A program made the position numbers and the translations under genes. The notes beneath the pieces were generated by a model. The model worked only from the letters and a program-made list of their open reading frames with translations. It made no database searches and was not told the DNA's origin. Source: a virus. From it: DNA of 64,000 nucleotides. Positions 1 to 64,000 of this stretch are shown here, piece by piece. The stretch spans positions 1 to 64,000 of IMG/VR virus record IMGVR_UViG_3300035696_000012; one strand, given 5' to 3'. The stretch's first letter is position 1. The number at the start of each line of letters is the position of its first letter.

Positions 1-34
1 GACTGTTGCCGTTCGAGTGAGATTGTGGAGAGCA

Positions 35-127
35 TTACATTCCCCGTTGGACGAGATAGATGACAAGGAATACCCATCCAACACATGCCAATACATGTGG
101 GATGATGCGTACGATCTTGGAATACAT
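35..127 (-). CDS. 30-aa hydrophobic peptide (MYSKIVRIIPHVLACVGWVFLVIYLVQRGM)
   Basis: Translated by hand (below ORF-track cutoff); AAGGA 5' of ATG; its TAA overlaps the next ATG (TAATG), whose ORF runs off the window. Confidence 0.5.
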   Translation of the reverse strand: MYSKIVRIIPHVLACVGWVFLVIYLVQRGM

Positions 128-150
128 TGTGATCCTTTCGGGCAATAATG

Positions 151-210
151 ACTGAATTACCCAACATCACGCACATGTAAGAGCATGTGCGCAATAGCAG
201 ATACGTCAGT
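151..210 (-). repeat. Inter-gene stem-loop element, copy 1
   Basis: Minus strand ACTGA..TCTGCTA-TTGCGCACATG-CTCTTA-CATGTGCGTGA-TGTTGG..TCAGT; lies between stop at 215 and RBS/ATG at 127. Confidence 0.8.
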
Positions 211-214
211 TTAC

Positions 215-343
215 TTATCCAATCAACCCACGCCAACGCAATGCAGCACGCATATCCGTACCGAAGAATCGTTTGGCTACAGTGTCGGCAAAGGCATCCA
301 GTTCCTTTTTCCACGGGTCGGTGCCAAGTGCGATGTCTGCCAT
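215..343 (-). CDS. 42-aa hypothetical protein (MADIALGTDPWKKELDAF...)
   Basis: Hand translation; ATG overlaps stop of upstream gene (TAATG). Confidence 0.6.
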   Translation of the reverse strand: MADIALGTDPWKKELDAFADTVAKRFFGTDMRAALRWRGLIG

Positions 344-558
344 TACTGGCACGGCGTTTCCACAATCGAGAACGGTGTCCTACACTCCGAACAAGTGTAG
401 CGTTCCAACCGAGGTGTGTTCATGTAGGTGTCGTTCACCTTGTCGGCAAGGTCTCGCAAGGTGTCCCGAAGTCGGAGAAGGTCTCCCGTGTAGTCATTGG
501 TAGAGCAATCGTCGTCAATGTAGGCTGCGACGAGAGCACGTAGAACTTTGAAGTCCAT
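343..558 (-). CDS. Hypothetical protein with C-terminal CxxC
   Basis: GAGG RBS; follows hairpin copy 2. Confidence 0.7.
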   Translation of the reverse strand: MDFKVLRALVAAYIDDDCSTNDYTGDLLRLRDTLRDLADKVNDTYMNTPRLERYTCSECRTPFSIVETPCQ

Positions 559-580
559 TGTCTTACCTCATAATATGGTG

Positions 581-644
581 AGCTGAATTGCCCAACAATG
601 TCCTACACATACGTATGCATAGGACATTAGCAGACTCGCCAGCT
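581..644 (-). repeat. Inter-gene stem-loop element, copy 2
   Basis: AGCTG..TCTGCTA-ATGTCCTA-14 nt loop-TAGGACAT-TGTTGG..CAGCT; 62/63 identical to copy 3. Confidence 0.9.
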
Positions 645-653
645 AACGCTTAC

Positions 654-971
654 TTACACCGTCTCCCAGCGCACATCCTTGACCCTCTGTTGTAGGAGGA
701 TATCGCCCATGTACGCCTTTTCGTCCTTGCTCCAGTCGGTCAATTGTAGGAGACGTGGGAGAGCTTTGCGCGCTTGTGCGAGCTTTGGATACGGCTTATC
801 CAAACGCCTACCTGACATGACATGTGTGATGGCATACCCCGGCTCATTGAACGCGCGGGTTATGATGAGATGTCGCATCTTGGAGTATCGTGTGGTCTTT
901 TCCCACACACGTTCCCCGCTGTTGGATATCTCGTTAGTGATCACGGTAAAGATGAGAGGTCGTCGTTTCAT
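654..971 (-). CDS. Hypothetical protein (start re-assigned to MKRRPLIF, 105 aa)
   Basis: GGGG RBS-like element before ATG at 971; the longer ORF-track N-terminus runs through hairpin copy 3. Confidence 0.7.
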   Translation of the reverse strand: MKRRPLIFTVITNEISNSGERVWEKTTRYSKMRHLIITRAFNEPGYAITHVMSGRRLDKPYPKLAQARKALPRLLQLTDWSKDEKAYMGDILLQQRVKDVRWETV

Positions 972-988
972 TGTTTCCCCGTCTTTTT

Positions 989-1051
989 GCTGAATTGTCC
1001 AACAATGTCCTACACATACGTATGCATAGGACATTAGCAGACTCGCCAGCT
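989..1051 (-). repeat. Inter-gene stem-loop element, copy 3
   Basis: Near-exact copy of 582-644. Confidence 0.9.
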
Positions 1052-1053
1052 TG

Positions 1054-1167
1054 TCAGATACTAACGGTAAAGGTGTGTTTCGTGGGATGAGTGGCAGCCG
1101 TGTATCCCATGTGGTACATCTCGTACCCAAAGAACCCAAGAACACACACGATGATGATGTACTTCAT
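1054..1167 (-). CDS. 37-aa peptide with N-terminal hydrophobic segment (MKYIIIVCVLGFFGY...)
   Basis: GAGG RBS before ATG at 1167. Confidence 0.55.
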   Translation of the reverse strand: MKYIIIVCVLGFFGYEMYHMGYTAATHPTKHTFTVSI

Positions 1168-1234
1168 TGTCGTATACCTCCTCACAACCCCACATGCTTG
1201 AATACACATGGGGATGTATGTAGGATGCGACCGT

Positions 1235-1402
1235 TTACTTGCTTTCCTCGTCAAGCTCTTTTCCGCACTTGTCGCAGATCTCTCCCGATCCGTCCGACCA
1301 TGAACGATTCCCCTCCGCCTTGCCACCGCATTCCGTACATGTAAGTACGATGGGGCGGGGGTTCTCACCTTGTCGGAATGCCAGCCAGCCTTCGTATGAC
1401 AT
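1235..1402 (-). CDS. 55-aa zinc-ribbon protein (CTEC...CDKC)
   Basis: AGGAGG RBS, two CxxC pairs. Confidence 0.75.
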   Translation of the reverse strand: MSYEGWLAFRQGENPRPIVLTCTECGGKAEGNRSWSDGSGEICDKCGKELDEESK

Positions 1403-1417
1403 TGTATCCTCCTGTAT

Positions 1418-1475
1418 GAAAAACTCCAACAATATCCCATACCTATGACAGTGTGGGATATTAGCAGAGCCGTTC
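1418..1475 (-). repeat. Inter-gene stem-loop element, copy 4
   Basis: GAACGGC-TCTGCTA-ATATCCCA-14 nt loop-TGGGATAT-TGTTGG-AGTTTTTC; stems differ from other copies but still pair. Confidence 0.85.
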
Positions 1476-1487
1476 CTACTTGTGTGC

Positions 1488-2033
1488 TTAGAGCGTGACG
1501 GGGATGGTAATGTGCGACACGCTCTTCTGTTTCGCGATTGACCGACCGTCGATCTTAAACCCCATATCATGTAGTTTCTTGACCATGATCGTGGGGTTCG
1601 ACGTTTCCAAGATGCCTTGCAGATCGTTCACTGCAACTTTGATGCTCGAATCGAACGCGCCCATGCGAGCCTTCAAGCTCGCAGAAAGACCGTCGTACTC
1701 CTCCTTTTCCTTACGAAGTGCGCTCGTGTAGGTTTCGAGCGCCTTGTCAAGCGCCTCTCGCACCTTTCGGTCCGCTTCCGTCTTGGCTCGACGCTGAACC
1801 GTTGCCAGAGCGTTGATTGCCCGCACACATACGGTGCCGATCTCATCCGTTGAAAGATGTTCGAACGACGGGTTAACGTTCTCGCCTTTCCCGGCATCCC
1901 ACACAATGCCGTGCATGGTACGCAGGCATGCGAGAAGGGTGGCGATATTCTCACCGTTCAGCACCTTCGGTGCCTTCGTGGTCTCTTGTGCGACGGTAGC
2001 GGCAGTGGCGACAATTGCGGTTTCGGTGGTCAT
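1488..2033 (-). CDS. Hypothetical protein, 181 aa, coiled-coil-like middle (start MTTETAIV)
   Basis: AGGAG RBS before ATG at 2033. Confidence 0.8.
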   Translation of the reverse strand: MTTETAIVATAATVAQETTKAPKVLNGENIATLLACLRTMHGIVWDAGKGENVNPSFEHLSTDEIGTVCVRAINALATVQRRAKTEADRKVREALDKALETYTSALRKEKEEYDGLSASLKARMGAFDSSIKVAVNDLQGILETSNPTIMVKKLHDMGFKIDGRSIAKQKSVSHITIPVTL

Positions 2034-2065
2034 GTGATTGTATCTCCTATGTGTTGACAGTTTTG

Positions 2066-2129
2066 AGCTTATTGCCCGACAATGCAAGCAAGCTAACTAC
2101 GCTTGCTCACATTAGCAGACATTCAAGCC
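2066..2129 (-). repeat. Inter-gene stem-loop element, copy 5
   Basis: GGCTT..TCTGCTA-ATGTGAGCAAGC-GTAGTTA-GCTTGCTTGCAT-TGTCGG..AAGCT; two G-U pairs in upper stem. Confidence 0.85.
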
Positions 2130-2335
2130 TACCAAGCGCTACTATAATCTAGTCGCTTAGCAATATCCTTGCCGTTGATTGCCTTGGCTCGCTTGCCGCT
2201 AAGCCTACGCGCACACTTGCTACTCATGCCCACCTTGTGAGTCATGTTATAGCGTGTGTCCCGAATCTGCTTACTTGTAAGCCCCTTGCAGCGCTCGCAA
2301 AGGCAATTGTTCGATTGTAGTATGAGGCACTTCAT
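2129..2335 (-). CDS. Basic Cys-containing hypothetical protein (start MKCLILQ)
   Basis: AGGA RBS; ATGA overlap with upstream ORF. Confidence 0.6.
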   Translation of the reverse strand: MKCLILQSNNCLCERCKGLTSKQIRDTRYNMTHKVGMSSKCARRLSGKRAKAINGKDIAKRLDYSSAW

Positions 2336-2463
2336 TGTCCTACCTTGTGCAGCCATCGGCTACTTGTAAACGTATGCCGTTGTTTCTTACCCGGGCGAAC
2401 ACTTCCCTTCCAATGTGCTACGTGTGCTCGTTTGAAGGGGGAACGTTTCTTTTTTGCCATCAT
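2332..2463 (-). CDS. 43-aa very basic peptide (MMAKKKRSPFKRAH...)
   Basis: Hand translation; stop overlaps next start (ATGA). Confidence 0.5.
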   Translation of the reverse strand: MMAKKKRSPFKRAHVAHWKGSVRPGKKQRHTFTSSRWLHKVGQ

Positions 2464-2477
2464 ATACCCTACTCTCG

Positions 2478-2630
2478 TCAGTGTGCGCTTAACGCACATA
2501 CCGCCCTAAACTTGTTAGGGACGGTTTCGAGCTTGCCGACGTTATTAGCGTCTAGCCGGTATAGGCTACTTGTGATAGCCGTATGGTATTGTATAGGTTG
2601 TAATACTATCTGTTTTCTTTGCACTCGCAT
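2478..2630 (-). CDS. 50-aa hypothetical peptide (MRVQRKQIVLQ...)
   Basis: Hand translation; fits the minus-strand run; weak RBS. Confidence 0.4.
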   Translation of the reverse strand: MRVQRKQIVLQPIQYHTAITSSLYRLDANNVGKLETVPNKFRAVCALSAH

Positions 2631-2880
2631 CTAGCGTTTCTTACTTCCCTATCTTGTCGCGCTTTATCCTACAATCCCACTTTCCACCGTCAGAGCCACA
2701 ATGTAGTCTAGTTGCTTCCCTTGGGAATACAACGACACCACTATGACATAGGTGGGGGTCATGTAAGACAATCGCTGAACCGTAGAATTAACCTTCTAGG
2801 TGCGATATGTCGTATCGTTAGAGTAGAGACTGGCTGCTAGGTACACTTCCGTTCTAGCGACTTTGCCTCACCTATCTTAC

Positions 2881-2937
2881 CTACACCGACTATCCCTTAC
2901 AAGGGAAGGATCCAAGGATCCTTGGTCGGCAGTGTAG
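2881..2937. ncRNA. Candidate branched RNA/ssDNA structure in non-coding region
   Basis: CTACAC/GTGTAG and CCGAC/GTCGG close two inner hairpins (TCCCT/AGGGA, AGGATC/GATCCT). Confidence 0.3.
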
Positions 2938-3057
2938 CGGGATGAAGCTTTCTAGGTGCTTTCCACCTATCGCCCTGCTAGTAACGGGTATTCCGTTGCA
3001 TGCTCTGCTTACCGGGTAGCGCTGCATTGAAAGCGACGGCAAGCTTCTAACGCCGGT

Positions 3058-3083
3058 GTAGGGGACAGTGCCCTACGTTTTTC
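3058..3083 (+). terminator. Possible intrinsic terminator
   Basis: GTAGGG-7 nt-CCCTAC followed by GTTTTTCT. Confidence 0.3.
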
Positions 3084-3135
3084 TGTTCGGCGCGCTGTCT
3101 TTCGCGCCTGCTATCAAGAGAGAACGGCAGGGGTC

Positions 3136-3170
3136 AAAAAACCTTTAGACCCTCGCGAGGCTTTTTTTTT
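3136..3170. terminator. Possible bidirectional terminator-like element
   Basis: A6-CCT..CCTCGCGAGG-C-T9; short stem. Confidence 0.3.
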
Positions 3171-3206
3171 GCCTCTTACCGTTTCACTCTCGACGATTAG
3201 GTGTAT

Positions 3207-3223
3207 TGCATGACCGATGCCAA
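3207..3223 (-). promoter_or_regulatory. sigma54-like -24/-12 element facing the small-gene run
   Basis: TTGGCATCGGTCATGCA keeps GG-N10-GC spacing. Confidence 0.35.
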
Positions 3224-3236
3224 GGTTAGGGATCGG

Positions 3237-3347
3237 CTAAGTGCCTGATATCATTAGGGAACGGTAGGGGTGCCGATGGCATGGCTTGCAGACTACGCAG
3301 GTTTTTTCATACTGCAATGTGTGTCTCGAATGATATCAACGGGTTAG
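3237..3347. repeat. Inverted pair of CTAA-N5-TGATATCATT (3237-3255 and 3329-3347)
   Basis: 14 identical positions with the same spacer length in opposite orientation. Confidence 0.6.
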
Positions 3348-3667
3348 GTACTAACGGCGAATTGCGGGGTTCGCAACTAATTGCGTAGTGTCATATATGG
3401 CGGGCTAAAAGCCGCTAGGGCAACGTTTAGAGTGCCGGGGTACCTCGGACAAGAGAACGGAAAGCAACGGGGCTTAGCAGGGCGCCTAGCGCCAGCGCTC
3501 GACCACTGCGAAGGGTGCGGCGCCGCTCGACCACGGGAGACGACCGCCAGGCAGCAGGGATGTAGTAGCCGGTAGGGAGCTCCGTCAGGATGTGGGAGCT
3601 TTGTGCCCGGTGTGGGGTAATGTAGGTGGTATGAGTTTTGCATTAGAAAGAATCATGCCAAGCCCGT

Positions 3668-3683
3668 TGGCGCGGTTCTTGCA
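3668..3683 (+). promoter_or_regulatory. sigma54-like promoter
   Basis: TGGCGCGGTTCTTGCA vs consensus TGGCACG-N4-TTGCW (one mismatch). Confidence 0.45.
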
Positions 3684-3855
3684 ATACAGTTCATGTGATC
3701 GTTTATCACACCTGATACACTGCTTATACTACTTGCTGCCCGCCACATCAGCTAACAATGTAGGACGTATCAGGCGAGCAGTGAAGTAAGGAATACGTGT
3801 TGTATGTAATGGAAGGTAGGATACCAGTGGATGATGTAGGCAATGCCGATGGGAG

Positions 3856-3873
3856 ACGTTTCACGTGAAACGT
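3856..3873. promoter_or_regulatory. parS-like palindrome
   Basis: Perfect 18-bp palindrome ACGTTTCACGTGAAACGT containing the chromosomal parS core GTTTCACGTGAAAC. Confidence 0.7.
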
Positions 3874-4413
3874 TATAGCTGGCATGATCATTGATCGTGC
3901 CAAGTAGGGTGATGTAGGAGATGTCGCCGTCTCAACACCATTGGATTACCTGAACAGGATGTAGGGCGGTAGGGGGAAAGGTAAGCGACGGTGGGGAGGA
4001 ATTACAGTAGGACGGTTGGCACGGTTCTTGGGGGTTGTCGGGAAAGGTGGGCAACGGTAGGATGAATTGGGGGCTAACGGTATCAGGGGAAAGGTGGGAT
4101 GATGTAGGATGTTCAGGTGGTATAATGTAGGGGAGACGGGGAGAACGCAGGGCGTATAGCCGGAGTAGCGGGTTGGAAGACAATGTATGATATGTAGTGA
4201 AAAGAAAGGAAAGATGATGTAATGTAGAATGATGTAATAATTGTAAAGAAGTAGAATGAAATAGAGGGAAAGGTGGGATACGGTGGGAGGATCGGAGTGG
4301 AAGTGGGGCGGTGTCGCGCGAGGTGTGGTGGTGTGAGGAAATGTGGGCTTGGTTAAACAACGAAACGGTACCAAAAACGGTAGCTATTACTTATAACAGC
4401 AAAAACAACAATC

Positions 4414-4683
4414 CTACCCTAATACCAACAATCCTTCTATATCAACCTTATACTCAACAAAATTGGTCTCTAACAGCTCCTCTGCTGCTTCCCCATATAA
4501 ATCACTATGGTCTAATAGGTATTCAATCATTGCAATCTTGAATTCTTTTACATTATTCATCGCAATAAATCCTGACAACTCATATAACATATTGTCCTGA
4601 ATGAATGCATACTTTTCATCCTCATTCATTGGATAGAACCTATACAATGGTATACCTGCTAAATCTATATCTTTATCTATCAT
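4414..4683 (-). CDS. Hypothetical protein, ends ..VEYKVDIEGLLVLG
   Basis: GGAG RBS; variant of shared C-terminal motif. Confidence 0.75.
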   Translation of the reverse strand: MIDKDIDLAGIPLYRFYPMNEDEKYAFIQDNMLYELSGFIAMNNVKEFKIAMIEYLLDHSDLYGEAAEELLETNFVEYKVDIEGLLVLG

Positions 4684-4790
4684 AATTATACTCCATAAAA
4701 TCTACAACAATACCAACAACTTCCAAAACAGCATTAGAATGGTACCAAAATAATACGATTGGATCTCTATTATTCTTTAATAAGAATCCC

Positions 4791-5333
4791 CTATAATCCC
4801 ACAGCCTTAGAAAACTCTGCCACAGCCTTACGATACTTAGCTGGATTATGCTCTTTCAATATATTGAACATATTTTTGATATTTAGCATATCGGTTGCTG
4901 GACTAGATTGATCGATAATATTCCATTCCATAGTTTTCTGCTCTTTGGTCTTAAGGGATTTAGCTTTAACATTATTTTTAAAAATTGGTATAATCTTTTG
5001 TTCCATTAAATCAAAAAATCTTTGTACTGAAACGTGTCTAACCCAAGACAACATATAATCTCTATGAAGAGAAACTGGTATAAATTTTATATATCTATTA
5101 AAATCATTAATTGAATCTGTAAGATTTGTATAGAATTCATGATCATCGAGAATATGCGCTTTGTTAGAAACTCCAACATTACTATAATTTTCTTGATCAT
5201 AATCTAAATCACGGATTTTATTAGACGGTAATCCACCATGCTTACCAGTAATGTGCTTTATGAAAGACTGCATAAAATGCTGCAACTCATGTCTTGCAAT
5301 ATCTTTTATATTTTCAATCGTATACTGTAAATA
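4791..5333 (-). pseudogene. HExxH (RHELQH) metalloprotease-like ORF lacking a normal start
   Basis: Frame open from TAA at 5334-5336; only TTG/ATG starts lie at or after the HELQH motif. Confidence 0.5.
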
Positions 5334-5367
5334 TTACTGCAATAACATAATTACTGCAATAACATAA
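5334..5367. repeat. 17-bp perfect tandem duplication TTACTGCAATAACATAA
   Basis: 5334-5350 equals 5351-5367; duplicates the 3' end of the upstream gene. Confidence 0.9.
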
Positions 5368-5656
5368 CAGTATCATATATCCTTATATATTCTGGAAAAT
5401 ACTCCTGTATAGCAAGAAAACAATACTCTATCTTATCGTTATACTTAGCTTGCAGACATTTAATAATATATGCCTTTACTCTTGTGTTATCATAACAGAG
5501 TTCAATCTCTTCCTTGGAACGAGAGATATAACAAGTTGCAGAAGATGGATTATTATATAATGCAGAATTGGCATTATTCATCCAGCAAGAAGTACATGGT
5601 TTAGATGGCTTTAGATCCTTGCAAACCTTTATTATCTTTGTTAAAGATTTCAACAA
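5351..5656 (-). CDS. Hypothetical protein, ends YFPEYIRIYDTVMLLQ (start may be ATG 5581)
   Basis: ORF track; shared C-terminal motif. Confidence 0.7.
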   Translation of the reverse strand: MLKSLTKIIKVCKDLKPSKPCTSCWMNNANSALYNNPSSATCYISRSKEEIELCYDNTRVKAYIIKCLQAKYNDKIEYCFLAIQEYFPEYIRIYDTVMLLQ

Positions 5657-6296
5657 ATTCCTTACTCAATAATAATAACTTATTAGTTAGTTTTTTATTG
5701 AGGTAAAAATGCGTTTCATCATTAAGAAAACTCATTCCCGTTGAAAGATATGCTTGAGTTTCATCAATATAAACTTTTGGTGTATAACCCTTTATTTTTA
5801 GCCATGAATTAATTGCAAGAAGAATATCTTTTGGAATAGATTTTACAAGAGATTTCATAATTGATTTATAATCATTATTTAGATAATAAAACCCATGAGC
5901 AATTTCATGATTTAATGTGGTTTTGTTATTTTTTAAATAACCAATTAAATAAAAATTTTGGGAGGATTTTTTACAATGACGATAAATATTTAACATTTCA
6001 TGATCGTATATATTGCGGTCTGGAATGGCATTGTTGAAAACTTGTTCTATAACATATGAAGGAATATTGAACCCGTTCCAATCAGACGGGTATGTAAATG
6101 AATTATCGCCGTATTTTTTAGAATACCAGCGCATAAAAGAAAGAATTGTAAAAGATTTATTCCTAAATTTAGGAGAAGAAGACTCGTAGAATTCTTGATA
6201 GCGTAGAAAATGCATACATAAATCATATCGGTCTTGAAATTGTAAACCAAATATATTTGGTTTGATTTCTTTTAATGTGTAATTTGCAGTTTTCAT
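5601..6296 (-). CDS. Conserved phage protein with HExxH (HEIAH) motif
   Basis: Start MKTANY; zincin-like motif. Confidence 0.7.
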   Translation of the reverse strand: MKTANYTLKEIKPNIFGLQFQDRYDLCMHFLRYQEFYESSSPKFRNKSFTILSFMRWYSKKYGDNSFTYPSDWNGFNIPSYVIEQVFNNAIPDRNIYDHEMLNIYRHCKKSSQNFYLIGYLKNNKTTLNHEIAHGFYYLNNDYKSIMKSLVKSIPKDILLAINSWLKIKGYTPKVYIDETQAYLSTGMSFLNDETHFYLNKKLTNKLLLLSKEFVEIFNKDNKGLQGSKAI

Positions 6297-6568
6297 ATAA
6301 GTATAATTACCTTTTCTAACCAATCATAGTATTGAGGATAATATAGTTTTATTGCTTCTTTTAAATAAAGAGAATAAAAATTATATTCAAAACCTTCGGT
6401 CCTTATTACGGATTTAATGTAATTTTTAATTTCGGATTGATGTTTTAAATCAAATTCATATTTCCACCATTCAATCCAACATTTTGATTGATATAATTTA
6501 GATACATCGTGATTTTGTGCCCAATTACAAACAAAACATAATGGTATATTTAAAGATTTGCAAAGCAT
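6293..6568 (-). CDS. Hypothetical protein, ends YYPQYYDWLEKVIILI
   Basis: ATGA overlap with downstream gene; shared C-terminal motif. Confidence 0.7.
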   Translation of the reverse strand: MLCKSLNIPLCFVCNWAQNHDVSKLYQSKCWIEWWKYEFDLKHQSEIKNYIKSVIRTEGFEYNFYSLYLKEAIKLYYPQYYDWLEKVIILI

Positions 6569-6584
6569 TGTTATATTATTGTGT

Positions 6585-6881
6585 ATGAGAAAAACTGTTG
6601 TTGAATATGTGAAGAAAAGTTTAAGAAGAGTTTGGGGGCGGAGCAAGCAAAGAAACGGCGCGTTGAAAAACGCTAAGGTCGAAAGAGGAAAATATAGATG
6701 CGCTTGTTGCGGAAAGATATTCAGACGAAAAGATATTGAAGTTGATCATAAGGTTGCTGTGGGGCGGTTTGTTGATTTTGATACATACATTGAAAGATTG
6801 TTTTGTGATAGCAAGGGGCTCCAAGTGTTATGCAAAGGATGCCATAGAACTAAGACTAAAAAAGATATAAAATCATTTTAG
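6585..6881 (+). CDS. HNH endonuclease
   Basis: CACC..EVDH..VLCKGCH..KT zinc-HNH signature. Confidence 0.85.
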   Translation: MRKTVVEYVKKSLRRVWGRSKQRNGALKNAKVERGKYRCACCGKIFRRKDIEVDHKVAVGRFVDFDTYIERLFCDSKGLQVLCKGCHRTKTKKDIKSF

Positions 6882-7163
6882 GATTCTAAATTTATCCGCT
6901 TCCTCCTCCGTAATCATTGTGAATGTAATGCCGGCGATTGAAAAATATGGCATATCATCTTTTGTTCTTCCAAAAACCGAATATTTCATAACATTACTAT
7001 TATCAGAATAACTGGTAGAAACAATTTTTATGTAATATTTTGCTGGCAAAATAAAATCATAATAACCAGTTAGTTCAATATAATCAAAAATATTTGTAAG
7101 GCTATATTTACGTGAAAGAGTAATAGTTTTGTCTATAATATCTTCATCTATATATTTTTTCAT
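6873..7163 (-). CDS. Hypothetical protein
   Basis: ORF track; ATGA-type coupling. Confidence 0.7.
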   Translation of the reverse strand: MKKYIDEDIIDKTITLSRKYSLTNIFDYIELTGYYDFILPAKYYIKIVSTSYSDNSNVMKYSVFGRTKDDMPYFSIAGITFTMITEEEADKFRILK

Positions 7164-7396
7164 ATTAGTAATAATAATTTATTAAGATCATTTTTCAAAT
7201 GAGGAAAATCCTTATGTATTATTTCAATCGCATATTCAATCATTGGCACACCTTTATCTTGCCCGATTGAATTAAAGGTTGAAATCATAACTGCCATGGT
7301 TTTCTTTTGCTCTTCGATTCCTTGCGCATCATACATAACTTGGCATATTGATTTTTTGAAATCTTTGATTAATTTTGAGATTTTTTTGTCCATCAT
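7160..7396 (-). CDS. Hypothetical protein, ends DFPHLKNDLNKLLLLI
   Basis: Shared C-terminal motif. Confidence 0.75.
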   Translation of the reverse strand: MMDKKISKLIKDFKKSICQVMYDAQGIEEQKKTMAVMISTFNSIGQDKGVPMIEYAIEIIHKDFPHLKNDLNKLLLLI

Positions 7397-7439
7397 TGAA
7401 TTTTAATTCCTTAATTAAATTATGTCCATCGTTGTAAAA

Positions 7440-7667
7440 TTAAATTAATATAATAAGTTTGTTTAAAGATTTTTCTAGATGCGGACAAGTGTAAATTGCA
7501 ACAGATAAAAAGTTACTTAAACTAAGATCATTATATTGTTTTATATACCTCATAAATATTTTAATTTTTTGTTTGTCATCGGTTGCTTCGATTAAATCGA
7601 TCGCTAATCTAAAAAACATTGTATCGTCCCATCTACCTATAATTTTATCCATTATATATTTCCTCAT
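7440..7667 (-). CDS. Hypothetical protein, ends TCPHLEKSLNKLIILI
   Basis: Shared C-terminal motif. Confidence 0.75.
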   Translation of the reverse strand: MRKYIMDKIIGRWDDTMFFRLAIDLIEATDDKQKIKIFMRYIKQYNDLSLSNFLSVAIYTCPHLEKSLNKLIILI

Positions 7668-8209
7668 TTTAATAATAAGATTGAATTGATTTTAGAAAAT
7701 AATTTTTCCTCATTAGAAAAATCAAACCTATTAAAAGGAATATGTGGTATAGAATAGTATTTTTCTAACGATGTTGTATTATAATCTGTAATCATAAGGT
7801 CTGAGTTTTTATCATTATAATTTACAATAACATATAAAACACTATTATAATAAAATTTGAAATATTCAATATATGGTATAGCTTTAAAAGCGCTAACTGA
7901 TCTATCGTAAAAAAGTTTTATTGTTCTGCTAAATGATTTACAATTTTGGCATTCTCTTTTTAAGAGAATGTCTAACTCATATAATGAAATAAATTGGTTT
8001 GTAGAATTGGTAAATGATATATTACCATTTATAATTAATATAGAAAACTCGAATGTATCTATATTTGGTTCCATAAAATATTGGGTTTTTATGGAAATTG
8101 TTAATTTGTTATTATGAATAATTGTTTCACCCTGATCTGAAGTTATTGTCGTGGGAAAATCACATAATGGACAATTCTTATATTCATCTATAAATTGTTT
8201 TAGATTCAT
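7664..8209 (-). CDS. Zn-finger (CPLC) hypothetical protein, paralogue 1 of 3
   Basis: Start MNLKQFIDEYKNCPLC; ends FDFSNEEKLFSKINSILLLK. Confidence 0.75.
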   Translation of the reverse strand: MNLKQFIDEYKNCPLCDFPTTITSDQGETIIHNNKLTISIKTQYFMEPNIDTFEFSILIINGNISFTNSTNQFISLYELDILLKRECQNCKSFSRTIKLFYDRSVSAFKAIPYIEYFKFYYNSVLYVIVNYNDKNSDLMITDYNTTSLEKYYSIPHIPFNRFDFSNEEKLFSKINSILLLK

Positions 8210-8213
8210 ATTT

Positions 8214-8900
8214 TTATTTATCTGCCAATAAGAAAATTGAATCAATTCTAGAAAATATTTTCTTAGTATTTTCAAATTTAAAGTAATCATCATCAACTAA
8301 GTGAATTCTTTTTTCTTGAAAATAATTATGAGAATTTGATCCATCAATGCTTGTTTCAACAAGAAAAAAAGAAGTTTTAGATATATTATAATCATTAATT
8401 ATTTTAATATGTTTTCCTATTTGTTCTTCAACAGAGTAAAATTTATATATTTCATGATATATTTGTAATCCAGCTATACCAAAAATATAAGTTCCATCTT
8501 CATTATTTTTTATTTCCGAATCTGTTGATTCAAAATCGCCGCTTGCTTCATACTCACACACCTTAAGGTCTGGGTTTGAACAACTTAATTTCAAATTAAA
8601 AAAAGATAGGGATGCATCAAAATTTCCAGTTAGACTATTATTAGGTATATTTATTCTTGTATTTAATTTTTCTATATTGATTATTTCAGTTTCTGTGGGA
8701 TCAAATTTTATTGATATTTCTTCTGGTTTTTGATTAGAAGGAACGTAATCAATACTTTTTAATATATTATATTTTTTATTATCATTACTAAATGGTATTA
8801 TTGTTGCCGATATTTCATATTCTAATTTATTAGAACATATTTGACAAATAGATCTGTATTCAATTAATTCTGAAAATGATTTAAATTCTCTCGATGGCAT
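8214..8900 (-). CDS. Zn-finger (CQIC) hypothetical protein, paralogue 2 of 3
   Basis: Ends FKFENTKKIFSRIDSIFLLADK. Confidence 0.75.
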   Translation of the reverse strand: MPSREFKSFSELIEYRSICQICSNKLEYEISATIIPFSNDNKKYNILKSIDYVPSNQKPEEISIKFDPTETEIINIEKLNTRINIPNNSLTGNFDASLSFFNLKLSCSNPDLKVCEYEASGDFESTDSEIKNNEDGTYIFGIAGLQIYHEIYKFYSVEEQIGKHIKIINDYNISKTSFFLVETSIDGSNSHNYFQEKRIHLVDDDYFKFENTKKIFSRIDSIFLLADK

Positions 8901-8901
8901 A

Positions 8902-9432
8902 TTATCCTAATAATTGTATTATTTTTAATTTTTTATCTATTTTCTTTTTGGATGAAAAATCGAAATCCATTAATGGAAGTGAAATAATTTTAGTTGAATA
9001 ATTTACTGTGATATGAACCGATGATATTAAATTAATAAAATCATTATTTATTACAAAATGTATTGTAGACTGATTTCTAATGAAATGACTTTTTTCTAAC
9101 AATATGTTAGATACATATAATTCATTTTTTAATAATGTGCAAGTCCCAGTATAAAAAAAATGATATTTATTGCACTGTTTACCAATAATTAATCTAAGCA
9201 AGCTTTCTTGGCTGCAGTAATTTTCGGAAATCTTATTGTTGAATAAATTAATTGAAAATTTTTTTAATTCTTTTTGTGCGGGGGAAAAAATTAAATCCGT
9301 GTTGTTTATGGTATTAGAGTGATAGCCATGAAGTGTAATTATAGGGCTTGTTCTTTTTTTACACAGAGGGCAAAATTCTATATAATTAAAAAAGTCAAAT
9401 AAATTATTAAATTGTTGATATGCCACTAACAA
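8902..9432 (-). CDS. Zn-finger (CPLC) hypothetical protein, paralogue 3 of 3
   Basis: Ends FDFSSKKKIDKKLKIIQLLG. Confidence 0.7.
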   Translation of the reverse strand: MLVAYQQFNNLFDFFNYIEFCPLCKKRTSPIITLHGYHSNTINNTDLIFSPAQKELKKFSINLFNNKISENYCSQESLLRLIIGKQCNKYHFFYTGTCTLLKNELYVSNILLEKSHFIRNQSTIHFVINNDFINLISSVHITVNYSTKIISLPLMDFDFSSKKKIDKKLKIIQLLG

Positions 9433-9453
9433 TAATATATCGACAAATTAAAT

Positions 9454-10119
9454 TTAAGTTGATATTTCGTGTTGTTTTACAGATTGTATTAGCTGTGCTA
9501 ATGATTGATTCTTAAAATCATATTTATTTTTATAAATATTTAATGCTTTTTGTGTTTCAGGTCCTAAGATTCCGTCTTCTTTTATTGGTAATATATCACC
9601 CGCTGGTACTAAAATTTGATTTAATTTTGTTTGAATTTCTTTTGGTATTGATGGATACCCCTTATTTTGGGCAATTTGTTTTGCTGGAGCCTTAGTTTTT
9701 GGTTCTTCCGGTGGCGCAGGCATATTTGATTGATTATTTATTTGAGATTTTAATGAATCTATGTATGGAAATAAATTGTTAGAGGCAAAATTTAAAGTAT
9801 TCTGATCTTTTGATTTTGTCAATATTTGATATATTTGAGTGGTAGTATTTACTAGATCTAGAAAAGAAAGCTCATGCTCTGGATATCTTATGGAGCTTAA
9901 TAAATTACGTGCCTCAATCGGAAAATTCATTGGGTCGGCGGTCCAACGATCGACCAATAGTTTTACCAATTCTTTTCTAACAGGATCTGTCGAATTTTGT
10001 GCAGATTTATTAAATTTTTTCTCAAATTTGGAAGCTAATTTTAATGATTTAGAAAAATCATATTGTTTATCAGTGTTAATTAATTGCTCAAATTTTTTAA
10101 CTTTATCAAATAAATCCAT
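9454..10119 (-). CDS. Protein with C-terminal peptidoglycan-binding (PG_binding_1-like) domain
   Basis: IQTKLN..EDGILGPETQKAL motif; GGAG RBS. Confidence 0.7.
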   Translation of the reverse strand: MDLFDKVKKFEQLINTDKQYDFSKSLKLASKFEKKFNKSAQNSTDPVRKELVKLLVDRWTADPMNFPIEARNLLSSIRYPEHELSFLDLVNTTTQIYQILTKSKDQNTLNFASNNLFPYIDSLKSQINNQSNMPAPPEEPKTKAPAKQIAQNKGYPSIPKEIQTKLNQILVPAGDILPIKEDGILGPETQKALNIYKNKYDFKNQSLAQLIQSVKQHEIST

Positions 10120-10264
10120 AACATAGCTCCTACTGACTCGATATGAGTCTATTAAAATAATGTATTATTACCAGGCAAAATAAGCAATATGGTTCGAAAA
10201 TAATTTATATTTTACAGCATTGACTATTATTCATATAGCCTTAAATTACAGCTAGAGGTAAGAA

Positions 10265-11260
10265 ATGAACAATTATTCTTTTGAAAATTATATAATGCAG
10301 TGCTGTAAATCTAGAGAATGGAATCTGCGAAAATTCTTAAAAAATAAACTAATCAATGCCGGATTCAAAATTATAGAAGATGATTACTCTTCTTATAGAA
10401 GAGGTAAGTACCAGCAAGTACATAATATGCTTGCTATAAGAGGTAATCCAAGAACATGTCTTGTAGCCCACACTGATGTTTGTAGAGACCATGGAGAAGA
10501 TATACCAGACGTTAACCCGACAATAAAAAAAGTAAACATTGATGGAATAATGAAACAAATTATTCAAGATAGAGATTGTGAGGTTCAGGTAGGAGGGGAC
10601 GATCGGCTAGGAGTTGCAATAAATAGCTGGATAGCATTAAATACTGGATATGATTTAGGATTATTATTTACAACAGACGAGGAAGTTGGCGTCGTTAGTG
10701 CTGAATACGTTCATTTCCCTGAATTATTAGATTTTGATTTATTGTTACAAGTTGATAGAGGTAATCGTTCACATCAATTGGTGAAAAGTATTGGCGGAGA
10801 GGAGCTTTGTTCATTCAATACCGCTAAAAGACTTATTGAAATATCAAAAAACATAGAACATCCAAGATACATAGTTGATGGTATGTTGACAGATGTACTT
10901 GCATTAAAAATAAATAACATGTGCAAAGAAGCAGTTAATATGACTTGTGGATATCACAATTCAATAGGTGCTCAAAAAAATGAATATATTGATATTCAAG
11001 AGGCAAAAGATACTCTACAATATGTATCAAGTATAATTCAATATTATGATTTAAGACAGGATGAAAATGAGGATGAAGATGTAGATTATAATGATAACTC
11101 ATCATGGGATGAGTCGTGTGAGCAAACCATCTCAAATATAGGTTACAATAATAATTTAAGAGGAAGAATAACTACAAAATCACGCAATAGATTTTACGAT
11201 GATGATTTATTTAGCGAAGAAGAATATGATCGCGATAAAGGTGACTGGAATTCATATTAA
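10265..11260 (+). CDS. M28/M20-clan zinc peptidase-like protein with acidic tail
   Basis: VAHTD, GGDDRLG, TTDEE, VDR, GYH metal-ligand pattern. Confidence 0.75.
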   Translation: MNNYSFENYIMQCCKSREWNLRKFLKNKLINAGFKIIEDDYSSYRRGKYQQVHNMLAIRGNPRTCLVAHTDVCRDHGEDIPDVNPTIKKVNIDGIMKQIIQDRDCEVQVGGDDRLGVAINSWIALNTGYDLGLLFTTDEEVGVVSAEYVHFPELLDFDLLLQVDRGNRSHQLVKSIGGEELCSFNTAKRLIEISKNIEHPRYIVDGMLTDVLALKINNMCKEAVNMTCGYHNSIGAQKNEYIDIQEAKDTLQYVSSIIQYYDLRQDENEDEDVDYNDNSSWDESCEQTISNIGYNNNLRGRITTKSRNRFYDDDLFSEEEYDRDKGDWNSY

Positions 11261-11736
11261 TTGTCTCTTGGTTCAACATTACGAATGTACGGCGGATCCA
11301 AGTGATACGGATTAAAGTCATCAGTAACGTGCTCACCAACAAATTGATTTTCCCAATTTTTGGGTCTTCGACATGGAAAAGGTCGAACACGTTGAAGATA
11401 AATTAATGCAGTTAAATATACTTGGTTTATTTGTAATGTTATGTTTGGCGGTCCAACCTTATTTTGTTCAACAGATACTAATCCATCTTTTGCAAATAAC
11501 ACAATATCAGCCAAATCGCGATTTGTTTGATCACAAAGATCGCGTAATACTAAAATACGATAGCCATCATATAATTGATCAGAAACCCAATACCCATCTG
11601 CTGCGACATACCCATCAAATTGTGCTGCAGTTAAAACCTCAGTGATAAATAGTTGACGAATAAAAACACTTAATACTTGGCTTGATAAATCATTATTAAT
11701 GAAAATAATAGCTGGTGGTGAAGTGATTATAGCCAT
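11257..11736 (-). CDS. Hypothetical (probably virion) protein with three DGY motifs
   Basis: ORF track; motif shared with fibre proteins. Confidence 0.7.
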   Translation of the reverse strand: MAIITSPPAIIFINNDLSSQVLSVFIRQLFITEVLTAAQFDGYVAADGYWVSDQLYDGYRILVLRDLCDQTNRDLADIVLFAKDGLVSVEQNKVGPPNITLQINQVYLTALIYLQRVRPFPCRRPKNWENQFVGEHVTDDFNPYHLDPPYIRNVEPRDN

Positions 11737-11782
11737 ATAAATATAACATATAATGCCGGACAGATTAGAAAGGAAATAATAA

Positions 11783-12295
11783 ATGAGTACAACAAATGAA
11801 ATTAAAGAATTTTACCCAATATTTAAATTTGCACTACGAGAAGATTTAAAAAACGATAAAAGGTTTTTGCCAACAAAGGCAGAACCATTTGCACTTGGAT
11901 ACGATGTTAGAGTAGCAACAAAAAACCAAAGTGATATTATTTTACGAGCTGGTCAATATTTTAAAATTCCACTTGGATTTAGATCTTTTTGTCCACTAGG
12001 CTGGGGATTTGAATTACATCCAAGAAGTAGTTCATTTGCTAAAAAATCTATTCATACATTGATTGGGATAATTGATGAAACATTTCCATTGGAATGTCAG
12101 ATTATTGGACAATACATACCTGACTTAGGCTCATTAGGTAAAGACCTAACTATTAAATTTGGTGATGCTATCGGTCAAATAATTCCAGTACGACGACAAA
12201 GCGCCATAATTGAAGACATTTCCAATGAAGAAATAGACAGGTTGTTCGAAGAACGAAAAGCTCCACGAACTGGTGGAATAGGAAGCACAGGTTAA
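11783..12295 (+). CDS. dut: Trimeric dUTPase
   Basis: GYDV, PRSS, GIIDE, GQII, RTGGIGSTG motifs I-V. Confidence 0.9.
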   Translation: MSTTNEIKEFYPIFKFALREDLKNDKRFLPTKAEPFALGYDVRVATKNQSDIILRAGQYFKIPLGFRSFCPLGWGFELHPRSSSFAKKSIHTLIGIIDETFPLECQIIGQYIPDLGSLGKDLTIKFGDAIGQIIPVRRQSAIIEDISNEEIDRLFEERKAPRTGGIGSTG

Positions 12296-12298
12296 ATA

Positions 12299-12622
12299 AT
12301 GTCTAGAATAATAGTTGAAGGACGTGAGCCGCATGAAATCAAGGCTATGGAAGAAAAACATAAAAAAGAAGCCGAAGCAAAAAAGAAAATTGTTGCGCCA
12401 AAAGCAAAATCATATTATGATATCAAAGTGGAATGTTTAGTTCCAACTATATTGATATATAGAGTGTATGCTGATGATGAGCAAGAAGCATTACAATTGA
12501 TTACAAAAAAACCACCAATACAAATGAAACCAAATCTTTTATTAAAGAAATTAATAAAAGCCACTGTATATATGGCAGGCAGTAGTACAATGAAATTAGT
12601 AAAAAACTATATGGGGCGATGA
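12299..12622 (+). CDS. Hypothetical protein
   Basis: ORF track; operon spacing. Confidence 0.7.
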   Translation: MSRIIVEGREPHEIKAMEEKHKKEAEAKKKIVAPKAKSYYDIKVECLVPTILIYRVYADDEQEALQLITKKPPIQMKPNLLLKKLIKATVYMAGSSTMKLVKNYMGR

Positions 12623-13221
12623 TGTCAGATATAATGTACTATTGTTTAGACATAGAAACTAATGGTCTTATGTTTAAGAATAACTTTCATGAGATTACCG
12701 AGTTGTCTATTCTTAGAACAACGGACAGAATGCAATTAACAAGACAAATAAAAGCTAATTTTCCTGAACGATCAAGTATGGATGCATTAAAAATTACTGG
12801 TAAAACTATCGATGACTTAAAAAAAGGCATATCTAAACAGCAATTAATAAATGATGTTGAGGAGTTCTTGTCAGAAGATAATTTAGAGCCATCACATAGA
12901 TGTTTAATTGGACATAATATAATAAATTTTGATAGAAAGTTTCTATGGCAGCAATGGGAAATGTTTAATAAATATTTTCCATGTTCATTATATTTAGATA
13001 CGTTAAATATGTCAAAAGACCATGCAAAAAAAATAGGTTTAGTAAAACCATCATTAAAATTGGAAGCGGCATGTGATTTACTTGGGGTAACAAAACAGGC
13101 AGGTAAACATAATGCAAAAAGTGATACACGAAATTGTTATTTATTATGGCAAAAATTAATGGAAAAAGTAGATTTTTTAGAGCATATAAAAACATTACCG
13201 CATGTAGAAAATGATGAATGA
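12619..13221 (+). CDS. DEDDh 3'-5' exonuclease (DnaQ-like)
   Basis: DIETNG, GHN..NFD, HNAKSD. Confidence 0.9.
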   Translation: MMSDIMYYCLDIETNGLMFKNNFHEITELSILRTTDRMQLTRQIKANFPERSSMDALKITGKTIDDLKKGISKQQLINDVEEFLSEDNLEPSHRCLIGHNIINFDRKFLWQQWEMFNKYFPCSLYLDTLNMSKDHAKKIGLVKPSLKLEAACDLLGVTKQAGKHNAKSDTRNCYLLWQKLMEKVDFLEHIKTLPHVENDE

Positions 13222-13832
13222 TTAAAAATACAGATTTAGAAACATTCTATAATAGAATAGATGGACGAATACAATTAATTGGTAGTTATTTAAATAACTC
13301 AGATAAATTACCAAAAATAATAAAGAGTTGCAGATTAAAACCATACTCAATATTTTCTGATCATTTTCAAAACAAGGTTGTTTTTGAGCCACACTGGGTA
13401 GATGAATTTGGTAATTCGTTAAAAATCAAAAATAAATCATTCAATATTATTTTAAATGATACAGAAATAAATAAAAACACAAAAATTAGCTCAGATCTAT
13501 TTTTTGGAAACTCTATTGAAGTAATTGCAAAAAATAGTAAATGTGTTTTAGTTATAAATTTTGAATGTAACCAAAGATGCTATTTAGTTTCTTTTTATGG
13601 AAATGACGGTTATTTACGATGTTTTTTTTATTATAAAGTAATAGCGCAAATTTCTCCTGTTCTATTAGGTATAAATACATTAGTGGATTTTTTTGAAAAT
13701 ATTCATAATATAATCAAAGAAAATATTAATAAGAATAAAATGGATTTGCTTATAAAGCTAGATGTTTTAGATTGTATTGTGTGCTGGGATCCGGTCGGAT
13801 GGCAAGATCATATAAAAGGAGATTGTAAATAA
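13218..13832 (+). CDS. Hypothetical protein
   Basis: ORF track; overlapping stop/start. Confidence 0.65.
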   Translation: MIKNTDLETFYNRIDGRIQLIGSYLNNSDKLPKIIKSCRLKPYSIFSDHFQNKVVFEPHWVDEFGNSLKIKNKSFNIILNDTEINKNTKISSDLFFGNSIEVIAKNSKCVLVINFECNQRCYLVSFYGNDGYLRCFFYYKVIAQISPVLLGINTLVDFFENIHNIIKENINKNKMDLLIKLDVLDCIVCWDPVGWQDHIKGDCK

Positions 13833-14051
13833 ATGGTAGATAAAGATGGTGTATTAGAATTTGAAGGAACAGTAGAAAATTTAATTAGAGATAAAGTTTT
13901 TGTGAAAATAAATGAAAATTATACAGTAATATGTACGGTGTCAGGAAAAATTAGACAAAGTGGTATAAAATTATTACCCGGAGATAGGGTTCGGGCTGAA
14001 GTTAGTGTTTACGATACATCTAAGGGACGAGTAGTATATAGGATGAAATAG
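13833..14051 (+). CDS. infA: Translation initiation factor IF-1
   Basis: EGTV..SGKIR..IKLLPGDRV..S.YD.SKGRVVYR, 72 aa. Confidence 0.9.
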   Translation: MVDKDGVLEFEGTVENLIRDKVFVKINENYTVICTVSGKIRQSGIKLLPGDRVRAEVSVYDTSKGRVVYRMK

Positions 14052-14061
14052 AGGAATAATT

Positions 14062-15081
14062 ATGAAATTCGAAGAAACATTAACATTTAATGATGTACTT
14101 ATTAAGCCATCATATAGTGAAATACGAACACGTTCTGAAATAAATCTTTCAATAAATCTATCAAAAGGACTTAATTTTGCTATTCCCGTATTTCCTGCAA
14201 ATATGAAAACGATTGTGAATGCGCAAGTTGCGGAAGAGTTTTATAAACTCGGTGGCATGTGTCTGCTACATAGATTTTGTTCGATAGATGAACAGATAAA
14301 TATATTGAAAACATTAAACGGTAAATACAAAGATGTTTTTGATTATATTGGAGTATCTGTTGGAGTAAAAGAAGAAGATTACAAAAATATAAAAATATTT
14401 TATGATCTCGGCGTTAGAATAATTTGTATTGATGTAGCACATGGGCATTCAAAAAATTGTACTGATATGACAACATTTATTGCTAATAATTTTTCTGATG
14501 TATTTTTGATTGCAGGAAATGTTGCCACTGGACAAGGAGCGTTTGATTTATGGAATGCTGGAGCTGACGCATGTAAAATTAATGTTGGCGCTGGTAGCAT
14601 TTGTACGACAAGGATTCAAGCAGGCGTCGGAGTACCACAACTATCTGCTTTAATAGATGTATATGAGACACGAAATTATCATCCGATTTTTCATGATAAG
14701 TTTATAATTGCAGATGGTGGTTGTTCAAAAGTTGGTGATTTAGTTAAAAGTTTATGTTTCTCAGATATGGTAATGACAGGCAATATGTTTGCTGGGGTTC
14801 CAGAGTCATCCGGTGAAATAATTGAGATTGACAACAAGAAATATAAACAATATGATGGAAGCTCAACACATAAATCAGACTATATAGAAGGGGTTAAGGC
14901 AATGGTTCCATTAAAAGATAATATAAAAAATGTTGTAAAGACAATGCTGGAAGGTATATCAAGTGGTTGCTCATACGTTGGCGCTCGCTCACTAAATGAA
15001 TTAAAAACAAATGCTGAGTTTATAAAAATAACGAACGCCAGTATTGTAGAGAGCCATGCACATGATGTGGTAATAAGATGA
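14062..15081 (+). CDS. IMP dehydrogenase / GMP reductase family protein without CBS domains
   Basis: LTFNDVLIKP, DVAHGHS, AGNVAT, GSICTTR, IADGG. Confidence 0.9.
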   Translation: MKFEETLTFNDVLIKPSYSEIRTRSEINLSINLSKGLNFAIPVFPANMKTIVNAQVAEEFYKLGGMCLLHRFCSIDEQINILKTLNGKYKDVFDYIGVSVGVKEEDYKNIKIFYDLGVRIICIDVAHGHSKNCTDMTTFIANNFSDVFLIAGNVATGQGAFDLWNAGADACKINVGAGSICTTRIQAGVGVPQLSALIDVYETRNYHPIFHDKFIIADGGCSKVGDLVKSLCFSDMVMTGNMFAGVPESSGEIIEIDNKKYKQYDGSSTHKSDYIEGVKAMVPLKDNIKNVVKTMLEGISSGCSYVGARSLNELKTNAEFIKITNASIVESHAHDVVIR

Positions 15082-15332
15082 TTGAGTTTCAATTTGAAAA
15101 TTACATAATAGTTTTTCCTAAAGATATAACATATAATATTTTTGATGATATTTATTGTTATGGTATAATAATTAAAGACGGACCAGATGTATATGAGCTG
15201 ATACATAATAGGGAAGTAAATTGGAGTAGAATATTTCTTATTAAAAATAATATAATAAAAGATATTCCATTCAAAGACTCTACAATAAGTTTGTTACCAA
15301 ATTTCGTAAACATAAAGGTTATAAATGGATAA
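15078..15332 (+). CDS. Hypothetical protein
   Basis: ORF track; coupled. Confidence 0.6.
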   Translation: MIEFQFENYIIVFPKDITYNIFDDIYCYGIIIKDGPDVYELIHNREVNWSRIFLIKNNIIKDIPFKDSTISLLPNFVNIKVING

Positions 15333-15900
15333 AATTATAAATATAAAAGATATATGGATACAAAATGCTAATAATTTTGCACAACAGTCCATATCCACAA
15401 ATATAAAAGTATATGCTGCACGAAATCAACCAAATATACAAAAAGGGATGAACGATAATAAAATTGGTAAAATAGGTGAAGAAGTTGTATGTGCCTACGC
15501 ACAAAATATTCTACCCGATATTACATCACCAGATTATACAATCTATAAAGTACGTAATAAATCTTGGGAAAAAGATTTGCAGTCTATTAAAGCTAATATA
15601 AAAATCGGAGTGAAAACTCAGACAGTAGAATCAGCAAATAAATATGGCGAATCGTGGGTATTTCAAAATCAAGATAAAGGTATACATGGTTCCGGTAAAA
15701 CAGAAGAAAATAATTATATTGCATTTACACTAATTGATTTAGATAATAAAATAGGTATAATAAGAGCAATCGTCAAAGTATCTTGGCTACATAATAATAA
15801 TTTATTTATGCCAATGAAATTAGCACATTTACAAAATAATAAAAAAGCAGTTTATTATAATGAATTATTAAAGTATGAGAATGAGTTATGGCAACTATAA
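15325..15900 (+). CDS. PD-(D/E)xK nuclease, restriction-endonuclease-like
   Basis: GKIGEE..PDY..KDL..GVKT pattern; overlaps MTase start. Confidence 0.55.
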   Translation: MDKIINIKDIWIQNANNFAQQSISTNIKVYAARNQPNIQKGMNDNKIGKIGEEVVCAYAQNILPDITSPDYTIYKVRNKSWEKDLQSIKANIKIGVKTQTVESANKYGESWVFQNQDKGIHGSGKTEENNYIAFTLIDLDNKIGIIRAIVKVSWLHNNNLFMPMKLAHLQNNKKAVYYNELLKYENELWQL

Positions 15901-16709
15901 CACCGTTTAGGTATGCTGGAAGTAAAAATAAATTACTTAAAATTCTAACTCCCGAAATAGATAAAATATTTCAACGTAATAAATGTCAAGGATTTGCAGA
16001 TGTATTTGTTGGCGGAGGATCTGTTTTATTAGAAATTGCAAATAAATATCCAAACATTTATTTATTTGCTAACGATAAAGATTATTGGATATATTGTTTT
16101 TGGAAAATTGTTTCAGATGAAAATGTAAATAATATGAATAAATTATTAGATATAATGAAATCATCACCAACAATTTCATTATTTAATGAGTGGAGAGCAA
16201 ATACATCCGTCGATGAAATTGAGTGTGCTTATAAAGCTATATTTTTTAATCGTACAACATTTTCTGGTATCCTGACAAGTGGACCAATAGGTGGTCAAGA
16301 ACAAAGAAGTAAATGGGCAGTAAATTGCAGATATAATTATGATAAACTAAAAAATAAAATATTAAAATGTCATGATTTGTTGGTCGGAAGAACCAAAGTT
16401 TCTAACAATGATTTTATAAATTATAAAATTATGAATCATAATGATATTTTACTATATTGTGATCCTCCATATTTTGAAAAAGGAAATATGTTATATCGTG
16501 AAGGTATGAGTTTTGATGAACATAAAAATCTCTCTAATATACTATCTAGTAGACCTAACTGGATCTTATCTTATGATGATCATATAGAAATTAGAAAACT
16601 ATATAAAGATAAAAACATTATAGATCTCGCAGCTAATTACTGTATAAATGGTAAAAAAAATAATTGGAAAAAGAAAAACGAACTGATAATAACTTCGGAG
16701 AAACAATAA
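15888..16709 (+). CDS. N6-adenine DNA methyltransferase (Dam/D12 class)
   Basis: FRYAGSK, DVFVGGGSV, NRTTFSG, DPPY. Confidence 0.9.
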   Translation: MATITPFRYAGSKNKLLKILTPEIDKIFQRNKCQGFADVFVGGGSVLLEIANKYPNIYLFANDKDYWIYCFWKIVSDENVNNMNKLLDIMKSSPTISLFNEWRANTSVDEIECAYKAIFFNRTTFSGILTSGPIGGQEQRSKWAVNCRYNYDKLKNKILKCHDLLVGRTKVSNNDFINYKIMNHNDILLYCDPPYFEKGNMLYREGMSFDEHKNLSNILSSRPNWILSYDDHIEIRKLYKDKNIIDLAANYCINGKKNNWKKKNELIITSEKQ

Positions 16710-17329
16710 TGCACGAAAACAAAGTAGAACTGATTGGAACATATGGTGGTGATGAAACTCATGCGTTAAGTGCTTGGACTTCGACATCAAGAGATTTAAC
16801 GGATGAGAAGCGTGGTAGAATTGGCAAACTACTAAAAATGCTTGGAGAAGAGGGTCATGGAACTCCGTTTGAAAAATCATCATTGCATTTTTTAGTTACA
16901 ACAGAAATTGCCACACATATACAAATCATAAAACATAGAATAGGTGTTAGTTTCAATGGTGAAAGCGCGCGATATAAAGAATTAAAAGATGATAAGTTTT
17001 ATATACCAAGAGATTGGATGCCTGAGGAGCAAGCATTATTGATTGAACACTGCGAAGAATCAATTCGTAAATACCATGAGTGTTTAGCTAGATTAGTATC
17101 ATCTGGCATGCCAAAGAAGAGAGCAAAGGAAAGCGCGCGTTTTTACTTACCATACGCTAATCAAATAACTGCCGATGTTATGTTTAATTTTAGATCTTTT
17201 ATGCATTTTGTAGGATTACGTAATACTGATCATGCTCAGTTAGAGATTAGAGATGTGTCGGAAAAAATGTTAGGGTTAATAAAAGAAACAGGTAAATTTA
17301 ATCTTTCATTGGAAGCATTCGGCTACTAA
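16709..17329 (+). CDS. thyX: Flavin-dependent thymidylate synthase
   Basis: KHRIGVSFNGESARY (ThyX motif), AR..LP, HAQLEIR; TAATG overlap. Confidence 0.9.
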   Translation: MHENKVELIGTYGGDETHALSAWTSTSRDLTDEKRGRIGKLLKMLGEEGHGTPFEKSSLHFLVTTEIATHIQIIKHRIGVSFNGESARYKELKDDKFYIPRDWMPEEQALLIEHCEESIRKYHECLARLVSSGMPKKRAKESARFYLPYANQITADVMFNFRSFMHFVGLRNTDHAQLEIRDVSEKMLGLIKETGKFNLSLEAFGY

Positions 17330-17356
17330 CTCATCGCAATAATTCGCTATTGTGTT

Positions 17357-20300
17357 ATGACGACACAATATGTTATGCGAGCTTTTAAAACGACAGTTCC
17401 TACTGGACATGTCTATTGGGCTGTATTAAACGCACCTGACCTAACTGGTGCTGAATCAGGCTATAATCCTGCTGATCTTACAAATATAGTAGTAGATTAT
17501 TCTTTTGAGGTTCCAATCAATGGAAGTGGTGGAGCAGTGCCTCCTGGGCTCGCTGGAGGAGATCTTACTGGAACTTATCCAGATCCTAGTGTCGCAAAAA
17601 TAGCAGGAACCAAAGTAGCAACCACTACTCCTACTGATGGGCAAGTACTTACGTACGTAGCAGCTAATCAAGATTGGGAGCCAAAACCATCCGTTGCTGG
17701 TGGTGGTAATGCTGGCGGAGATTTGTCTGGAACTTATCCTAATCCAACGGTTGCACAAATACATTCTGCAACTGTACCAGCTGCTGGTAGTTTAACTCCA
17801 GGGAATGTGCTTCAAGTAAGTGGTGCCTCAGCATTAACTTATGGACCAGTGAATCTTGCTGGTGGTATTTCTGCCATTACTGGACAATTACCTACTGGTA
17901 ATCAAGTACCTCAAACTGTTGGCGGAGATTTATCAGGAACCACAGCAAGTGCGACCATAGCTAAGTTAGATGGATATGTATTATCAGCATCCAACCCACA
18001 AACAGGACAATATCTAGGTTTCAACGGTAGCACTTGGACTCCGGCTACAATTTCATCGTCATTTCCTCCAAGTGGAGTTGCTGGCGGTGATTTAGCTGGA
18101 TCTTATCCTAATCCAACAGTAGCAAAATTACAAGGTAGATCTGTAGCCTCAATCACTCCTCAAAACGGTTATGTATTAACTTGGAACTCAACCAATATTG
18201 ACTGGGAACCAACAAGGACATTCGCTTTTGAGGTTCAAGCAAATCCCTCGTGGTTTCAAACAACATGGTACATTGATCCTCAGGGCACATTTGGTGGCGA
18301 CGATGCCAACGATGGATATACGATAAGCACACCAGTAAAAACTTGGGCACAAGTTATTTTACGACTTGGGACTTACTCACCGCTACTCACACAAAATACA
18401 ACATTTACGTTTTTATCTAATCATGTAGATAATAGTGACCCTGTTATATTTACACCATATTTAGGTGGTAATGGAATTAACGTTATAATAACAGGAGTAT
18501 TAAATTCATCAAATCAAGTTTCAACTGGTGCCTTTTCTGGATTAATTGCAAAAAACCGTGATACCGGAACATTACTCACAACAACATTAACTAATACACC
18601 AATTCCTGGATGGTTTATATATGATACGACCAATGACGGATATTCATGGGTATATAAAAATCCAAGCTCAAATGTTGCGGTTTTATCTCAACCATTAACA
18701 TCATCAGTTGCATCATTTAATACAGATGCAGATTACTTGCCAGGATATAGTTTGCCTCTATCAATAGATACGTCTATTGATGGGAATGTTTATTTTGCTT
18801 ATGAGCCCATACACGTTAATGTTGTACAAATTGCAGCTCAAATTGCAACTCAACAAAGTTTCAATACTGGTAGAATAATTATTCAAAATATAGTTATATT
18901 TGATCCCAATGGCGCTGGCAATGATGATGTTATTATCGGAGATTATGTAGCTCTATTAGAATGTAGATTAGACAAGTATTCATTAATAAAACAAGGTTAT
19001 AATGATGGTAATACTCTTCCAATTTTTAATTGTTTTACCAGTGGTAGTGTTATCGATTCACTTAGTGTGGTAGTAGGCGGTGTACATGGTCTATTATATG
19101 GTACAACATTTACATCTAATCTTGGATGTTATATTGATAATGATATTATCTTTCCATTTAATTCAAATATTAATTCAGGATTTATTAATGTTGGTAATTA
19201 TTATATTGAACAAGGAGCAACTTTTACCGCAAACTCAAATACAGAAATACAGTCTTTTTCAATATCAAATACAAATTTGACGGGTGAAGAAATTGATGGA
19301 TATAGTATTGTTTGGGGACCTGGCAATATCAACGTAAACTCATCATATATATATGATAATACGGATGTAAATAAAGCACAGGGGCATTTTAAAAATGCAG
19401 GCTCTTTAACAATAAATAATAAATTAAACGCTTATTCATTTGATCCAAGTCGTAATGGTATACTACGATCTGGAATATCAATAACTCCAGTACAATTAGA
19501 CACATCATTATCTAGCGGAGGTTTTGGTGGGACAGCATTTATTCCATCCGGAGGAACAATTACTTCGGCTGGAAATGATGGATATGGCTATGGTTATTCT
19601 ACAACTGATGCACTATCAGTCACTAACTGGTATATTGATCCTCAGGCAGGAAATGATTCAAATGACGGCAAAACAACATTAACTCCTATTCGAACATGGT
19701 CTGAATTAATTAATAGATGGGGAACCTCATCACCAATATTTAATACACCAGTTACTGTTACATTTTTGTCTGATCAGTTATCTTTTGCTGATCCTGTATA
19801 CCTTAATCCAAGATTTGGTACTAATGGCAGCTTGACTGTTCTTGGTACATTACAACATCAAATGGACGGAAACCTATCTAGTGTTGTATCAAAAAATAAA
19901 TCAGCTACAGGAGCTTATCCATCTGGTTTATTACAAGCAAATTTAACAACTGCAGCTGATGGTTACACTGGTTATTTGTTAGTTAACAATACGAGAAGTG
20001 GTGCACTTTGTTGGATTGATAGTATATCAAGTGGTGCGGCTGTTTTAACTAATCCATTTGTTTCCAATACTCCAACTTTTAATACGGCACCAAATCAAGT
20101 TGATACATTTGCTAACGGTGATAGTTTTTCCATTTATCAACCAACTAAAATCTATGTTAGTGGATTTGTTCCAGGTATTGGTGTAGGTAATATAGTTTTC
20201 GCACATGTATGGTTTATGGATCCTGTATCAGTTGGAACAACACAGGTGTCAATGCCATATTCATCATCTTGTTTCGAATCAAGAACAGATATTTTTATGA

Positions 20301-21229
20301 TTTTTGATATAGTCACCACAGTAGGTATTGGAGGCAATTTAATAAACTCCTGGGCTAATGGAGGAGTATATATAACGTCAAATGGATCAATGGTCGGTGG
20401 TGGATCAAATGCCGCGGTATCAAACGCTAATACTTTCATTAATTCCTTCGTTGATGGAGATGCCATTATTCATGGTAATACAGGATTTAATGCTATATGT
20501 CAAATTGGATCTGCTTATTTAGATAATTCTAATGTATCGGTTCAAGATAATGTCACATTTATTTCTGGTGATTTAATTCTAGATGTTGATCAGGGTACTA
20601 ATTACCAATTTGGTTTATATGGCCAATATACATTGGGATTTTCTGATGCCATCGGTAAATTAACTTATCTTAATGCTACAGCGGATCAATGGTTTCTTGG
20701 GACTCCAACTCTTAATATGGATGGCGTTGCATTTGCTAATGCATATGATAGATCGGTAAGTCCCGGAGTGTTATATCCTGCACGACAGTTAATTGTATCC
20801 AATTTGGATTTACCAATTTCTCAAGGAGGATTCGGTGGATTAGCAGAAGGAGACAGCGGATCTGTTATATATAACGGATCACAATCTTCTACATCACCAA
20901 CAGTGCTTTTCACTGTCGGAGGAGCGGGTTTTCAAGATGGTTACACATCAGTATCTCTCACAACCGGAACTGTTACATTAACTGCTGCTGAATATCAATT
21001 CCCAACAATCATATTTACAGGATCATTGTCAGGAAATGTTACTATAGTATTCCCGGCAATTAGCGGAGGAAGTTGGACTATCGACGCTACATCAGTAACA
21101 TTAAACACTAACACAATTACATTACAAGCAAATGGAAATAATTGGGGAACTACCGTTGGTACAACAAATCTATACAGTATATATTACGGTGGTACTGGCA
21201 GACTTTACGGACAAACCCTAACGCCATAA
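17357..21229 (+). CDS. 1290-aa tail fibre/spike-like virion protein
   Basis: GGDLxGTYPNPTV repeats then two WYIDPQ..NDG.T..TP..TW beta-helix-type starts. Confidence 0.7.
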   Translation: MTTQYVMRAFKTTVPTGHVYWAVLNAPDLTGAESGYNPADLTNIVVDYSFEVPINGSGGAVPPGLAGGDLTGTYPDPSVAKIAGTKVATTTPTDGQVLTYVAANQDWEPKPSVAGGGNAGGDLSGTYPNPTVAQIHSATVPAAGSLTPGNVLQVSGASALTYGPVNLAGGISAITGQLPTGNQVPQTVGGDLSGTTASATIAKLDGYVLSASNPQTGQYLGFNGSTWTPATISSSFPPSGVAGGDLAGSYPNPTVAKLQGRSVASITPQNGYVLTWNSTNIDWEPTRTFAFEVQANPSWFQTTWYIDPQGTFGGDDANDGYTISTPVKTWAQVILRLGTYSPLLTQNTTFTFLSNHVDNSDPVIFTPYLGGNGINVIITGVLNSSNQVSTGAFSGLIAKNRDTGTLLTTTLTNTPIPGWFIYDTTNDGYSWVYKNPSSNVAVLSQPLTSSVASFNTDADYLPGYSLPLSIDTSIDGNVYFAYEPIHVNVVQIAAQIATQQSFNTGRIIIQNIVIFDPNGAGNDDVIIGDYVALLECRLDKYSLIKQGYNDGNTLPIFNCFTSGSVIDSLSVVVGGVHGLLYGTTFTSNLGCYIDNDIIFPFNSNINSGFINVGNYYIEQGATFTANSNTEIQSFSISNTNLTGEEIDGYSIVWGPGNINVNSSYIYDNTDVNKAQGHFKNAGSLTINNKLNAYSFDPSRNGILRSGISITPVQLDTSLSSGGFGGTAFIPSGGTITSAGNDGYGYGYSTTDALSVTNWYIDPQAGNDSNDGKTTLTPIRTWSELINRWGTSSPIFNTPVTVTFLSDQLSFADPVYLNPRFGTNGSLTVLGTLQHQMDGNLSSVVSKNKSATGAYPSGLLQANLTTAADGYTGYLLVNNTRSGALCWIDSISSGAAVLTNPFVSNTPTFNTAPNQVDTFANGDSFSIYQPTKIYVSGFVPGIGVGNIVFAHVWFMDPVSVGTTQVSMPYSSSCFESRTDIFMIFDIVTTVGIGGNLINSWANGGVYITSNGSMVGGGSNAAVSNANTFINSFVDGDAIIHGNTGFNAICQIGSAYLDNSNVSVQDNVTFISGDLILDVDQGTNYQFGLYGQYTLGFSDAIGKLTYLNATADQWFLGTPTLNMDGVAFANAYDRSVSPGVLYPARQLIVSNLDLPISQGGFGGLAEGDSGSVIYNGSQSSTSPTVLFTVGGAGFQDGYTSVSLTTGTVTLTAAEYQFPTIIFTGSLSGNVTIVFPAISGGSWTIDATSVTLNTNTITLQANGNNWGTTVGTTNLYSIYYGGTGRLYGQTLTP

Positions 21230-21239
21230 AATTATATAA

Positions 21240-21632
21240 TTATCTATATAATGGATAGTGTCGGCAACGCCAACATAGTAGCTTGGTTTCCTCAAAATTG
21301 GCACATGCCATTGGAAAAAACTCGTTACATTCGCAACATCGCATGCCATCAAGTCTGCTATGTATTAAGGCTATATTATGTTCAGTTATATAATAAGTAT
21401 AACTGTCTATAAACCTTTTATCTATTTTATATCTTCTTAAATTGTCCGAAGACAAATATATACTACCATCAAGAAAATAATTATTTGGGAGATATATCAT
21501 ATATCCACTGTTATATAGTGATATAATCTCAAATACTTTTTTCTCGCACCCGGCTTCATCGTAAATATTTACGATTTTATTTTCTTTTATCTTACATACT
21601 ACTTTATCACCGGGTGAACAATGTAGTCCCAT
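21240..21632 (-). CDS. Hypothetical protein with C-terminal zinc finger
   Basis: CCEC..CWRC. Confidence 0.7.
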   Translation of the reverse strand: MGLHCSPGDKVVCKIKENKIVNIYDEAGCEKKVFEIISLYNSGYMIYLPNNYFLDGSIYLSSDNLRRYKIDKRFIDSYTYYITEHNIALIHSRLDGMRCCECNEFFPMACANFEETKLLCWRCRHYPLYR

Positions 21633-21647
21633 TTATTATATATGAAA

Positions 21648-22121
21648 TTATTGGCTATTCGTGGGTTCATTATAAAAATACACGCTCGTGCCTTGCTCAA
21701 TAAGATTCGTTACCAACAGACCTTCTAATTCTGGAATAGTAGATGTTAGTAGTGTTGATACGTGAACGCTAGCTTTTTCATATCTGGCTTTCTCGCCAAG
21801 TTTTTTTACTGCTGTTTGCAATGCTTTTGAATCTACTTTTCCATTTTTATCCTGTACCAACATAGATATAACCCATGTATCACTAGCTGTTGCTGTTTCA
21901 TTCAGTGCCCCAAGCTTGAAATTCATTTGTGTAGCAAACCAGTATGAGTTGTCTTCTTTTACCTTGCTCCATCGTTTTGCTAAAATTAAACTTAATGGAG
22001 AAGTAAATTTACCATCTTGTCCAACAACATTAATAATAAATCGAAGCCCGGCATTTTCCGGCGATAGAATTGATGCGTTAACTACTTTTGTTTTACCTTG
22101 TGCTATAAATCTTTTATCCAT
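21648..22121 (-). CDS. Macro-domain-like protein (degenerate)
   Basis: FIINVV..G.F...LAKRW..V..G..WVISML..SVHV topology resembles Poa1/DarG-type macro domains. Confidence 0.5.
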   Translation of the reverse strand: MDKRFIAQGKTKVVNASILSPENAGLRFIINVVGQDGKFTSPLSLILAKRWSKVKEDNSYWFATQMNFKLGALNETATASDTWVISMLVQDKNGKVDSKALQTAVKKLGEKARYEKASVHVSTLLTSTIPELEGLLVTNLIEQGTSVYFYNEPTNSQ

Positions 22122-22139
22122 CTATATCTCCTGTTTTTT

Positions 22140-22745
22140 CTATATCAATGATTTTATTTCTATTAATTTATTTTCTAATTCTTTTTGATTAAATTTGTCA
22201 AGCTCAAAATGTATTGATTTAAATCCTAATTTTTCTCCACCACGCACATTTTCAATTCTATCATCTAAATATAAACATCCTTTAAATTCTGGGTTCATAT
22301 CTAAAAATGTTTTATAGTATAGAAAACTGGGTTTTCTTGCTCCAACTTCACAACTAAAAAACTTTATACTGTATTGATATAAAAAACCTCCTAGAATATT
22401 TCCTATTAGGGCTGCGTGTTCTATTCCTATATTACTTAACAGCGCTATTTTTACATTTTCATCTAACAATTTTTCCAAAAACTCTACAACAGTTCTGTCT
22501 GCGGTAATTACCTTATTCCATTCGTCTATTAAATGCTGTATAATAACAGGTGACTTGATCTTAAAATGATCTCTGAGCTCATCTGATATTTGAGTTAGAC
22601 CCATATCATGTAGCTTTGTCGTTCTATGTAAAAAATAATTTACATCTTCGAGTGGAAGATTAAGTGTTCCTGATAGTTTATTTAAAAAATTATCAAATTG
22701 TACGTTACAAACAACATTACCTAAATCAACCGCTAAATATTTCAT
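22140..22745 (-). CDS. HAD-superfamily phosphatase (YihX-like)
   Basis: VDLGNV, LSN, RKP, YLDDRIENV. Confidence 0.9.
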   Translation of the reverse strand: MKYLAVDLGNVVCNVQFDNFLNKLSGTLNLPLEDVNYFLHRTTKLHDMGLTQISDELRDHFKIKSPVIIQHLIDEWNKVITADRTVVEFLEKLLDENVKIALLSNIGIEHAALIGNILGGFLYQYSIKFFSCEVGARKPSFLYYKTFLDMNPEFKGCLYLDDRIENVRGGEKLGFKSIHFELDKFNQKELENKLIEIKSLI

Positions 22746-23695
22746 AGTTCTCCTAAGTGTTCTGATATAAATTTAACCTTATCATTTAACTCTATATTAA
22801 TTTGATATGATTGATTATAGTTAAACGATGCACATCCTAATTTAAAATATTGATTAATCATTGATACAATAACAGTCTCTATATCATCATACCTTGGAAT
22901 GGATACATTATATTTTTGATTATAAAACGCGTCTGCTGCAAACACAGCAGTACCATCAGAAATAAAATACTTACAATTTTCAATATATTTTTTATAAATA
23001 TTTTCTGCTAAAATATTAACTGTTTTTATTGTACCAAACTTTTCAGTATGTGAAGGAGAAAATAAGATTGAATCTTTATCTTTCAATTCATTAATAATAT
23101 TTTTATTTGATTGTGCTATAGCTAAAAAATAATCAACATTGTCAACACCATTACCTAAAATAAAATTAGGTCTTATCCATTCATAATCAGATGATATTAT
23201 ATTATTATGAGGTGTATCACATATATGCGATAGTATAAATCTTCTATTTGAATTATTTAATATATTCAATATATATCCATTTTTCCTCGGACTGGAGTCA
23301 AATAAATAAAAATAATTTTTATGTATACCCGTATTATATTTTACATTATTATCTATTCCATAATATAGATTAATCGGACTAAATTGCCATAATTTTATAT
23401 TCAACTCTAATGCTATATTAGATGTATATATATCAAAATCACTTATTATTAAATCTGGTGCAAATCTTTTAATTTCATTATAATAATAAATATAATTACC
23501 ATTGAATGATATTTCTTGTGGGTTCGTTATATTTAATAAACTATCTAACATAAAATCAACGTTTAAGTCTACTAATGATTTTTTGTATGTTGCAATTTTT
23601 ATATTATATTTTTTGTGTTGGATAGATTGTAAGAATCGCTTTAATTGGTAATATGATCCTAAACGATTTCCGGCAGCATATAATATTTTTAACAT
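22742..23695 (-). CDS. GT-B glycosyltransferase-like protein
   Basis: MKILYA..G, PDLIISDF, ISDG...ADAFY..SIP. Confidence 0.6.
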   Translation of the reverse strand: MLKILYAAGNRLGSYYQLKRFLQSIQHKKYNIKIATYKKSLVDLNVDFMLDSLLNITNPQEISFNGNYIYYYNEIKRFAPDLIISDFDIYTSNIALELNIKLWQFSPINLYYGIDNNVKYNTGIHKNYFYLFDSSPRKNGYILNILNNSNRRFILSHICDTPHNNIISSDYEWIRPNFILGNGVDNVDYFLAIAQSNKNIINELKDKDSILFSPSHTEKFGTIKTVNILAENIYKKYIENCKYFISDGTAVFAADAFYNQKYNVSIPRYDDIETVIVSMINQYFKLGCASFNYNQSYQINIELNDKVKFISEHLGEL

Positions 23696-24288
23696 TATTT
23701 TTTTGCTAAATTTCTAATAAAATTAGCTTGCTTTAAAAATAAATCTTTGGTCATGCGTACATCTGACGAGGCTCGATGCGCTTTCTCTTTTTTGATACCA
23801 TATTTTTGGACTAATCCATTCAAATTATAATATTCGCTTTGTTCTGTTATTCCTATAACATCCATAAAAACCTGAATTTGCATTGTATCTAATGCATATC
23901 GTTTTGAAAACGGAAACGTTTCACTTGCGTTAATTTTATTCCACATCGCAATTAACATATCTTTATCAAACCCACAAATATTGTGTCCAACAAGTAAACG
24001 CTCTTCCGATGTATGAAAATCATTCATCAGCCAATTTTCAATTTCAGCGGCAGCTTTTTCTGTTGATATGTATGTTTCTCTGCCTTCTTTTGTATTGTGC
24101 AATAAATCATCTAAATTATGACCATTTACTCGTAAGGCATCTGGTTGAATATTATCAGTACGAATAGGTTTTATACACCAAGTTTTTTGGTCACCGGTGG
24201 ATAGACGGTAAAATGATACCTCAATAACATCATGTTCTAATGTAAGTCCGCTAGTTTCACAATCTGTAACATATAGTTCATATTTCAT
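23695..24288 (-). CDS. DEDDh 3'-5' exonuclease (second copy)
   Basis: DCETSG, GHN..FD, HRASSD; GGAG RBS before MKYELY. Confidence 0.9.
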   Translation of the reverse strand: MKYELYVTDCETSGLTLEHDVIEVSFYRLSTGDQKTWCIKPIRTDNIQPDALRVNGHNLDDLLHNTKEGRETYISTEKAAAEIENWLMNDFHTSEERLLVGHNICGFDKDMLIAMWNKINASETFPFSKRYALDTMQIQVFMDVIGITEQSEYYNLNGLVQKYGIKKEKAHRASSDVRMTKDLFLKQANFIRNLAKK

Positions 24289-24358
24289 ATTTATCTCCAA
24301 TGGTACTAATAGTATAAATATTAAAATAATAATGAACAATATGGATATAAATAAAAAA

Positions 24359-24712
24359 TTATGTTAATATTTTTTTTAATTCTTTTTTTAAACTCAATAA
24401 TGATTTAATGCCTATTTTTCCGCGCGCTATCAAAAAATTAAATCCGTCAGAAGTGCGAAGAAACTCTCGTTCTTTTTTTGATATCTTTGCTCCATCAACA
24501 ACGAAAATAATTTTTTTATTTTCAATAATATTCCATTTCTCATTTTTATTTGTTGTTATTTTTTTCACTCTAATAATTTTTTCAACTGTATTTTTTTCTT
24601 CATCAAATAGATCATAATCAAACTTACTAAATGTATGTTTAGTTTTTGTTCCTTCGGAATAATGCTCATTTTCAGTCGTTACTAAACTATAATCATTAGA
24701 ATATTTTTGCAT
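24359..24712 (-). CDS. Hypothetical protein
   Basis: ORF track. Confidence 0.7.
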   Translation of the reverse strand: MQKYSNDYSLVTTENEHYSEGTKTKHTFSKFDYDLFDEEKNTVEKIIRVKKITTNKNEKWNIIENKKIIFVVDGAKISKKEREFLRTSDGFNFLIARGKIGIKSLLSLKKELKKILT

Positions 24713-24720
24713 ATATTTTC

Positions 24721-25932
24721 CTATTTAGTTGTCGCATCTGCTGCAGTTAATCCAGTTAATATTGCACTTAACAATCCTGTATTTCCTGATGCCTCTCCTG
24801 CACAAAACATATTAGATACATCGGTTTCCATATTATTTTTAACATTTATTTTTGATGTCATAGGTAATATTGTTGGAACATAAAAATAACCTTTATTAAT
24901 TATTTCTGGCATAAATACTCCTACTTTTTCAATTGCGTCAGGAAGCCAACTGTATTCTTCCATAACAGATATAATGCTTTTATGTTTTATTATATGTGAT
25001 ATTTTTTCTTTCATAACTCTATCATCTGCTAAAATAAATGTTAATTGACCAATCCTATTTACTTGTTCAAAACCTTTATTTAAAAAAACTCTGTTACCAA
25101 TTAAATTAAAAGATACTTTATGTGGTGGTTTATTCCATCTAGCTTCGTTACTCCTGAACGAAGAAATTGCCATATCAGTATGATCTTCTGGAATTACAGT
25201 TCCATTCCAAGAAAGAGGACCTATTTCTAAATCTTTAGAAATAATTGAACAATTTGATTTATTAAAATCTTTCATTATATTTGATAGAATTTCTACTCTA
25301 ATCCCAAATTTAGCAATATTATTATCAGTTACAATACCGAATGAATTATATAAATTGTTGGTCCATCTCCAACCACTTCTCCCAGTACAAATTATAACTT
25401 TTTTACAAGTAATTTGTTTAGACTGTGATGATATCGTAAAATTATTTTTATTTTTGACAACACTTTTTATTTCTTCATCAAAATATAATATGGTATTTTT
25501 TTCTATATCATTAACTATTTTTTTAGACAGCGTATGAATTTCTTTTGGGTATAATTGTATATAATCATTTTTAATAACTTCAAAACCACTTTTTTTAATT
25601 TTTTTATCTAGATTTGTTTTTGGACCTGTATCTTTAATAACGCTTAAATCAAATATGTTTTTAACATAATTATTAAACCATTTTAATGCAGTATTAGATT
25701 TACGAGTTCCTATTAATTTCGAGATCTTATCAAGATCAGATAGGTATAATTTTCCATCACCAGTTGGTAACGTACCTAAAAATCCTTCCATTTGGGAACG
25801 CCTTTTACCTGGCGCACTTCCAGTATCAAAAAGAATAACTTTCATTCCCTTATGTTCTTTTGCTATTTTTAATGCAGCAAAAGTTCCAGAAACACCAGAT
25901 CCTATAATTGCAATATCAAAATTATTAACCAT
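24721..25932 (-). CDS. FAD-dependent oxidoreductase
   Basis: IIGSGVSG Rossmann motif; CTGRSG; C-terminal ET..NMFCAGE. Confidence 0.85.
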   Translation of the reverse strand: MVNNFDIAIIGSGVSGTFAALKIAKEHKGMKVILFDTGSAPGKRRSQMEGFLGTLPTGDGKLYLSDLDKISKLIGTRKSNTALKWFNNYVKNIFDLSVIKDTGPKTNLDKKIKKSGFEVIKNDYIQLYPKEIHTLSKKIVNDIEKNTILYFDEEIKSVVKNKNNFTISSQSKQITCKKVIICTGRSGWRWTNNLYNSFGIVTDNNIAKFGIRVEILSNIMKDFNKSNCSIISKDLEIGPLSWNGTVIPEDHTDMAISSFRSNEARWNKPPHKVSFNLIGNRVFLNKGFEQVNRIGQLTFILADDRVMKEKISHIIKHKSIISVMEEYSWLPDAIEKVGVFMPEIINKGYFYVPTILPMTSKINVKNNMETDVSNMFCAGEASGNTGLLSAILTGLTAADATTK

Positions 25933-25976
25933 AGATACCTTTCAAGATATCTATATCACATTAAATAAAACTATGA

Positions 25977-26354
25977 TTAAAAATTAAGCCATTTTACAGT
26001 CACCGGACTTGTTATATTAGCTTTTGCCATTTTTAATGCATTAGCCATTGGTACTGATAGCTTTTGCTTTAATAAGATATTTAATCTTCCTGATACTTTA
26101 GGATTGTTTGGAACTAAAACTGAATTAAATGTAACAGTTGGACCTTTATTAATCAATATAAATATTGTAACAGAAGCATCATCTGGTACTCCGGCTTGAT
26201 TTAACATTGGTGCCACCACCGATGATAGTTGCCACAATCTTGCATTCTCTAAATAAGTTTCAATGTCTCCGCTTTGAGCTGATGAAATAGCCTGAGCTTG
26301 TTTTTCAAACAATACTGCCAAGTTATAAATAGATTGTAGTTTCTTTGAATCCAT
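25977..26354 (-). CDS. Hypothetical protein with LAVLFEKQAQ leader
   Basis: ORF track; leader shared with 9454-10119. Confidence 0.7.
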   Translation of the reverse strand: MDSKKLQSIYNLAVLFEKQAQAISSAQSGDIETYLENARLWQLSSVVAPMLNQAGVPDDASVTIFILINKGPTVTFNSVLVPNNPKVSGRLNILLKQKLSVPMANALKMAKANITSPVTVKWLNF

Positions 26355-26422
26355 TACTTGCCTATATCGGTATAATTTATTATTAGTATAGTTTTGATAC
26401 TAAAAAATCGGCATATACTTGA

Positions 26423-27697
26423 ATGCCATCATCAATTCTTTATCCTGCAGCCCTGGACAATACCAGTACGCTTCCAACAGTTTTTGACAACACTACGCCA
26501 GTTAAGGCAGAAAATGTTAACATTTTACGTGATGCCATTCTTGCTATTGAAGCGACATTAGGAGTTAAGCCTCAGGGTATATACACAACTGTTCGAGCCA
26601 GATTAGATGCTTTGGATGCAATTATAGCATCAATTATTAGCGGGGGTGGCGGCGGAGGAGGTGGCGGTGGAACAGTAGTTTTTGCCGGTGATTTGATGGG
26701 AACAACGAATCATCAAATAGTTATAGGATTACAAAATAATCCAATTAATCCAATAGTACCAATTGCCGGTCAAACATTAATATTCGATGGATATCAATGG
26801 AATCCAAGTACAAATTTTTTAGGATTAGAAATTATTACTGGACCTATTTTATCGACATCTGAAAACACAGGACTGATAGAATTAGATGGTAAATTCATAG
26901 TAAATGGTATAAATATATCACCATCATCTATATCAGATATGGGGCAAGGTATTATTTATTATGACTCAACTTTAAATAAATTCCAAGTTTCTGAAGACGG
27001 TGGATCATATGTAAATCTTATCGGTGGTTCAACCGGTGGTATTGCTAGTGGTGATTTAGACGGATATTATCCTGATCCAGTTGTGATTGGAATACAAACT
27101 ATTCCAGTAAATTCAATATCTCCAACGGCAGGTCAAGCATTGATGTACGACGGGTATCAATGGACTCCAGGGAGTAATTTTATTAATCAGGACATTTTTA
27201 CGACAGGCAGTATAACATCTGGTCCAGATTTGTCAACCTCTGCAACCACTGGATTACTAACATTAGACGGTAAAATGATTATCAATAGTATTGATACATC
27301 ATTTGTATCTGATTCTGGTCAAGCAATAATGTATTTTGATGGTTACTCTAATAGCTTATTGATATCAGAAAATGGTAATCCTTATGTTAATTTATTTGCT
27401 GATATTCGTAACATAGTTAATATAAATACAACTGGATATACAACAACTCAAAATGATTCTGTTATATTGGTGACCTCTTCTGGAAGTCCAATAACAGTGA
27501 ACTTAATTAATAACCCAATCGTTGGAACAGTACATACAATAAAAGACAAATCTGGTAACTCTGCTAATGTTAATTACAATATTACAGTACAATCTTCGGG
27601 AGGCGCTTTAATCGATGGAGCAGCTTCTTATGTAATTGAAGTTAATTATGCTAGTGTAAGTTTTATGTTTGATGGAACTAATTGGTATAGCGTATAA
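26423..27697 (+). CDS. Virion fibre-associated protein, paralogue of 41586-42428
   Basis: Shared N-terminus NILRDAILA..TLGVKPQG..TVRARLDAL and C-terminal IKD..IDG..NY..DG.W module. Confidence 0.75.
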   Translation: MPSSILYPAALDNTSTLPTVFDNTTPVKAENVNILRDAILAIEATLGVKPQGIYTTVRARLDALDAIIASIISGGGGGGGGGGTVVFAGDLMGTTNHQIVIGLQNNPINPIVPIAGQTLIFDGYQWNPSTNFLGLEIITGPILSTSENTGLIELDGKFIVNGINISPSSISDMGQGIIYYDSTLNKFQVSEDGGSYVNLIGGSTGGIASGDLDGYYPDPVVIGIQTIPVNSISPTAGQALMYDGYQWTPGSNFINQDIFTTGSITSGPDLSTSATTGLLTLDGKMIINSIDTSFVSDSGQAIMYFDGYSNSLLISENGNPYVNLFADIRNIVNINTTGYTTTQNDSVILVTSSGSPITVNLINNPIVGTVHTIKDKSGNSANVNYNITVQSSGGALIDGAASYVIEVNYASVSFMFDGTNWYSV

Positions 27698-27726
27698 TAA
27701 TCTAACATATTTAATAAGGATATAAA

Positions 27727-30700
27727 ATGGCTTTTACCGGAAAACCAACATTAGCTAATGAACTCATTCTTTGGGATGGCACTGAGTTTTATAGTGGCTA
27801 TATAACAGATAGTAACATTAGTTCTACGGCAGCCATTGCTGGTACAAAAATAAGCCCAAATTTTGGTAGCCAAAACATAAGTACAACTGGAACTTTAACA
27901 GCTGCTCAATCTACACTCGGCAGTAGTACAAGTGTAAATAGCCTATTAGGTTCTATAGTATTCACTACAAAAACTTTTTCAAGTACCGGAACCATAGATA
28001 CGTCAACAAATGACAATATAATTTATGCCGATACTTCTGGCGGAGCTTTTACACTTACCTTACCAGCACCAACCAATGGAAGATTCATAGTCCTTAAGGA
28101 CAAAAAACAAACATTCAATACAAACAATTTAACATTATCACCACATGGCGGTGAAAAAATAGACGGTGTTGCTAGTACATTAACTTTATCATCACAAAAC
28201 GAAGGTATATTTTTAACAAGCGATGGCACTGATTGGTATACATACATAACAAATACAACTGGTGGTGGGGGCGGAAGTGTCACTTGGAGCAATGATCTCA
28301 ATGGATCTAGCAGCACTCATCAGTGGGTTTCTTCAATAAGTGGAAGTGGCGGAAGTGGCGGAACTGTAGCATTAAATATCACAGCATTATCATTCGCTAG
28401 CGGTGAATCTTCTCCAACAATAAACCAAACCGTTGTTTCTGGTACTGGCAGTAATGCTGGACAAACATTAACAATACAAGCACAAGCTGGTCAAAATGTT
28501 TCTACTGGAACAAATAATTCTGGTGGTAATCTTATATTATCCTCAGGTTCAGTTGGAACAGGTGGAACTGGCGGTAGTTCAGGTAATGTTGTATTAGAAA
28601 CTGGAGGCACTTCTCAACTAACTGTATCGCCTACAGAAGTAACAATGGCTTCATTGGCTGGCGGTGGTTCACAAGCTTTCGTAACTGTTAGTACTAGCGG
28701 TGTGCTTTCTACTTCATTAGTTTTAGGTGTTAATGCTGGTGGAGATTTAAATGGTACATATCCAGATCCGTACGTTTCTTCTTTAAGCGGAGTTGGTGGA
28801 ACAGGAAACGTTATTGATATCAATACGAGTGTTTTGGAGTGGGCTTCCTCCCTTAGTTCGGTAACTTTAACACAAGCGACTACTTCAACTGCTAGTGGTG
28901 GTACTCTCAATATTAGAGGGCGAGATACTACTTTCTCTGGTCATTATGGCGCTGATGTTACAATATGTGGTGGTTGGGGTATTGGAGGACTTGGCGCAGT
29001 AAGATTACAAACTGCCACTTCTGCCGGATCCTCACCTTCTCTTGGTGGTAGTACAGATCAATTGGTTGTAACTTCTACTTCAATTGCTCTAACCCCAAAT
29101 GCTTTAACCTGGCCAAGTGGTACTGGTTATTTACAATCTAATGGTACAACTATTGTTCAAATTACATCTGGTACTGCAACAGTATTCGGTACATTAAATC
29201 AATCTGGTGGCTCTTTTTCATTAGATGGTAATAGTTCTTCATCAATAGTTACTACATCAAGTAATGCTCTAACAATAACCGCTGGCGCTGCATCAACTTG
29301 GTCAACAAGTTCTGGAGCTTTAACATTAACTTCTGCTGCTACGACAACTTGGTCAACAAGCTCCGGTACTCTTTATATAGATTCAGCTCAATATCTAAAC
29401 CTTGGTGAAACAAACGCTATAAAAATTAATATTGCACAGCCTGGAGTAAATACCGAAGTAAATGGATCATTAACTGTTGATCAAGCTACTACACTTAATA
29501 GTAGTCTCACTCAATCTAATGGCGCCGTTTCTATTGCTGGAAATGCTGCTTCGAGCATTATCACTACTGCCGGTGGATTAACTATTACTGGCGCAGCAGC
29601 GAGTACGTGGTCAACAAGCGCTGGACTATTGACAATAAATGGACATACCGGCATAGCATTACAAGATGCTGCGGTGACATATTTAACATTAACGGCTAAT
29701 CAATTACAATGGGCACAAGGTGCAAGTACACCATTAATTAATCAAGCTGATGCAATAAACAATGGAACATCATTAACTATAAACGCACAAAATGCTGGTG
29801 GAAGTGGCTACAACGGAGGTGATTTAATTCTATCATCTGGTGCTAAATCTACTGGTGGATATGATGGTTATATTTATTTAGAAGCCGGTGGCAATGTAGA
29901 AGCATTCGTTATGTCCGCTGATGCAACAAGTGCAGGCGGACTTGGTATTGGTACTACTCCTGGAAGTGATCCAACAATAACTCGTGGTACTGGTGTTCCA
30001 ACAACTACACAACCAAATGGAAGTATTTTCTTACGAACCGATGGAACTTCCTCTTCTACTATTTATGTAAGAGAAGCCGGAGTATGGAGCATAGTTTCTA
30101 GTTCCGGTACACCTAGCGGAGCTGCCGGTGGAGATTTATCAGGTACTTACCCTAATCCAACTATTGGTTCTTTGGATGGTTATTCATTACCATCACCAAC
30201 CGCTGGAGTATTAGAAGAAGTCGGTGGTAATCTAGTATGGGGTACAGTAAATCTTGCAAGTTCCACTTATGTTAGCGGTATATTACCAACAGCTAATCAA
30301 GCTGCTCAAACAATGGGCGGAGACATTAGTGGAACAACCGCAAGCGCAACAGTTATTAAAGTTGATGGTGTTTCATATCCTGCTTCACCAAGCACAAACA
30401 CAGTTCCAGTTGTTACTGCAAGTAATACTGTTACATATCAACAAATTGTTGATGCGCAAGTTAGTGCTACAGCAGCTATCGCCGGAACAAAAATAAGTCC
30501 TAATTTTGGATCACAAAACGTTGTTACAACTGGTACTGGAAGTTTTGGATCAACAACAGTAACAAGTTTACAAGATACTGGGTTATCAACCGGAGTAGTT
30601 CATAGCGATAGTAGTGGTAATTTTACATCAAGCACAATAGTTGATGCTGATATTAGTGGAAGTGCAGCTATCGAGGTTAGTAAACTACAAGCGGGAACCT

Positions 30701-32271
30701 CTGCTCAAATCCTTATCAATAACTCTACGCCAACTCCTGTGTGGGCAACAGTATCACAAGACGCAACAATAAATTCAAGTGGTCAAGTTACAGTTGTAAG
30801 TGCTCAAGGAAACTTTACAGTTGGTGGAAATTTAACTGTAAATGGTGCAGAAACAATCGTTGGTACATCAACATTCCAATCAAACGCGTCATTCGATGGT
30901 GATGTAACTGTTATGGATGGTTACTATTTACAGGCAATGACAATACAATCAGGTGGATCGGATGTATTGACAATTAATGGCGGTGGTGGAATAAATCTAC
31001 AAAACGGTGGAATAACATATTTTGAAATCGGAACTGGTGGAGCCGGAACAATTTATGTTCCAAGCGGTGTAACATTACAAGCAACTGGTACTGGTTCTAT
31101 TATAGCAAACTCTACTACTGGTGGTACTGCAGGTGGTGATTTAAGTGGCACATACCCAAATCCAACTGTTGCTAAAATAAACGGATCAAGTGTACCAGCA
31201 GGCGGATCATTAACTACTGGTAATGTCTTACAAGTTAATGGAAGCTCGTCTTTAACTTATGCACCAATCAATCTTGCTGGCGGGAGTAATTATGTTACTG
31301 GTGTACTTCCATCATCAAATCAAGCATCACAAACAATGGGCGGAGACATTAGTGGAACAACCGCAAGCGCAACCGTTGCATCACTCGATGGTTATACATT
31401 ACCTTCACCAACACCAGGCGTTCTCAAAGAAGTTGGAGGCAATCTTGTATGGGGAACGGTAAATCTAGCTAGCTCTACATATGTATCAGGAGTTCTTCCA
31501 ACTTCTAATCAAGCAAATCAGAGTTTAACATTAATTGGTGATGTTACATCATCTGGTGGAACAACAGCATCAGCAACAACAACAGTTGTAAAAATTAATG
31601 GAAGTTCTGTTCCTGCTGGTGGTAGCTTAACAACTGGAAATGTATTGCAAGTAAATGGCAGCTCAAGCCTTACTTATGGAGCAATTAATCTTGCAGGTGG
31701 ATCAGGATATATAACGGGAAATCTTCCAACATCAAATATCGCACCTGGTACATCTGGTCAAGTTTTAATGAGTAATGGAACACCGGCTACAACTTGGACT
31801 ACATTAACGGGTGATGTTACAGTAAATGCAACCGGTGGAACCACAGTAAACAGCATCAGCGGAAGCTCACCAATTGATATATCTGCAGCAACATTGAATT
31901 TTACTGGTGGAACTGGAAATCTACAATCAAACGGAACTACTATTGCCAGTATTACTTCAAGCAAATTAATAACAATTAAGGGTATTCGAAGAAATGTTAC
32001 ATCAGTAACAGCATCAACTTATACCGCATTAGTAACTGATGATATAATTGCGGCAGATCCGACAAGTAATACAATTGCAATTACATTACCATCTTCACCA
32101 ACAACTGGAGATACTCTTGTTATTAAGGATATAACTGGACAAGCAAGTACAAATAGTATAACGGTTAGTCCAGCGTCCGGCAACATCGATGGCGCTACAA
32201 GTTTCGTTATGGATATAAATTATGCTAGTATTACAGTAGTATATACTGGGGCACAATGGAATATTCTATAA
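27727..32271 (+). CDS. 1514-aa long tail fibre protein
   Basis: Ser/Thr/Gly-rich; GGDLSGTYPNPTV and GNLILSSG repeats. Confidence 0.8.
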   Translation: MAFTGKPTLANELILWDGTEFYSGYITDSNISSTAAIAGTKISPNFGSQNISTTGTLTAAQSTLGSSTSVNSLLGSIVFTTKTFSSTGTIDTSTNDNIIYADTSGGAFTLTLPAPTNGRFIVLKDKKQTFNTNNLTLSPHGGEKIDGVASTLTLSSQNEGIFLTSDGTDWYTYITNTTGGGGGSVTWSNDLNGSSSTHQWVSSISGSGGSGGTVALNITALSFASGESSPTINQTVVSGTGSNAGQTLTIQAQAGQNVSTGTNNSGGNLILSSGSVGTGGTGGSSGNVVLETGGTSQLTVSPTEVTMASLAGGGSQAFVTVSTSGVLSTSLVLGVNAGGDLNGTYPDPYVSSLSGVGGTGNVIDINTSVLEWASSLSSVTLTQATTSTASGGTLNIRGRDTTFSGHYGADVTICGGWGIGGLGAVRLQTATSAGSSPSLGGSTDQLVVTSTSIALTPNALTWPSGTGYLQSNGTTIVQITSGTATVFGTLNQSGGSFSLDGNSSSSIVTTSSNALTITAGAASTWSTSSGALTLTSAATTTWSTSSGTLYIDSAQYLNLGETNAIKINIAQPGVNTEVNGSLTVDQATTLNSSLTQSNGAVSIAGNAASSIITTAGGLTITGAAASTWSTSAGLLTINGHTGIALQDAAVTYLTLTANQLQWAQGASTPLINQADAINNGTSLTINAQNAGGSGYNGGDLILSSGAKSTGGYDGYIYLEAGGNVEAFVMSADATSAGGLGIGTTPGSDPTITRGTGVPTTTQPNGSIFLRTDGTSSSTIYVREAGVWSIVSSSGTPSGAAGGDLSGTYPNPTIGSLDGYSLPSPTAGVLEEVGGNLVWGTVNLASSTYVSGILPTANQAAQTMGGDISGTTASATVIKVDGVSYPASPSTNTVPVVTASNTVTYQQIVDAQVSATAAIAGTKISPNFGSQNVVTTGTGSFGSTTVTSLQDTGLSTGVVHSDSSGNFTSSTIVDADISGSAAIEVSKLQAGTSAQILINNSTPTPVWATVSQDATINSSGQVTVVSAQGNFTVGGNLTVNGAETIVGTSTFQSNASFDGDVTVMDGYYLQAMTIQSGGSDVLTINGGGGINLQNGGITYFEIGTGGAGTIYVPSGVTLQATGTGSIIANSTTGGTAGGDLSGTYPNPTVAKINGSSVPAGGSLTTGNVLQVNGSSSLTYAPINLAGGSNYVTGVLPSSNQASQTMGGDISGTTASATVASLDGYTLPSPTPGVLKEVGGNLVWGTVNLASSTYVSGVLPTSNQANQSLTLIGDVTSSGGTTASATTTVVKINGSSVPAGGSLTTGNVLQVNGSSSLTYGAINLAGGSGYITGNLPTSNIAPGTSGQVLMSNGTPATTWTTLTGDVTVNATGGTTVNSISGSSPIDISAATLNFTGGTGNLQSNGTTIASITSSKLITIKGIRRNVTSVTASTYTALVTDDIIAADPTSNTIAITLPSSPTTGDTLVIKDITGQASTNSITVSPASGNIDGATSFVMDINYASITVVYTGAQWNIL

Positions 32272-32316
32272 CTTATAGCTTCATACTAATGATGACATAT
32301 AATATTAGGAGTACAA

Positions 32317-32736
32317 TTGTCATATAAGGAACCAAGAGCATTAACTTCTGACTTCGGATTAATTAAATTATCCGGAGATCTTGCTGGTACTGCAGCTTCT
32401 CCTACAGTTGTAAAAATTAATACACACACAGTTGCAACACAATCTCTTGGGGCATCACAAGACGGTTATGTATTAACTTGGGTTAATGCAACATCTTCTT
32501 GGACTGCCGAAATCGCTCCCGGTAGCACTGGACCAACAGGAGCAGCTGGTGGAGATCTTGGTGGAACTTACCCAAATCCAACGGTTATAGCCATACAAAC
32601 AATACCAATTAGTTCAACAACACCAACAAACGGACAAGTATTAACATATGTCTTGTCTGCTGGAAAATGGGAACCGCAAACTGCAACTGCGACAACACCA
32701 AGTATTGCTCGCACTTTCCTCTTAATGGGAGCATAG
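32317..32736 (+). CDS. Short fibre-type protein ending FLLMGA
   Basis: GDL repeats; TTG start after AGGAG. Confidence 0.7.
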   Translation: MSYKEPRALTSDFGLIKLSGDLAGTAASPTVVKINTHTVATQSLGASQDGYVLTWVNATSSWTAEIAPGSTGPTGAAGGDLGGTYPNPTVIAIQTIPISSTTPTNGQVLTYVLSAGKWEPQTATATTPSIARTFLLMGA

Positions 32737-32745
32737 GAAAATACA

Positions 32746-33090
32746 ATGACAGATACTTTTCAAGTTTTAGGACAACTAAATATCACCACAACTGGGACTT
32801 TACAAACTTTATATACAGTTCCAGCTGCTACTTCTACAACGGTTTCTACTTTGGCAGTATGCAACCAAAATAATAGCACAATTGCTTTTAGCGTAACAGT
32901 TAGAAGTGTTGCAGGTGCAAATACTGATTTATATTTATATGGTGGTTCGGTAGCCGGTGGAATTGAATTATCTGGACCAAATACTTTTCTAGCTACTTTG
33001 GGCATTACACTTGCTACTGGAGATATTATTAAAGTTCAATCTGATACAACAAACGTAACTTTCCATGTTTTTGGTGTTCAAATAACTTAA
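32746..33090 (+). CDS. Small beta-sandwich virion protein
   Basis: QVLGQ..TLYTVPA..VSTLAVCN..FHVFGVQIT, a type commonly seen after FLLMG-ending fibre genes. Confidence 0.7.
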   Translation: MTDTFQVLGQLNITTTGTLQTLYTVPAATSTTVSTLAVCNQNNSTIAFSVTVRSVAGANTDLYLYGGSVAGGIELSGPNTFLATLGITLATGDIIKVQSDTTNVTFHVFGVQIT

Positions 33091-33145
33091 TCTCTAAAAC
33101 AGCTTTCAATATACTAAACTTTTGGTATCTAATTAGGAATAATAC

Positions 33146-35275
33146 ATGTCACAAGGCACCGCAGTAACTGTCAATAATATCAACCTAGTCTCTCTAAGTG
33201 GCGACATCACTGGATCCACTATCGACGGCTATGTTTCTTCTATTAGCGGTACTTCTCCAGTAATTATTACCCCTAACTCTTTGCAATGGGTTAGTTCAGT
33301 CACTTCTCCTACTTTGACCCAAGCTTCTTCGGCTAATCAAGGTCAAACTTTAACTATCCAGGCGCAGGGAACCGGTGGTTCCAGTACAGGTGGTAATTTA
33401 ATTCTAGCTTCCGGAAGTTCTTTATCAGGTTCCGCTGGTAACATTATTTTTCAATTGGGCGCTACCACTGGACTTACACTTTTGCCCTCTGGAACTTTAC
33501 AGTTTCCAGCTACGGCTACAGCTACTATTAACCAGGCTGCTTCAACTGGCTCCGGTGCTAATTTAAGCATCACCGCTCAATCTGCCGGTAGCGTTGGTGA
33601 CAACGGTGGTTCTTTGATCCTTACTTCAGGAGCCTCTACCACAACTGGAACTTCTGGCAATGTTACCATAAATACAGGAACTCCTGGTGCTGGCGGTACC
33701 GCAGGGAATATTCAATTCCAAGTCAGCGGCACTACACAAGCTTTCGTTAATAGCTCTGGTCTTGGTATCGGATCTACCCCTGGTACATCACCAACTATTT
33801 CTTCTGGTTCTGGTGTCCCATCATCTACTCAACCAACAGGTTCTATTTATCTCAATACAAACGGTAGTAGTAATACAGGCATTTATACTCGTTATAGTAA
33901 TATTTGGAGTTCTTCTGTTGCATATACTGGTTTGACAGCCCCAGTATCATTTACAACCAATACCAATACTAGCTCGCCTTATGTAGTTGACGTAACTGTT
34001 GGAAATGACGCAGTAATTCTACATAGTCACTCCGGCGCTCCAACGACTTATGTAATGCCAGCTCCCACTGTTGGAAGACAAGTTATTATTCGAGATATCA
34101 CTGGAACTATTGAAACAACAAATCAGACTGGTGGTTATATTACTGGAACCGCTTCTACCAGCAACGTTATATTCGTAGCTCCACACGCTGCTGAATCGTT
34201 CAATACCAGTTCTGGATATTCATTAACTGGTACGGTTACTAATTCCGCCTCTACTACCGTAACTGGTAGCAGCACTTTATTTACAAAAGAATTAGCTCCC
34301 GGTATGAGTATTACTTTCAGTAATCAATCGGGCGTCTCTTACATCGTATCATCTATAACTAATGACACTTCTTTAACTCTTACTACTGCTTTTACTGGAA
34401 CAGGTAGTTCGGGTAATACTGCTAAAATGAATAGTTTAGCCTATTATGCTAATTGGGGTACTCTTACTTTATTTAGTGATGGTACAAACTGGTTTGCTTC
34501 CAGTAATAAACCTCTTCGTGTTTATCTGACTGCTAATGGTACTTTTATCCCTTCTCCTGGTTGTACTGCAGCTTATTTAGTTGGATGTGGCGGTGGCGGT
34601 GGCGGTGGCGGTGGAACTACCAATCAAGCTGGTGGTGGCGGAGGTGGCGCAACTCAATCTACTATGACGGTTAATCTTACACCTAATATTTCTGGTGGTT
34701 ATGTTGTTACTATTGGTGCTGGTGGCACAGCCGGTAGTACTGGTGCTGCTGGTGGAGCCGGCGGTACTACTTCTTTTGGTACTACTTCCATTGCTAATTT
34801 TTATGGAGCTTCTGGCGGAGGAGCCGGTAGCACTGCTAATCAATATGCCGCAGGAGGATTATCATTTAATACAGGTATTAGTGGTAATTTGAATATTTAT
34901 TCTTCCAGTAACTCCACAGGCAATGGAACTGCAGCAATTGGATCCGGCACTACCATTACCAGTGCTAATATAACTGGCTCTACTGCTATGGGTGGATATG
35001 GTGGTAATAGCGGCGGTAGTTCAGGTGGCACAGGAATGACTAATATAAGCGCAACTTTAACTAGTTATACTGGTGGTACTGGTGGCACCGGTACGAATGG
35101 TTCTGGCGGTGGTGGTGCAGGTCCTCAAGGCAACGGTGCAACAGGTACGACTAATGGTAATCCCGGAAATACACCAAATGCTAACAGTGGTGCCGGTGGC
35201 AGTGGAGGCGGAGGCGGTGCCACTACTGGTGGAGCGGGTGGAAGCGGATATCTCTATGTATATACTTGGATGTAA
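33146..35275 (+). CDS. Tail fibre / receptor-binding paralogue 1, Gly-rich C-terminal domain
   Basis: Colinear with three downstream genes; ends GGAGGSGYLYV. Confidence 0.8.
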   Translation: MSQGTAVTVNNINLVSLSGDITGSTIDGYVSSISGTSPVIITPNSLQWVSSVTSPTLTQASSANQGQTLTIQAQGTGGSSTGGNLILASGSSLSGSAGNIIFQLGATTGLTLLPSGTLQFPATATATINQAASTGSGANLSITAQSAGSVGDNGGSLILTSGASTTTGTSGNVTINTGTPGAGGTAGNIQFQVSGTTQAFVNSSGLGIGSTPGTSPTISSGSGVPSSTQPTGSIYLNTNGSSNTGIYTRYSNIWSSSVAYTGLTAPVSFTTNTNTSSPYVVDVTVGNDAVILHSHSGAPTTYVMPAPTVGRQVIIRDITGTIETTNQTGGYITGTASTSNVIFVAPHAAESFNTSSGYSLTGTVTNSASTTVTGSSTLFTKELAPGMSITFSNQSGVSYIVSSITNDTSLTLTTAFTGTGSSGNTAKMNSLAYYANWGTLTLFSDGTNWFASSNKPLRVYLTANGTFIPSPGCTAAYLVGCGGGGGGGGGTTNQAGGGGGGATQSTMTVNLTPNISGGYVVTIGAGGTAGSTGAAGGAGGTTSFGTTSIANFYGASGGGAGSTANQYAAGGLSFNTGISGNLNIYSSSNSTGNGTAAIGSGTTITSANITGSTAMGGYGGNSGGSSGGTGMTNISATLTSYTGGTGGTGTNGSGGGGAGPQGNGATGTTNGNPGNTPNANSGAGGSGGGGGATTGGAGGSGYLYVYTWM

Positions 35276-35286
35276 AGGTCAAATAA

Positions 35287-37428
35287 ATGGCTCAAAGTAA
35301 CATAATTTTATACGGTGATGTAATTGGTAATAGCAGTAGTAATACTGTTTATTCTATTACTGGTATTTCAGCCACCTCGACCATACCAGTCAATCCAGCT
35401 ACCCTACAATGGTTGAGCACCGTTGCTTCTCCTACATTAAGTCAATTTACTAATGCTTACGTAGCAGGACAAAATCTTACTATTCAAGCACAAGGAAGTA
35501 CTTTTAATTCTGCTAATGGTGGTAATTTAGTTTTAGCTTCTGGTACTACTTCTTCTGGGACAGTTGGTAATATTCAATTACAACTTGGTAATACTACTGG
35601 TCTAACTCTTTTAGCTACTGGAACTTTACAATTTGGAACGGCAATTACTGCTGGTGGTATTAGTCAAGCATCTTCTTCTGGAACCGCTACTAATCTAAAT
35701 ATCACTGCCCAGTCTGCTGGAGGTTCCGCTAATAATGGTGGTGCGTTAATTTTAACTTCCGGAGCCTCTACTACGACTGGCACTTCCGGTAACGTTACTT
35801 TCAATGCTGCTACACCTGGCACAAGCGGTACTACTGGAAATATTCTCTTCCAAATAAGCGGTACCACTCAGGCTTTCGTGACTGGATTATCATCAAGTAC
35901 TGGTTTAGGCATCGGATCTACTCCTGGCACCTCTCCTACCGTTACCTCTGGATCTGGTACACCATCTACCACTCAAACCAGTGGATCTATTTACCTAAAT
36001 ACTAGTACCACTAATACGGGTCTGTATACTCGACAAAATAGTGCCTGGTCCCAATTGATTTCATCAAGTGTTAGTACATTGACAGCGCCCGTTACCGAAG
36101 CAATTTCTACTAATACCTCTCATAGTATTTATACTGTCGATAGCACTACTGGAAGTTATGATGGAGTTATTCTTCATAATCGTTCTGGATTTACCACTTA
36201 CGTGATGCCAGCCCCTACAGCTGGACGACAAATTATTATTCGAGATATCACAGGAAGTATTGAAACTACAGCCACCAATGGAACTAATGCTAATACCGGT
36301 TTTATTACTGGAACTGGCACTAATAGCAACACCATTTTTATAGCTCCTCACGGCACCGAATCATTTAATACCAGCTCCGGTTTTGTTTTGAGTGGAGTTG
36401 GCACTTTCAATGTTACCAACGGTTCTGCCACTGTAACAGCAACCGGATCTTCGTTCACTACTCAATTAGCTCCCGGAATGAGTATCACGTTCAATGCTCA
36501 ACTAGGTATTTCTTACACGATTTTAAGTATAGCTTCAAATACTTCTCTAACTTTAGCAACTAATTATACTGGTACTACTACCACTATTTCTAGTGCTACT
36601 ATGAATAGTCTAGCTTATTATGCTAATTACGGTACTCTCACTCTAATTAGTGATGGTACAAATTGGTTTGCTTCCAGTAATAAACCTCTTCGTGCTTATC
36701 TAACCGGTAGTACGGGAAGCTTTTTTGTTTCTCCGGGTATTACCAATGCTTTCATAACTGCCGCTGGTGGTGGAGGTGGCGGAGGAGGAGGAACTTCTAC
36801 CGGTAGTGGAGGCGGTGGAGGAGGTGGAGCAATTCAATCTACTACTAATATTTCTGTAACTCCAAATACTACTTACGGTGTAACTATTGGTGCTGGTGGA
36901 ACAGCTGGTAGTACTGGTGCTGCTGGTGGAACTGGTGGCATAACTTCTTTTAGCTCTTTAGCTTATTTCTATGGTGCTTCTGGCGGTGGATTTAATTCGA
37001 CAGGAGCAACTTATGCCTGTGGTGGATATCCATTTACTAGCAATGGTTCTACCAACGTATATTCTTCTGTGGCATACGCAGGTACTGGAGCAATTTCTAG
37101 TGCTAATCCTACTAACATTACTTCTAGCAGTTTATTTGGACAATTATCTATGGGAGGTTCCGGAGCTTACAGCAGCGCAACATCTTTTGCAGGTTTAGAA
37201 AATACTACCGGTAATGGCTCTTATATTGGTGGTGCAGCCGGTGGTACTTCTGGTGGTGGTGGCGGTGGCGCTGGACCTCAAGGAACAGGAGCAGCTGGCG
37301 GTGCTTCTGGAGTAGGTGGATCATCTGCTGGCAATAATACAGGTGCAGGTGGTGGAGGCGGAGGCGTGGGCTCAACTTCTGGTGGAACTGGTGGAAGCGG
37401 ATATCTATATCTATTAATGTATATGTAA
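35287..37428 (+). CDS. Tail fibre / receptor-binding paralogue 2
   Basis: Same architecture; ends GGTGGSGYLYL. Confidence 0.8.
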   Translation: MAQSNIILYGDVIGNSSSNTVYSITGISATSTIPVNPATLQWLSTVASPTLSQFTNAYVAGQNLTIQAQGSTFNSANGGNLVLASGTTSSGTVGNIQLQLGNTTGLTLLATGTLQFGTAITAGGISQASSSGTATNLNITAQSAGGSANNGGALILTSGASTTTGTSGNVTFNAATPGTSGTTGNILFQISGTTQAFVTGLSSSTGLGIGSTPGTSPTVTSGSGTPSTTQTSGSIYLNTSTTNTGLYTRQNSAWSQLISSSVSTLTAPVTEAISTNTSHSIYTVDSTTGSYDGVILHNRSGFTTYVMPAPTAGRQIIIRDITGSIETTATNGTNANTGFITGTGTNSNTIFIAPHGTESFNTSSGFVLSGVGTFNVTNGSATVTATGSSFTTQLAPGMSITFNAQLGISYTILSIASNTSLTLATNYTGTTTTISSATMNSLAYYANYGTLTLISDGTNWFASSNKPLRAYLTGSTGSFFVSPGITNAFITAAGGGGGGGGGTSTGSGGGGGGGAIQSTTNISVTPNTTYGVTIGAGGTAGSTGAAGGTGGITSFSSLAYFYGASGGGFNSTGATYACGGYPFTSNGSTNVYSSVAYAGTGAISSANPTNITSSSLFGQLSMGGSGAYSSATSFAGLENTTGNGSYIGGAAGGTSGGGGGGAGPQGTGAAGGASGVGGSSAGNNTGAGGGGGGVGSTSGGTGGSGYLYLLMYM

Positions 37429-37443
37429 ATGAGGAATGAGTAA

Positions 37444-39552
37444 ATGAATATAAATGGTATTATGGTAGCTGGTGATATTGCTGGAAGTAGCGATTCTAAC
37501 GTCGTTGTTTCTATCAGTGGATCTTCTCCGATCAATATAACTCCCAATACTTTACAATGGGCTACTAGCACCGTTTTTCCTGTTCTTAGCCAAACATCTT
37601 CAGCTACCGCTGCTGGACAAGCTCTAACTATTCAAGCACAGGGTAGCACAGGCTCTAGCACTAATGGCGGTAATTTAGTTTTATCTTCCGGAACTTCCAT
37701 CTCTGGAACTGCTGGTAATATTCAATTACAATCTGGCACTACCACCAATTTAACCTTAATTTCTACCGGATCTTTGCAATTTGGATCTACCGTTTCTTCA
37801 CCAACTATTACTCAAGCGGCAGCTTCAGCTGCCGGCGGCAATTTAAGTATTACTGCTCAATCTGCCGGTGGAACTACTAACAATGGAGGATCATTAGTTT
37901 TAACTTCTGGATCTTCTTCTACTACTGGCACTTCTGGCAACATTACCATTAATACTGCTACTCCAGGTGGATCTAATCCCGGTAATATTCTTTTCCAAAT
38001 TAGTGGCACTACTCAAGCTTTCGTTACCACTAATACCAACGGAACTGGATTAGGCATCGGATCTACTCCAGGTACATCACCAACTATTACTTCTGGATCT
38101 GGAGCACCTTCGTCAACTGAACCAAATGGCTCTGTTTATCTGAATACTAATTTATCAGCAACTGGTTCTATAGTTTATACTCGTCAGAATGGATCGTGGT
38201 TTTCCCTACCTCCAACTGGTAGCCAAATCATACCATTAACTGAAACTATTAATACCAATACTGGAACGGCTGGTACTCAATCAGTTTATACTGTAGACTC
38301 CACCAATGGTTCTGACGGAATTATTCTTCATAATCATACTGGAGCTCCTACTACATACATTATGCCAGCTCCTACAGCAGGTCGTCAAATTATTATTCGA
38401 GATATAACTGGCAATATTGAAACTACTAATCAAACGGCTGGTTTAATCACTGGCTCTGGAACTACCAGTAATGTTATTTTTATAGCACCACACACTACTG
38501 AGTCCTTCAATGGAAGTTTCGGATATTCTTTGACAGGTTCCGCTTACCATTTTACTAGCGGTTCTGCCGTGGTGACAGCCAGTAGTTCCCTGTTTACCAC
38601 TGAATTAGCCCCTGGTATGAGTATTGTACCAGTTGGTGGTACTGCAACCACAACGGCTTCTTATATTATTGCTTCTATTCAATCCTCTACTCAATTCACA
38701 CTCACTGCTAATTACACCGGTACTACCAGTACTACAAGTACCGCTAAAATGAACAGCTTAGCCTATTATGCTAATTACGGTACCCTTACATTAATTAGTA
38801 ATGGTACAAACTGGTTTGCTTCCAGCAATAAACCACTTCGTGCATATTTTACTTCCACTATTACCAATGGTGTGTTTATCCCTTCTCCCGGTTGTACTAG
38901 TGCAACTCTGATTGGGTGTGGCGGTGGAGGTGGCGGTGGAGTAGAAAGTGGTACTGAAACTGGTGCAGGCGGTGGAGGAGCATTACAATCTGTAGTAAAT
39001 GTAAGTCTTACTCCTAATCTTACTGGCGGTTACGCTGTTGCTATTGGTGCCGGTGGGAACGCAGGTTCAAGTGGTGTTGGTGCAGTTGGAGGCAACACTG
39101 CACTAGGAACTATAGCTTATTTTTACGGAGCTTCTGGTGGAGGAGCAACCGCTGGCGCCGGGTTAAGTTCTGGCGGATATCCAATTACTAATAACGGAGT
39201 TAATATTTACAGTGATGCTGTTACTGGAGCTGGCGTTGCATCTATCGCTGTATCTACCACTATTACATCAACTAATTTACCAGGTATGATTGCGATGGGA
39301 GCATCTTCTGTTCTTGGAGCTAGTACATCTGGATTTATCAATATTATGGGTAACGGATCTTATACCGGTGGTACTACTACCAATGGCGGCGGTGGTGGAG
39401 CAGGACCACAAGGCAGCGGTGGAAACGGTGCTAACGCTGGTACAGCTGGCTCAGGCGCTGCTAATACTGGAGCTGGTGGCGGTGGAACTTATGGTACTGG
39501 TACAGCAGGTGCTGGTGGCTCGGGTTATCTATATGTCATTCTTCCAATGTAA
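37444..39552 (+). CDS. Tail fibre / receptor-binding paralogue 3
   Basis: Same architecture; ends GAGGSGYLYV. Confidence 0.8.
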   Translation: MNINGIMVAGDIAGSSDSNVVVSISGSSPINITPNTLQWATSTVFPVLSQTSSATAAGQALTIQAQGSTGSSTNGGNLVLSSGTSISGTAGNIQLQSGTTTNLTLISTGSLQFGSTVSSPTITQAAASAAGGNLSITAQSAGGTTNNGGSLVLTSGSSSTTGTSGNITINTATPGGSNPGNILFQISGTTQAFVTTNTNGTGLGIGSTPGTSPTITSGSGAPSSTEPNGSVYLNTNLSATGSIVYTRQNGSWFSLPPTGSQIIPLTETINTNTGTAGTQSVYTVDSTNGSDGIILHNHTGAPTTYIMPAPTAGRQIIIRDITGNIETTNQTAGLITGSGTTSNVIFIAPHTTESFNGSFGYSLTGSAYHFTSGSAVVTASSSLFTTELAPGMSIVPVGGTATTTASYIIASIQSSTQFTLTANYTGTTSTTSTAKMNSLAYYANYGTLTLISNGTNWFASSNKPLRAYFTSTITNGVFIPSPGCTSATLIGCGGGGGGGVESGTETGAGGGGALQSVVNVSLTPNLTGGYAVAIGAGGNAGSSGVGAVGGNTALGTIAYFYGASGGGATAGAGLSSGGYPITNNGVNIYSDAVTGAGVASIAVSTTITSTNLPGMIAMGASSVLGASTSGFINIMGNGSYTGGTTTNGGGGGAGPQGSGGNGANAGTAGSGAANTGAGGGGTYGTGTAGAGGSGYLYVILPM

Positions 39553-39561
39553 GGTTCAATA

Positions 39562-41583
39562 ATGACTTTAACGATTAATTTAAATGGTGATGTGGCAGGA
39601 ACTAATAATGGTAATGTGGTTGTTGCTATTAACGGATCTTCTCCACTTCCTATTGCTCCAGCTATATTACAGTGGATTAGTTCAATTACTTCTCCAACTC
39701 TAACTCAAACATCTAATACTTTTTCTGGTGCGACCGGTCAAGCCCTTACCATTATGGCGCAAAGTACAACTGGTACAGGCACAACTATTGGCGGTAATCT
39801 TAACTTAAATTCTGGCACAGGAGCTACCGGCGGAACTATTAATGTAATTGCTGGAGCCGGAACCACGGCTGGTGGTACTTTAAATTTAGCAGCTGGTACG
39901 GCTTCCACTGCGGCTGGTACAGGTGATGTTAATATTCAAGGTGGCTCTCCTAGTTCTCTAGTTAATATAGTCACTTTCAATGCCACCGATTTTGACAATG
40001 ATGGTTTGGTGGAAACAATGGGAATTGGTTCTTCCATGACCTCTCCTCGTATTTATCAAATAACAGGTAGCGGTGCTGGCACTAACCTAACTATTCAAGC
40101 TCAAAATGCTGCTGGCAGCAACAATAATGGCGGAAGCCTTCTTCTTAAAGGAGGTACCGCTACTGGAACTGGCACTACTGGTGGTATTATTCCTTCTGTG
40201 CAGGTACGAACAAACTCTTCCAATACCACTTATACTATTGATAGTACTGGTGGTGGTAGTGATTACCATATTTTGCATAATAACTTTAGTGGTTATGTTT
40301 CCTACGTATTACCAACACCAACTGCCGGACGAGAATTATTGATCAGAGATATTACTGGGGCAATCAATACAACTGGTTACAACGTTTTCATCGTGCCTCA
40401 TGCTGCCGAAGCAATTAACACTTCTTACGGTTATTATATAGGACCCAGTAGCACTACAAATACTACTTTTAGCATTACTAAAGGAAGCACTTCTGTCACC
40501 GCCGGAGCTTCTTTAGCCGGTATTTTAACGGCTGGTATGAGTATTTTCTTCAACAGTGATCTTAAGAGCTATATTGTTTCCGCTTTCAATGGCACTACCG
40601 GAATTACTCTAGCTTCTGCCTATACTGGTACCACTAGTTCTACCGCTACTGGTACCATTAGCAGTTTGACTTTCGCTGCTAACTATGGAGTATTGCGATT
40701 AGTCAGTGATGGAACTAATTGGTATGCTAAGGGCGATGGTACTTTAACTACCGTTACTTTTACTTCTAGCGGTACTTGGATTCCTCCACAGGGAGTAACA
40801 TCTGCTACTGTCACCGGTTATGGTGGAGGAGGTGGAGGAGGCGGTGGAGCAGGCAATGCTACTAATGCTGGAGGTGGTGGTGGAGGCGGCGGTGCAATTC
40901 AATCTACCGTTACAGTTACTGTAACACCGTCCTTTGGATATGTTGTTACTATTGGTGCTGGTGGAACCGGAGCTACTGCTGTTACCAATGCTGCTGGTAA
41001 CGTTGGTGGATCAGGTGGCAATACGACATTAGGTGGTATTTTAGCCTTATTTTCTGGTGCTTCTGGTGGCGGTAGCGGCTGTACAACAGCCAACTCTACT
41101 GCTAATACCGCCGGTGGTTTATGTAACAAGACTAACTCTATCGTAGGAAATACTCAAGGAAATCTTTACTCTGTTGCCGTTAGTGCTGGCGTAGGATTAA
41201 CTAGCAACGGTGTTAACGTATTTGTTGCTACGCCTGCTGGTGGTGGTTTTTCCGGTGCATTTCTTGCTGGTTCTGCAGGTGGATATAATCTGGTTACTAA
41301 CAATAATATAGCTGACACTGTTTATGCTCCTGGTTCAGGAGGTGCAGTAGCCGGTTCTGGTACCGCAGCTGGAGGTGGTGGCGGAGGCGGACAGGGTCCT
41401 GGTGGCAACGGTGGTAATGGTGGAGCTGGAGTAGCCACTGGTACTGCTAATGCTGGTAGTTCAGCTGCAGCTAATACCGGAGCTGGTGGTGGCGGCGGAG
41501 GTGGTCTTGGAGCTACAAGCCCAGCCGCTGGTGCAGGTGGTAATGGTGGATCAGGCTGGATGCAAATTGTGTATTCTCTATAA
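39562..41583 (+). CDS. Tail fibre / receptor-binding paralogue 4 (most diverged)
   Basis: Same architecture; ends GNGGSGWMQI. Confidence 0.8.
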   Translation: MTLTINLNGDVAGTNNGNVVVAINGSSPLPIAPAILQWISSITSPTLTQTSNTFSGATGQALTIMAQSTTGTGTTIGGNLNLNSGTGATGGTINVIAGAGTTAGGTLNLAAGTASTAAGTGDVNIQGGSPSSLVNIVTFNATDFDNDGLVETMGIGSSMTSPRIYQITGSGAGTNLTIQAQNAAGSNNNGGSLLLKGGTATGTGTTGGIIPSVQVRTNSSNTTYTIDSTGGGSDYHILHNNFSGYVSYVLPTPTAGRELLIRDITGAINTTGYNVFIVPHAAEAINTSYGYYIGPSSTTNTTFSITKGSTSVTAGASLAGILTAGMSIFFNSDLKSYIVSAFNGTTGITLASAYTGTTSSTATGTISSLTFAANYGVLRLVSDGTNWYAKGDGTLTTVTFTSSGTWIPPQGVTSATVTGYGGGGGGGGGAGNATNAGGGGGGGGAIQSTVTVTVTPSFGYVVTIGAGGTGATAVTNAAGNVGGSGGNTTLGGILALFSGASGGGSGCTTANSTANTAGGLCNKTNSIVGNTQGNLYSVAVSAGVGLTSNGVNVFVATPAGGGFSGAFLAGSAGGYNLVTNNNIADTVYAPGSGGAVAGSGTAAGGGGGGGQGPGGNGGNGGAGVATGTANAGSSAAANTGAGGGGGGGLGATSPAAGAGGNGGSGWMQIVYSL

Positions 41584-41585
41584 TT

Positions 41586-42428
41586 CTATAGAGTTAACCA
41601 AGAATCACCATCCCATACAACAGTAATTCCCTCATAATTTATAGCAATTATATATTCATTAACCCCATCAATCATATTACCATTGCCACTTACAGTTATG
41701 ACATATGTTGCAGCACTTCCACGTGCATCTTTAATATCGAATGTTTGACCAACTACAGGTGTTGCAGGGAGTGATACCGTAATTGAACTACTCAATGTTC
41801 CAATCGATATAACATTATCGGTTGATTGAATTGTATAGTCATTATCAATAATTGTTATGTTTTGTATAAATCCATTGTATTTTGACAATAATGGTACATA
41901 TGCATAACCATCTTCACTTACTAAAAATTGATTTGTGTAGCCATCAAAATATATTATACCTTGACCAGGATCTGAAACATAACTTGTTGTAATTGCATTT
42001 ACAATAATTTTACCAGTTAAATCAAATAGCCCCGTCATCTCTGATGTGCTCTCTATCGGACCGGAAGTTATACCGCCAGTTGTAGATATGTTTTGATCTA
42101 TAAAATTATTACCACCATTTACCGTAGGTCCCCATGCAAATCCATTCCAAATAATGGTTTGTCCTGTTTCCGGTATTCCATAACTTATGATACTACCAGC
42201 ACCCTGCTGATTGAATAATGTGGCTTCTAATGCATCTAATCTAGCACGAACGGTATTAAATATACCTTGTGGTTTTACACCTAATGTTCGTTCTACTGCT
42301 AATATAGCATCACGAAGAATATTAACATTAACTCCCTTGACCGATGTTATATTATCGAGTACTGTAGGAAGTGTTATAGAACTATCGATTTGAGCAGGAT
42401 ATACTGTTGACACAATATTATGCAACAA
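41586..42428 (-). CDS. Virion fibre-associated protein, paralogue of 26423-27697
   Basis: See partner; true start may be a few codons in. Confidence 0.75.
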   Translation of the reverse strand: MLHNIVSTVYPAQIDSSITLPTVLDNITSVKGVNVNILRDAILAVERTLGVKPQGIFNTVRARLDALEATLFNQQGAGSIISYGIPETGQTIIWNGFAWGPTVNGGNNFIDQNISTTGGITSGPIESTSEMTGLFDLTGKIIVNAITTSYVSDPGQGIIYFDGYTNQFLVSEDGYAYVPLLSKYNGFIQNITIIDNDYTIQSTDNVISIGTLSSSITVSLPATPVVGQTFDIKDARGSAATYVITVSGNGNMIDGVNEYIIAINYEGITVVWDGDSWLTL

Positions 42429-42440
42429 TATCGATACGAG

Positions 42441-42986
42441 TTATTTAACAATAAACAAAATATTATCAATTATTCTAATACGCTCTTGCATTGAATCTGT
42501 GTTTATTTGATAGTATTTAATAGAATATATTTCTAATAATAATTTTAACATAGCATCTATACTAACAACGGCATCCCAATTTAATTGTTCTCGAACACCA
42601 TCATTTTTTAATGTTGCTTTGGATGGACGAACAAAAAATATAATTGCATCTTTTAAATCATTAATATATTGCTCAAACTCTGGTCGTTGAATTAGCTCAT
42701 TGGTTATTATTGAGTGTTGAGCCGAATAGGCAATACAATCTAATAATGATCTGTCTGCAACAAAATCAACTAATTTAGATTCTTCTAACAATTGACGATT
42801 GAATATTTCTGTCTGATATGAATTTACTACTAGTATATCCGAACGAAGCGAATCGACATTAAGTTCCTCTTGAGCTAAAACAAGTCTCGCTATTTCTGGT
42901 AAAATAGGGATGTTATATTTTTTATTAACATAACGAGTTAATGTAGTCTTTCCAACGGAATGTGCTCCAATGAAATATATTTTCAT
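42441..42986 (-). CDS. P-loop nucleotide kinase/ATPase (AAA_28/NadR-like)
   Basis: GAHSVGKTT, ADRSLLDCIAY. Confidence 0.8.
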   Translation of the reverse strand: MKIYFIGAHSVGKTTLTRYVNKKYNIPILPEIARLVLAQEELNVDSLRSDILVVNSYQTEIFNRQLLEESKLVDFVADRSLLDCIAYSAQHSIITNELIQRPEFEQYINDLKDAIIFFVRPSKATLKNDGVREQLNWDAVVSIDAMLKLLLEIYSIKYYQINTDSMQERIRIIDNILFIVK

Positions 42987-43014
42987 TACTTTAAACCTTC
43001 AATAATTTCTAATT

Positions 43015-43683
43015 TTATAGTACTACGAAATCTCTATCAATAAATAATACTAATGTATTTGGATCTTTTGCGAATCCAAGTTTTTGCACGATGTTGCCGG
43101 TACTTGATGGTGGCGTTGCGGAAAACCCACCTGGCACTACATCTAAATAATATGTTGCAGTTGTTATTAACCCAGATTGTCCGCCAAGTTCTCCATAATA
43201 TAATACTACTGCTTGGTCTATTGCTGGTTTAGATTGAACTACACCAATAACTGGCTGTGATAGTGGTTGAGTTGCGCTTGCTAAATCAACATAATCTGAC
43301 GATGTTAGGTATACAACGTCATTTATATTAACATTTGTTGAACAAGTATATGTTCCTGAAATACTTCCTGATTGTTCGAATGGATTTCCAGTTCCAGTTG
43401 TAATACCATTACGATTTAAAAATCCAGTAAATGTTGGATCGAATGACATTAAATTAACATTGCTTTGAAATACTTTAATTTGTTTTGTGCGAAGTTTGTA
43501 ATATAGCTCGCCTTTTATTAAGGATGACTTAATTTCTTCTTCTGATATACCGCGTATTTTCATCAAATCTATATATCCCATTGGGGCAACTGGATTATTA
43601 AATATACTAATCCATTTTATGGATACATTTTGTACTACAAATGTAATATCAGTGGGATTTCTTCGATAGGCAAAAATATTCAT
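43015..43683 (-). CDS. Probable virion structural protein (cement/decoration-like C-terminal domain)
   Basis: GELGG.SGL..ATYYL..PG...TPPS..GNIVQKLG.A pattern. Confidence 0.55.
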   Translation of the reverse strand: MNIFAYRRNPTDITFVVQNVSIKWISIFNNPVAPMGYIDLMKIRGISEEEIKSSLIKGELYYKLRTKQIKVFQSNVNLMSFDPTFTGFLNRNGITTGTGNPFEQSGSISGTYTCSTNVNINDVVYLTSSDYVDLASATQPLSQPVIGVVQSKPAIDQAVVLYYGELGGQSGLITTATYYLDVVPGGFSATPPSSTGNIVQKLGFAKDPNTLVLFIDRDFVVL

Positions 43684-43703
43684 ACCAATAATATATGAAA
43701 AAA

Positions 43704-43874
43704 TTAGCCTATTTGTATTAGTTGATGAAACTGATCCGTTGTTAATTCTACTGAATTAGCTATTATTTCTAATGGCTTATTATTATTTTTTGCAACAATA
43801 GTTATCATTATCTTATTCGGTGATGATGATTTAGAAACCTCTATATATGAGTGATCAGAAAATTGTATTCTCAT
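43704..43874 (-). CDS. 56-aa hypothetical protein (MRIQFSDHSYIEVSK...)
   Basis: Hand translation; ATGA overlap with map stop. Confidence 0.65.
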   Translation of the reverse strand: MRIQFSDHSYIEVSKSSSPNKIMITIVAKNNNKPLEIIANSVELTTDQFHQLIQIG

Positions 43875-44710
43875 TGAAAATATATATCTCTTTCTATTCC
43901 TTCACCTTCACGATGACTCATAATTTCAATATGGTCTGAATGAATGTATAAGCTATGTTCCCAGTGAACACCAACTTCATTGGTTATGACGCTCCACCCA
44001 TCATCCGCTGTTTTAGTAAAAAAATTATTTGATTTTAATGTTGCCTGAGGTTCTATTGCGATAGTTAATCCTGCACAAACTCTGATTCCATCGTTTGGCG
44101 ATGAACGATTAGCTACGAATGGTTGAGCATGTGGAATACCTATTCCATCCACTGTTCGCGACAACCCATGCCCACCATATTTAGTAATTACATCATATTT
44201 ATCTTTTAATGTTTTAAATATAGAATCACCAACACACCCCAATCGTTTTCCAATTTTAATGGATTTAATACCATTGTATAATGATTGCTTTGTGTCTTCT
44301 GATAGATCGGTATATTCTTTTTTTACCGATCCATAGAAACAAGTGATTGCGCTATCTGCTATGACTCCATTATATGTTGCTCCGAGATCAAAAGAAACTT
44401 TATCTCCTTCTCTCAACCTATAATCTGATGGTATGCCATGGACAAGAACTTTATTTATTGATATACACACTCCGTATGGAAATCCTTTATACCCACGAAA
44501 TGTTTGTTGACAACCATGTCTCTCTATATATTCTCCAGCCATATTATTTAGCTCGAGCATAGTCATAGTGGTTTTTTCTTTTACCGCATTTTCTAATAAT
44601 TGCAAGGCGCCGGCAACAACACGACCAGCGATGCGTTGCCGTTCTAACCAAGTATTATCTTGTAAAATTACAAAATCACTAATGTATGATTTATCTTGCA
44701 CGATCCTCAT
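43871..44710 (-). CDS. map: Methionine aminopeptidase type I
   Basis: LVHGIP, SFDLG, IADSA, GGHG, IEP, HWEH. Confidence 0.92.
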   Translation of the reverse strand: MRIVQDKSYISDFVILQDNTWLERQRIAGRVVAGALQLLENAVKEKTTMTMLELNNMAGEYIERHGCQQTFRGYKGFPYGVCISINKVLVHGIPSDYRLREGDKVSFDLGATYNGVIADSAITCFYGSVKKEYTDLSEDTKQSLYNGIKSIKIGKRLGCVGDSIFKTLKDKYDVITKYGGHGLSRTVDGIGIPHAQPFVANRSSPNDGIRVCAGLTIAIEPQATLKSNNFFTKTADDGWSVITNEVGVHWEHSLYIHSDHIEIMSHREGEGIERDIYFQ

Positions 44711-44720
44711 AATATCCTTA

Positions 44721-44969
44721 TCAGTTTCTACCTACTGAATTAAACCATGAATATGGAACTTGATCGATTTTTTCATATTCTATACCATCAGTATCTAATG
44801 CTTGTCGTGCTTTACAACGCATACATTGTATTTTTGTACCTGGTGTCGAACTAAAAGTTGATTGTCCTGTTTCCGGATCCATCCCAAAATTAGATGAACC
44901 ACCAACTTCATAACAAGTACATCCACCAACTGTCATCGATTTAACTAACGCAATAGTATTATCATACAT
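44721..44969 (-). CDS. Cys-containing hypothetical protein
   Basis: CTC..CMRC. Confidence 0.65.
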   Translation of the reverse strand: MYDNTIALVKSMTVGGCTCYEVGGSSNFGMDPETGQSTFSSTPGTKIQCMRCKARQALDTDGIEYEKIDQVPYSWFNSVGRN

Positions 44970-44971
44970 AA

Positions 44972-45337
44972 TTAAACCTGTTCGTCTGCTGGTGCTTCAA
45001 CCGAAGTCACGCCTTTTTCATCAACAACAACTTTAGCCGCTGGTTGTACTGAATCCGATGTTTTCTTTATGCCTGAAAACTTCTTCATAACGGTTTCTGT
45101 ATCTTCAGTCGATGTAGCAGTATAATGACGAGTTTCAGTCTTTACTACTGGCTCTTTACCAACCAATGATAGATCTAATTTTAGTGTTAGATTAACAATT
45201 GTTTGATCTAATGTTCTTACTATATTTTGTACATTCTTTAGATCTTCTCGCGATAGTTTTATTGTTTCATTATTTATTGACCCAGACATAAAATTACGAA
45301 CAATAATTAAATTAGCAATATCTTGTAATATTTTCAT
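44972..45337 (-). CDS. Hypothetical protein
   Basis: ORF track. Confidence 0.7.
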   Translation of the reverse strand: MKILQDIANLIIVRNFMSGSINNETIKLSREDLKNVQNIVRTLDQTIVNLTLKLDLSLVGKEPVVKTETRHYTATSTEDTETVMKKFSGIKKTSDSVQPAAKVVVDEKGVTSVEAPADEQV

Positions 45338-45339
45338 TT

Positions 45340-45600
45340 TTAGCTCTTCCTTGTTATAGCGCCATCTTCACTAAGAATATCTCCATCTGAGAGGTGATAT
45401 TTTAATGCTAACCGCAATACTAAATTATTGTAAACTAGCTCTGCTGTTTCTTTTTGAGATTCGGCAAGTTTTGCATTTGAGATAGCAGTTTCTCGTTTTG
45501 CTTTAACGAGATCTAATGCTGCTTTATCTGCATCTTCCAAACGTTCAATAACTTCGACATTTGATGGCAAGGTTGTTTGAGTTGTATTTTGATCTGACAT
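45340..45600 (-). CDS. Coiled-coil hypothetical protein
   Basis: AAGGAG RBS. Confidence 0.75.
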   Translation of the reverse strand: MSDQNTTQTTLPSNVEVIERLEDADKAALDLVKAKRETAISNAKLAESQKETAELVYNNLVLRLALKYHLSDGDILSEDGAITRKS

Positions 45601-45639
45601 ATTATTCTCCTTCGCCCAGATTTTAGGCTATATAAAACA

Positions 45640-45666
45640 ATATATCAACGATTAATTGTTTGTCAA
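45640..45666 (-). promoter_or_regulatory. sigma70-like promoter TTGACA-N16-TATATT
   Basis: Upstream of 45340-45600; same pattern at 50740-50767. Confidence 0.45.
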
Positions 45667-45685
45667 GGACTTTTATTATTTTAAT

Positions 45686-47050
45686 TTAGAGAATCTCTGA
45701 TGCTAATGTTGCAAGTGGCGAGCGTTCGCCTTTTGTTAACAACACACTACCGCACATATCATAACCTTTAAACTTTTCAATAGCATGAATTAGTGCGTTA
45801 TTAGCAGAGTCTAATTGCATATTATCTATTTGTTTTAGATCTCCCAGTAATACTATTTTACTACCTTCGCCTATACGAGTAATCATTGTTTTTAGCTCAT
45901 GCAAACTACTATTTTGAACCTCGTCAATAATAATGAATGCATTAGGTAATGAACGTCCCCTAAGGTAGGATAGAGCCTCCATCTCAATTAATCCCTTCTC
46001 CATCATTAGCGATAGATATGGATCTACACCGTCTTTATTGTTTTTATTCATTTTGGAACTAGAGTTTTTTATTAAAAAATTCAAGTTATCTCTAAACGAT
46101 GCTAAAAACGGATCTAATTTTTCTTGTTTAGATCCCGGAAGAGTACCAAGATCTTTTCCTACCGAAACGATTGGTTTCATTATTATTAATTTATCATATC
46201 GCTTTTCTTGTGATTCTAATACACTATGCAGTCCAGCGGCGAGAGATAGTAATGTTTTACCAGTACCGCTTGGACCAGCTAATGATACAAGATTAACTGT
46301 ATTATCCAACAAAAGATCTAGTGCAAAATTTTGTTCTGAACTTTTTGGAGATATTCCAAATACATTTTTATGTTTTTTAATTTCAACTATATCTTTTTTA
46401 TTAGACCTAAACCTTCCATACCCAAGTAGATCATTTTTTGATGATTTTAACACTAATATATTGTTAGCATATAGTTCATTTTTTTCTATAAAATTATCAT
46501 CAATTTCTATTGAATGATTTCCATAAAACTCATTTGTTTGTTCATCATTTATTTCAAGCTCTCTTACACTATTATATATTTCATCGGCTGATTTATATCT
46601 ATCTTTTGTATAATCTTCTGCTGATAGCCCAAGAGCTTTTGCACGTATGCGTAATGCGATATCTTTACTAATTAAAATTACTTTTTCTGTACGATTTAAT
46701 TTATTCAATTTTATCGCGCAAGATAGTATTCTATTATCACCGTATAGAAATGTTCCGAGTGATTTATCCTCTTCTGTATTATGATCTATTTTTAATAGAA
46801 TATTATTCTCTAACCTTATACCTTTTTCAAGATCTTTATTATTTGGTAATAACCCATCCAACGTTCTAATAACTGTCCTTGCATTTTTACCTGTTTCATC
46901 AAAAAACTTTTTAAGTTTATCCAATTCTTCTAAAACTGTTATTGGTATGATGACTATATTATCATTAAAGCTTTTAAAACTTAAAGGATCATACACCAAC
47001 ACTGACGTATCAAGTACATATATCTTTTTCACTATTATCTCCATTTGCAA
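45686..47050 (-). CDS. phoH: PIN-domain PhoH family ATPase
   Basis: VLDTSVL PIN start; GPSGTGKT; LRGRSL, DEVQN, GDLKQID. Confidence 0.92.
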   Translation of the reverse strand: MQMEIIVKKIYVLDTSVLVYDPLSFKSFNDNIVIIPITVLEELDKLKKFFDETGKNARTVIRTLDGLLPNNKDLEKGIRLENNILLKIDHNTEEDKSLGTFLYGDNRILSCAIKLNKLNRTEKVILISKDIALRIRAKALGLSAEDYTKDRYKSADEIYNSVRELEINDEQTNEFYGNHSIEIDDNFIEKNELYANNILVLKSSKNDLLGYGRFRSNKKDIVEIKKHKNVFGISPKSSEQNFALDLLLDNTVNLVSLAGPSGTGKTLLSLAAGLHSVLESQEKRYDKLIIMKPIVSVGKDLGTLPGSKQEKLDPFLASFRDNLNFLIKNSSSKMNKNNKDGVDPYLSLMMEKGLIEMEALSYLRGRSLPNAFIIIDEVQNSSLHELKTMITRIGEGSKIVLLGDLKQIDNMQLDSANNALIHAIEKFKGYDMCGSVLLTKGERSPLATLASEIL

Positions 47051-47085
47051 GAAATTGTTTATGTTGAACTATTTTGTATGAATTA

Positions 47086-47454
47086 TTACTCCTTTCTATC
47101 ATTTTGTTCAAAAACCGTCCAAAACTCTATACTCATTTCAATATATAATTTCTTCTTAGGATCAATTTGTGATGGATCTTTTTTCATCTTGTATGATGGC
47201 TTTTTCCATTCTGCAATAAGTTCTTTTTCAACAAAAATTTTTAAATTGCTATTTGGACTTTCAAATATAGAAATGCCATAGAAACTTAAATCTTTACGCA
47301 TTTTTATTTTCTTTTCAATAGAAAGAGGCTCATCAGGATTGTAATCTATTGCAACCTCGAGAGCCTCTAAAATAGTTTTAATGAAGCGAGCTTGTTCCTG
47401 CGCTTCTATGTTTTTAGTATTTTCGTCTCGTCTAATTAAGATGGTGTAACGCAT
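47086..47454 (-). CDS. Hypothetical protein
   Basis: ORF track. Confidence 0.7.
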   Translation of the reverse strand: MRYTILIRRDENTKNIEAQEQARFIKTILEALEVAIDYNPDEPLSIEKKIKMRKDLSFYGISIFESPNSNLKIFVEKELIAEWKKPSYKMKKDPSQIDPKKKLYIEMSIEFWTVFEQNDRKE

Positions 47455-47489
47455 TCGCGGTCTTAATTATATAAGAAAAAATTAGTAAT

Positions 47490-49994
47490 CTAACCGCATT
47501 TTGAATATTGACATCCAGTGCAACGAAGACATCCTTCTTGATATACAAGTGTATTTTCTTGTTTACAAGACGGACACACCTTTTCTGCAGACGATTTCAC
47601 GCCATCTTGTATATATGATTTCAATACACGACCCATTACTTTTGAGAATGATGTTATATCCGAATACTTATCTTTTTGTAATTGTTCAACGATATATTGA
47701 ACCGGGACTCCGTGCCTCAATGACAATGATATTGTGCGTGAGAATGCGCCGAAATTAGCATTCTCGAAAACATTGGCAATATCTTTTATTATCATCTGAT
47801 CATCGTTCTCACCAATGATTAGATTGTATGTGGAAATACCATCTACTTTACCATTTTTTTGAATTTGACCAGTCTTATGCTTATTTGGAATATCAACATA
47901 CTTAGATAGTCCTCCGAACACTTCATACGGCTGACCATTTAATAATCCAACGAACATCGTCCATTGCTCACCTTGTATTTTTGCTTTTTTGATATCGCAT
48001 GGGAGAATGTCTGGGCGCTTTGGAGCCATAGCTGTGCTTATGATATTGGGTCGATCACTGGTTGATTTATTCTGTTCGGAGCTAACTAAAACGCCCGTTC
48101 TACAACCATCACGATATACTGTAAATCCTTTACAACCAGATTCCCATGCTCGCATATATACTTCTGACACAAGTTCTTTCGTGGCTGAATTAGGGAGATT
48201 ACAAGTTTTAGATATTGAATGATCTATTGATTTTTGAGCTATTGCTTGCATTTCTACCGAAGCAACCCAATCTACATCATTGGATGTAGCGCCATGATAC
48301 GGAGATTTTTCGATATCTGTTTTACCGGTGATTTTCATCCATTTAGCTACTCCATGATGATACACATTAAATTCTTGCCAAGAATCCCCCGATGGATCGA
48401 CAAAATCTACGCGAGCATTTTTATCATTAGGATTTATTTTTTTACGACGAACGTATGATAGTAAATATGCTGGTTCAATACCAGATGTCGTTTGTGTTAA
48501 TGTGGATACACTCCCTGTTGGAGCCGTTGTAGTTAACGCAATATTTCTACGACCTGTTTTTTTCCACATTTTTATAACATCATTACCACAATCGGACATA
48601 ATAGAATTAAGATATGCGTGTTTCTTTTCTTTTTCATAACTAAATACTGGAAATGCTCCACGCTCTTCCGCAAGAATACAAGAAGAAGTATGTGCCCCAA
48701 CCGCTAACGTACGATATATTTTACCAGTAATTTTTATTGATTCTTTTGAACCATATTTTATATTGAGCATAGCTAACGTATCACCAAGCGCCGTTATACC
48801 TAATCCAGTACGCCTCCCACCTTCATTGGCTTTCAATACTTTTTTCCACAAATTTAATTCGACTAATTTAGCTTCTTCTGGTTCTGGATCGCTTTCTACT
48901 TTGGCGATTATTTTATTTATTGCTTCAATTTCCAAGTCTATAATATCATCCATTAATCGTTGTGCTTTAATAACATGATCTTTAAATAAATCATAATTAA
49001 ATTCAGCTTCTTCTGTAAATGGATTATCTACATATGACGTAAGATTTATTGCTACGAGCCGACAAGCATCATATTTAGACAAAACAATTTCACCACAAGG
49101 ATTTGAGCTAATTGATTGATATCCTTCATCTTTATAGATATCTGCTGGCGTACTTCTTTGTACTTCATCCCAAAACATTAATCCGGGTTCGGCGCTTGAC
49201 CAAGCCGAATCAATTATCTGATCCCATATCTCTTTTGCTTTTACTGTTTTTGTTATTTTTGCTTCTTGAACACTAACATCAACTGGCCAACGAAGAATGT
49301 ATTCACTGTTATTTTTTACCGCTTTCATAAAATCATCATTAAGTCTTATAGATATATTAGCACCAGTAATTTTTGTAAGGTCTCGTTTTATATTTATAAA
49401 TGTTTCTATCTCTGGATGATTGATGGATATAGTAATCATCTCTGCACCACGTCTGCCATTCATTGCAACTTCGCGACATGTATTACTAAAACGCTCTATA
49501 AATACGCCAATACCATCTGTTGTTTTAGCGGCATTCGATGTTGGAACTCCTTTTGGACGTATGCCAGAAATATCATGACCACAACCACCACGACGTTTAA
49601 ATATTTGCGCCAGCTCTTGATCTGCAAGAAGGATACCGCCATATGAATCTAATTTATTAGAATACACTCCTTGTATAACAAAACAATTAGACAAACTTTG
49701 AATCTGATACGGATTCCCGATGGCAGACATAGGGCTTCCTTGTGGTACAATATACTTAAATTTATCTAGCAATGCAAATATTTCTTGTTCATCCATAGGA
49801 TTAGAATATTTATTTTCTATCCTAGCAAACTCTTTTGACAATCGCCAATGCATATCCGTAGGCGTTAGTTCTAGATATTCTCCCTTTTCATTTTGCAATG
49901 CATATTTATCGGTAAATACTTTGCCAGCTAACTCATCTCCATCAAAATATTCAATACTAGCTCCTAAAACTTGCTCATAAGTATATTTTTTCAT
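47490..49994 (-). CDS. nrdJ: Class II (B12-dependent) ribonucleotide reductase
   Basis: SLSNCF, SNPCGEI, RRTGLG, TAPTGS, KGFTVYRDG, C-terminal TSCPD-like region and Zn ribbon; no beta subunit nearby. Confidence 0.88.
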   Translation of the reverse strand: MKKYTYEQVLGASIEYFDGDELAGKVFTDKYALQNEKGEYLELTPTDMHWRLSKEFARIENKYSNPMDEQEIFALLDKFKYIVPQGSPMSAIGNPYQIQSLSNCFVIQGVYSNKLDSYGGILLADQELAQIFKRRGGCGHDISGIRPKGVPTSNAAKTTDGIGVFIERFSNTCREVAMNGRRGAEMITISINHPEIETFINIKRDLTKITGANISIRLNDDFMKAVKNNSEYILRWPVDVSVQEAKITKTVKAKEIWDQIIDSAWSSAEPGLMFWDEVQRSTPADIYKDEGYQSISSNPCGEIVLSKYDACRLVAINLTSYVDNPFTEEAEFNYDLFKDHVIKAQRLMDDIIDLEIEAINKIIAKVESDPEPEEAKLVELNLWKKVLKANEGGRRTGLGITALGDTLAMLNIKYGSKESIKITGKIYRTLAVGAHTSSCILAEERGAFPVFSYEKEKKHAYLNSIMSDCGNDVIKMWKKTGRRNIALTTTAPTGSVSTLTQTTSGIEPAYLLSYVRRKKINPNDKNARVDFVDPSGDSWQEFNVYHHGVAKWMKITGKTDIEKSPYHGATSNDVDWVASVEMQAIAQKSIDHSISKTCNLPNSATKELVSEVYMRAWESGCKGFTVYRDGCRTGVLVSSEQNKSTSDRPNIISTAMAPKRPDILPCDIKKAKIQGEQWTMFVGLLNGQPYEVFGGLSKYVDIPNKHKTGQIQKNGKVDGISTYNLIIGENDDQMIIKDIANVFENANFGAFSRTISLSLRHGVPVQYIVEQLQKDKYSDITSFSKVMGRVLKSYIQDGVKSSAEKVCPSCKQENTLVYQEGCLRCTGCQYSKCG

Positions 49995-50066
49995 CCCTAT
50001 TCCTTCTCACATTTAAGATAGTTCTATATTACATTTTCAACAACAATGCTGAAAATTAAAATTTTT

Positions 50067-50696
50067 TTATAGTCGTATGTTTTTCTTCAAAACATCCAAC
50101 GCGCCATCAATCATTTTCATACAATAAAAACGCGATAGCTTCATTTTCTTGCAAACTTTGTTTATTGACAACGGCTTATCACCATCGACTCCGAACACAA
50201 GATTTACTATTTTCTTTTGCTCTTCGTTTAAGTGATCCATTGCTGAACCGATTACTTTGGTTATTTCTAAATCCTCCGTCAATTTTTCTGGTATATTTTT
50301 TTCTTCTTTTAACTCTGGCATTCTTGTTTCTCTGTGAGGCACATTGGTCTTAGCAAACTTTAATGGATATCTAATTACCGTATGAGCATTTGCACTACGA
50401 GTTATTCTCGTTTCTATATATTTATGAGCCCACCAAAAGAAAATACCTTTGCTCGGATCATAATTATTCATTGCCCTTACTAAAACTTCTAATCCTTCTT
50501 GGTTTAAATCTTCGTAATTAGAAAATCCTTTATACTTATTGGTTCGCATTGACACGAGGTAAAAAAACTTATCTATACATATTTGTTCGTGTCTTCTGTA
50601 CGCTGCAATATCCTCTTGGCTTTTTGTCTCTTCGCTTTTGTTTCGTAATTGAATAAGTGTCGTCATAAGATTTTGAGCTTCTTCGATAGATACCAT
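50067..50696 (-). CDS. sigma70-family RNA polymerase sigma factor
   Basis: EDLNQEG..YDPSKG.F..WA..YI region 2; region-4 HTH. Confidence 0.85.
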   Translation of the reverse strand: MVSIEEAQNLMTTLIQLRNKSEETKSQEDIAAYRRHEQICIDKFFYLVSMRTNKYKGFSNYEDLNQEGLEVLVRAMNNYDPSKGIFFWWAHKYIETRITRSANAHTVIRYPLKFAKTNVPHRETRMPELKEEKNIPEKLTEDLEITKVIGSAMDHLNEEQKKIVNLVFGVDGDKPLSINKVCKKMKLSRFYCMKMIDGALDVLKKNIRL

Positions 50697-50739
50697 TCTA
50701 ACCAGCCTTTATTGATGGCATTAGCGCCAACAATTAACC

Positions 50740-50767
50740 AATATAAGACATGTAAAAAGAATGTCAA
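50740..50767 (-). promoter_or_regulatory. sigma70-like promoter for the sigma gene
   Basis: TTGACA-N16-TATATT, 44 nt upstream of ATG. Confidence 0.5.
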
Positions 50768-50828
50768 GACATTGGTATGATATTTTTACCTTTGTAGTAA
50801 AAAATATATCATGTTAGTGATAGAAAAC

Positions 50829-51026
50829 TCACTTGGAATAGTTATCTTTGCTCCAACAATTTCCTGTTAAAACGAAACTCGTAAGTGATATCAAACGCTT
50901 AGGCGGAGGACTTATTTTTCCATTTTCTTTGCATGTAGGACATTCTTCTAATGGCTCATCATGAACTGATTGAACTGCCTCAAACTCTGCATCGCATATT
51001 TCACAATAATAACAATAGGTTGCCAT
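50829..51026 (-). CDS. FmdB-family zinc-ribbon protein
   Basis: MATYCYYCEIC..FE..Q...CPTC..KRLIS. Confidence 0.85.
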   Translation of the reverse strand: MATYCYYCEICDAEFEAVQSVHDEPLEECPTCKENGKISPPPKRLISLTSFVLTGNCWSKDNYSK

Positions 51027-51027
51027 T

Positions 51028-51261
51028 CTATTTCCCTTTATTCATAATCTTAGAAATTACATCTTGTGCTATCTTATTAGCCTCATCTTCTGATATCACA
51101 TTTGTTTTCACTTTACTATCTACTTCGGTGAGTATTTTTTGTAATCGTTTTAAGCTACGTGATGGCTTTGGCGTCTTACCTTGCTGCACATCATCGAATG
51201 CTTTTTTCAATTCTTCGATTGCAAAATTGATTACTTGTTTTTTACTATCGTCTTCTGGCAT
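51028..51261 (-). CDS. Hypothetical protein
   Basis: AGGA RBS. Confidence 0.7.
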   Translation of the reverse strand: MPEDDSKKQVINFAIEELKKAFDDVQQGKTPKPSRSLKRLQKILTEVDSKVKTNVISEDEANKIAQDVISKIMNKGK

Positions 51262-51271
51262 TTGTTGTTTC

Positions 51272-51598
51272 CTATATTAGGAGTAAATAATCATTTGTAT
51301 GATTTTCTTTTTCAATAATCTTTATTGTTTTATCATTTATTTCAGTGAATGAAATTATATATCGTTCATTGAAATCTGATTTATCGCCTAATTTTTTTAT
51401 AGCTTTTGCCTGCTGCTTATCTATGCTACGAACATAATTAAGTAATTCATTTTTATCACTCATTATGGTGTGGATTATTCGACTATACCTATTGCCTTCT
51501 ATTGTTCCATTAATAAAATTAGGGTATCTTTTATTGAATAGATATTTATCTGCAACGCCGTAATAGATTTTATCGGGGTCGATTTCTTTTTCCAGCAT
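51272..51598 (-). CDS. Hypothetical protein, ends NDYLLLI
   Basis: ORF track. Confidence 0.65.
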   Translation of the reverse strand: MLEKEIDPDKIYYGVADKYLFNKRYPNFINGTIEGNRYSRIIHTIMSDKNELLNYVRSIDKQQAKAIKKLGDKSDFNERYIISFTEINDKTIKIIEKENHTNDYLLLI

Positions 51599-51887
51599 CT
51601 AGTCCTTGTTGTATTTTTTGGTATCTATCTTCTCCGATTACATTTGCATACGTGCGTTCATTGGAATAAACTTCTTTTTGAAACTTAATGGCATCTTCTT
51701 TTGTTTTGGCTCTTAGTTCATGACCCGATAGTTCAACGCGCCCGCTACAACCACTAATTAGACGGGTAATATTTCCTTTGACCTTACACTGCGGACATTC
51801 CTCTGGGTCTGGAGCCTTAATTGATTGTTCTAATTCCCATTCGTGATTACATTTAATTTCATTACATTTGAACTCATATGTTGGCAT
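51570..51887 (-). CDS. FmdB-family zinc-ribbon protein (second copy)
   Basis: MPTYEFKC..C..CPQC..RLIS. Confidence 0.85.
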   Translation of the reverse strand: MPTYEFKCNEIKCNHEWELEQSIKAPDPEECPQCKVKGNITRLISGCSGRVELSGHELRAKTKEDAIKFQKEVYSNERTYANVIGEDRYQKIQQGLDAGKRNRPR

Positions 51888-51888
51888 T

Positions 51889-52632
51889 TTATTCCTTTGA
51901 TTTTTTAATTAGCGGTATAACGTGATCTACAATATATCTTTGAAGTTTTAAATTTGAATATTTTCTACCATCAATTTCTATTAATGGAATATTATTTTCT
52001 TTACAAATTTGTCGTTTATAGGCATCTCTTTTTTGTTGTTCCTCAAAATTAACTTTAGCTCTTTCCAGTGAAATGCCACCATATTTGACTGGCTGGTAAT
52101 GATGTTGTCCATTATATTCAATAACAAAATTAAAAATAGGTAAATAAAAATCAAATCTTAATTTTCTTGTTGCATTTGGTATTATTAATTTAATATATTT
52201 TTCAGTTTCAAATTTTATTTGATGATCTATTAGAATATCATATATTAATTGGGCGTTTCTTCTACTATTACATATAGGGCATCCCTGTCCCTGTAAATGA
52301 TGTGTGGGTTTTTGCGTAAAAATACCATGTTTTGGACAATTTATTTCCACATTAGTATCATCGTTTATATAATTAACTTTATAATAATCATATTTATTTT
52401 TATGAATCTTTTCTGCTTTTTTTATAAATTCAGGTGTTGTCGATTTTTGTTTTCCACCACATATTGGACATCCTTGCCCTTGCAAATGTTTATGTGGTTT
52501 TTGCTGGAATAGCCCATGTTTCAAACACATAATATTAACTTGTATATTACCATTTACGCAATCTACGAAATCATAACTATACATGTTTTTATGAATATAT
52601 TTTGCTTTTGTTATAAATTGCTCCGTTGTCAT
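51889..52632 (-). CDS. Homing-endonuclease-like protein: DUF723-type repeats plus Vsr-like nuclease
   Basis: C.KHG.F.Q....HL.GQGCP.C x2; RFDFYLP..IEYNGQHHY. Confidence 0.8.
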   Translation of the reverse strand: MTTEQFITKAKYIHKNMYSYDFVDCVNGNIQVNIMCLKHGLFQQKPHKHLQGQGCPICGGKQKSTTPEFIKKAEKIHKNKYDYYKVNYINDDTNVEINCPKHGIFTQKPTHHLQGQGCPICNSRRNAQLIYDILIDHQIKFETEKYIKLIIPNATRKLRFDFYLPIFNFVIEYNGQHHYQPVKYGGISLERAKVNFEEQQKRDAYKRQICKENNIPLIEIDGRKYSNLKLQRYIVDHVIPLIKKSKE

Positions 52633-53051
52633 AGAAATAATGATGCTAATTTTTCAGCTTTACACTGCTTGCATCCTCTTCCTTGTAAATGAGCATCTGG
52701 CGTCTGTTTAAATACACCGTGATTTGGGCATACGATATCAATTGATGACAGCGTATCTTTATATACTGACTGAGTATAAATATACTTATCTTCATGAACC
52801 AATGATGCTTCTTCTATAAATTCTTCTAGCGTTTTGGTCCGTAAAATAGCTGAGCGTTTTTTACCGCACTCTTTACATCCACGACCTTGTAAATGTTTTG
52901 CTGGACTTTGATCAAAAACCCCGTGAATTAAACATTTTATTTTTCCTTTTGTATGAGCATTTACATAAATAAATAGCGAATAATCAAACTTATTTTCATG
53001 TATTTTATTGCTACGTTCTATAAATTCAGTAAGACTCATCCTATTAGACAT
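52629..53051 (-). CDS. DUF723-type repeat protein without nuclease domain
   Basis: Two HG.F.Q...HLQGRGC..C repeats. Confidence 0.75.
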   Translation of the reverse strand: MSNRMSLTEFIERSNKIHENKFDYSLFIYVNAHTKGKIKCLIHGVFDQSPAKHLQGRGCKECGKKRSAILRTKTLEEFIEEASLVHEDKYIYTQSVYKDTLSSIDIVCPNHGVFKQTPDAHLQGRGCKQCKAEKLASLFL

Positions 53052-53059
53052 AATATATC

Positions 53060-54439
53060 CTATATTTTATTAATTTTATCCGATATATCCTCCGGATCTT
53101 TTTTCCCATCACCCTCAATATAAACATCATTTAATAATGCGCAACATTCCATATGTTTTTTTAATTTACCGCTAGCCAATTCACCACGTCTATTTTTCAC
53201 CATCTCTACGCTAAAATCTGGACAATGTTTTTCATTTGGTCTAGTATTTATTACAATAAGCATATCAACGTTGTCTGCAATTTGAGTGGCACGCCTTAAA
53301 TCTTTTATTCCGAAACTACCGTCTTTACCACCGCCCTTTGGATTTAGCTGAACCGCACTCAAAACTATTGTTTCTTTGGCGCGCGCTAACTCATGCACTC
53401 CCTCTGATATTTGCGCCTGCATAAGCCAATCATCCGTGGCATCTGAATCAACACTCATCAAATTCAAATAGTCAATTACAACAACATCTGGCTTACCATA
53501 TTGCGTAGCATAATCATCAATCATATTTTCTAATGCTTCTGGCGTCGCTTTTCGTGGTAAATCGATGACCGTGAAATTTTTATTGTAATTTTTTATAAAT
53601 TTAAAACTCATACCAACGCGAGCTTTTTGTTCGTCATCTAGATTTGCATCTCTAATGTTTTTCTGTGGAACCATAGCAATCCTAGCTATTGCTCTTTGCA
53701 TATAATCTTCATAATTCATTTCTAATGAAAATAATAATACATTGGATCCTGTATTAAAATTTGATGTCATAGAAATATCATTGGCACCTAACCACATTTG
53801 TATTGCTGAGTTCATTAATAATAATGATTTGCCCGAGCTAGTGATGCCTGCGAACACAATCAATTCACCACTCCGTAATCCTAGATTTGTATTATCTATA
53901 AAATCATACCCTGTTCTTATACCAGTTCCATAATTAGGGTCTCGCATTTTATTATTATAGGTATTCTTAAAATCATCAGCGTATTCTTTTAGTGTTCCTT
54001 TTTTGTATGATCCTATTTTATTTACATTTTTGATATTATTGAGGGCACTCTGGATATCACTAACTGATTTTTTTAAATCTATTTTATCTAAATCTCCGAT
54101 ACTTTCTTTTAGTCCGACAATAAGTTTTTCGGAATATCGTTTTTTTAGTTTTTCTAAATCGTGCTTATATTCCTTGTCATCGTAATTAAATGACATTACT
54201 CTATCGAATAACTGACTGCTATGTTCTGCAAATGCTTTATTTTTCGCAGGATCAATACGCTCAATCAGTACTCGTTTTGTAGGTATGTCCTTGAATGATT
54301 TTATATACTCAATAACTAATTTAGCGAAACGCCACACACTTGGATCGAATAACTTCTCATTGCAATCGTGAGCGAACTCCAATGCATATTTACGATTAGT
54401 TAGAATAGTTTTTAGAATAGATAGGTCGAGGTCGTTCAT
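53060..54439 (-). CDS. DnaB-like replicative helicase
   Basis: AGITSSGKS, FSLEM, VIDYLNLM, LSAVQLN, KNRRG. Confidence 0.9.
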   Translation of the reverse strand: MNDLDLSILKTILTNRKYALEFAHDCNEKLFDPSVWRFAKLVIEYIKSFKDIPTKRVLIERIDPAKNKAFAEHSSQLFDRVMSFNYDDKEYKHDLEKLKKRYSEKLIVGLKESIGDLDKIDLKKSVSDIQSALNNIKNVNKIGSYKKGTLKEYADDFKNTYNNKMRDPNYGTGIRTGYDFIDNTNLGLRSGELIVFAGITSSGKSLLLMNSAIQMWLGANDISMTSNFNTGSNVLLFSLEMNYEDYMQRAIARIAMVPQKNIRDANLDDEQKARVGMSFKFIKNYNKNFTVIDLPRKATPEALENMIDDYATQYGKPDVVVIDYLNLMSVDSDATDDWLMQAQISEGVHELARAKETIVLSAVQLNPKGGGKDGSFGIKDLRRATQIADNVDMLIVINTRPNEKHCPDFSVEMVKNRRGELASGKLKKHMECCALLNDVYIEGDGKKDPEDISDKINKI

Positions 54440-55122
54440 TTATGTCTTGCCCTTCTTACTCCATCGCGTTGGTTTTGTTTTGAAGATAGTGGTCGTAGAT
54501 TACTTAATGCCCAGCAATCAATAAAATTTTGATCTGTCATGAGTGTATATTCAAATTCACTATGAGGTTTTATGTGATCTATTTGCCAAGTCCAAGTATT
54601 CGGATCATTATCATCCCAAATTTTGGGATTATACTTACCATAATTATCCCAATTCATCCATGACTCGAATTGTTTTTCTAAATGGGTTTTTAATTCATTT
54701 ATCGAATATGGTAAAACTGCCAAAATAGAATTAGATTTTTTTGAATTTCTTCTTTTTAATCCGGTGCTAATAGCTTTTGACATATTTGTTCTTAACATAT
54801 ATGTTATATCTATTTCTTTACGTTTTTTCTCGCTAGCGTTTCTTTGTTCCCTATGTGTTTCTCTATAATTTTTAGAGCGTACCAATAATTCCTCTCTATG
54901 TCTGACATACCAATTTCTTTTATTTGCTTCCATATTATCTTTATTATTTTTTGCATATTCCTTACTGTATGCTGCTAATTTTTCTTTATTTTTTGTTTGA
55001 TATTCTTTATTATATTCTTTAATACACATTTTACATTTAGGGTTTGTAAATTTTAATTGACCATCATTAAAATCAGATTCCGTTCTTGAACAACTGCAAA
55101 ATTTACAATATATTAATATCAT
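54436..55122 (-). CDS. HNH homing endonuclease
   Basis: N-terminal CxxC pairs, Lys/Glu-rich linker, WDNYG..WQIDHIKP..WALSNLRPL. Confidence 0.85.
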   Translation of the reverse strand: MILIYCKFCSCSRTESDFNDGQLKFTNPKCKMCIKEYNKEYQTKNKEKLAAYSKEYAKNNKDNMEANKRNWYVRHREELLVRSKNYRETHREQRNASEKKRKEIDITYMLRTNMSKAISTGLKRRNSKKSNSILAVLPYSINELKTHLEKQFESWMNWDNYGKYNPKIWDDNDPNTWTWQIDHIKPHSEFEYTLMTDQNFIDCWALSNLRPLSSKQNQRDGVRRARHK

Positions 55123-55853
55123 TTTTGATTTTTCCTAAAATCTTTATCTAACACTGATATTATTTTAATACGATTAAAAATACTATCTATGCTCTCTTTA
55201 ATAGATCCCTTAAATGCTTGTGTTGGATTTGGACTATTGCTACATATAAATAGTGGCATTTTATTTTGAGATCTTCCTCGCAAGATAGGTTCTACTGAAC
55301 GAGCAAAAAGATCGCTAGCACCATCTGTAATATATTTAGAATCCATTTCATCAATTACTAATAAATCAACCCCCATCAACTCTTTTCTAATTAAATATTT
55401 ATCATCATACGGCGCTTCAATTAATGTATTAACGATATCATTAAGCGTTGTATATAGACATGAATAATTCTTCTCACAAGCTCGTTTTAGAATACAAGAA
55501 ACGGTCATCGTCTTCCCAATTCCATGGCTACCAGCTAGGCACAACGACATCCCATCACTATATACCTTTGGGAGATTTTCGGTAAGGCGGGCATATACTT
55601 TTTTTAGTTCGTTGGAGCCAACAAAATCATCCATACTTAATCCCCAATATTCTATTTGAATATTCGATTCAGCATATCTATTATAAGCAATAAGCATAAT
55701 ACTACATTTTTCACACACTCCGTCATATGCTTGCTCGATTCTCGTTATGTTCTTTGTCGAGCAAGTTTTACAAGACTGAACCAGTGATAGTATTTTCTCT
55801 TCAACTTTGCGGCGTGGAAGATTATTTAGTGATTGTGATCTTACTATGCTCAT
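55119..55853 (-). CDS. DnaC/IstB-like AAA+ ATPase (helicase loader)
   Basis: GSHGIGKT, LLVIDEM, SN. Confidence 0.85.
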   Translation of the reverse strand: MSIVRSQSLNNLPRRKVEEKILSLVQSCKTCSTKNITRIEQAYDGVCEKCSIMLIAYNRYAESNIQIEYWGLSMDDFVGSNELKKVYARLTENLPKVYSDGMSLCLAGSHGIGKTMTVSCILKRACEKNYSCLYTTLNDIVNTLIEAPYDDKYLIRKELMGVDLLVIDEMDSKYITDGASDLFARSVEPILRGRSQNKMPLFICSNSPNPTQAFKGSIKESIDSIFNRIKIISVLDKDFRKNQK

Positions 55854-56236
55854 TGTTTCTTTACTCCACCAAACAACATTGACAATGACGAACCATAACT
55901 AACCGGTGCATTTCCTGATGGCTCATGTGAGCGAAGTTTTTCACTTATCTCTTCTAGCTCTAAGCTATTCAGCTCTGCTTTTAGTTCCGCCAGTGTCTGT
56001 ATATCAGTATTGGTCTTGATTGGCTTTTCTACAACCTCTTCGTATTCTTCTTTAATATTCGATTCGCTGAATGAAAAAAACAAAACATCTTCGAGTGTCT
56101 TTTGTATTACTGTGATTTTGTTGCCCGTGAGGGATTTTATGGCTGATTTGCCGTCTGACCAAGATATAACGGTTCCACTGACTTGAACGCCATTGCGGAA
56201 GAAGGCTGTTATGTTGCTATTTTGTGGAGGTATCAT
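55850..56236 (-). CDS. Hypothetical protein, possible Sm-like N-terminus
   Basis: FFRNGVQVSGTVISWSD. Confidence 0.6.
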   Translation of the reverse strand: MIPPQNSNITAFFRNGVQVSGTVISWSDGKSAIKSLTGNKITVIQKTLEDVLFFSFSESNIKEEYEEVVEKPIKTNTDIQTLAELKAELNSLELEEISEKLRSHEPSGNAPVSYGSSLSMLFGGVKKQ

Positions 56237-56526
56237 AATAGTAATAAATACTTTCTCATTTGATCTGCGTATTGCGGATAGTTATCTATGATATATTGAA
56301 AATAATCTTCCTGAGCAAATAATATTTCTTGTGTTATAAATTTAATTATATTAGGGATTGGATTTAGTCCTCTGTCTTCATATATAGAAATAAACTTAGC
56401 TATATACCCCGCTGTAAATGGTGTTCCGTAATGTATTTCAATTACTTCCGTAAAATCGGTATCATATAATGTGTGATGAACCGTTGGAAGATCTAAAAAC
56501 TTCATTTCATCTTTTATGAATGTCAT
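56233..56526 (-). CDS. Hypothetical protein, ends NYPQYADQMRKYLLLL
   Basis: Shared C-terminal motif. Confidence 0.75.
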   Translation of the reverse strand: MTFIKDEMKFLDLPTVHHTLYDTDFTEVIEIHYGTPFTAGYIAKFISIYEDRGLNPIPNIIKFITQEILFAQEDYFQYIIDNYPQYADQMRKYLLLL

Positions 56527-56852
56527 ATTAGCATCAAATACTTTTCTATATCATTTTTGTATTGAGGATATAACTGATATATAAATTGCACTTCTTCATC
56601 AAGTCCTTCTTTGAAAGGAATAATAGCTCTGCTATGAATATATAATGCTAAATTATAAGGCACATTATAACTTCTTCTTTTGTAAATATCTACTATGTTT
56701 TCAATTATTTTTTTAAAATGTTCCATTAAATCGTCATCATCACCATTGGTATTCATAACACCAAAACTTTCATTAAACTCTGTATCTATTAACCAATAAG
56801 CGGTCTGATATTCATTCGATGCGAAGCCTACTTGATCTATTGATTGAAACAT
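56523..56852 (-). CDS. Hypothetical protein, ends LYPQYKNDIEKYLMLI
   Basis: Shared C-terminal motif. Confidence 0.75.
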   Translation of the reverse strand: MFQSIDQVGFASNEYQTAYWLIDTEFNESFGVMNTNGDDDDLMEHFKKIIENIVDIYKRRSYNVPYNLALYIHSRAIIPFKEGLDEEVQFIYQLYPQYKNDIEKYLMLI

Positions 56853-57112
56853 TATTTCAACCTATTTGCCAAATCTTCCGCATACTTTGCGAGCCATCCA
56901 TTTGTATATAGGCATTCGGATATTTGTGAATCTTGCACGAGTCTTTCTACCACTCCGGGCGGCAAGTGATCTCGCATCAATTCATATAGGAACGCAACTA
57001 ATTTGCTATCCATTTCTATATGACCACTGCGTTCTCGAAGGGTATCGGTTTCTTGTTTTCTATCTATATTTCTGGACTCATCATTAGTCCAGTGGGCGGG
57101 GATATTTGTCAT
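56852..57112 (-). CDS. Hypothetical protein
   Basis: ORF track; coupled both sides. Confidence 0.75.
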   Translation of the reverse strand: MTNIPAHWTNDESRNIDRKQETDTLRERSGHIEMDSKLVAFLYELMRDHLPPGVVERLVQDSQISECLYTNGWLAKYAEDLANRLK

Positions 57113-57684
57113 TTTACTTTTTCCAAAATCTTCATATCAAATCCCGCTTCAACCAATTTCTCCATCATCTCTTTATAGTCTTCATTATCTTTTACGAAGG
57201 CTAAATCTCCATAGTTATTTATTGGCGCAGTGTATTGCTTTACTATTGCTAAATAGTTTGCTGGCAATAATGTCGTTCGATCGATCGAGGCATTAGGTAT
57301 GAGTTTTAGGAACTTATACTTATTTACTAACTCAACATTAGTAATAAATCCTAATGCAGTTATTCGTTTCTTTCTTGCGACCACTTCCGTTTCAAATAAC
57401 CAATCTATGTAATCCTTCAATACTGCAACATCTGATGTTATCATTTGTGCAAGGCTTTTCATCCTGTACATTTCATATGATTTGCTGGGCACATTATTAT
57501 TGAAACGGAATGTATATTTCACTCCATAATGCTTTTCATATCTTTTACAAAAATATGCAAGCAAATCGATTAAGCTCCACTTAGATATATCTAATGTTTC
57601 GTGATTTTTGAACTTTGCAAAAAACTTGGTATATGCTGAACTTATTTCGTTTTCTTGCTGTGTTTCCATAGATTTATTTTTCAT
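57109..57684 (-). CDS. Hypothetical replication-region protein (start MKNKSM)
   Basis: ORF track; lies in helicase-loader operon. Confidence 0.65.
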   Translation of the reverse strand: MKNKSMETQQENEISSAYTKFFAKFKNHETLDISKWSLIDLLAYFCKRYEKHYGVKYTFRFNNNVPSKSYEMYRMKSLAQMITSDVAVLKDYIDWLFETEVVARKKRITALGFITNVELVNKYKFLKLIPNASIDRTTLLPANYLAIVKQYTAPINNYGDLAFVKDNEDYKEMMEKLVEAGFDMKILEKVK

Positions 57685-58586
57685 TTCTTTTTTTATGCCG
57701 TATTCTATATATACCGTCTTCATAGTTTTGTTTTGCCGATAGTGGTCGTAAATTGCTCAATTCCCACGCTTTTTTAAAATTTGGATGTTCCATGGTATCG
57801 TACGGTAAATCTGAATGCGGAATTATATGATCTAATTGCCACTTCCAAGTTGGACAATCTTCGTCATCCCACAGTTCTGCATCGTATATACCCCAATTAT
57901 GCCAATTCATCCATGACTCGAATTGATTTTCTATATGGCTTTTTAATTGTTCAACTGAATAATTCAAATATTTCAAAAAAGATCTATTATTTTTAGTACC
58001 ACCATATGATTTTAGCGTGTGTCTAACCGAAATAGAAACATATTCTCTTAACTTAAATGAAGGATCTGTTTTTAGCCTATTTTTCTTATAAGATCTGGAT
58101 CTTTTTGCTATTTTATCTTTATTCTCTTCTCTATATTGTTTTTCTCGCTTTTATTTTATCTTTATTATTTTCTCTATACAATTTGCGTTTTCCATTTGCA
58201 CAATATAATCGATCATACTCGGATTTTTTATCTTTTGTTTTATCTCTATAAATTTTTGATTTTTCTTTTACAATAGGTTTATTTTCTTCATATCGTATAT
58301 GGTTTTTTAATAAAATTTCTGTTTTGTTTTCCTCATAATACAAATGTTTTCTTGTTTTTACTTTTTCAGCGTTTTCTTTATTATATTCTTTTTGATATTC
58401 TTTTATCAAATCACTATTATTTTTATAATATTCTTTTTGTTTCTCGCACAATAAAATTCTATTATTTTCTCTATATTCGCGTTTTTTGCATGAATTACAC
58501 TTAGGCGATTCACTTTTTAATTCTTTTTTGGCAAATTTCTTTATATCTGTTTGTTTATTGCAAAAACTACAAAATATTTGTTCCAT
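57674..58586 (-). pseudogene. Frameshifted HNH homing endonuclease, paralogue of 54436-55122
   Basis: N-half (58131-58586) and HNH half (57674-57976) join into one frame by skipping one base in the A5 run at 58139-58143. Confidence 0.85.
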
Positions 58587-58647
58587 GGCAAATTCTCCGA
58601 ATACAACTAAATATACGGATTATTGGATATATCACAACTACGCGTAA

Positions 58648-60117
58648 TTATTTTTCAATAAATTCTTTTGGCATTTTTATGACAAATTCGGGCTCGGTCT
58701 CATAAATACTTTTTCTAATTAACGAATGTTTTTTCAGGAACTTTATATCATCCATCGTTTCTACGATGGCAACATAAGGTTTATTTTTACCATCCCTCAA
58801 AACTCTTCCAATTCTTTGTAATGTTTTGACACTACTTTTACCTGACCCAGCTAATACCAATGCACTCAATGTTTTTACATCTATTCCAATGTCGTAAATC
58901 ATACTTGCCACGATACATTTAGATTTTCCACTAAGCAGGTTTTCTTTCACCTCCGCTCGTCTCTTCGTTGTATCTTTACCATTGAGGAACTCGGTGTCAA
59001 TGCCTTTATTCTCAAATAGTTTCAGTAATGTTTTTCCGTGGGCTAAGACTTTAAAAAGAACTAAAACTTGATAGCCCTTATTAATTAGTTTTTCAGCTTC
59101 TGACACAAGTATATTGTTCCTATATTCATTATTTACGACATGATCACTATATACTGTTTGATATGGTGTATCATATTTAGCATAGCCTTTTATATATATG
59201 AACTTGATCATTGGTTTTGCAAGAATGCCACGCTTGATTAATTCTGATGCTTTTACTTCATGTATATTGTCGCCCAAAATCCCTGTTAGCAATAAGTCAG
59301 CCCCATCGTCCCGGCTTGGTGTTCCACTATATGAGAACAATCTTTCTGGCTGTATAACTTTATATATACTTCTAATTGTTTTAGCCCCAGCAATATGGCA
59401 TTCATCTAAATGAACTATCTTCGCATTTTTCATACAATCAATTATTTTTTTCGTATTACTCTCGTCGAACTTCTCATCCGAACTTATATCATCTAATAGA
59501 ATATCTTTTGGTTTCAATCCTAATGCTTTACCTAATGTCCAGACTGATGCTATTGTTATATTACCTATTTGACATATACCATCACCAACAATACCGATCT
59601 CTTGATCAAATAATAATGAAAAGAATGAATGAAACTGATGCAACAACTCTTTGGAAATTACAAGCATTAGTGTGGGCTTACCGAACTGTGCTGTTATCAA
59701 TGCTGCCGTAAGACTTTTACCTGAACCTGTTGCGTGCTTATATATTGCACGATCTTTATCCAATGCATAATTTACTGCATCTAATTGATAGTCATATGGA
59801 ACTAAGTCTAATTTTTTTAGATTATGTGATATGTCTATACTTTTTGCCGGTATGATTGGTAATTTTTGATTTATGATTTCTAATTGTCTATTATTCTTTA
59901 TATAAAAATCATTTACATAATTTACTAATCCTGAATAAAACTCTTGTTTTTTATTTAGTAAATGTTCTTTCCCGTCCCAGTGATGGCGTTTAAATGCTGG
60001 ACTGAACTCCGCGCCCTCATACTTAAATGATAGGTGATTATGTAATTGTTTTAGAAAATCTAAATCATCTTCTTCTATGATTTTAGAAAACTTCTCTTTG
60101 ACTAGGAGTTTGGTCAT
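58648..60117 (-). CDS. Superfamily II DNA helicase (UvsW/XPB-like)
   Basis: ATGSGKS, DECH, SGTP, QRIGRVLR. Confidence 0.9.
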   Translation of the reverse strand: MTKLLVKEKFSKIIEEDDLDFLKQLHNHLSFKYEGAEFSPAFKRHHWDGKEHLLNKKQEFYSGLVNYVNDFYIKNNRQLEIINQKLPIIPAKSIDISHNLKKLDLVPYDYQLDAVNYALDKDRAIYKHATGSGKSLTAALITAQFGKPTLMLVISKELLHQFHSFFSLLFDQEIGIVGDGICQIGNITIASVWTLGKALGLKPKDILLDDISSDEKFDESNTKKIIDCMKNAKIVHLDECHIAGAKTIRSIYKVIQPERLFSYSGTPSRDDGADLLLTGILGDNIHEVKASELIKRGILAKPMIKFIYIKGYAKYDTPYQTVYSDHVVNNEYRNNILVSEAEKLINKGYQVLVLFKVLAHGKTLLKLFENKGIDTEFLNGKDTTKRRAEVKENLLSGKSKCIVASMIYDIGIDVKTLSALVLAGSGKSSVKTLQRIGRVLRDGKNKPYVAIVETMDDIKFLKKHSLIRKSIYETEPEFVIKMPKEFIEK

Positions 60118-60327
60118 TTACCACTTCTCGTATCCTTCTGATATTCTCTTACTCAATTTCTTATTAAATTCAATTCTTTTTACTTCTTCTCGTCTGCGAT
60201 TACAAAAATCACATTCACAATCGCACCCGTCCTTATGTTGTTCTCCGCCAACACAATAATGCTGGTTATCATCTTTCGATACTAATTTTCCATTAGGATT
60301 TATTCGTATTTTATATTTCTTACTCAT
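60118..60327 (-). CDS. Small Cys-rich protein (HKDGCDCECDFC)
   Basis: ORF track. Confidence 0.65.
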   Translation of the reverse strand: MSKKYKIRINPNGKLVSKDDNQHYCVGGEQHKDGCDCECDFCNRRREEVKRIEFNKKLSKRISEGYEKW

Positions 60328-60340
60328 TTATGAAATTTAA

Positions 60341-60583
60341 TCAGATTTCTTTTTTATAAAACTTGAACTTAGCCGCTTGTGCTTCACGCTGTGTTTTCTG
60401 TTCTTCTGTTTCCACTATTGGCTCAAATGGCATATCAGGATGAATATTAGTTTTATTTTTATTTGTCAATGTGTGGTATATTGCATAATATATTACTATT
60501 GGTATAATAATAGGAAGAAATATTATATAAAATAATGCAACGAAAAATAGTTCTATTTTCAGTCGATCATAATCGCCTATCAT
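60341..60583 (-). CDS. Single-TM membrane protein, paralogue A (start MIGDYD)
   Basis: Hydrophobic run then EP..ETEEQK..RE...KF.F. Confidence 0.7.
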   Translation of the reverse strand: MIGDYDRLKIELFFVALFYIIFLPIIIPIVIYYAIYHTLTNKNKTNIHPDMPFEPIVETEEQKTQREAQAAKFKFYKKEI

Positions 60584-60584
60584 C

Positions 60585-60842
60585 TTATTTCCGTTGGTCT
60601 TTACGGAACCTGAACTTAGATGTATATGTTTCACGCTTTGCCTTTTGCTCTTCGGTCTCCGGTATTGGCTCGGGCGGTACATATGGCTTTTCTGTCAATG
60701 CTTTATATATTGATATAGGAATGGTTATTGGAGCAAATAATACATACAACCCCACTCCAACAAGCACTAATTTACCAAATGAACTATATAAATCATGTCC
60801 ATCATCTATCCATTCCCACATTTTATCTATCGGATTTTTCAT
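60585..60842 (-). CDS. Single-TM membrane protein, paralogue B
   Basis: Same C-terminal motif as neighbour. Confidence 0.7.
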   Translation of the reverse strand: MKNPIDKMWEWIDDGHDLYSSFGKLVLVGVGLYVLFAPITIPISIYKALTEKPYVPPEPIPETEEQKAKRETYTSKFRFRKDQRK

Positions 60843-61252
60843 TTTAATATCAACATAGCTTCTATTTTTTCAATAGTCTGCTTATCATCCCATCTATTAT
60901 TGAATGCTTTTATAAGATCTTCGCATATCTTTCTGTGATCTACGAATCCCTCAATTATCCTCATTAGCTCTTTTTTTTCTTTTGATTTTTTATCATCATC
61001 TATTCTAATGGCGATATGACATTTTGGGCAATTATATATTTTTTCTACTGGCGGGGATGCGTAATTAACGGTTCCAGATCCGCTAGTAACTAAATACTGT
61101 CCTGATATCGTTGAGATTGGATTAGGGATATACATTCCTATATTCGATTGAGCAGCAGCCGATCCAAATGTGTTTCCACCGCTTAGATCACCGTCGTATT
61201 CTTTTGTTGAATCCGTTTCTATTAGTTTATATGAACATTGAGGGCAAAACAT
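60839..61252 (-). CDS. Zinc-ribbon protein, ends IEKIEAMLILK
   Basis: CPQC..CPKC. Confidence 0.7.
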   Translation of the reverse strand: MFCPQCSYKLIETDSTKEYDGDLSGGNTFGSAAAQSNIGMYIPNPISTISGQYLVTSGSGTVNYASPPVEKIYNCPKCHIAIRIDDDKKSKEKKELMRIIEGFVDHRKICEDLIKAFNNRWDDKQTIEKIEAMLILK

Positions 61253-62346
61253 TATATATGCAACACATTCTTTGCAAAATTGACAATGAGGTTTAGAACG
61301 CTATTCCAAAAATTAGGAGGTAATGTTGGGTGAGGAGGTCGTGCAGGCGACGGCGCAACTGCATCAGGGATTGGCGCTGGATTGACTGGATGAATAGGAT
61401 CCGGTGCTGCTACGACTGCTGGCAACGGCGCTACTACTGGTGTGATTGATGCCACTGCGGCTTGTAGAACTGTCTTTGTTGCTGAGCCGGGAATACCGTC
61501 AGCTGTAAGTCCGTGTGATGCTTGGAATGCTTCGATGGCTGCTATGGTTTTCGGTCCATTATTACCGTCTTCTGTTAGTGGCGTTCCTGCTCCTCCGAGG
61601 AGGTTTAATGCGTGCTGAACGTCGAGCATTGTATTGAGAGGTGTGCCGGGTGGTGGAGGTGGCGTTTGCGGCGCCGTATTGACCGTAGGAACGCTTGTTC
61701 CAGTCATTCTGGGGGTTTGTACGCCCCATAGGCTGAGGTCAATTGCAAGGTCGGTATCGACATTTACGCCATTTGGAAGCTTTGCTGTTCCACCGCTGTT
61801 TTGCCATAATACATATGAGTTCCAAGGCTTTGGAATCATTGGACTATTTGCTTGATATGAGGCAATCCATAATGGATAGTCTGCAAATTGTGCAGGGTTT
61901 CCGATAGTTTGCATAAAATTAGGATATGTGTAAATTGGTATTTTTTTACCGCTGAGTCGCTCGTATTCTTGAAGATATGTCAATGTCCATTCAACAATTT
62001 GATTTGCTGAGCACCCCCATTTTTTCCAATCATTTTCAACGGGCCATTCTAAATCTAAGCTCGCTAACTCGCCAGCAGCAGCTTTAAAATGAAGCTGTGC
62101 TTGAACCACTGGATCGCGCGTTGGCTGCGAAGCCAACGGCGGTAATGGGAACGCAAAATTATATGCCATTGGCAACATTCCTGCATTTTTTGTTCCTGCT
62201 ATATTTTTAGTGTAATTTATGTCTGTTCCACTATTGCCAACGGCGCATCTACTAATTATGAACTTTGTTCCTTGTTGTGCAAGGAGATCAAATTGCACCG
62301 TGCCTTGTATAACTGAAATATCGTAGCCCTTATAAAAATTAGTCAT
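61252..62346 (-). CDS. GH25 muramidase endolysin with PG-binding domain and Pro-rich tail
   Basis: GYDIS, LDLEW, IYTY, LWIASY, LWQ; VQHALN..DG..GPKTIAAIEAFQ..GL.ADG. Confidence 0.9.
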   Translation of the reverse strand: MTNFYKGYDISVIQGTVQFDLLAQQGTKFIISRCAVGNSGTDINYTKNIAGTKNAGMLPMAYNFAFPLPPLASQPTRDPVVQAQLHFKAAAGELASLDLEWPVENDWKKWGCSANQIVEWTLTYLQEYERLSGKKIPIYTYPNFMQTIGNPAQFADYPLWIASYQANSPMIPKPWNSYVLWQNSGGTAKLPNGVNVDTDLAIDLSLWGVQTPRMTGTSVPTVNTAPQTPPPPPGTPLNTMLDVQHALNLLGGAGTPLTEDGNNGPKTIAAIEAFQASHGLTADGIPGSATKTVLQAAVASITPVVAPLPAVVAAPDPIHPVNPAPIPDAVAPSPARPPHPTLPPNFWNSVLNLIVNFAKNVLHI

Positions 62347-63216
62347 TTATTGCTTTCCTTTATTTGTAATGTTTTTCCACGCTTTATCAGTTTTAATTAA
62401 TCTAATCATACTAATTGTCATATTATATTCTTTTGCAATATCTTCATATTCTCTGGTATCGATATATATGGAAATAACCTGCTGTTTTGTTAGTCTGGGT
62501 TTGGGTTTATAACTTTTACCAGTTAAATATGACCAAGTTTTACCTTTCTTAATATCTGAAACGGTTGTTTGATCTATATTATATTCTTTTGCTATATCTA
62601 TTTGAATTCTTCGATCATTAAAGATTGTCAAAACTTGTTCCGAGGTCAATGTTGCATTGATACCCTCACACCCAATAATTATATTATTTTTCCATTCATC
62701 ACTAATATGTTTATTGTATAGTGGATGTTTATCACCTATTTTGGAATTAGATATTTTTATCTTTGATTCCTCTGTATGTTTTTTGCCCATATTGGCTTTA
62801 GATATTTTTTCTCTAGTTTCTAATGATATAACATTACCTTTTAATGACGCTGATATTTTTGCTTTTATTTCTTCTGTTAATTTTCCGTTACTGCCACCAC
62901 GCTTAATATTGTATCCTTTTTCTGGATTAGTACTATCGTACTTATCAATATAAAAATCTTCCAGTATATTAGCTTGGGCTTGTGTAAAAGCAAAATCTAA
63001 ATTAATATAATAGAAATTATCCTTACCGTATTTTTCTATAGCATTATTTATATAAATACATCCTTTATATCCACCACCGCCATGCCATCTTCTATTTGTA
63101 GAATCCCATGTTTGCCCAACATACACTTTGTCATTGACACTGTTTTTAATCAAATAAATAATACAACAATCTACCATTATAATACCAAGTTTACATTCTA
63201 ATATCTTAGATTCCAA
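62347..63216 (-). CDS. GIY-YIG homing endonuclease with NUMOD3 and HTH repeats
   Basis: IIYLIKN..KVYVGQT; GYN..GG; ETREKIS, HTEESKIKIS. Confidence 0.9.
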   Translation of the reverse strand: MESKILECKLGIIMVDCCIIYLIKNSVNDKVYVGQTWDSTNRRWHGGGGYKGCIYINNAIEKYGKDNFYYINLDFAFTQAQANILEDFYIDKYDSTNPEKGYNIKRGGSNGKLTEEIKAKISASLKGNVISLETREKISKANMGKKHTEESKIKISNSKIGDKHPLYNKHISDEWKNNIIIGCEGINATLTSEQVLTIFNDRRIQIDIAKEYNIDQTTVSDIKKGKTWSYLTGKSYKPKPRLTKQQVISIYIDTREYEDIAKEYNMTISMIRLIKTDKAWKNITNKGKQ

Positions 63217-63409
63217 CTTTCGCTACGTTTCGTTTTTCTATCATAGCTATTTGTGATTTTGCTATTCGTTTTTCTGACGCTCCACGATCTATACTAATAT
63301 AATCATGTTTATCCACACAACTGGTTATTTCTCCGTGTACCTTTTCTCCAGTACATAAGGTTATAGTTATTGGCATACCCATATAAGCTGAATAATACAT
63401 ATTTGTCAT
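63206..63409 (-). CDS. Sm/Hfq-like small protein
   Basis: G.PITITLCTGEKVHGEI..D...I......I.KSQIAMI; AGGAG RBS. Confidence 0.55.
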   Translation of the reverse strand: MTNMYYSAYMGMPITITLCTGEKVHGEITSCVDKHDYISIDRGASEKRIAKSQIAMIEKRNVAKVGI

Positions 63410-63420
63410 GTTAATTTCTC

Positions 63421-63585
63421 CTATTTGATGTTATTTTTATCTAATGTTTTAATAATCTCATTAATACTTAACTGATCTTGTCTAGACCAATTACCCAACT
63501 TAGAAATGATATGAAATATTTCACGCATTAAAACCTTAACATTTTCATCTTCAATTTTATTGATTATTTCTTGTATTTGATCCAT
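63421..63585 (-). CDS. 54-aa hypothetical protein (MDQIQEIINKIEDE...)
   Basis: Hand translation. Confidence 0.6.
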   Translation of the reverse strand: MDQIQEIINKIEDENVKVLMREIFHIISKLGNWSRQDQLSINEIIKTLDKNNIK

Positions 63586-63591
63586 TTTATT

Positions 63592-64000
63592 TTACTTCCT
63601 TCTATCCGTAACCGTGCTACTAACGAACTTCCCGAATGTGCTGCTCTTACCAGCAACCTTATCCTTGATTTTCTGAACATCGCTAATTGTTGTATTCTTA
63701 CCGCTGTGCAATGCAACATTTAGATTCCTTGCAGCGCCCTTATCTGCAACAACTGCCGATAGGCTCTTGATTTCTTCTGTCAATTGATTTGTTCGTTCTT
63801 GTGGAATACCAAGTCCTGAAAAGAACGAATATACACGAACAATATTTTCCGGATCATCTGTTTCATAGATACCACGATAGATTGCATCTGGCGTTCCACA
63901 TTGCTCTGTTAGCAATGCGTTAGCATAATTGATTGCTACTGCTGGAATATCTTTCCATACGGTTTTATTTGCGCTAACAATAAATCCAACATACTTACTT
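63592..64000 (-). CDS. 3' part of probable tubulin/FtsZ-like (PhuZ/TubZ-type) protein
   Basis: Frame open to window edge: KYVGFIVSA..GIYE..VRVYSFFSGLGIPQERTNQL resembles the tubulin/FtsZ C-terminal domain followed by a helical tail; GTPase motif lies outside window. Confidence 0.5.
   Translation of the reverse strand, partial: SKYVGFIVSANKTVWKDIPAVAINYANALLTEQCGTPDAIYRGIYETDDPENIVRVYSFFSGLGIPQERTNQLTEEIKSLSAVVADKGAARNLNVALHSGKNTTISDVQKIKDKVAGKSSTFGKFVSSTVTDRRK

What the first reader, a model, noticed from the sequence alone, without database searches (positions are those of the whole stretch)
151..2129. Five covarying stem-loops punctuate a run of small orphan genes: candidate mRNA-processing or cassette signal
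Seen: five elements (151-210, 581-644, 989-1051, 1418-1475, 2066-2129) on the coding (minus) strand. Each starts within about 12 nt of a stop codon and ends just before the next RBS. All keep a central 5'-UCUGCUA-3' / 5'-UGU(U/C)GG-3' core that forms G-U pairs and one C-U mismatch. The upper stem (8-12 bp) and lower stem differ completely between copies yet always pair, e.g. AUGUCCUA/UAGGACAU, AUAUCCCA/UGGGAUAU, AUGUGAGCAAGC/GCUUGCUUGCAU. The imperfect pairs are G-U on the mRNA strand and would be A-C mismatches on the other, so the selected structure is strand-specific. Known: T7 and SPO1/SP82 early regions carry RNase III hairpins between genes. Inference: this is an analogous processing/stabilising code for an early polycistronic transcript, with a sequence-specific core that may be read by host RNase III or by an unknown phage protein.
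Basis: partly seen in the sequence, partly recalled or inferred. Interest (0 to 1): 0.85.

Follow-up and report, generated by a model that had tools for sequence, protein, structure and literature searches.

The report
RNA hairpins punctuating jumbo-phage small genes
A roughly 400-kb uncultured peat phage separates a run of small unknown genes with long RNA hairpins that share a fixed wobble-paired box, most likely cut-and-stabilise signals like the RNase III sites of phages T7 and SP82: a new sequence family of a familiar design.

Summary
Five hairpins with the box UCUGCUA…UGUYGG lie on the minus strand at the stated places, against 0.06 expected by chance. SL2 and SL3 are near-identical copies, so the window holds four independent versions.

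A covariance model finds 25 distinct members in six related peat-phage contigs. All are on the coding strand, in a GC-rich arm of a low-GC jumbo phage. Pairing is kept by compensatory change: 96% of cells are paired, 12 of 18 pairs show double changes, and 0 of 500 shuffles do as well.

Of all pairs, 23% are G·U, against almost no A×C mismatches. Sense folds average −29 kcal/mol and antisense folds −17. So the selected structure is RNA of mRNA sense.

Each element fills the gap between a stop codon and the next Shine-Dalgarno sequence. The elements carry no promoter and no U-tract. The 95%-complete relative shows no recombinase, RNase III or RNA polymerase gene.

The best reading (about 0.55) is intercistronic processing and stabilising sites, probably for host RNase III. 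Cleavage is untested. This scan has met the same design in other phages.

Gene modules differ between relatives at these hairpins.

In passing: the roughly 750-nt non-coding block just upstream looks like a large structured RNA with no Rfam match.

The parts
151..210 (-). SL1: hairpin with the UCUGCUA/UGUUGG box, between the 42-aa gene (218-343) and the 30-aa membrane peptide gene (38-127)
   Evidence: (62.4 bits)
581..644 (-). SL2: hairpin with the box, after the 105-aa gene. It is 62/63 identical to SL3.
   Evidence: (74.9 bits)
989..1050 (-). SL3: hairpin with the box, before the 105-aa gene. It is the twin of SL2, so this gene is bracketed by direct repeats.
   Evidence: (80.8 bits)
1414..1479 (-). 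SL4: hairpin with the box, directly after the conserved 181-aa gene. The 3' strand of its lower stem is a U-run that pairs with GGAAC.
   Evidence: 66.1 bits
2066..2129 (-). SL5: hairpin with the box (UGUCGG variant), directly before the 181-aa gene. Orthologous copies in four relatives have fully compensated, different upper stems.
   Evidence: 62.9 bits
1183..1218 (-). Sixth intercistronic hairpin, of another sequence class (no UCUGCUA box), between the 55-aa zinc-ribbon gene and the 37-aa membrane peptide gene
   Evidence: conserved in L129 and L137
1..2463 (-). Co-directional run of ten small genes with strong Shine-Dalgarno sites: 43, 68, 181, 55, 37, 105, 71, 42 and 30 aa, plus one cut by the contig end. 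None matches a Pfam or PHROG family significantly. Only one weak sigma-70-like match lies on this strand, inside a gene, and there is no terminator-like site.
2501..3260 (-). Conserved non-coding block immediately upstream. It is a candidate large structured RNA and a possible 5' part of the same transcription unit.

Best explanation
The five elements belong to a family of about 65-nt RNA hairpins that fill the intercistronic gaps of a long, co-directional run of small genes. The run lies in the GC-rich arm of an uncultured jumbo phage of about 400 kb.

Shown: the hairpin forms in the mRNA-sense strand and is under selection as a structure. It has a lower stem, a small internal loop, an 11-bp box of fixed sequence and a freely covarying 13-15-bp upper stem. 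The box reads U.G/U-A, C-G, U.G, G.U/G-C, CxU mismatch, U.G, A-U, A-U, U-A.

Inferred: the hairpins are processing and stabilising punctuation of a polycistronic message. A double-strand-specific endonuclease, most likely the host's RNase III, would cut in or beside the conserved box, which lies about one helical turn or slightly more below the loop.

By analogy with T7 and SP82, a cut on the 3' side would have two effects. The upstream message would end in a protective hairpin. The downstream message would start a few nucleotides before its Shine-Dalgarno sequence, which in three members is partly buried in the lower stem.

The fixed box would set how and where the enzyme cuts. As a side effect, the shared sequence gives recombination a foothold, which would explain why gene modules differ between relatives at these points.
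For: - Non-random occurrence: 5 copies against 0.06 expected.
- Stable sense-strand folds, z -3.9 to -5.5, with the antisense much weaker. Over 25 members the mean is -29.2 against -17.4 kcal/mol.
- Covariance model R1 finds 25 distinct members in six contigs. All are on the coding strand, at 46-82 bits against 27 bits or less for the antisense. There are none elsewhere in the 133-kb own record, and the strong matches in the 406-kb relative all lie in its GC-rich arm.
- Covariation on the MAFFT-only alignment A2: 93.7% of cells paired, 12 of 18 pairs with double changes, 0 of 500 shuffles reach this, and slid controls give 36-50%. On the 25 distinct rows: 95.9% paired.
- Strand test: 151 G.U pairs among 648 pairs, against 5 AxC mismatches.
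- Total helix is 23-30 bp, which is RNase III substrate size. The upper stem is 11-15 bp from the mismatch to the loop. SD+ATG lies 18-47 nt after the box.
- No sigma-70-like promoter and no hairpin-plus-U-tract at any element.
- No tyrosine recombinase, RNase III, T7-like RNAP or RNAP beta gene in the 95%-complete relative, so host enzymes must act.
- Same design rule in known systems. T7 R0.3/R0.5/R1/R1.1/R1.3 share CUCAAGGUC...GGCCUUUAUGAU around variable apices. SPO1 host-takeover intergenic elements share GGUUGCUAG plus a covarying hairpin plus AUGGAGCC.
- From the literature: T7 substrates with an internal bubble, and SP82 substrates, are cut once, on the downstream side (PMC1935012). 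[quoted passage not shown]
- Most other intercistronic gaps of the arm hold hairpins of the same three-tier build without this exact box: 13 of 18 in G001 and 13 of 20 in L127. This argues for a general dsRNA-based role.
Against: - No RNA data of any kind: cleavage, RNA ends, timing and polycistronic transcription are all untested.
- The host is unknown, so its RNase III and that enzyme's specificity are unknown.
- E. coli RNase III needs no positive sequence signal. Two U.G wobble pairs and the CxU mismatch are invariant or nearly so in 25 members. That is more than dsRNA alone would demand, and it could point to a sequence-specific reader other than RNase III.
- The box may also be conserved merely because copies spread by duplication or recombination. 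SL2 = SL3, and several members are close paralogues.
- The internal loop is small and symmetric, unlike the asymmetric bubble of T7 sites.
Confidence: 0.55

Rival explanations
1. The fixed box (tandem U.G pairs around a C-G pair, plus a CxU mismatch) is a sequence-specific binding or cutting site. Its reader would be a dedicated protein of the phage or host other than RNase III, such as a translational operator protein or a hairpin-specific endonuclease that coordinates expression of the small genes.
For: U19.G60 and U22.G57 are wobble pairs in 25 of 25 members. C18-G61 and A23-U56 are invariant. The CxU mismatch is kept in 24 of 25. Neighbouring pairs covary freely. Wobble pairs that never drift to Watson-Crick pairs are typical recognition features (general knowledge). 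Related hairpin classes in the arm keep a UCU/GGG sub-motif.
Against: No candidate reader was found. All neighbouring proteins are orphans. The one conserved neighbour (181 aa) folds as a helical protein with no nuclease or RNA-binding match. Equivalent gaps are filled by hairpins lacking the box. One diverged relative replaces the box by plain Watson-Crick pairs (G001 copy at oriented 18458).
Confidence: 0.15
2. The hairpins are passive. They act as barriers to 3'-5' or 5'-3' exonucleases and as insulators between cistrons, and no endonuclease cuts them.
For: The hairpins are very stable (-23 to -38 kcal/mol) and sit directly after stop codons. Several sequence classes occupy the same position.
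Against: A passive barrier does not explain a fixed 11-bp box with a preserved mismatch. Hairpins of 23-30 bp are normally substrates of RNase III wherever it is present (general knowledge).
Confidence: 0.15
3. The elements act on DNA as recombination sites for gene cassettes, either integron attC-like folded single strands or T4 PeSL-like homology patches. The RNA fold would be incidental.
For: One gene is bracketed by 62/63-identical copies. Against G001, the window has two extra modules bounded by hairpins. L150 is 100% identical to the window up to 13 nt past SL1 and then unrelated. In the source samples three junction forms coexist at 127-132. Ends of homology blocks fall at hairpins about twice as often as expected, 47 of 169 (weak). 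TGTTGGGC fits the attC R' box GTTRRRY in part of the copies.
Against: No tyrosine recombinase in G000, in G001 (95% complete) or in G002. There is no RYYYAAC partner box. The box pairs through three G.U wobbles and a mismatch, which would be poor as DNA. The 151:5 excess of wobble over AxC mismatches shows selection on an RNA-type fold. No promoter follows the stem-loop, so the PeSL definition fails (PMC4122927). The mapped polymorphic junction lies just after the hairpin, not in it.
Confidence: 0.07
4. The elements are transcription terminators or attenuators between genes.
For: They are stable hairpins after stop codons. SL4-type copies end in UUUUUC.
Against: The consensus scan calls none of the five a terminator. 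The U-run of SL4 is itself paired as the lower stem, and the other members have no U-tract. Five terminators in 2.1 kb with no promoter between them would silence the downstream genes.
Confidence: 0.04

Closest known systems
RNase III processing signals of the phage T7 early region (R0.3, R0.5, R1, R1.1, R1.3)
   Same: Both are intercistronic hairpins that fill the gap between a stop codon and the next ribosome-binding site of a polycistronic run of small genes. Both have an upper stem, an internal irregularity and a lower stem. In both, a sequence core is shared by all copies while the apex and lower stem vary. I re-folded the T7 sites here.
   Different: There is no sequence similarity. The hairpins here are longer, with 13-15 bp upper stems against 9-10. 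They are almost fully paired, with a 1x1 CxU mismatch and a small symmetric loop in place of T7's asymmetric bubble. They are unusually rich in G.U pairs (23%). Cleavage is proven for T7 and untested here. The phage here is a jumbo phage of about 400 kb with no RNA polymerase gene detected.
B. subtilis RNase III sites of phage SP82 early mRNA (Panganiban & Whiteley 1983; Mitra & Bechhofer 1994, as cited in PMC4838370 and PMC1935012) and the intergenic repeats of the SPO1 host-takeover module
   Same: Both are conserved sequence blocks plus a covarying hairpin between small host-takeover-type genes. In SPO1 I found five copies of GGUUGCUAG, a variable 10-bp stem and AUGGAGCC. SP82 sites have internal loops and are cut once, on the downstream side (PMC1935012). 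Strong Shine-Dalgarno sites are present, as in Firmicute phages.
   Different: The SPO1 element has two adjacent short hairpins rather than one long one. The only shared letters are UGCUA, which may be chance. That the SPO1 repeats are the counterparts of the mapped SP82 sites rests on my memory, not on a test here.
PeSL elements (promoter-early stem-loops) of T4-like phages (PMC2839356, PMC4122927)
   Same: Both are repeated intergenic motifs in regions of small orphan genes, and both are associated with indels and gene replacement between close relatives.
   Different: A PeSL is a short stem-loop followed by a sigma-70-like promoter, an SD and a start codon. Here no promoter is present and there is no room for one. 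The conserved part here is inside the helix.
Integron attC sites
   Same: Both are imperfect hairpins with conserved boxes and a variable centre, placed at the 3' end of each small gene. Both have a strand-specific fold.
   Different: There is no integrase in the genome and no R''/R' box pair. Pairing depends on G.U wobbles. There are no extrahelical bases.
Intercistronic hairpin families reported earlier in this scan in other phages (for example e1-5405386, Streptomyces jumbo phage; e1-5324298; e1-125737)
   Same: The design and the reading are the same: conserved-core RNA hairpins punctuating runs of small phage genes, sometimes with a preserved mismatch.
   Different: The sequence families and hosts are unrelated. 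None of those notes was checked here.

Membership tests
Bacterial RNase III mRNA processing signal (T7/SP82 type) | Hairpin with about two helical turns (20 bp or more) of double-stranded RNA | tested here: met
   23-30 pairs per element in 25 members
Bacterial RNase III mRNA processing signal (T7/SP82 type) | Located between cistrons of one co-directional transcription unit, after a stop codon and before the next ribosome-binding site | tested here: met
   Position confirmed for all five elements. No promoter-like or terminator-like site at any of them. That this is a single transcript is itself inferred.
Bacterial RNase III mRNA processing signal (T7/SP82 type) | Structure selected on the mRNA-sense strand | tested here: met
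   Covariation. 151 G.U pairs against 5 AxC mismatches. Sense 46-82 bits against antisense 27 bits or less.
Bacterial RNase III mRNA processing signal (T7/SP82 type) | Internal loop that directs a single cut on the 3' side | tested here: inconclusive
   A 2x2 to 3x3 symmetric loop and a 1x1 CxU mismatch are present. These are not the asymmetric bubble of T7 sites.
Bacterial RNase III mRNA processing signal (T7/SP82 type) | Cleavage by RNase III in vivo or in vitro | not testable with these tools
   No RNA run holds the sequence and the host is unknown. The phage itself encodes no RNase III.
PeSL (promoter-early stem-loop) of T4-like phages | Sigma-70-like promoter between the stem-loop and the SD/start of the next gene | tested here: not met
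   No promoter-like site at any element. Only 18-47 nt lie between the box and the ATG. Definition taken from PMC4122927.
PeSL (promoter-early stem-loop) of T4-like phages | Association with indels or replacements between close relatives | tested here: met
   The statistical enrichment is only about two-fold.
Integron attC site | Complementary R'' (RYYYAAC) and R' (GTTRRRY) boxes | tested here: not met
   GTTRRRY fits part of the 3' boxes. No RYYYAAC is present on the 5' side (alignment A2).
Integron attC site | Cognate tyrosine recombinase in the element or genome | tested here: not met
   No PF00589 match in G000, G001 (95% complete) or G002. The control genomes all gave a match.
Intrinsic (Rho-independent) terminator | GC-rich hairpin followed by an unpaired U-tract | tested here: not met
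   The scan calls none of the elements a terminator. The only U-run (SL4 type) is paired.
Any Rfam 15 family | Match to a curated covariance model | tested here: not met
   No match at gathering score in the whole window. No match at E<=1 in 1-4600.

The most novel reading that the evidence does not exclude
The invariant wobble-and-mismatch box is read by a dedicated, still unidentified protein rather than by generic RNase III. This would define a phage-specific mRNA punctuation code. The same elements would serve as exchange points at which gene-plus-hairpin cassettes are swapped between co-circulating jumbo phages. The hairpin-punctuated operon, together with the large structured RNA just upstream of it, would form one unusual GC-rich expression unit inside a low-GC genome.
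Probability: 0.2. Interest if true: 0.65.

Novelty: new member of a known kind. Interest (0 to 1): 0.4.

Why it matters
Conserved-core hairpins between small phage genes have been known since T7 and SP82, so the design is not surprising.

What is new is a well-supported RNA family that is absent from Rfam: 25 members with strong covariation. It occurs in an uncultured group of peat jumbo phages in which no RNA polymerase or RNase III gene was detected.

The invariant tandem wobble pairs and the preserved mismatch give a precise, cheap test of what a bacterial RNase III, or another reader, recognises.

The coexisting junction variants next to the hairpins show modular gene exchange in a natural population.

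The compositionally distinct arm and the large structured RNA candidate next to it may be the more rewarding leads.

Tried and rejected
- **Chimeric assembly.** I suspected the 50%-GC first 4.4 kb was an assembly chimera or a T7-like fragment. I rejected this because the same junction between the low-GC and GC-rich parts is present in G001, L128, L129, L137 and L152.
- **Nucleotide search of cultured phages.** Near and distant modes gave no match. A DnaB protein search gave at most 25% identity to any cultured phage.
- **First loose pattern scan of viral contigs.** A tighter pattern plus the model kept only G001 and L137.
- **Pfam and PHROGs on the nine small proteins.** Nothing significant apart from a zinc-ribbon hint in the 55-aa protein.
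- **Fold of the conserved 181-aa neighbour.** pLDDT 76, helical. Foldseek against PDB found no match at E<=0.001. So there is no evidence that it reads the hairpins.
- **Phage-encoded RNase III, T7-like RNAP, RNAP beta and tyrosine recombinase.** None found in G000 or G001. The T7-like RNAP model did not ring in any control genome either, so that blank is weak.
- **RNA sequencing runs.** No RNA holder is listed. Only two peat DNA runs hold the stretch, and they may be the source of this DNA. Expression could therefore not be examined.
- **20-mer from the upstream non-coding block.** It hit one cyanobacterial genome, but the hit lies inside a protein-coding gene, and about one chance hit is expected.
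- **Protein P0002.** It has no contig on record.
- **Breakpoint enrichment test.** 47 of 169 block ends fall at hairpins, against roughly 12% expected. The test is confounded by non-independent pairs and by gene divergence, so I treat it as weak.
Full report
**1. Where the window lies**

The window is the first 64 kb of a 133-kb IMG/VR virus record, estimated 31% complete.
- Bases 1-4400 have about 50% G+C. The rest has 26-43%.
- I first suspected a chimeric contig. That is wrong.
- The 181-aa protein encoded at 1491-2033 (minus strand) has seven homologues. One lies on a 406,470-bp virus record that is 95% complete (G001).
- G001 shows the same switch. Its first 48.6 kb have 43-49% G+C and the remainder about 30%.
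- The junction, including the low-GC gene beside it, is also present in independent assemblies L128, L129, L137 and L152.
- The two public runs that hold the stretch are labelled peat metagenomes.
- No cultured phage is close.
- Genes in the low-GC part include tail fibres, ribonucleotide reductase, helicases and an endolysin.
- So the finding sits at the start of a GC-rich arm of a low-GC jumbo phage. Genes in this arm run away from the junction.

**2. The observation**

- The pattern TCTGCTA-N20-50-TGTYGG occurs five times, all on the minus strand, against 0.06 expected.
- Each copy folds into a single three-tier hairpin of -27 to -33 kcal/mol (z -3.9 to -5.5). The opposite strand folds 8-17 kcal/mol less well.
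- The elements begin 0-10 nt after a stop codon and end shortly before a strong Shine-Dalgarno sequence and ATG.
- Every intercistronic gap of the ten-gene run holds a long hairpin. The sixth, at 1183-1218, belongs to another sequence class.
- The genes are orphans.
- SL2 and SL3 are 62/63 identical, so the window alone offers four independent versions.

**3. The family**

- Relatives supply many more copies.
- A covariance model built from 18 copies (A2, R1) finds 25 distinct members in the window, G001, L127, L129, L130 and L137, plus duplicates from sister samples.
- All members lie on the coding strand, at 46-82 bits. Antisense scores are 27 bits or less.
- No member lies outside the GC-rich arm in the 133-kb and 406-kb records.
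- On the MAFFT-only alignment, 93.7% of cells pair and 12 of 18 pairs show double changes. No shuffle out of 500 reaches the observed values, and slid controls give 36-50%. The 25 distinct rows give 95.9%.
- Orthologous copies upstream of the 181-aa gene in four phages have entirely different but fully compensated upper stems.
- The box is fixed. C18-G61, U19.G60, U22.G57 and A23-U56 never vary. The C21xU58 mismatch is closed to C-G only in one G001 copy.
- Over all members there are 151 wobble pairs among 648 pairs, and only 5 AxC mismatches.
- Mean energy is -29.2 kcal/mol for the sense strand and -17.4 for the antisense.
- The selected object is therefore an RNA of mRNA sense.
- Rfam has nothing like it.

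**4. What it is not**

- Not a terminator or promoter. No sigma-70-like promoter and no hairpin-plus-U-tract coincides with any element.
- Not a PeSL. The distance from box to ATG is 18-47 nt, which leaves no room for the promoter that defines PeSL elements.
- Not an attC-like site.
 - no tyrosine recombinase in G000, G001 or G002, with all control genomes positive;
 - no RYYYAAC box;
 - a box that pairs mostly through wobbles, which is poor as DNA.
- No phage-encoded enzyme is evident. RNase III, T7-like RNA polymerase and RNAP beta gave no hit in G000 or G001. The T7-like RNAP model rang in no control genome, so that one blank is weak. Host enzymes should therefore transcribe and process this arm.

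**5. What it most likely is**

The placement, size (23-30 bp), strand-specific selection and the rule of a conserved core with variable stems match two classical cases.
- **T7.** I re-folded the five T7 early RNase III sites. They share CUCAAGGUC...GGCCUUUAUGAU around variable apices.
- **SPO1/SP82.** The SPO1 host-takeover module carries five intergenic copies of GGUUGCUAG, a covarying 10-bp stem and AUGGAGCC. SP82, a close relative, provided the mapped B. subtilis RNase III sites. Those citations come from PMC4838370 and PMC1935012. That the SPO1 and SP82 elements are equivalent rests on my memory.
- **Literature.** T7 substrates with a bubble, and SP82 substrates, are cut once on the downstream side (PMC1935012). 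B. subtilis RNase III is narrow in specificity (PMC4838370). A narrow-specificity enzyme would explain a strictly conserved box.

I therefore read the elements as cut-and-stabilise punctuation of a polycistronic message, with the cut predicted in or beside the box. This is inference. Nothing here shows cleavage, timing or the extent of the transcript.

Most other intercistronic gaps of the arm hold hairpins of the same build but other sequence: 13 of 18 in G001 and 13 of 20 in L127. Some carry a related UCUACU/GGUGGGGA motif, and one has a fully Watson-Crick version.
- This favours a general double-strand-RNA role.
- It also shows that the exact box is not indispensable.

**6. The cassette aspect**

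- Gene content between conserved anchors differs among relatives. The differing modules end at hairpins.
- Relative to G001, the window has an extra block running from SL4 to SL3, and an extra block of two genes plus SL1.
- One gene is bracketed by the twin SL2 and SL3.
- Contig L150 is 100% identical to window 132-4446 and then unrelated. The break lies 13 nt after SL1, between the Shine-Dalgarno sequence and the ATG.
- In the contigs of the two peat runs, three junction forms coexist at 127-132, with depths of about 5, 6 and 10.
- A crude count puts 47 of 169 homology-block ends at hairpins, against about 12% expected.
- I take this as recombination exploiting repeated sequence at gene borders, not as the primary function.

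**7. Seen in passing**

- The block directly upstream (window about 2501-3260, minus strand) has no conserved ORF and no codon periodicity. It is more conserved than the neighbouring genes.
- Over six relatives its consensus fold scores -166 kcal/mol, against -100 +/- 8 for column-shuffled alignments. 39 of 180 pairs have double compensatory changes, against a mean of 9 in shuffles.
- Rfam gives no match even at E<=1. The strand is not settled.
- This looks like a large structured RNA of about 700 nt or more with no Rfam match, and it deserves its own study.

**8. Verdict**

- The design is familiar, and this scan has found it repeatedly in other phages.
- The sequence family and its setting are new.

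Noticed in passing
window 2501-3260 (minus strand), possibly extending to about 3400: A conserved non-coding block directly upstream of the hairpin-punctuated genes. It is more conserved than the flanking genes, with no ORF and no codon periodicity. Its consensus fold has z -8.2 against column shuffles, and 39 of 180 pairs show compensatory double changes. It has GNRA-type loops and no Rfam match even at E<=1. It is a candidate for an undescribed large structured RNA of about 700 nt or more. The strand and the ends are not settled.
   Followed up: partly
window 1-4400 versus 4400-64000; G001 1-48,600 versus the rest: The genome is compositionally two-part. An arm of 43-51% G+C is joined to a body of about 30% G+C. 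The junction is the same in at least five independent assemblies, so this is not a chimera. The cause is unknown. In G001 the arm also carries three TnpB/IS605-OrfB-like genes, an Eco57I-type methylase and a ResIII helicase.
   Followed up: partly
window 3600-4400 (minus strand): A C-rich, G-poor non-coding zone, with GC skew up to +0.71 on the plus strand. It holds 7 of the window's 12 CCTACAT motifs. It is 74-80% conserved in G001 and L130. Possible roles are a rut-like leader, an origin or a packaging region; none was tested.
   Followed up: no
window 127-132; L150 1-1160: Three junction forms coexist in the same peat samples between the Shine-Dalgarno sequence after SL1 and the ATG of the next gene, with contig depths of about 5, 6 and 10. 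This is a natural rearrangement polymorphism at a gene border.
   Followed up: partly
G001 (L125/L126), L127 and L129: intercistronic gaps of the GC-rich arm: Several further sequence classes of long (21-33 bp), sense-biased, three-tier hairpins. One example, in G001, is a pair sharing GUUUCCGU.UCUAUGACAAUA.... Others carry the UCUACU/GGUGGGGA motif.
   Followed up: partly
window 33146-41583 (plus strand): Four tandem ORFs of 673-713 aa in a patch of about 43% G+C inside the low-GC body. The first matches tail-fibre and tail-fibre-assembly PHROGs. They look like a paralogous receptor-binding array.
   Followed up: no
L153 (phage SPO1) 7112-7185 and 11780-12778: Five intergenic copies of a conserved element in the SPO1 host-takeover module: GGUUGCUAG, a covarying 10-bp hairpin and an AUGGAGCC hairpin. 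None is annotated in the RefSeq record.
   Followed up: partly

Follow-up and report, generated by a model that had tools for sequence, protein, structure and literature searches.

A recurrent C-terminal helix on small accessory proteins of uncultured huge phages: a tentative docking handle

Terminal modules of described systems

BMC encapsulation peptides are reportedly terminal amphipathic helices carried by unrelated cargo enzymes. In poxviruses, ankyrin proteins end in PRANC/F-box-like segments, which are constant hub-binding C-terminal modules on variable adaptors. Known docking tails, such as the XB motif of SspB, ssrA and the SSB C-terminus, have a flexible linker; the SspB adaptor tail (...LRVVK-COOH) is short and apolar, and adaptor tails may end in lysine.

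Here we describe a tail of 12–15 C-terminal residues on small proteins of an uncultured giant phage, starting from a stretch of 64,000 nucleotides (positions 1 to 64,000 of IMG/VR record IMGVR_UViG_3300035696_000012), which we call the window. The tail is end-anchored, is under selection as a peptide, occurs on many body families and is predicted to be helical. Its general form is E(-10) x h E K [L/Y] L h L x-COOH, where h is a hydrophobic residue, with acidic residues at -10 and -7, lysine at -6 and a leucine-rich final turn, h-h-h-L-x, one residue ahead of the stop. The N-cap is T, S or D, or proline in six proteins of the window (B–G). The letters A–K and Lq denote the 12 open reading frames listed in the first-pass annotation.

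The closest likeness is to systems in which a short terminal segment is shared by different proteins. Like the BMC encapsulation peptides, short terminal amphipathic helices of about 15–20 residues with an h-x-x-h-h pattern that otherwise unrelated proteins share and that a single partner recognises as an address, the phage tail is predicted to be a terminal amphipathic helix, judging by its heptad positions and by the modelled helices H84-96 of F and H65-77 of D. Unlike them, it is accompanied by neither a flexible linker (models of F and D) nor BMC shell genes (no match to PF00936 in G002, a 95%-complete, 406-kb relative of this phage), and its carriers are small orphan phage proteins. AAA+ degrons and adaptor tails (ssrA, ...YALAA; the XB motif of SspB; apolar last five residues) resemble it in that they are short and apolar, sit at the very C-terminus and occur on a range of proteins, but the phage tail has the sequence E-K-h-h-h-L-x, is predicted to be helical and packed, and has upstream acidic residues and a variable last residue. 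An ssrA-type ClpX degron (C-motif 1) would show ...LAA-COOH on a disordered tail; the phage tail ends in h-h-L-x (x = I, K, L, M, V or Q) on a modelled packed helix.

Clamp-binding tails (QL[SD]LF or QLxLxL, as in T4 gp43, gp33 and gp55 on gp45) are likewise hydrophobic C-terminal hexapeptides that bring different proteins to one hub, and the K-h-L-h-L-h of the phage tail resembles Q-L-x-L-x-L. They differ in that lysine replaces glutamine, the phage tail is helical rather than extended in prediction, and its carriers are far too many for a replisome toolbelt. The glutamine at position 1 of the beta-clamp motif is missing: position -6 is lysine in 27 of 51 families and glutamine is outside its seven commonest residues. 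The beta-clamp domain PF02767 had no match in G002. Compared with class II PDZ ligands (h-x-h-COOH), position -3 is hydrophobic, and position -1 is hydrophobic in most families, lysine in 10 and glutamine in three of the 51; no PDZ_2 domain was found in the phage, and Hsp70, another candidate reader, was not found there either. A C-terminal peptide system coupled to vWA and MoxR proteins was rejected, no MoxR-type AAA+ gene (AAA_5, PF07728) being matched at E <= 0.01 in G000 or G002. Multisubunit RNA polymerase is typical of nucleus-forming phages, and an import signal of the Chimalliviridae-type phage nucleus was set aside on the lack of any Rpb2_6 match in G002, though a tubulin-family gene is present in the phage.

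In architecture, the nearest analogy is with the PRANC/F-box-like ends of poxvirus proteins, where large diversifying multigene families likewise combine a variable N-terminal part with a constant short helical C-terminal module. Those are eukaryotic viruses working through the ubiquitin system, and the analogy implies no homology. The first-pass annotation knew of no described system with this motif, and our searches agree: no description of such a tail was found in the full-text literature, and Pfam and PHROGs searches with 30 tail-bearing proteins returned nothing above noise.

Carriers of the tail and its anchoring at the stop codon

All 12 of the listed reading frames were found on the minus strand at the coordinates and with the last residues first reported. 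A further minus-strand gene at 6873-7163 (96 aa), absent from the earlier list, raises the small tail-bearing proteins of the window to 13. Gene A (4414-4683, 89 aa) ends in ...YKVDIEGLLVLG; its orthologue in the related genome G003, 59% identical, ends in ...YKVDIEKLLSIG, which marks A as a genuine member of a family that carries the general tail. B (5351-5656) is 101 aa long from a TTG start or 76 aa from the ATG at 5581, and has a CxxC N-terminus and the tail ...YFPEYIRIYDTVMLLQ, both of which are retained in its 93-aa orthologues in G002 and G003. C (6293-6568, 91 aa) also combines a CxxC N-terminus with the tail, ...YYPQYYDWLEKVIILI, and its TGA overlaps the ATG of the next gene. The tail of the added gene, ...EEADKFRILK, is degenerate, with a polar residue at -4; its orthologues in G002 and G003 end in ...EEADK[FY]R[IM]LK, and the K-h-R-I-L-h variant also occurs in G002 and in the relative L070. 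Two short contigs, L068 and L069, carry variant-tail family members.

D (7160-7396, 78 aa) ends in ...DFPHLKNDLNKLLLLI. E (7440-7667, 75 aa; tail ...TCPHLEKSLNKLIILI) ends in a TAA stop and the next gene begins about 40 nt further on, which makes the tail independent of gene overlap. H (7664-8209, 181 aa from ATG) has a CxxC N-terminus and ends in ...FSKINSILLLK, I (8214-8900, 228 aa) ends in ...FSRIDSIFLLADK, that is, the tail plus a three-residue extension, and J (8902-9432, 176 aa) ends in ...KKLKIIQLLG. K (51272-51598, 108 aa; ...TNDYLLLI) has the hydrophobic end only, without the E/K part, and its orthologues end in ...DFILLI and ...KFLLLI. F (56233-56526, 97 aa; ...NYPQYADQMRKYLLLL) belongs to a family with the motifs MFxS, DxDFxE and YEKRNLNVA, and G (56523-56852, 109 aa; ...LYPQYKNDIEKYLMLI) is its whole-length paralogue. 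Lq (60839-61252, 137 aa) has two CxxC pairs and ends in ...TIEKIEAMLILK; all four of its orthologues end in ...[IL]E[KR][IL]EA[ML]L[IV]LK. The hydrophobic ends of the fibre-like proteins (35287-39552, plus strand) and of the proteins at 42441-42986 and 43015-43683 were left out of the set, since these are large or structural proteins whose ends are ragged or different in orthologues. Elsewhere in the window, a 209-aa reading frame at 50067-50696 looks by eye like a sigma-70-type factor.

The core motif, written as [YFC]P[QEH][YL]x3[h]x[KRTEN] and searched for in all six reading frames of the full 133,216-b record, matches only B–G. The first-pass annotation had placed the tag always flush with the stop codon, and all six matches indeed lie exactly 15 residues ahead of it. 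Because this expression had been built from the same six proteins, an independent test was required, for which a 14-residue tail HMM was made from 32 tail families of G002 without a member in this record. Across the 135,136 six-frame residues of the record its top three matches are G (11.6 bits), D (10.1) and F (8.9), each of them ending at the stop; internal matches stay below 6 bits. Weaker scores were obtained for H (4.5 bits, flush) and A (low). In G002, 36 of 38 HMM matches at >=10 bits are flush with the stop and none is internal. Nor is the motif equally frequent inside proteins: in G002 a loose version of the tail occurs at 0.099 per C-terminus and 0.0024 per internal position, a 41-fold terminal excess.

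The general tail ends 62 of the 625 reading frames of G002, comprising 55 of 370 of at most 150 aa and seven of 255 large ones. Carriers are small accessory proteins with a median of about 96 aa, arranged in co-directional arrays, and the clade that has them consists of huge phages, uncultured and about 400 kb in size. The further relatives L062 and L070 have the same tail, there too on many families.

Body families and predicted structure

The description of the carriers as otherwise unrelated stands in part. With 16 residues trimmed, hhalign probability is below 2% among B/C, D, E and F/G, so that several families have no detectable body homology, but the 12 proteins amount to only about seven body families. 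Whole-length paralogy holds for F and G, which share the motifs MFxS, DxDFxE and YExRxLN, and probably for two further sets: B and C (hhalign, 59 aligned columns at a probability of 30%; BLASTP over 94 aa), and H with I and J, the H-J alignment spanning 189 aa. D and E are also probable paralogues. With the 16 residues trimmed, no whole-length similarity was found between B/C, D, E and F/G. On a larger scale, BLAST of the bodies of tail-bearing proteins gives 74 components. Tail status is all-or-none inside a family, with no gain or loss within any of them.

The F/G family is unannotated and comprises 921 clusters (50% identity) at E <= 1e-3; its profile recovers G at E = 1e-16. The tail is among its best-conserved segments and is flush in 137 of the 147 members of 80-135 aa among the best 150 matches listed. 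Other searches returned little. Homologues of G and D were sought by word matching, which returned only the queries themselves or close orthologues. Neither tblastn with one member of the family against the 50,697 deposited phages nor megablast with 20 kb of window sequence gave a match, and an ESM Atlas search with C gave sub-threshold leads only. The DnaB helicase of this phage is at most 25% identical to that of any deposited phage.

Across 51 body families, at positions that were not used for selection, lysine is found at -6 in 27, glutamate at -7 in 21 and glutamate at -10 in 24, and hydrophobic residues follow a heptad pattern (-15, -12, -8, -5, -4 and -1). Constraint is lowest at the last residue of the tail. 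Between orthologues, exact identity is 65% in the tail vs 70% in the body, the tail keeping hydrophobic class only.

AF2 models F as three strands and four helices (pLDDT 90.1, pTM 0.82) and D as four helices, all-alpha (pLDDT 88.6). In both models the tail is the integrated last helix of a compact fold, with a tail pLDDT of about 84–85. The tag was first proposed to be a portable amphipathic helix. As a prediction, the amphipathic helix agrees with these models and with the heptad pattern; its status as an appended peptide does not, since the F and D models show an integrated helix and no flexible or low-confidence linker. Fold searches (Foldseek against PDB and BFVD, and a wide VIA-align search) gave F nothing better than generic similarity (best Z 4.7) and D only generic helical bundles (Z up to 8.1). 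Three designed helical bundles (8f54_L, 9k7y_A and 9hnh_A) are matched, weakly, by both D residues 4-78 (Z of 7-8) and F residues 32-97 (Z about 4).

What the tail may do

We tentatively favor reading the tail as an undescribed shared module that serves as a common docking or interaction handle, with a rough probability of 0.4. The variable body would give each protein its own target, while the hydrophobic face and free end of the constant terminal helix would plug into a groove of one shared partner, a host or phage protein; we infer that the tail would thus act in trans. Several observations argue for this handle. First, the tail is strongly enriched at protein ends, its unselected positions are informative over the 51 body families, and it is conserved in the F/G family. 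Second, the trimmed bodies have no detectable relation and their architectures differ, D being all-alpha and F combining strands with helices. Third, the tail is limited largely to the small accessory reading frames of G002, its status is stable inside families, and it recurs on many families in L062 and L070. Finally, codon use and varied downstream context show that it is not a DNA signal.

Other observations count against the docking handle. The F and D tails belong to a compact fold and lack the flexible linker, the least constrained last residue speaks against tight recognition of a terminal side chain, and tail identity between orthologues is no higher than that of the body. No family has gained or lost a tail, and tail genes of different families stand side by side, as an old tandem duplication predicts. 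Portability onto known folds is unsupported, since Pfam and PHROGs searches found no tail on a protein with a known domain.

Nearly as likely as docking is a role in structure or oligomerisation, the helix belonging to a single superfamily that has diverged. One small helical domain would have undergone massive tandem duplication and diverged beyond recognition, its last helix being kept to close the hydrophobic core or form a dimer interface, with no trans-acting reader. The confident integration of the tail helix in the AF2 models fits such descent, as does the similarity among B-G, which covers about 26 residues (helix, [YF]P, helix) and is longer than a tag. So do the weak alignment of D and the helical part of F to the same designed bundles, the adjoining paralogues F/G, B/C, D/E and H/I/J with different families as neighbors, the all-or-none tail status, the conservation of hydrophobic class alone, and the i,i+4 spacing between E(-10) and K(-6), which would suit a salt bridge that stabilises the helix. 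However, other core hydrophobics are not kept in sequence, yet K(-6), E(-7) and L(-2) are kept across dozens of families. The N-terminal architectures are unlike, with strands in F and helices in D, and quite different elements precede the tail elsewhere (e.g., GYILLT-EEQ..LLI and TKEEA...ERHYKLLILQ). A purely structural helix also leaves unaccounted for why the stop follows one residue past L(-2) in nearly every family, and the last five residues are hydrophobic on all sides of the helix, which would be hard to bury in an 80-aa monomer.

A C-terminal degron is improbable. Five apolar C-terminal residues reportedly destabilise proteins in E. coli, and an AAA+ protease of the host (ClpXP/ClpAP, Lon or FtsH type), or its adaptor, could recognise an apolar end of this classical kind; early accessory proteins would then turn over quickly, or would deliver the targets they bind to the protease. 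The confinement of the tail to small accessory proteins in early-type arrays is consistent with this, and about one-fifth of tail families end in lysine, as SspB-like adaptor tails may. Nevertheless, the motif is unlike ssrA-type ...LAA-COOH, the tail is predicted to be packed and helical rather than disordered, acidic residues stand at -7 and -10, and the terminal residue varies. ClpP was not found in the phage, whose only AAA matches are a DnaC-like loader and one 387-aa reading frame.

That the tail is a by-product of nucleotide-level constraint or translation coupling, its 3' end doubling as the AU-rich initiation region of the next gene, as an ATGA overlap or as a promoter, is very improbable and is largely refuted by codon usage and downstream context. 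Six of the 12 listed tails do end in NNA-TGA overlapping the following ATG; in G002, tail genes are followed by an ATGA overlap twice as often (18/60 vs 55/360), TGA stops are enriched in tail genes (50% vs 31%), and tail leucine and valine codons are shifted towards those ending in G or A (p ~1e-6). However, tails also precede Shine-Dalgarno spacers and gaps of more than 60 nt (12/60), as well as the TAA and spacer of E; all six leucine codons are in use, and lysine and glutamate codon usage is that of the genome. AU-richness by itself would as well yield ends rich in K, N and Y, the E-K at -7 and -6 lies 15–20 nt from the next ATG, beyond Shine-Dalgarno reach, and orthologues differ by L/I/V/M swaps that alter the DNA and keep the peptide class. 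Since synonymous codons and downstream context both vary, selection acts on the peptide, not on the DNA.

To return to the docking handle, its fullest form is rather doubtful: one lineage-specific helix would label at least a tenth of the small accessory proteins, and a single host or phage reader would recruit, localise or destroy the set or its bound targets. If one partner does read the tail, a single pull-down would expose a hub managing dozens of orphan accessory proteins. The tail would then provide the first functional grouping for some 10–15% of the small 'dark matter' genes of this phage, as well as a 12-residue transplantable handle. Even if the tail is structural, the analysis yields a large family of phage proteins that lacks annotation (921 clusters) and a simple C-terminal signature by which real genes can be recognised in genomes of this type.

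An end-anchored tail and its extent

All twelve ORF ends that the first-pass annotation had listed as bearing a shared C-terminal tag were found on the minus strand with the residues it quoted: A (4414), B (5351), C (6293), D (7160), E (7440), H (7664), I (8214), J (8902), K (51272), F (56233), G (56523) and Lq (60839). Across six frames of the 133-kb source record, the core pattern [YFC]P[QEH][YL]x3[h]x[KRTEN] (h, hydrophobic) matches only B, C, D, E, F and G, each exactly 15 residues from its stop. Because this expression was built from the same six proteins that it matches, an independent 14-residue HMM was trained on 32 tail families of a relative, G002, that are unrepresented in this record. 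Against the 135,136 six-frame residues of the record, its three best matches (G, D and F) end exactly at the stop, and no internal match reached 6 bits, in agreement with the earlier claim that the tag always abuts the stop codon. In G002, 36 of 38 matches of at least 10 bits are flush and none is internal.

The source record (IMG/VR; 133,216 b, with the window as its initial 64 kb) has a CheckV completeness of 31%. Three related contigs were retrieved via the DnaB helicase: G001 (67 kb, 92% identical), G002 (406,470 b, 95% complete, 84% identical) and G003 (102 kb, 55% identical); no close relative was found among the deposited phages searched. GC content is ~30% in the window and in the remaining record, except at positions 1-4300 (~51%), where the long ORFs called on both strands are low-complexity and no rRNA, tRNA or Rfam match was found. 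Searches of the window for tRNAs and Rfam families likewise found none.

The phenomenon is far wider than first observed. In G002, the ending [polar]-h-h-h-h-x terminates 62 of 625 greedy ORFs, a rate of 0.099 per C-terminus vs 0.0024 per internal position (41-fold). These ORFs all lie on the main coding strand, have a median length of 96.5 aa and are concentrated among small genes (55 of 370 ORFs of at most 150 aa vs 7 of 255 larger ones). Several families with the same tail also occur on L062 and L070, two other metagenomic contigs. On L062, a related huge-phage contig, two IS605 OrfB/TnpB-like genes (16094-19659) adjoin arrays of small tail-bearing genes. Among the window's proteins, A does belong to the set, its G003 orthologue terminating in ...YKVDIEKLLSIG, and a 96-aa gene at 6873-7163, ending ...EEADKFRILK, had been overlooked; the tail is thus found on 9 of 11 consecutive minus-strand genes between 4414 and 9432.

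A logo over 51 body families reads E(-10) x h(-8) E(-7) K(-6) [L/Y](-5) L(-4) [L/V/I](-3) L(-2) x(-1), where -1 is the last residue. Positions -6, -7 and -10 played no part in choosing the set, yet carry 1.4-1.5 bits each. Many families have T, S or D at -12, an apparent helix N-cap, in place of which the window's six core-pattern proteins have proline at -14. A full-text literature search found no description of such a tail.

Relatedness of the carriers

The carriers had been described as otherwise unrelated, which holds only in part: F and G are paralogues of each other, as are H, I and J, B and C probably are, as probably are D and E, and the twelve proteins make up about seven body families. 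After the last 18 residues were trimmed, BLASTP found no match among B-G; after 16 were trimmed, hhalign probabilities stayed below 2% in all pairwise comparisons of B, C, D, E and F/G. When tails were kept, alignments were limited to the last 15-26 columns, except for B and C, which share a CxxC N-terminus and align over 59 columns. D and E are 20-25% identical, and their joint alignment yielded a confident structural model. H, I and J (7664-9432) stand in tandem (176-228 aa), each with an N-terminal CxxC and a common FDFSxxxK...S-I-x-L-L end, past which I adds three residues. Within each family, presence of the tail is all-or-none.

F and G (56233-56852) align end to end with 17 more sequences, 15 from G002 plus the orthologues of F in G002 and G003. 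The family (~95 aa), of which G002 has at least 17 copies (L044-L048), conserves the motifs MFxS, IxDxDFxE and YEKRNLNVAxNL (MFxS, DxDFxE and YExRxLN in the alignment). Searched with a profile, 1.84 billion representatives yielded 921 protein clusters at E <= 1e-3, of which 366 reach E <= 1e-10; almost all are 85-130 aa long. Of the best 150 matches, 147 have lengths of 80-135 aa, and 137 of these terminate flush in ...KYxxD[IV]EKYLxL[ILMV]; conservation of the tail equals that of the core motifs. Neither Pfam nor PHROGs has a model for this large family, and no fold in PDB or BFVD matched it.

Readings of the tail

We tentatively favor a trans-acting docking handle, with a probability of roughly 0.4, because many bodies that look unrelated carry the motif, its polar positions are conserved, it stops strictly at the terminus, its conservation is very strong across the 921-cluster F/G family, and it is confined to small accessory genes.

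Only slightly less probable is that the tail is a structural or oligomerization helix inherited by descent. The model of F, folded with its family alignment (pLDDT 90.1, pTM 0.82), has three strands followed by four helices with the tail at residues 84-96, and that of D, modeled with orthologues of D and E (pLDDT 88.6, pTM 0.73), has four helices with the tail at 65-77. In both, the last helix begins at the proline and is integrated, with no disordered linker before it. The N-terminal halves are unlike, and both models share a hairpin of the two final helices, consistent with the 26-residue sequence similarity. A known-fold search with both models gave no match; D and F residues 32-97 weakly matched the same designed helical bundles, which could indicate a shared helical unit or merely a common arrangement. 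An inherited helix is further favored by conservation of residue class alone (orthologue identity of 65% in the tail vs 70% in the body), the variable last residue, the tandem neighborhoods of the carrier genes and the tail's absence from proteins with known domains. That the tail serves as a degron seems unlikely.

Translational coupling was a serious rival, because 6 of the 12 listed tails end NNA-TGA overlapping the following ATG. Of 60 tail genes in G002, 18 overlap the next gene as ATGA, and the gap to it is 0-15 nt in 19, 16-60 nt in 6 and more than 60 nt in 12; in the window, E has a TAA stop and then ~40 nt. Leu in the tails is encoded by all six of its codons, Lys and Glu usage is that of the genome, and orthologous tails differ by L/I/V/M swaps. 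Selection on the tail acts on the peptide, not the DNA. Atop this constraint, G002 tails have a mild nucleotide-level bias: Leu and Val shift modestly to G/A-ending codons (TTG 0.30 vs 0.19, GTG 0.38 vs 0.13), CTT and GTT are depleted, and TGA stops are enriched (50% vs 31%). That the tail is a nucleotide-level by-product is very improbable.

Replication-module neighbors and candidate readers

Directly upstream of DnaB lies a 228-aa HNH-like gene (54436-55122), and another HNH-like ORF resembling it occupies 57674-57976, a pattern suggestive of homing-endonuclease traffic in the replication module. Three relatives (L003/L004/L005, ~9660-10004) have in the first slot a 110-114-aa tail-bearing gene ending ...ERI[NQ][KR][LI]MV[LM][IA]. 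Two adjoining genes at 51889-53051 (247 and 140 aa) consist of a repeated zinc-ribbon-like H-LQG-GCP-C unit, of which a 385-aa gene in G003 has four (L005 8456-9613).

A tubulin-family gene, a 471-aa ORF spanning the window's end, matches Pfam Tubulin above cut-off at 58 bits (64267-64752 of the record; 104412-104900 of G002). The phage seems not to be a chimallivirus of the nucleus-forming kind, judging from a domain search of G002 that found no multisubunit RNA polymerase domain. The only AAA matches there were the DnaC-like loader (window 55119-55853) and one 387-aa ORF, and no ClpP, PDZ_2, MoxR-type AAA_5, HSP70, BMC shell or beta-clamp was found. A reader of the tail, if there is one, would thus come from the host or be a phage protein not recognized as such.
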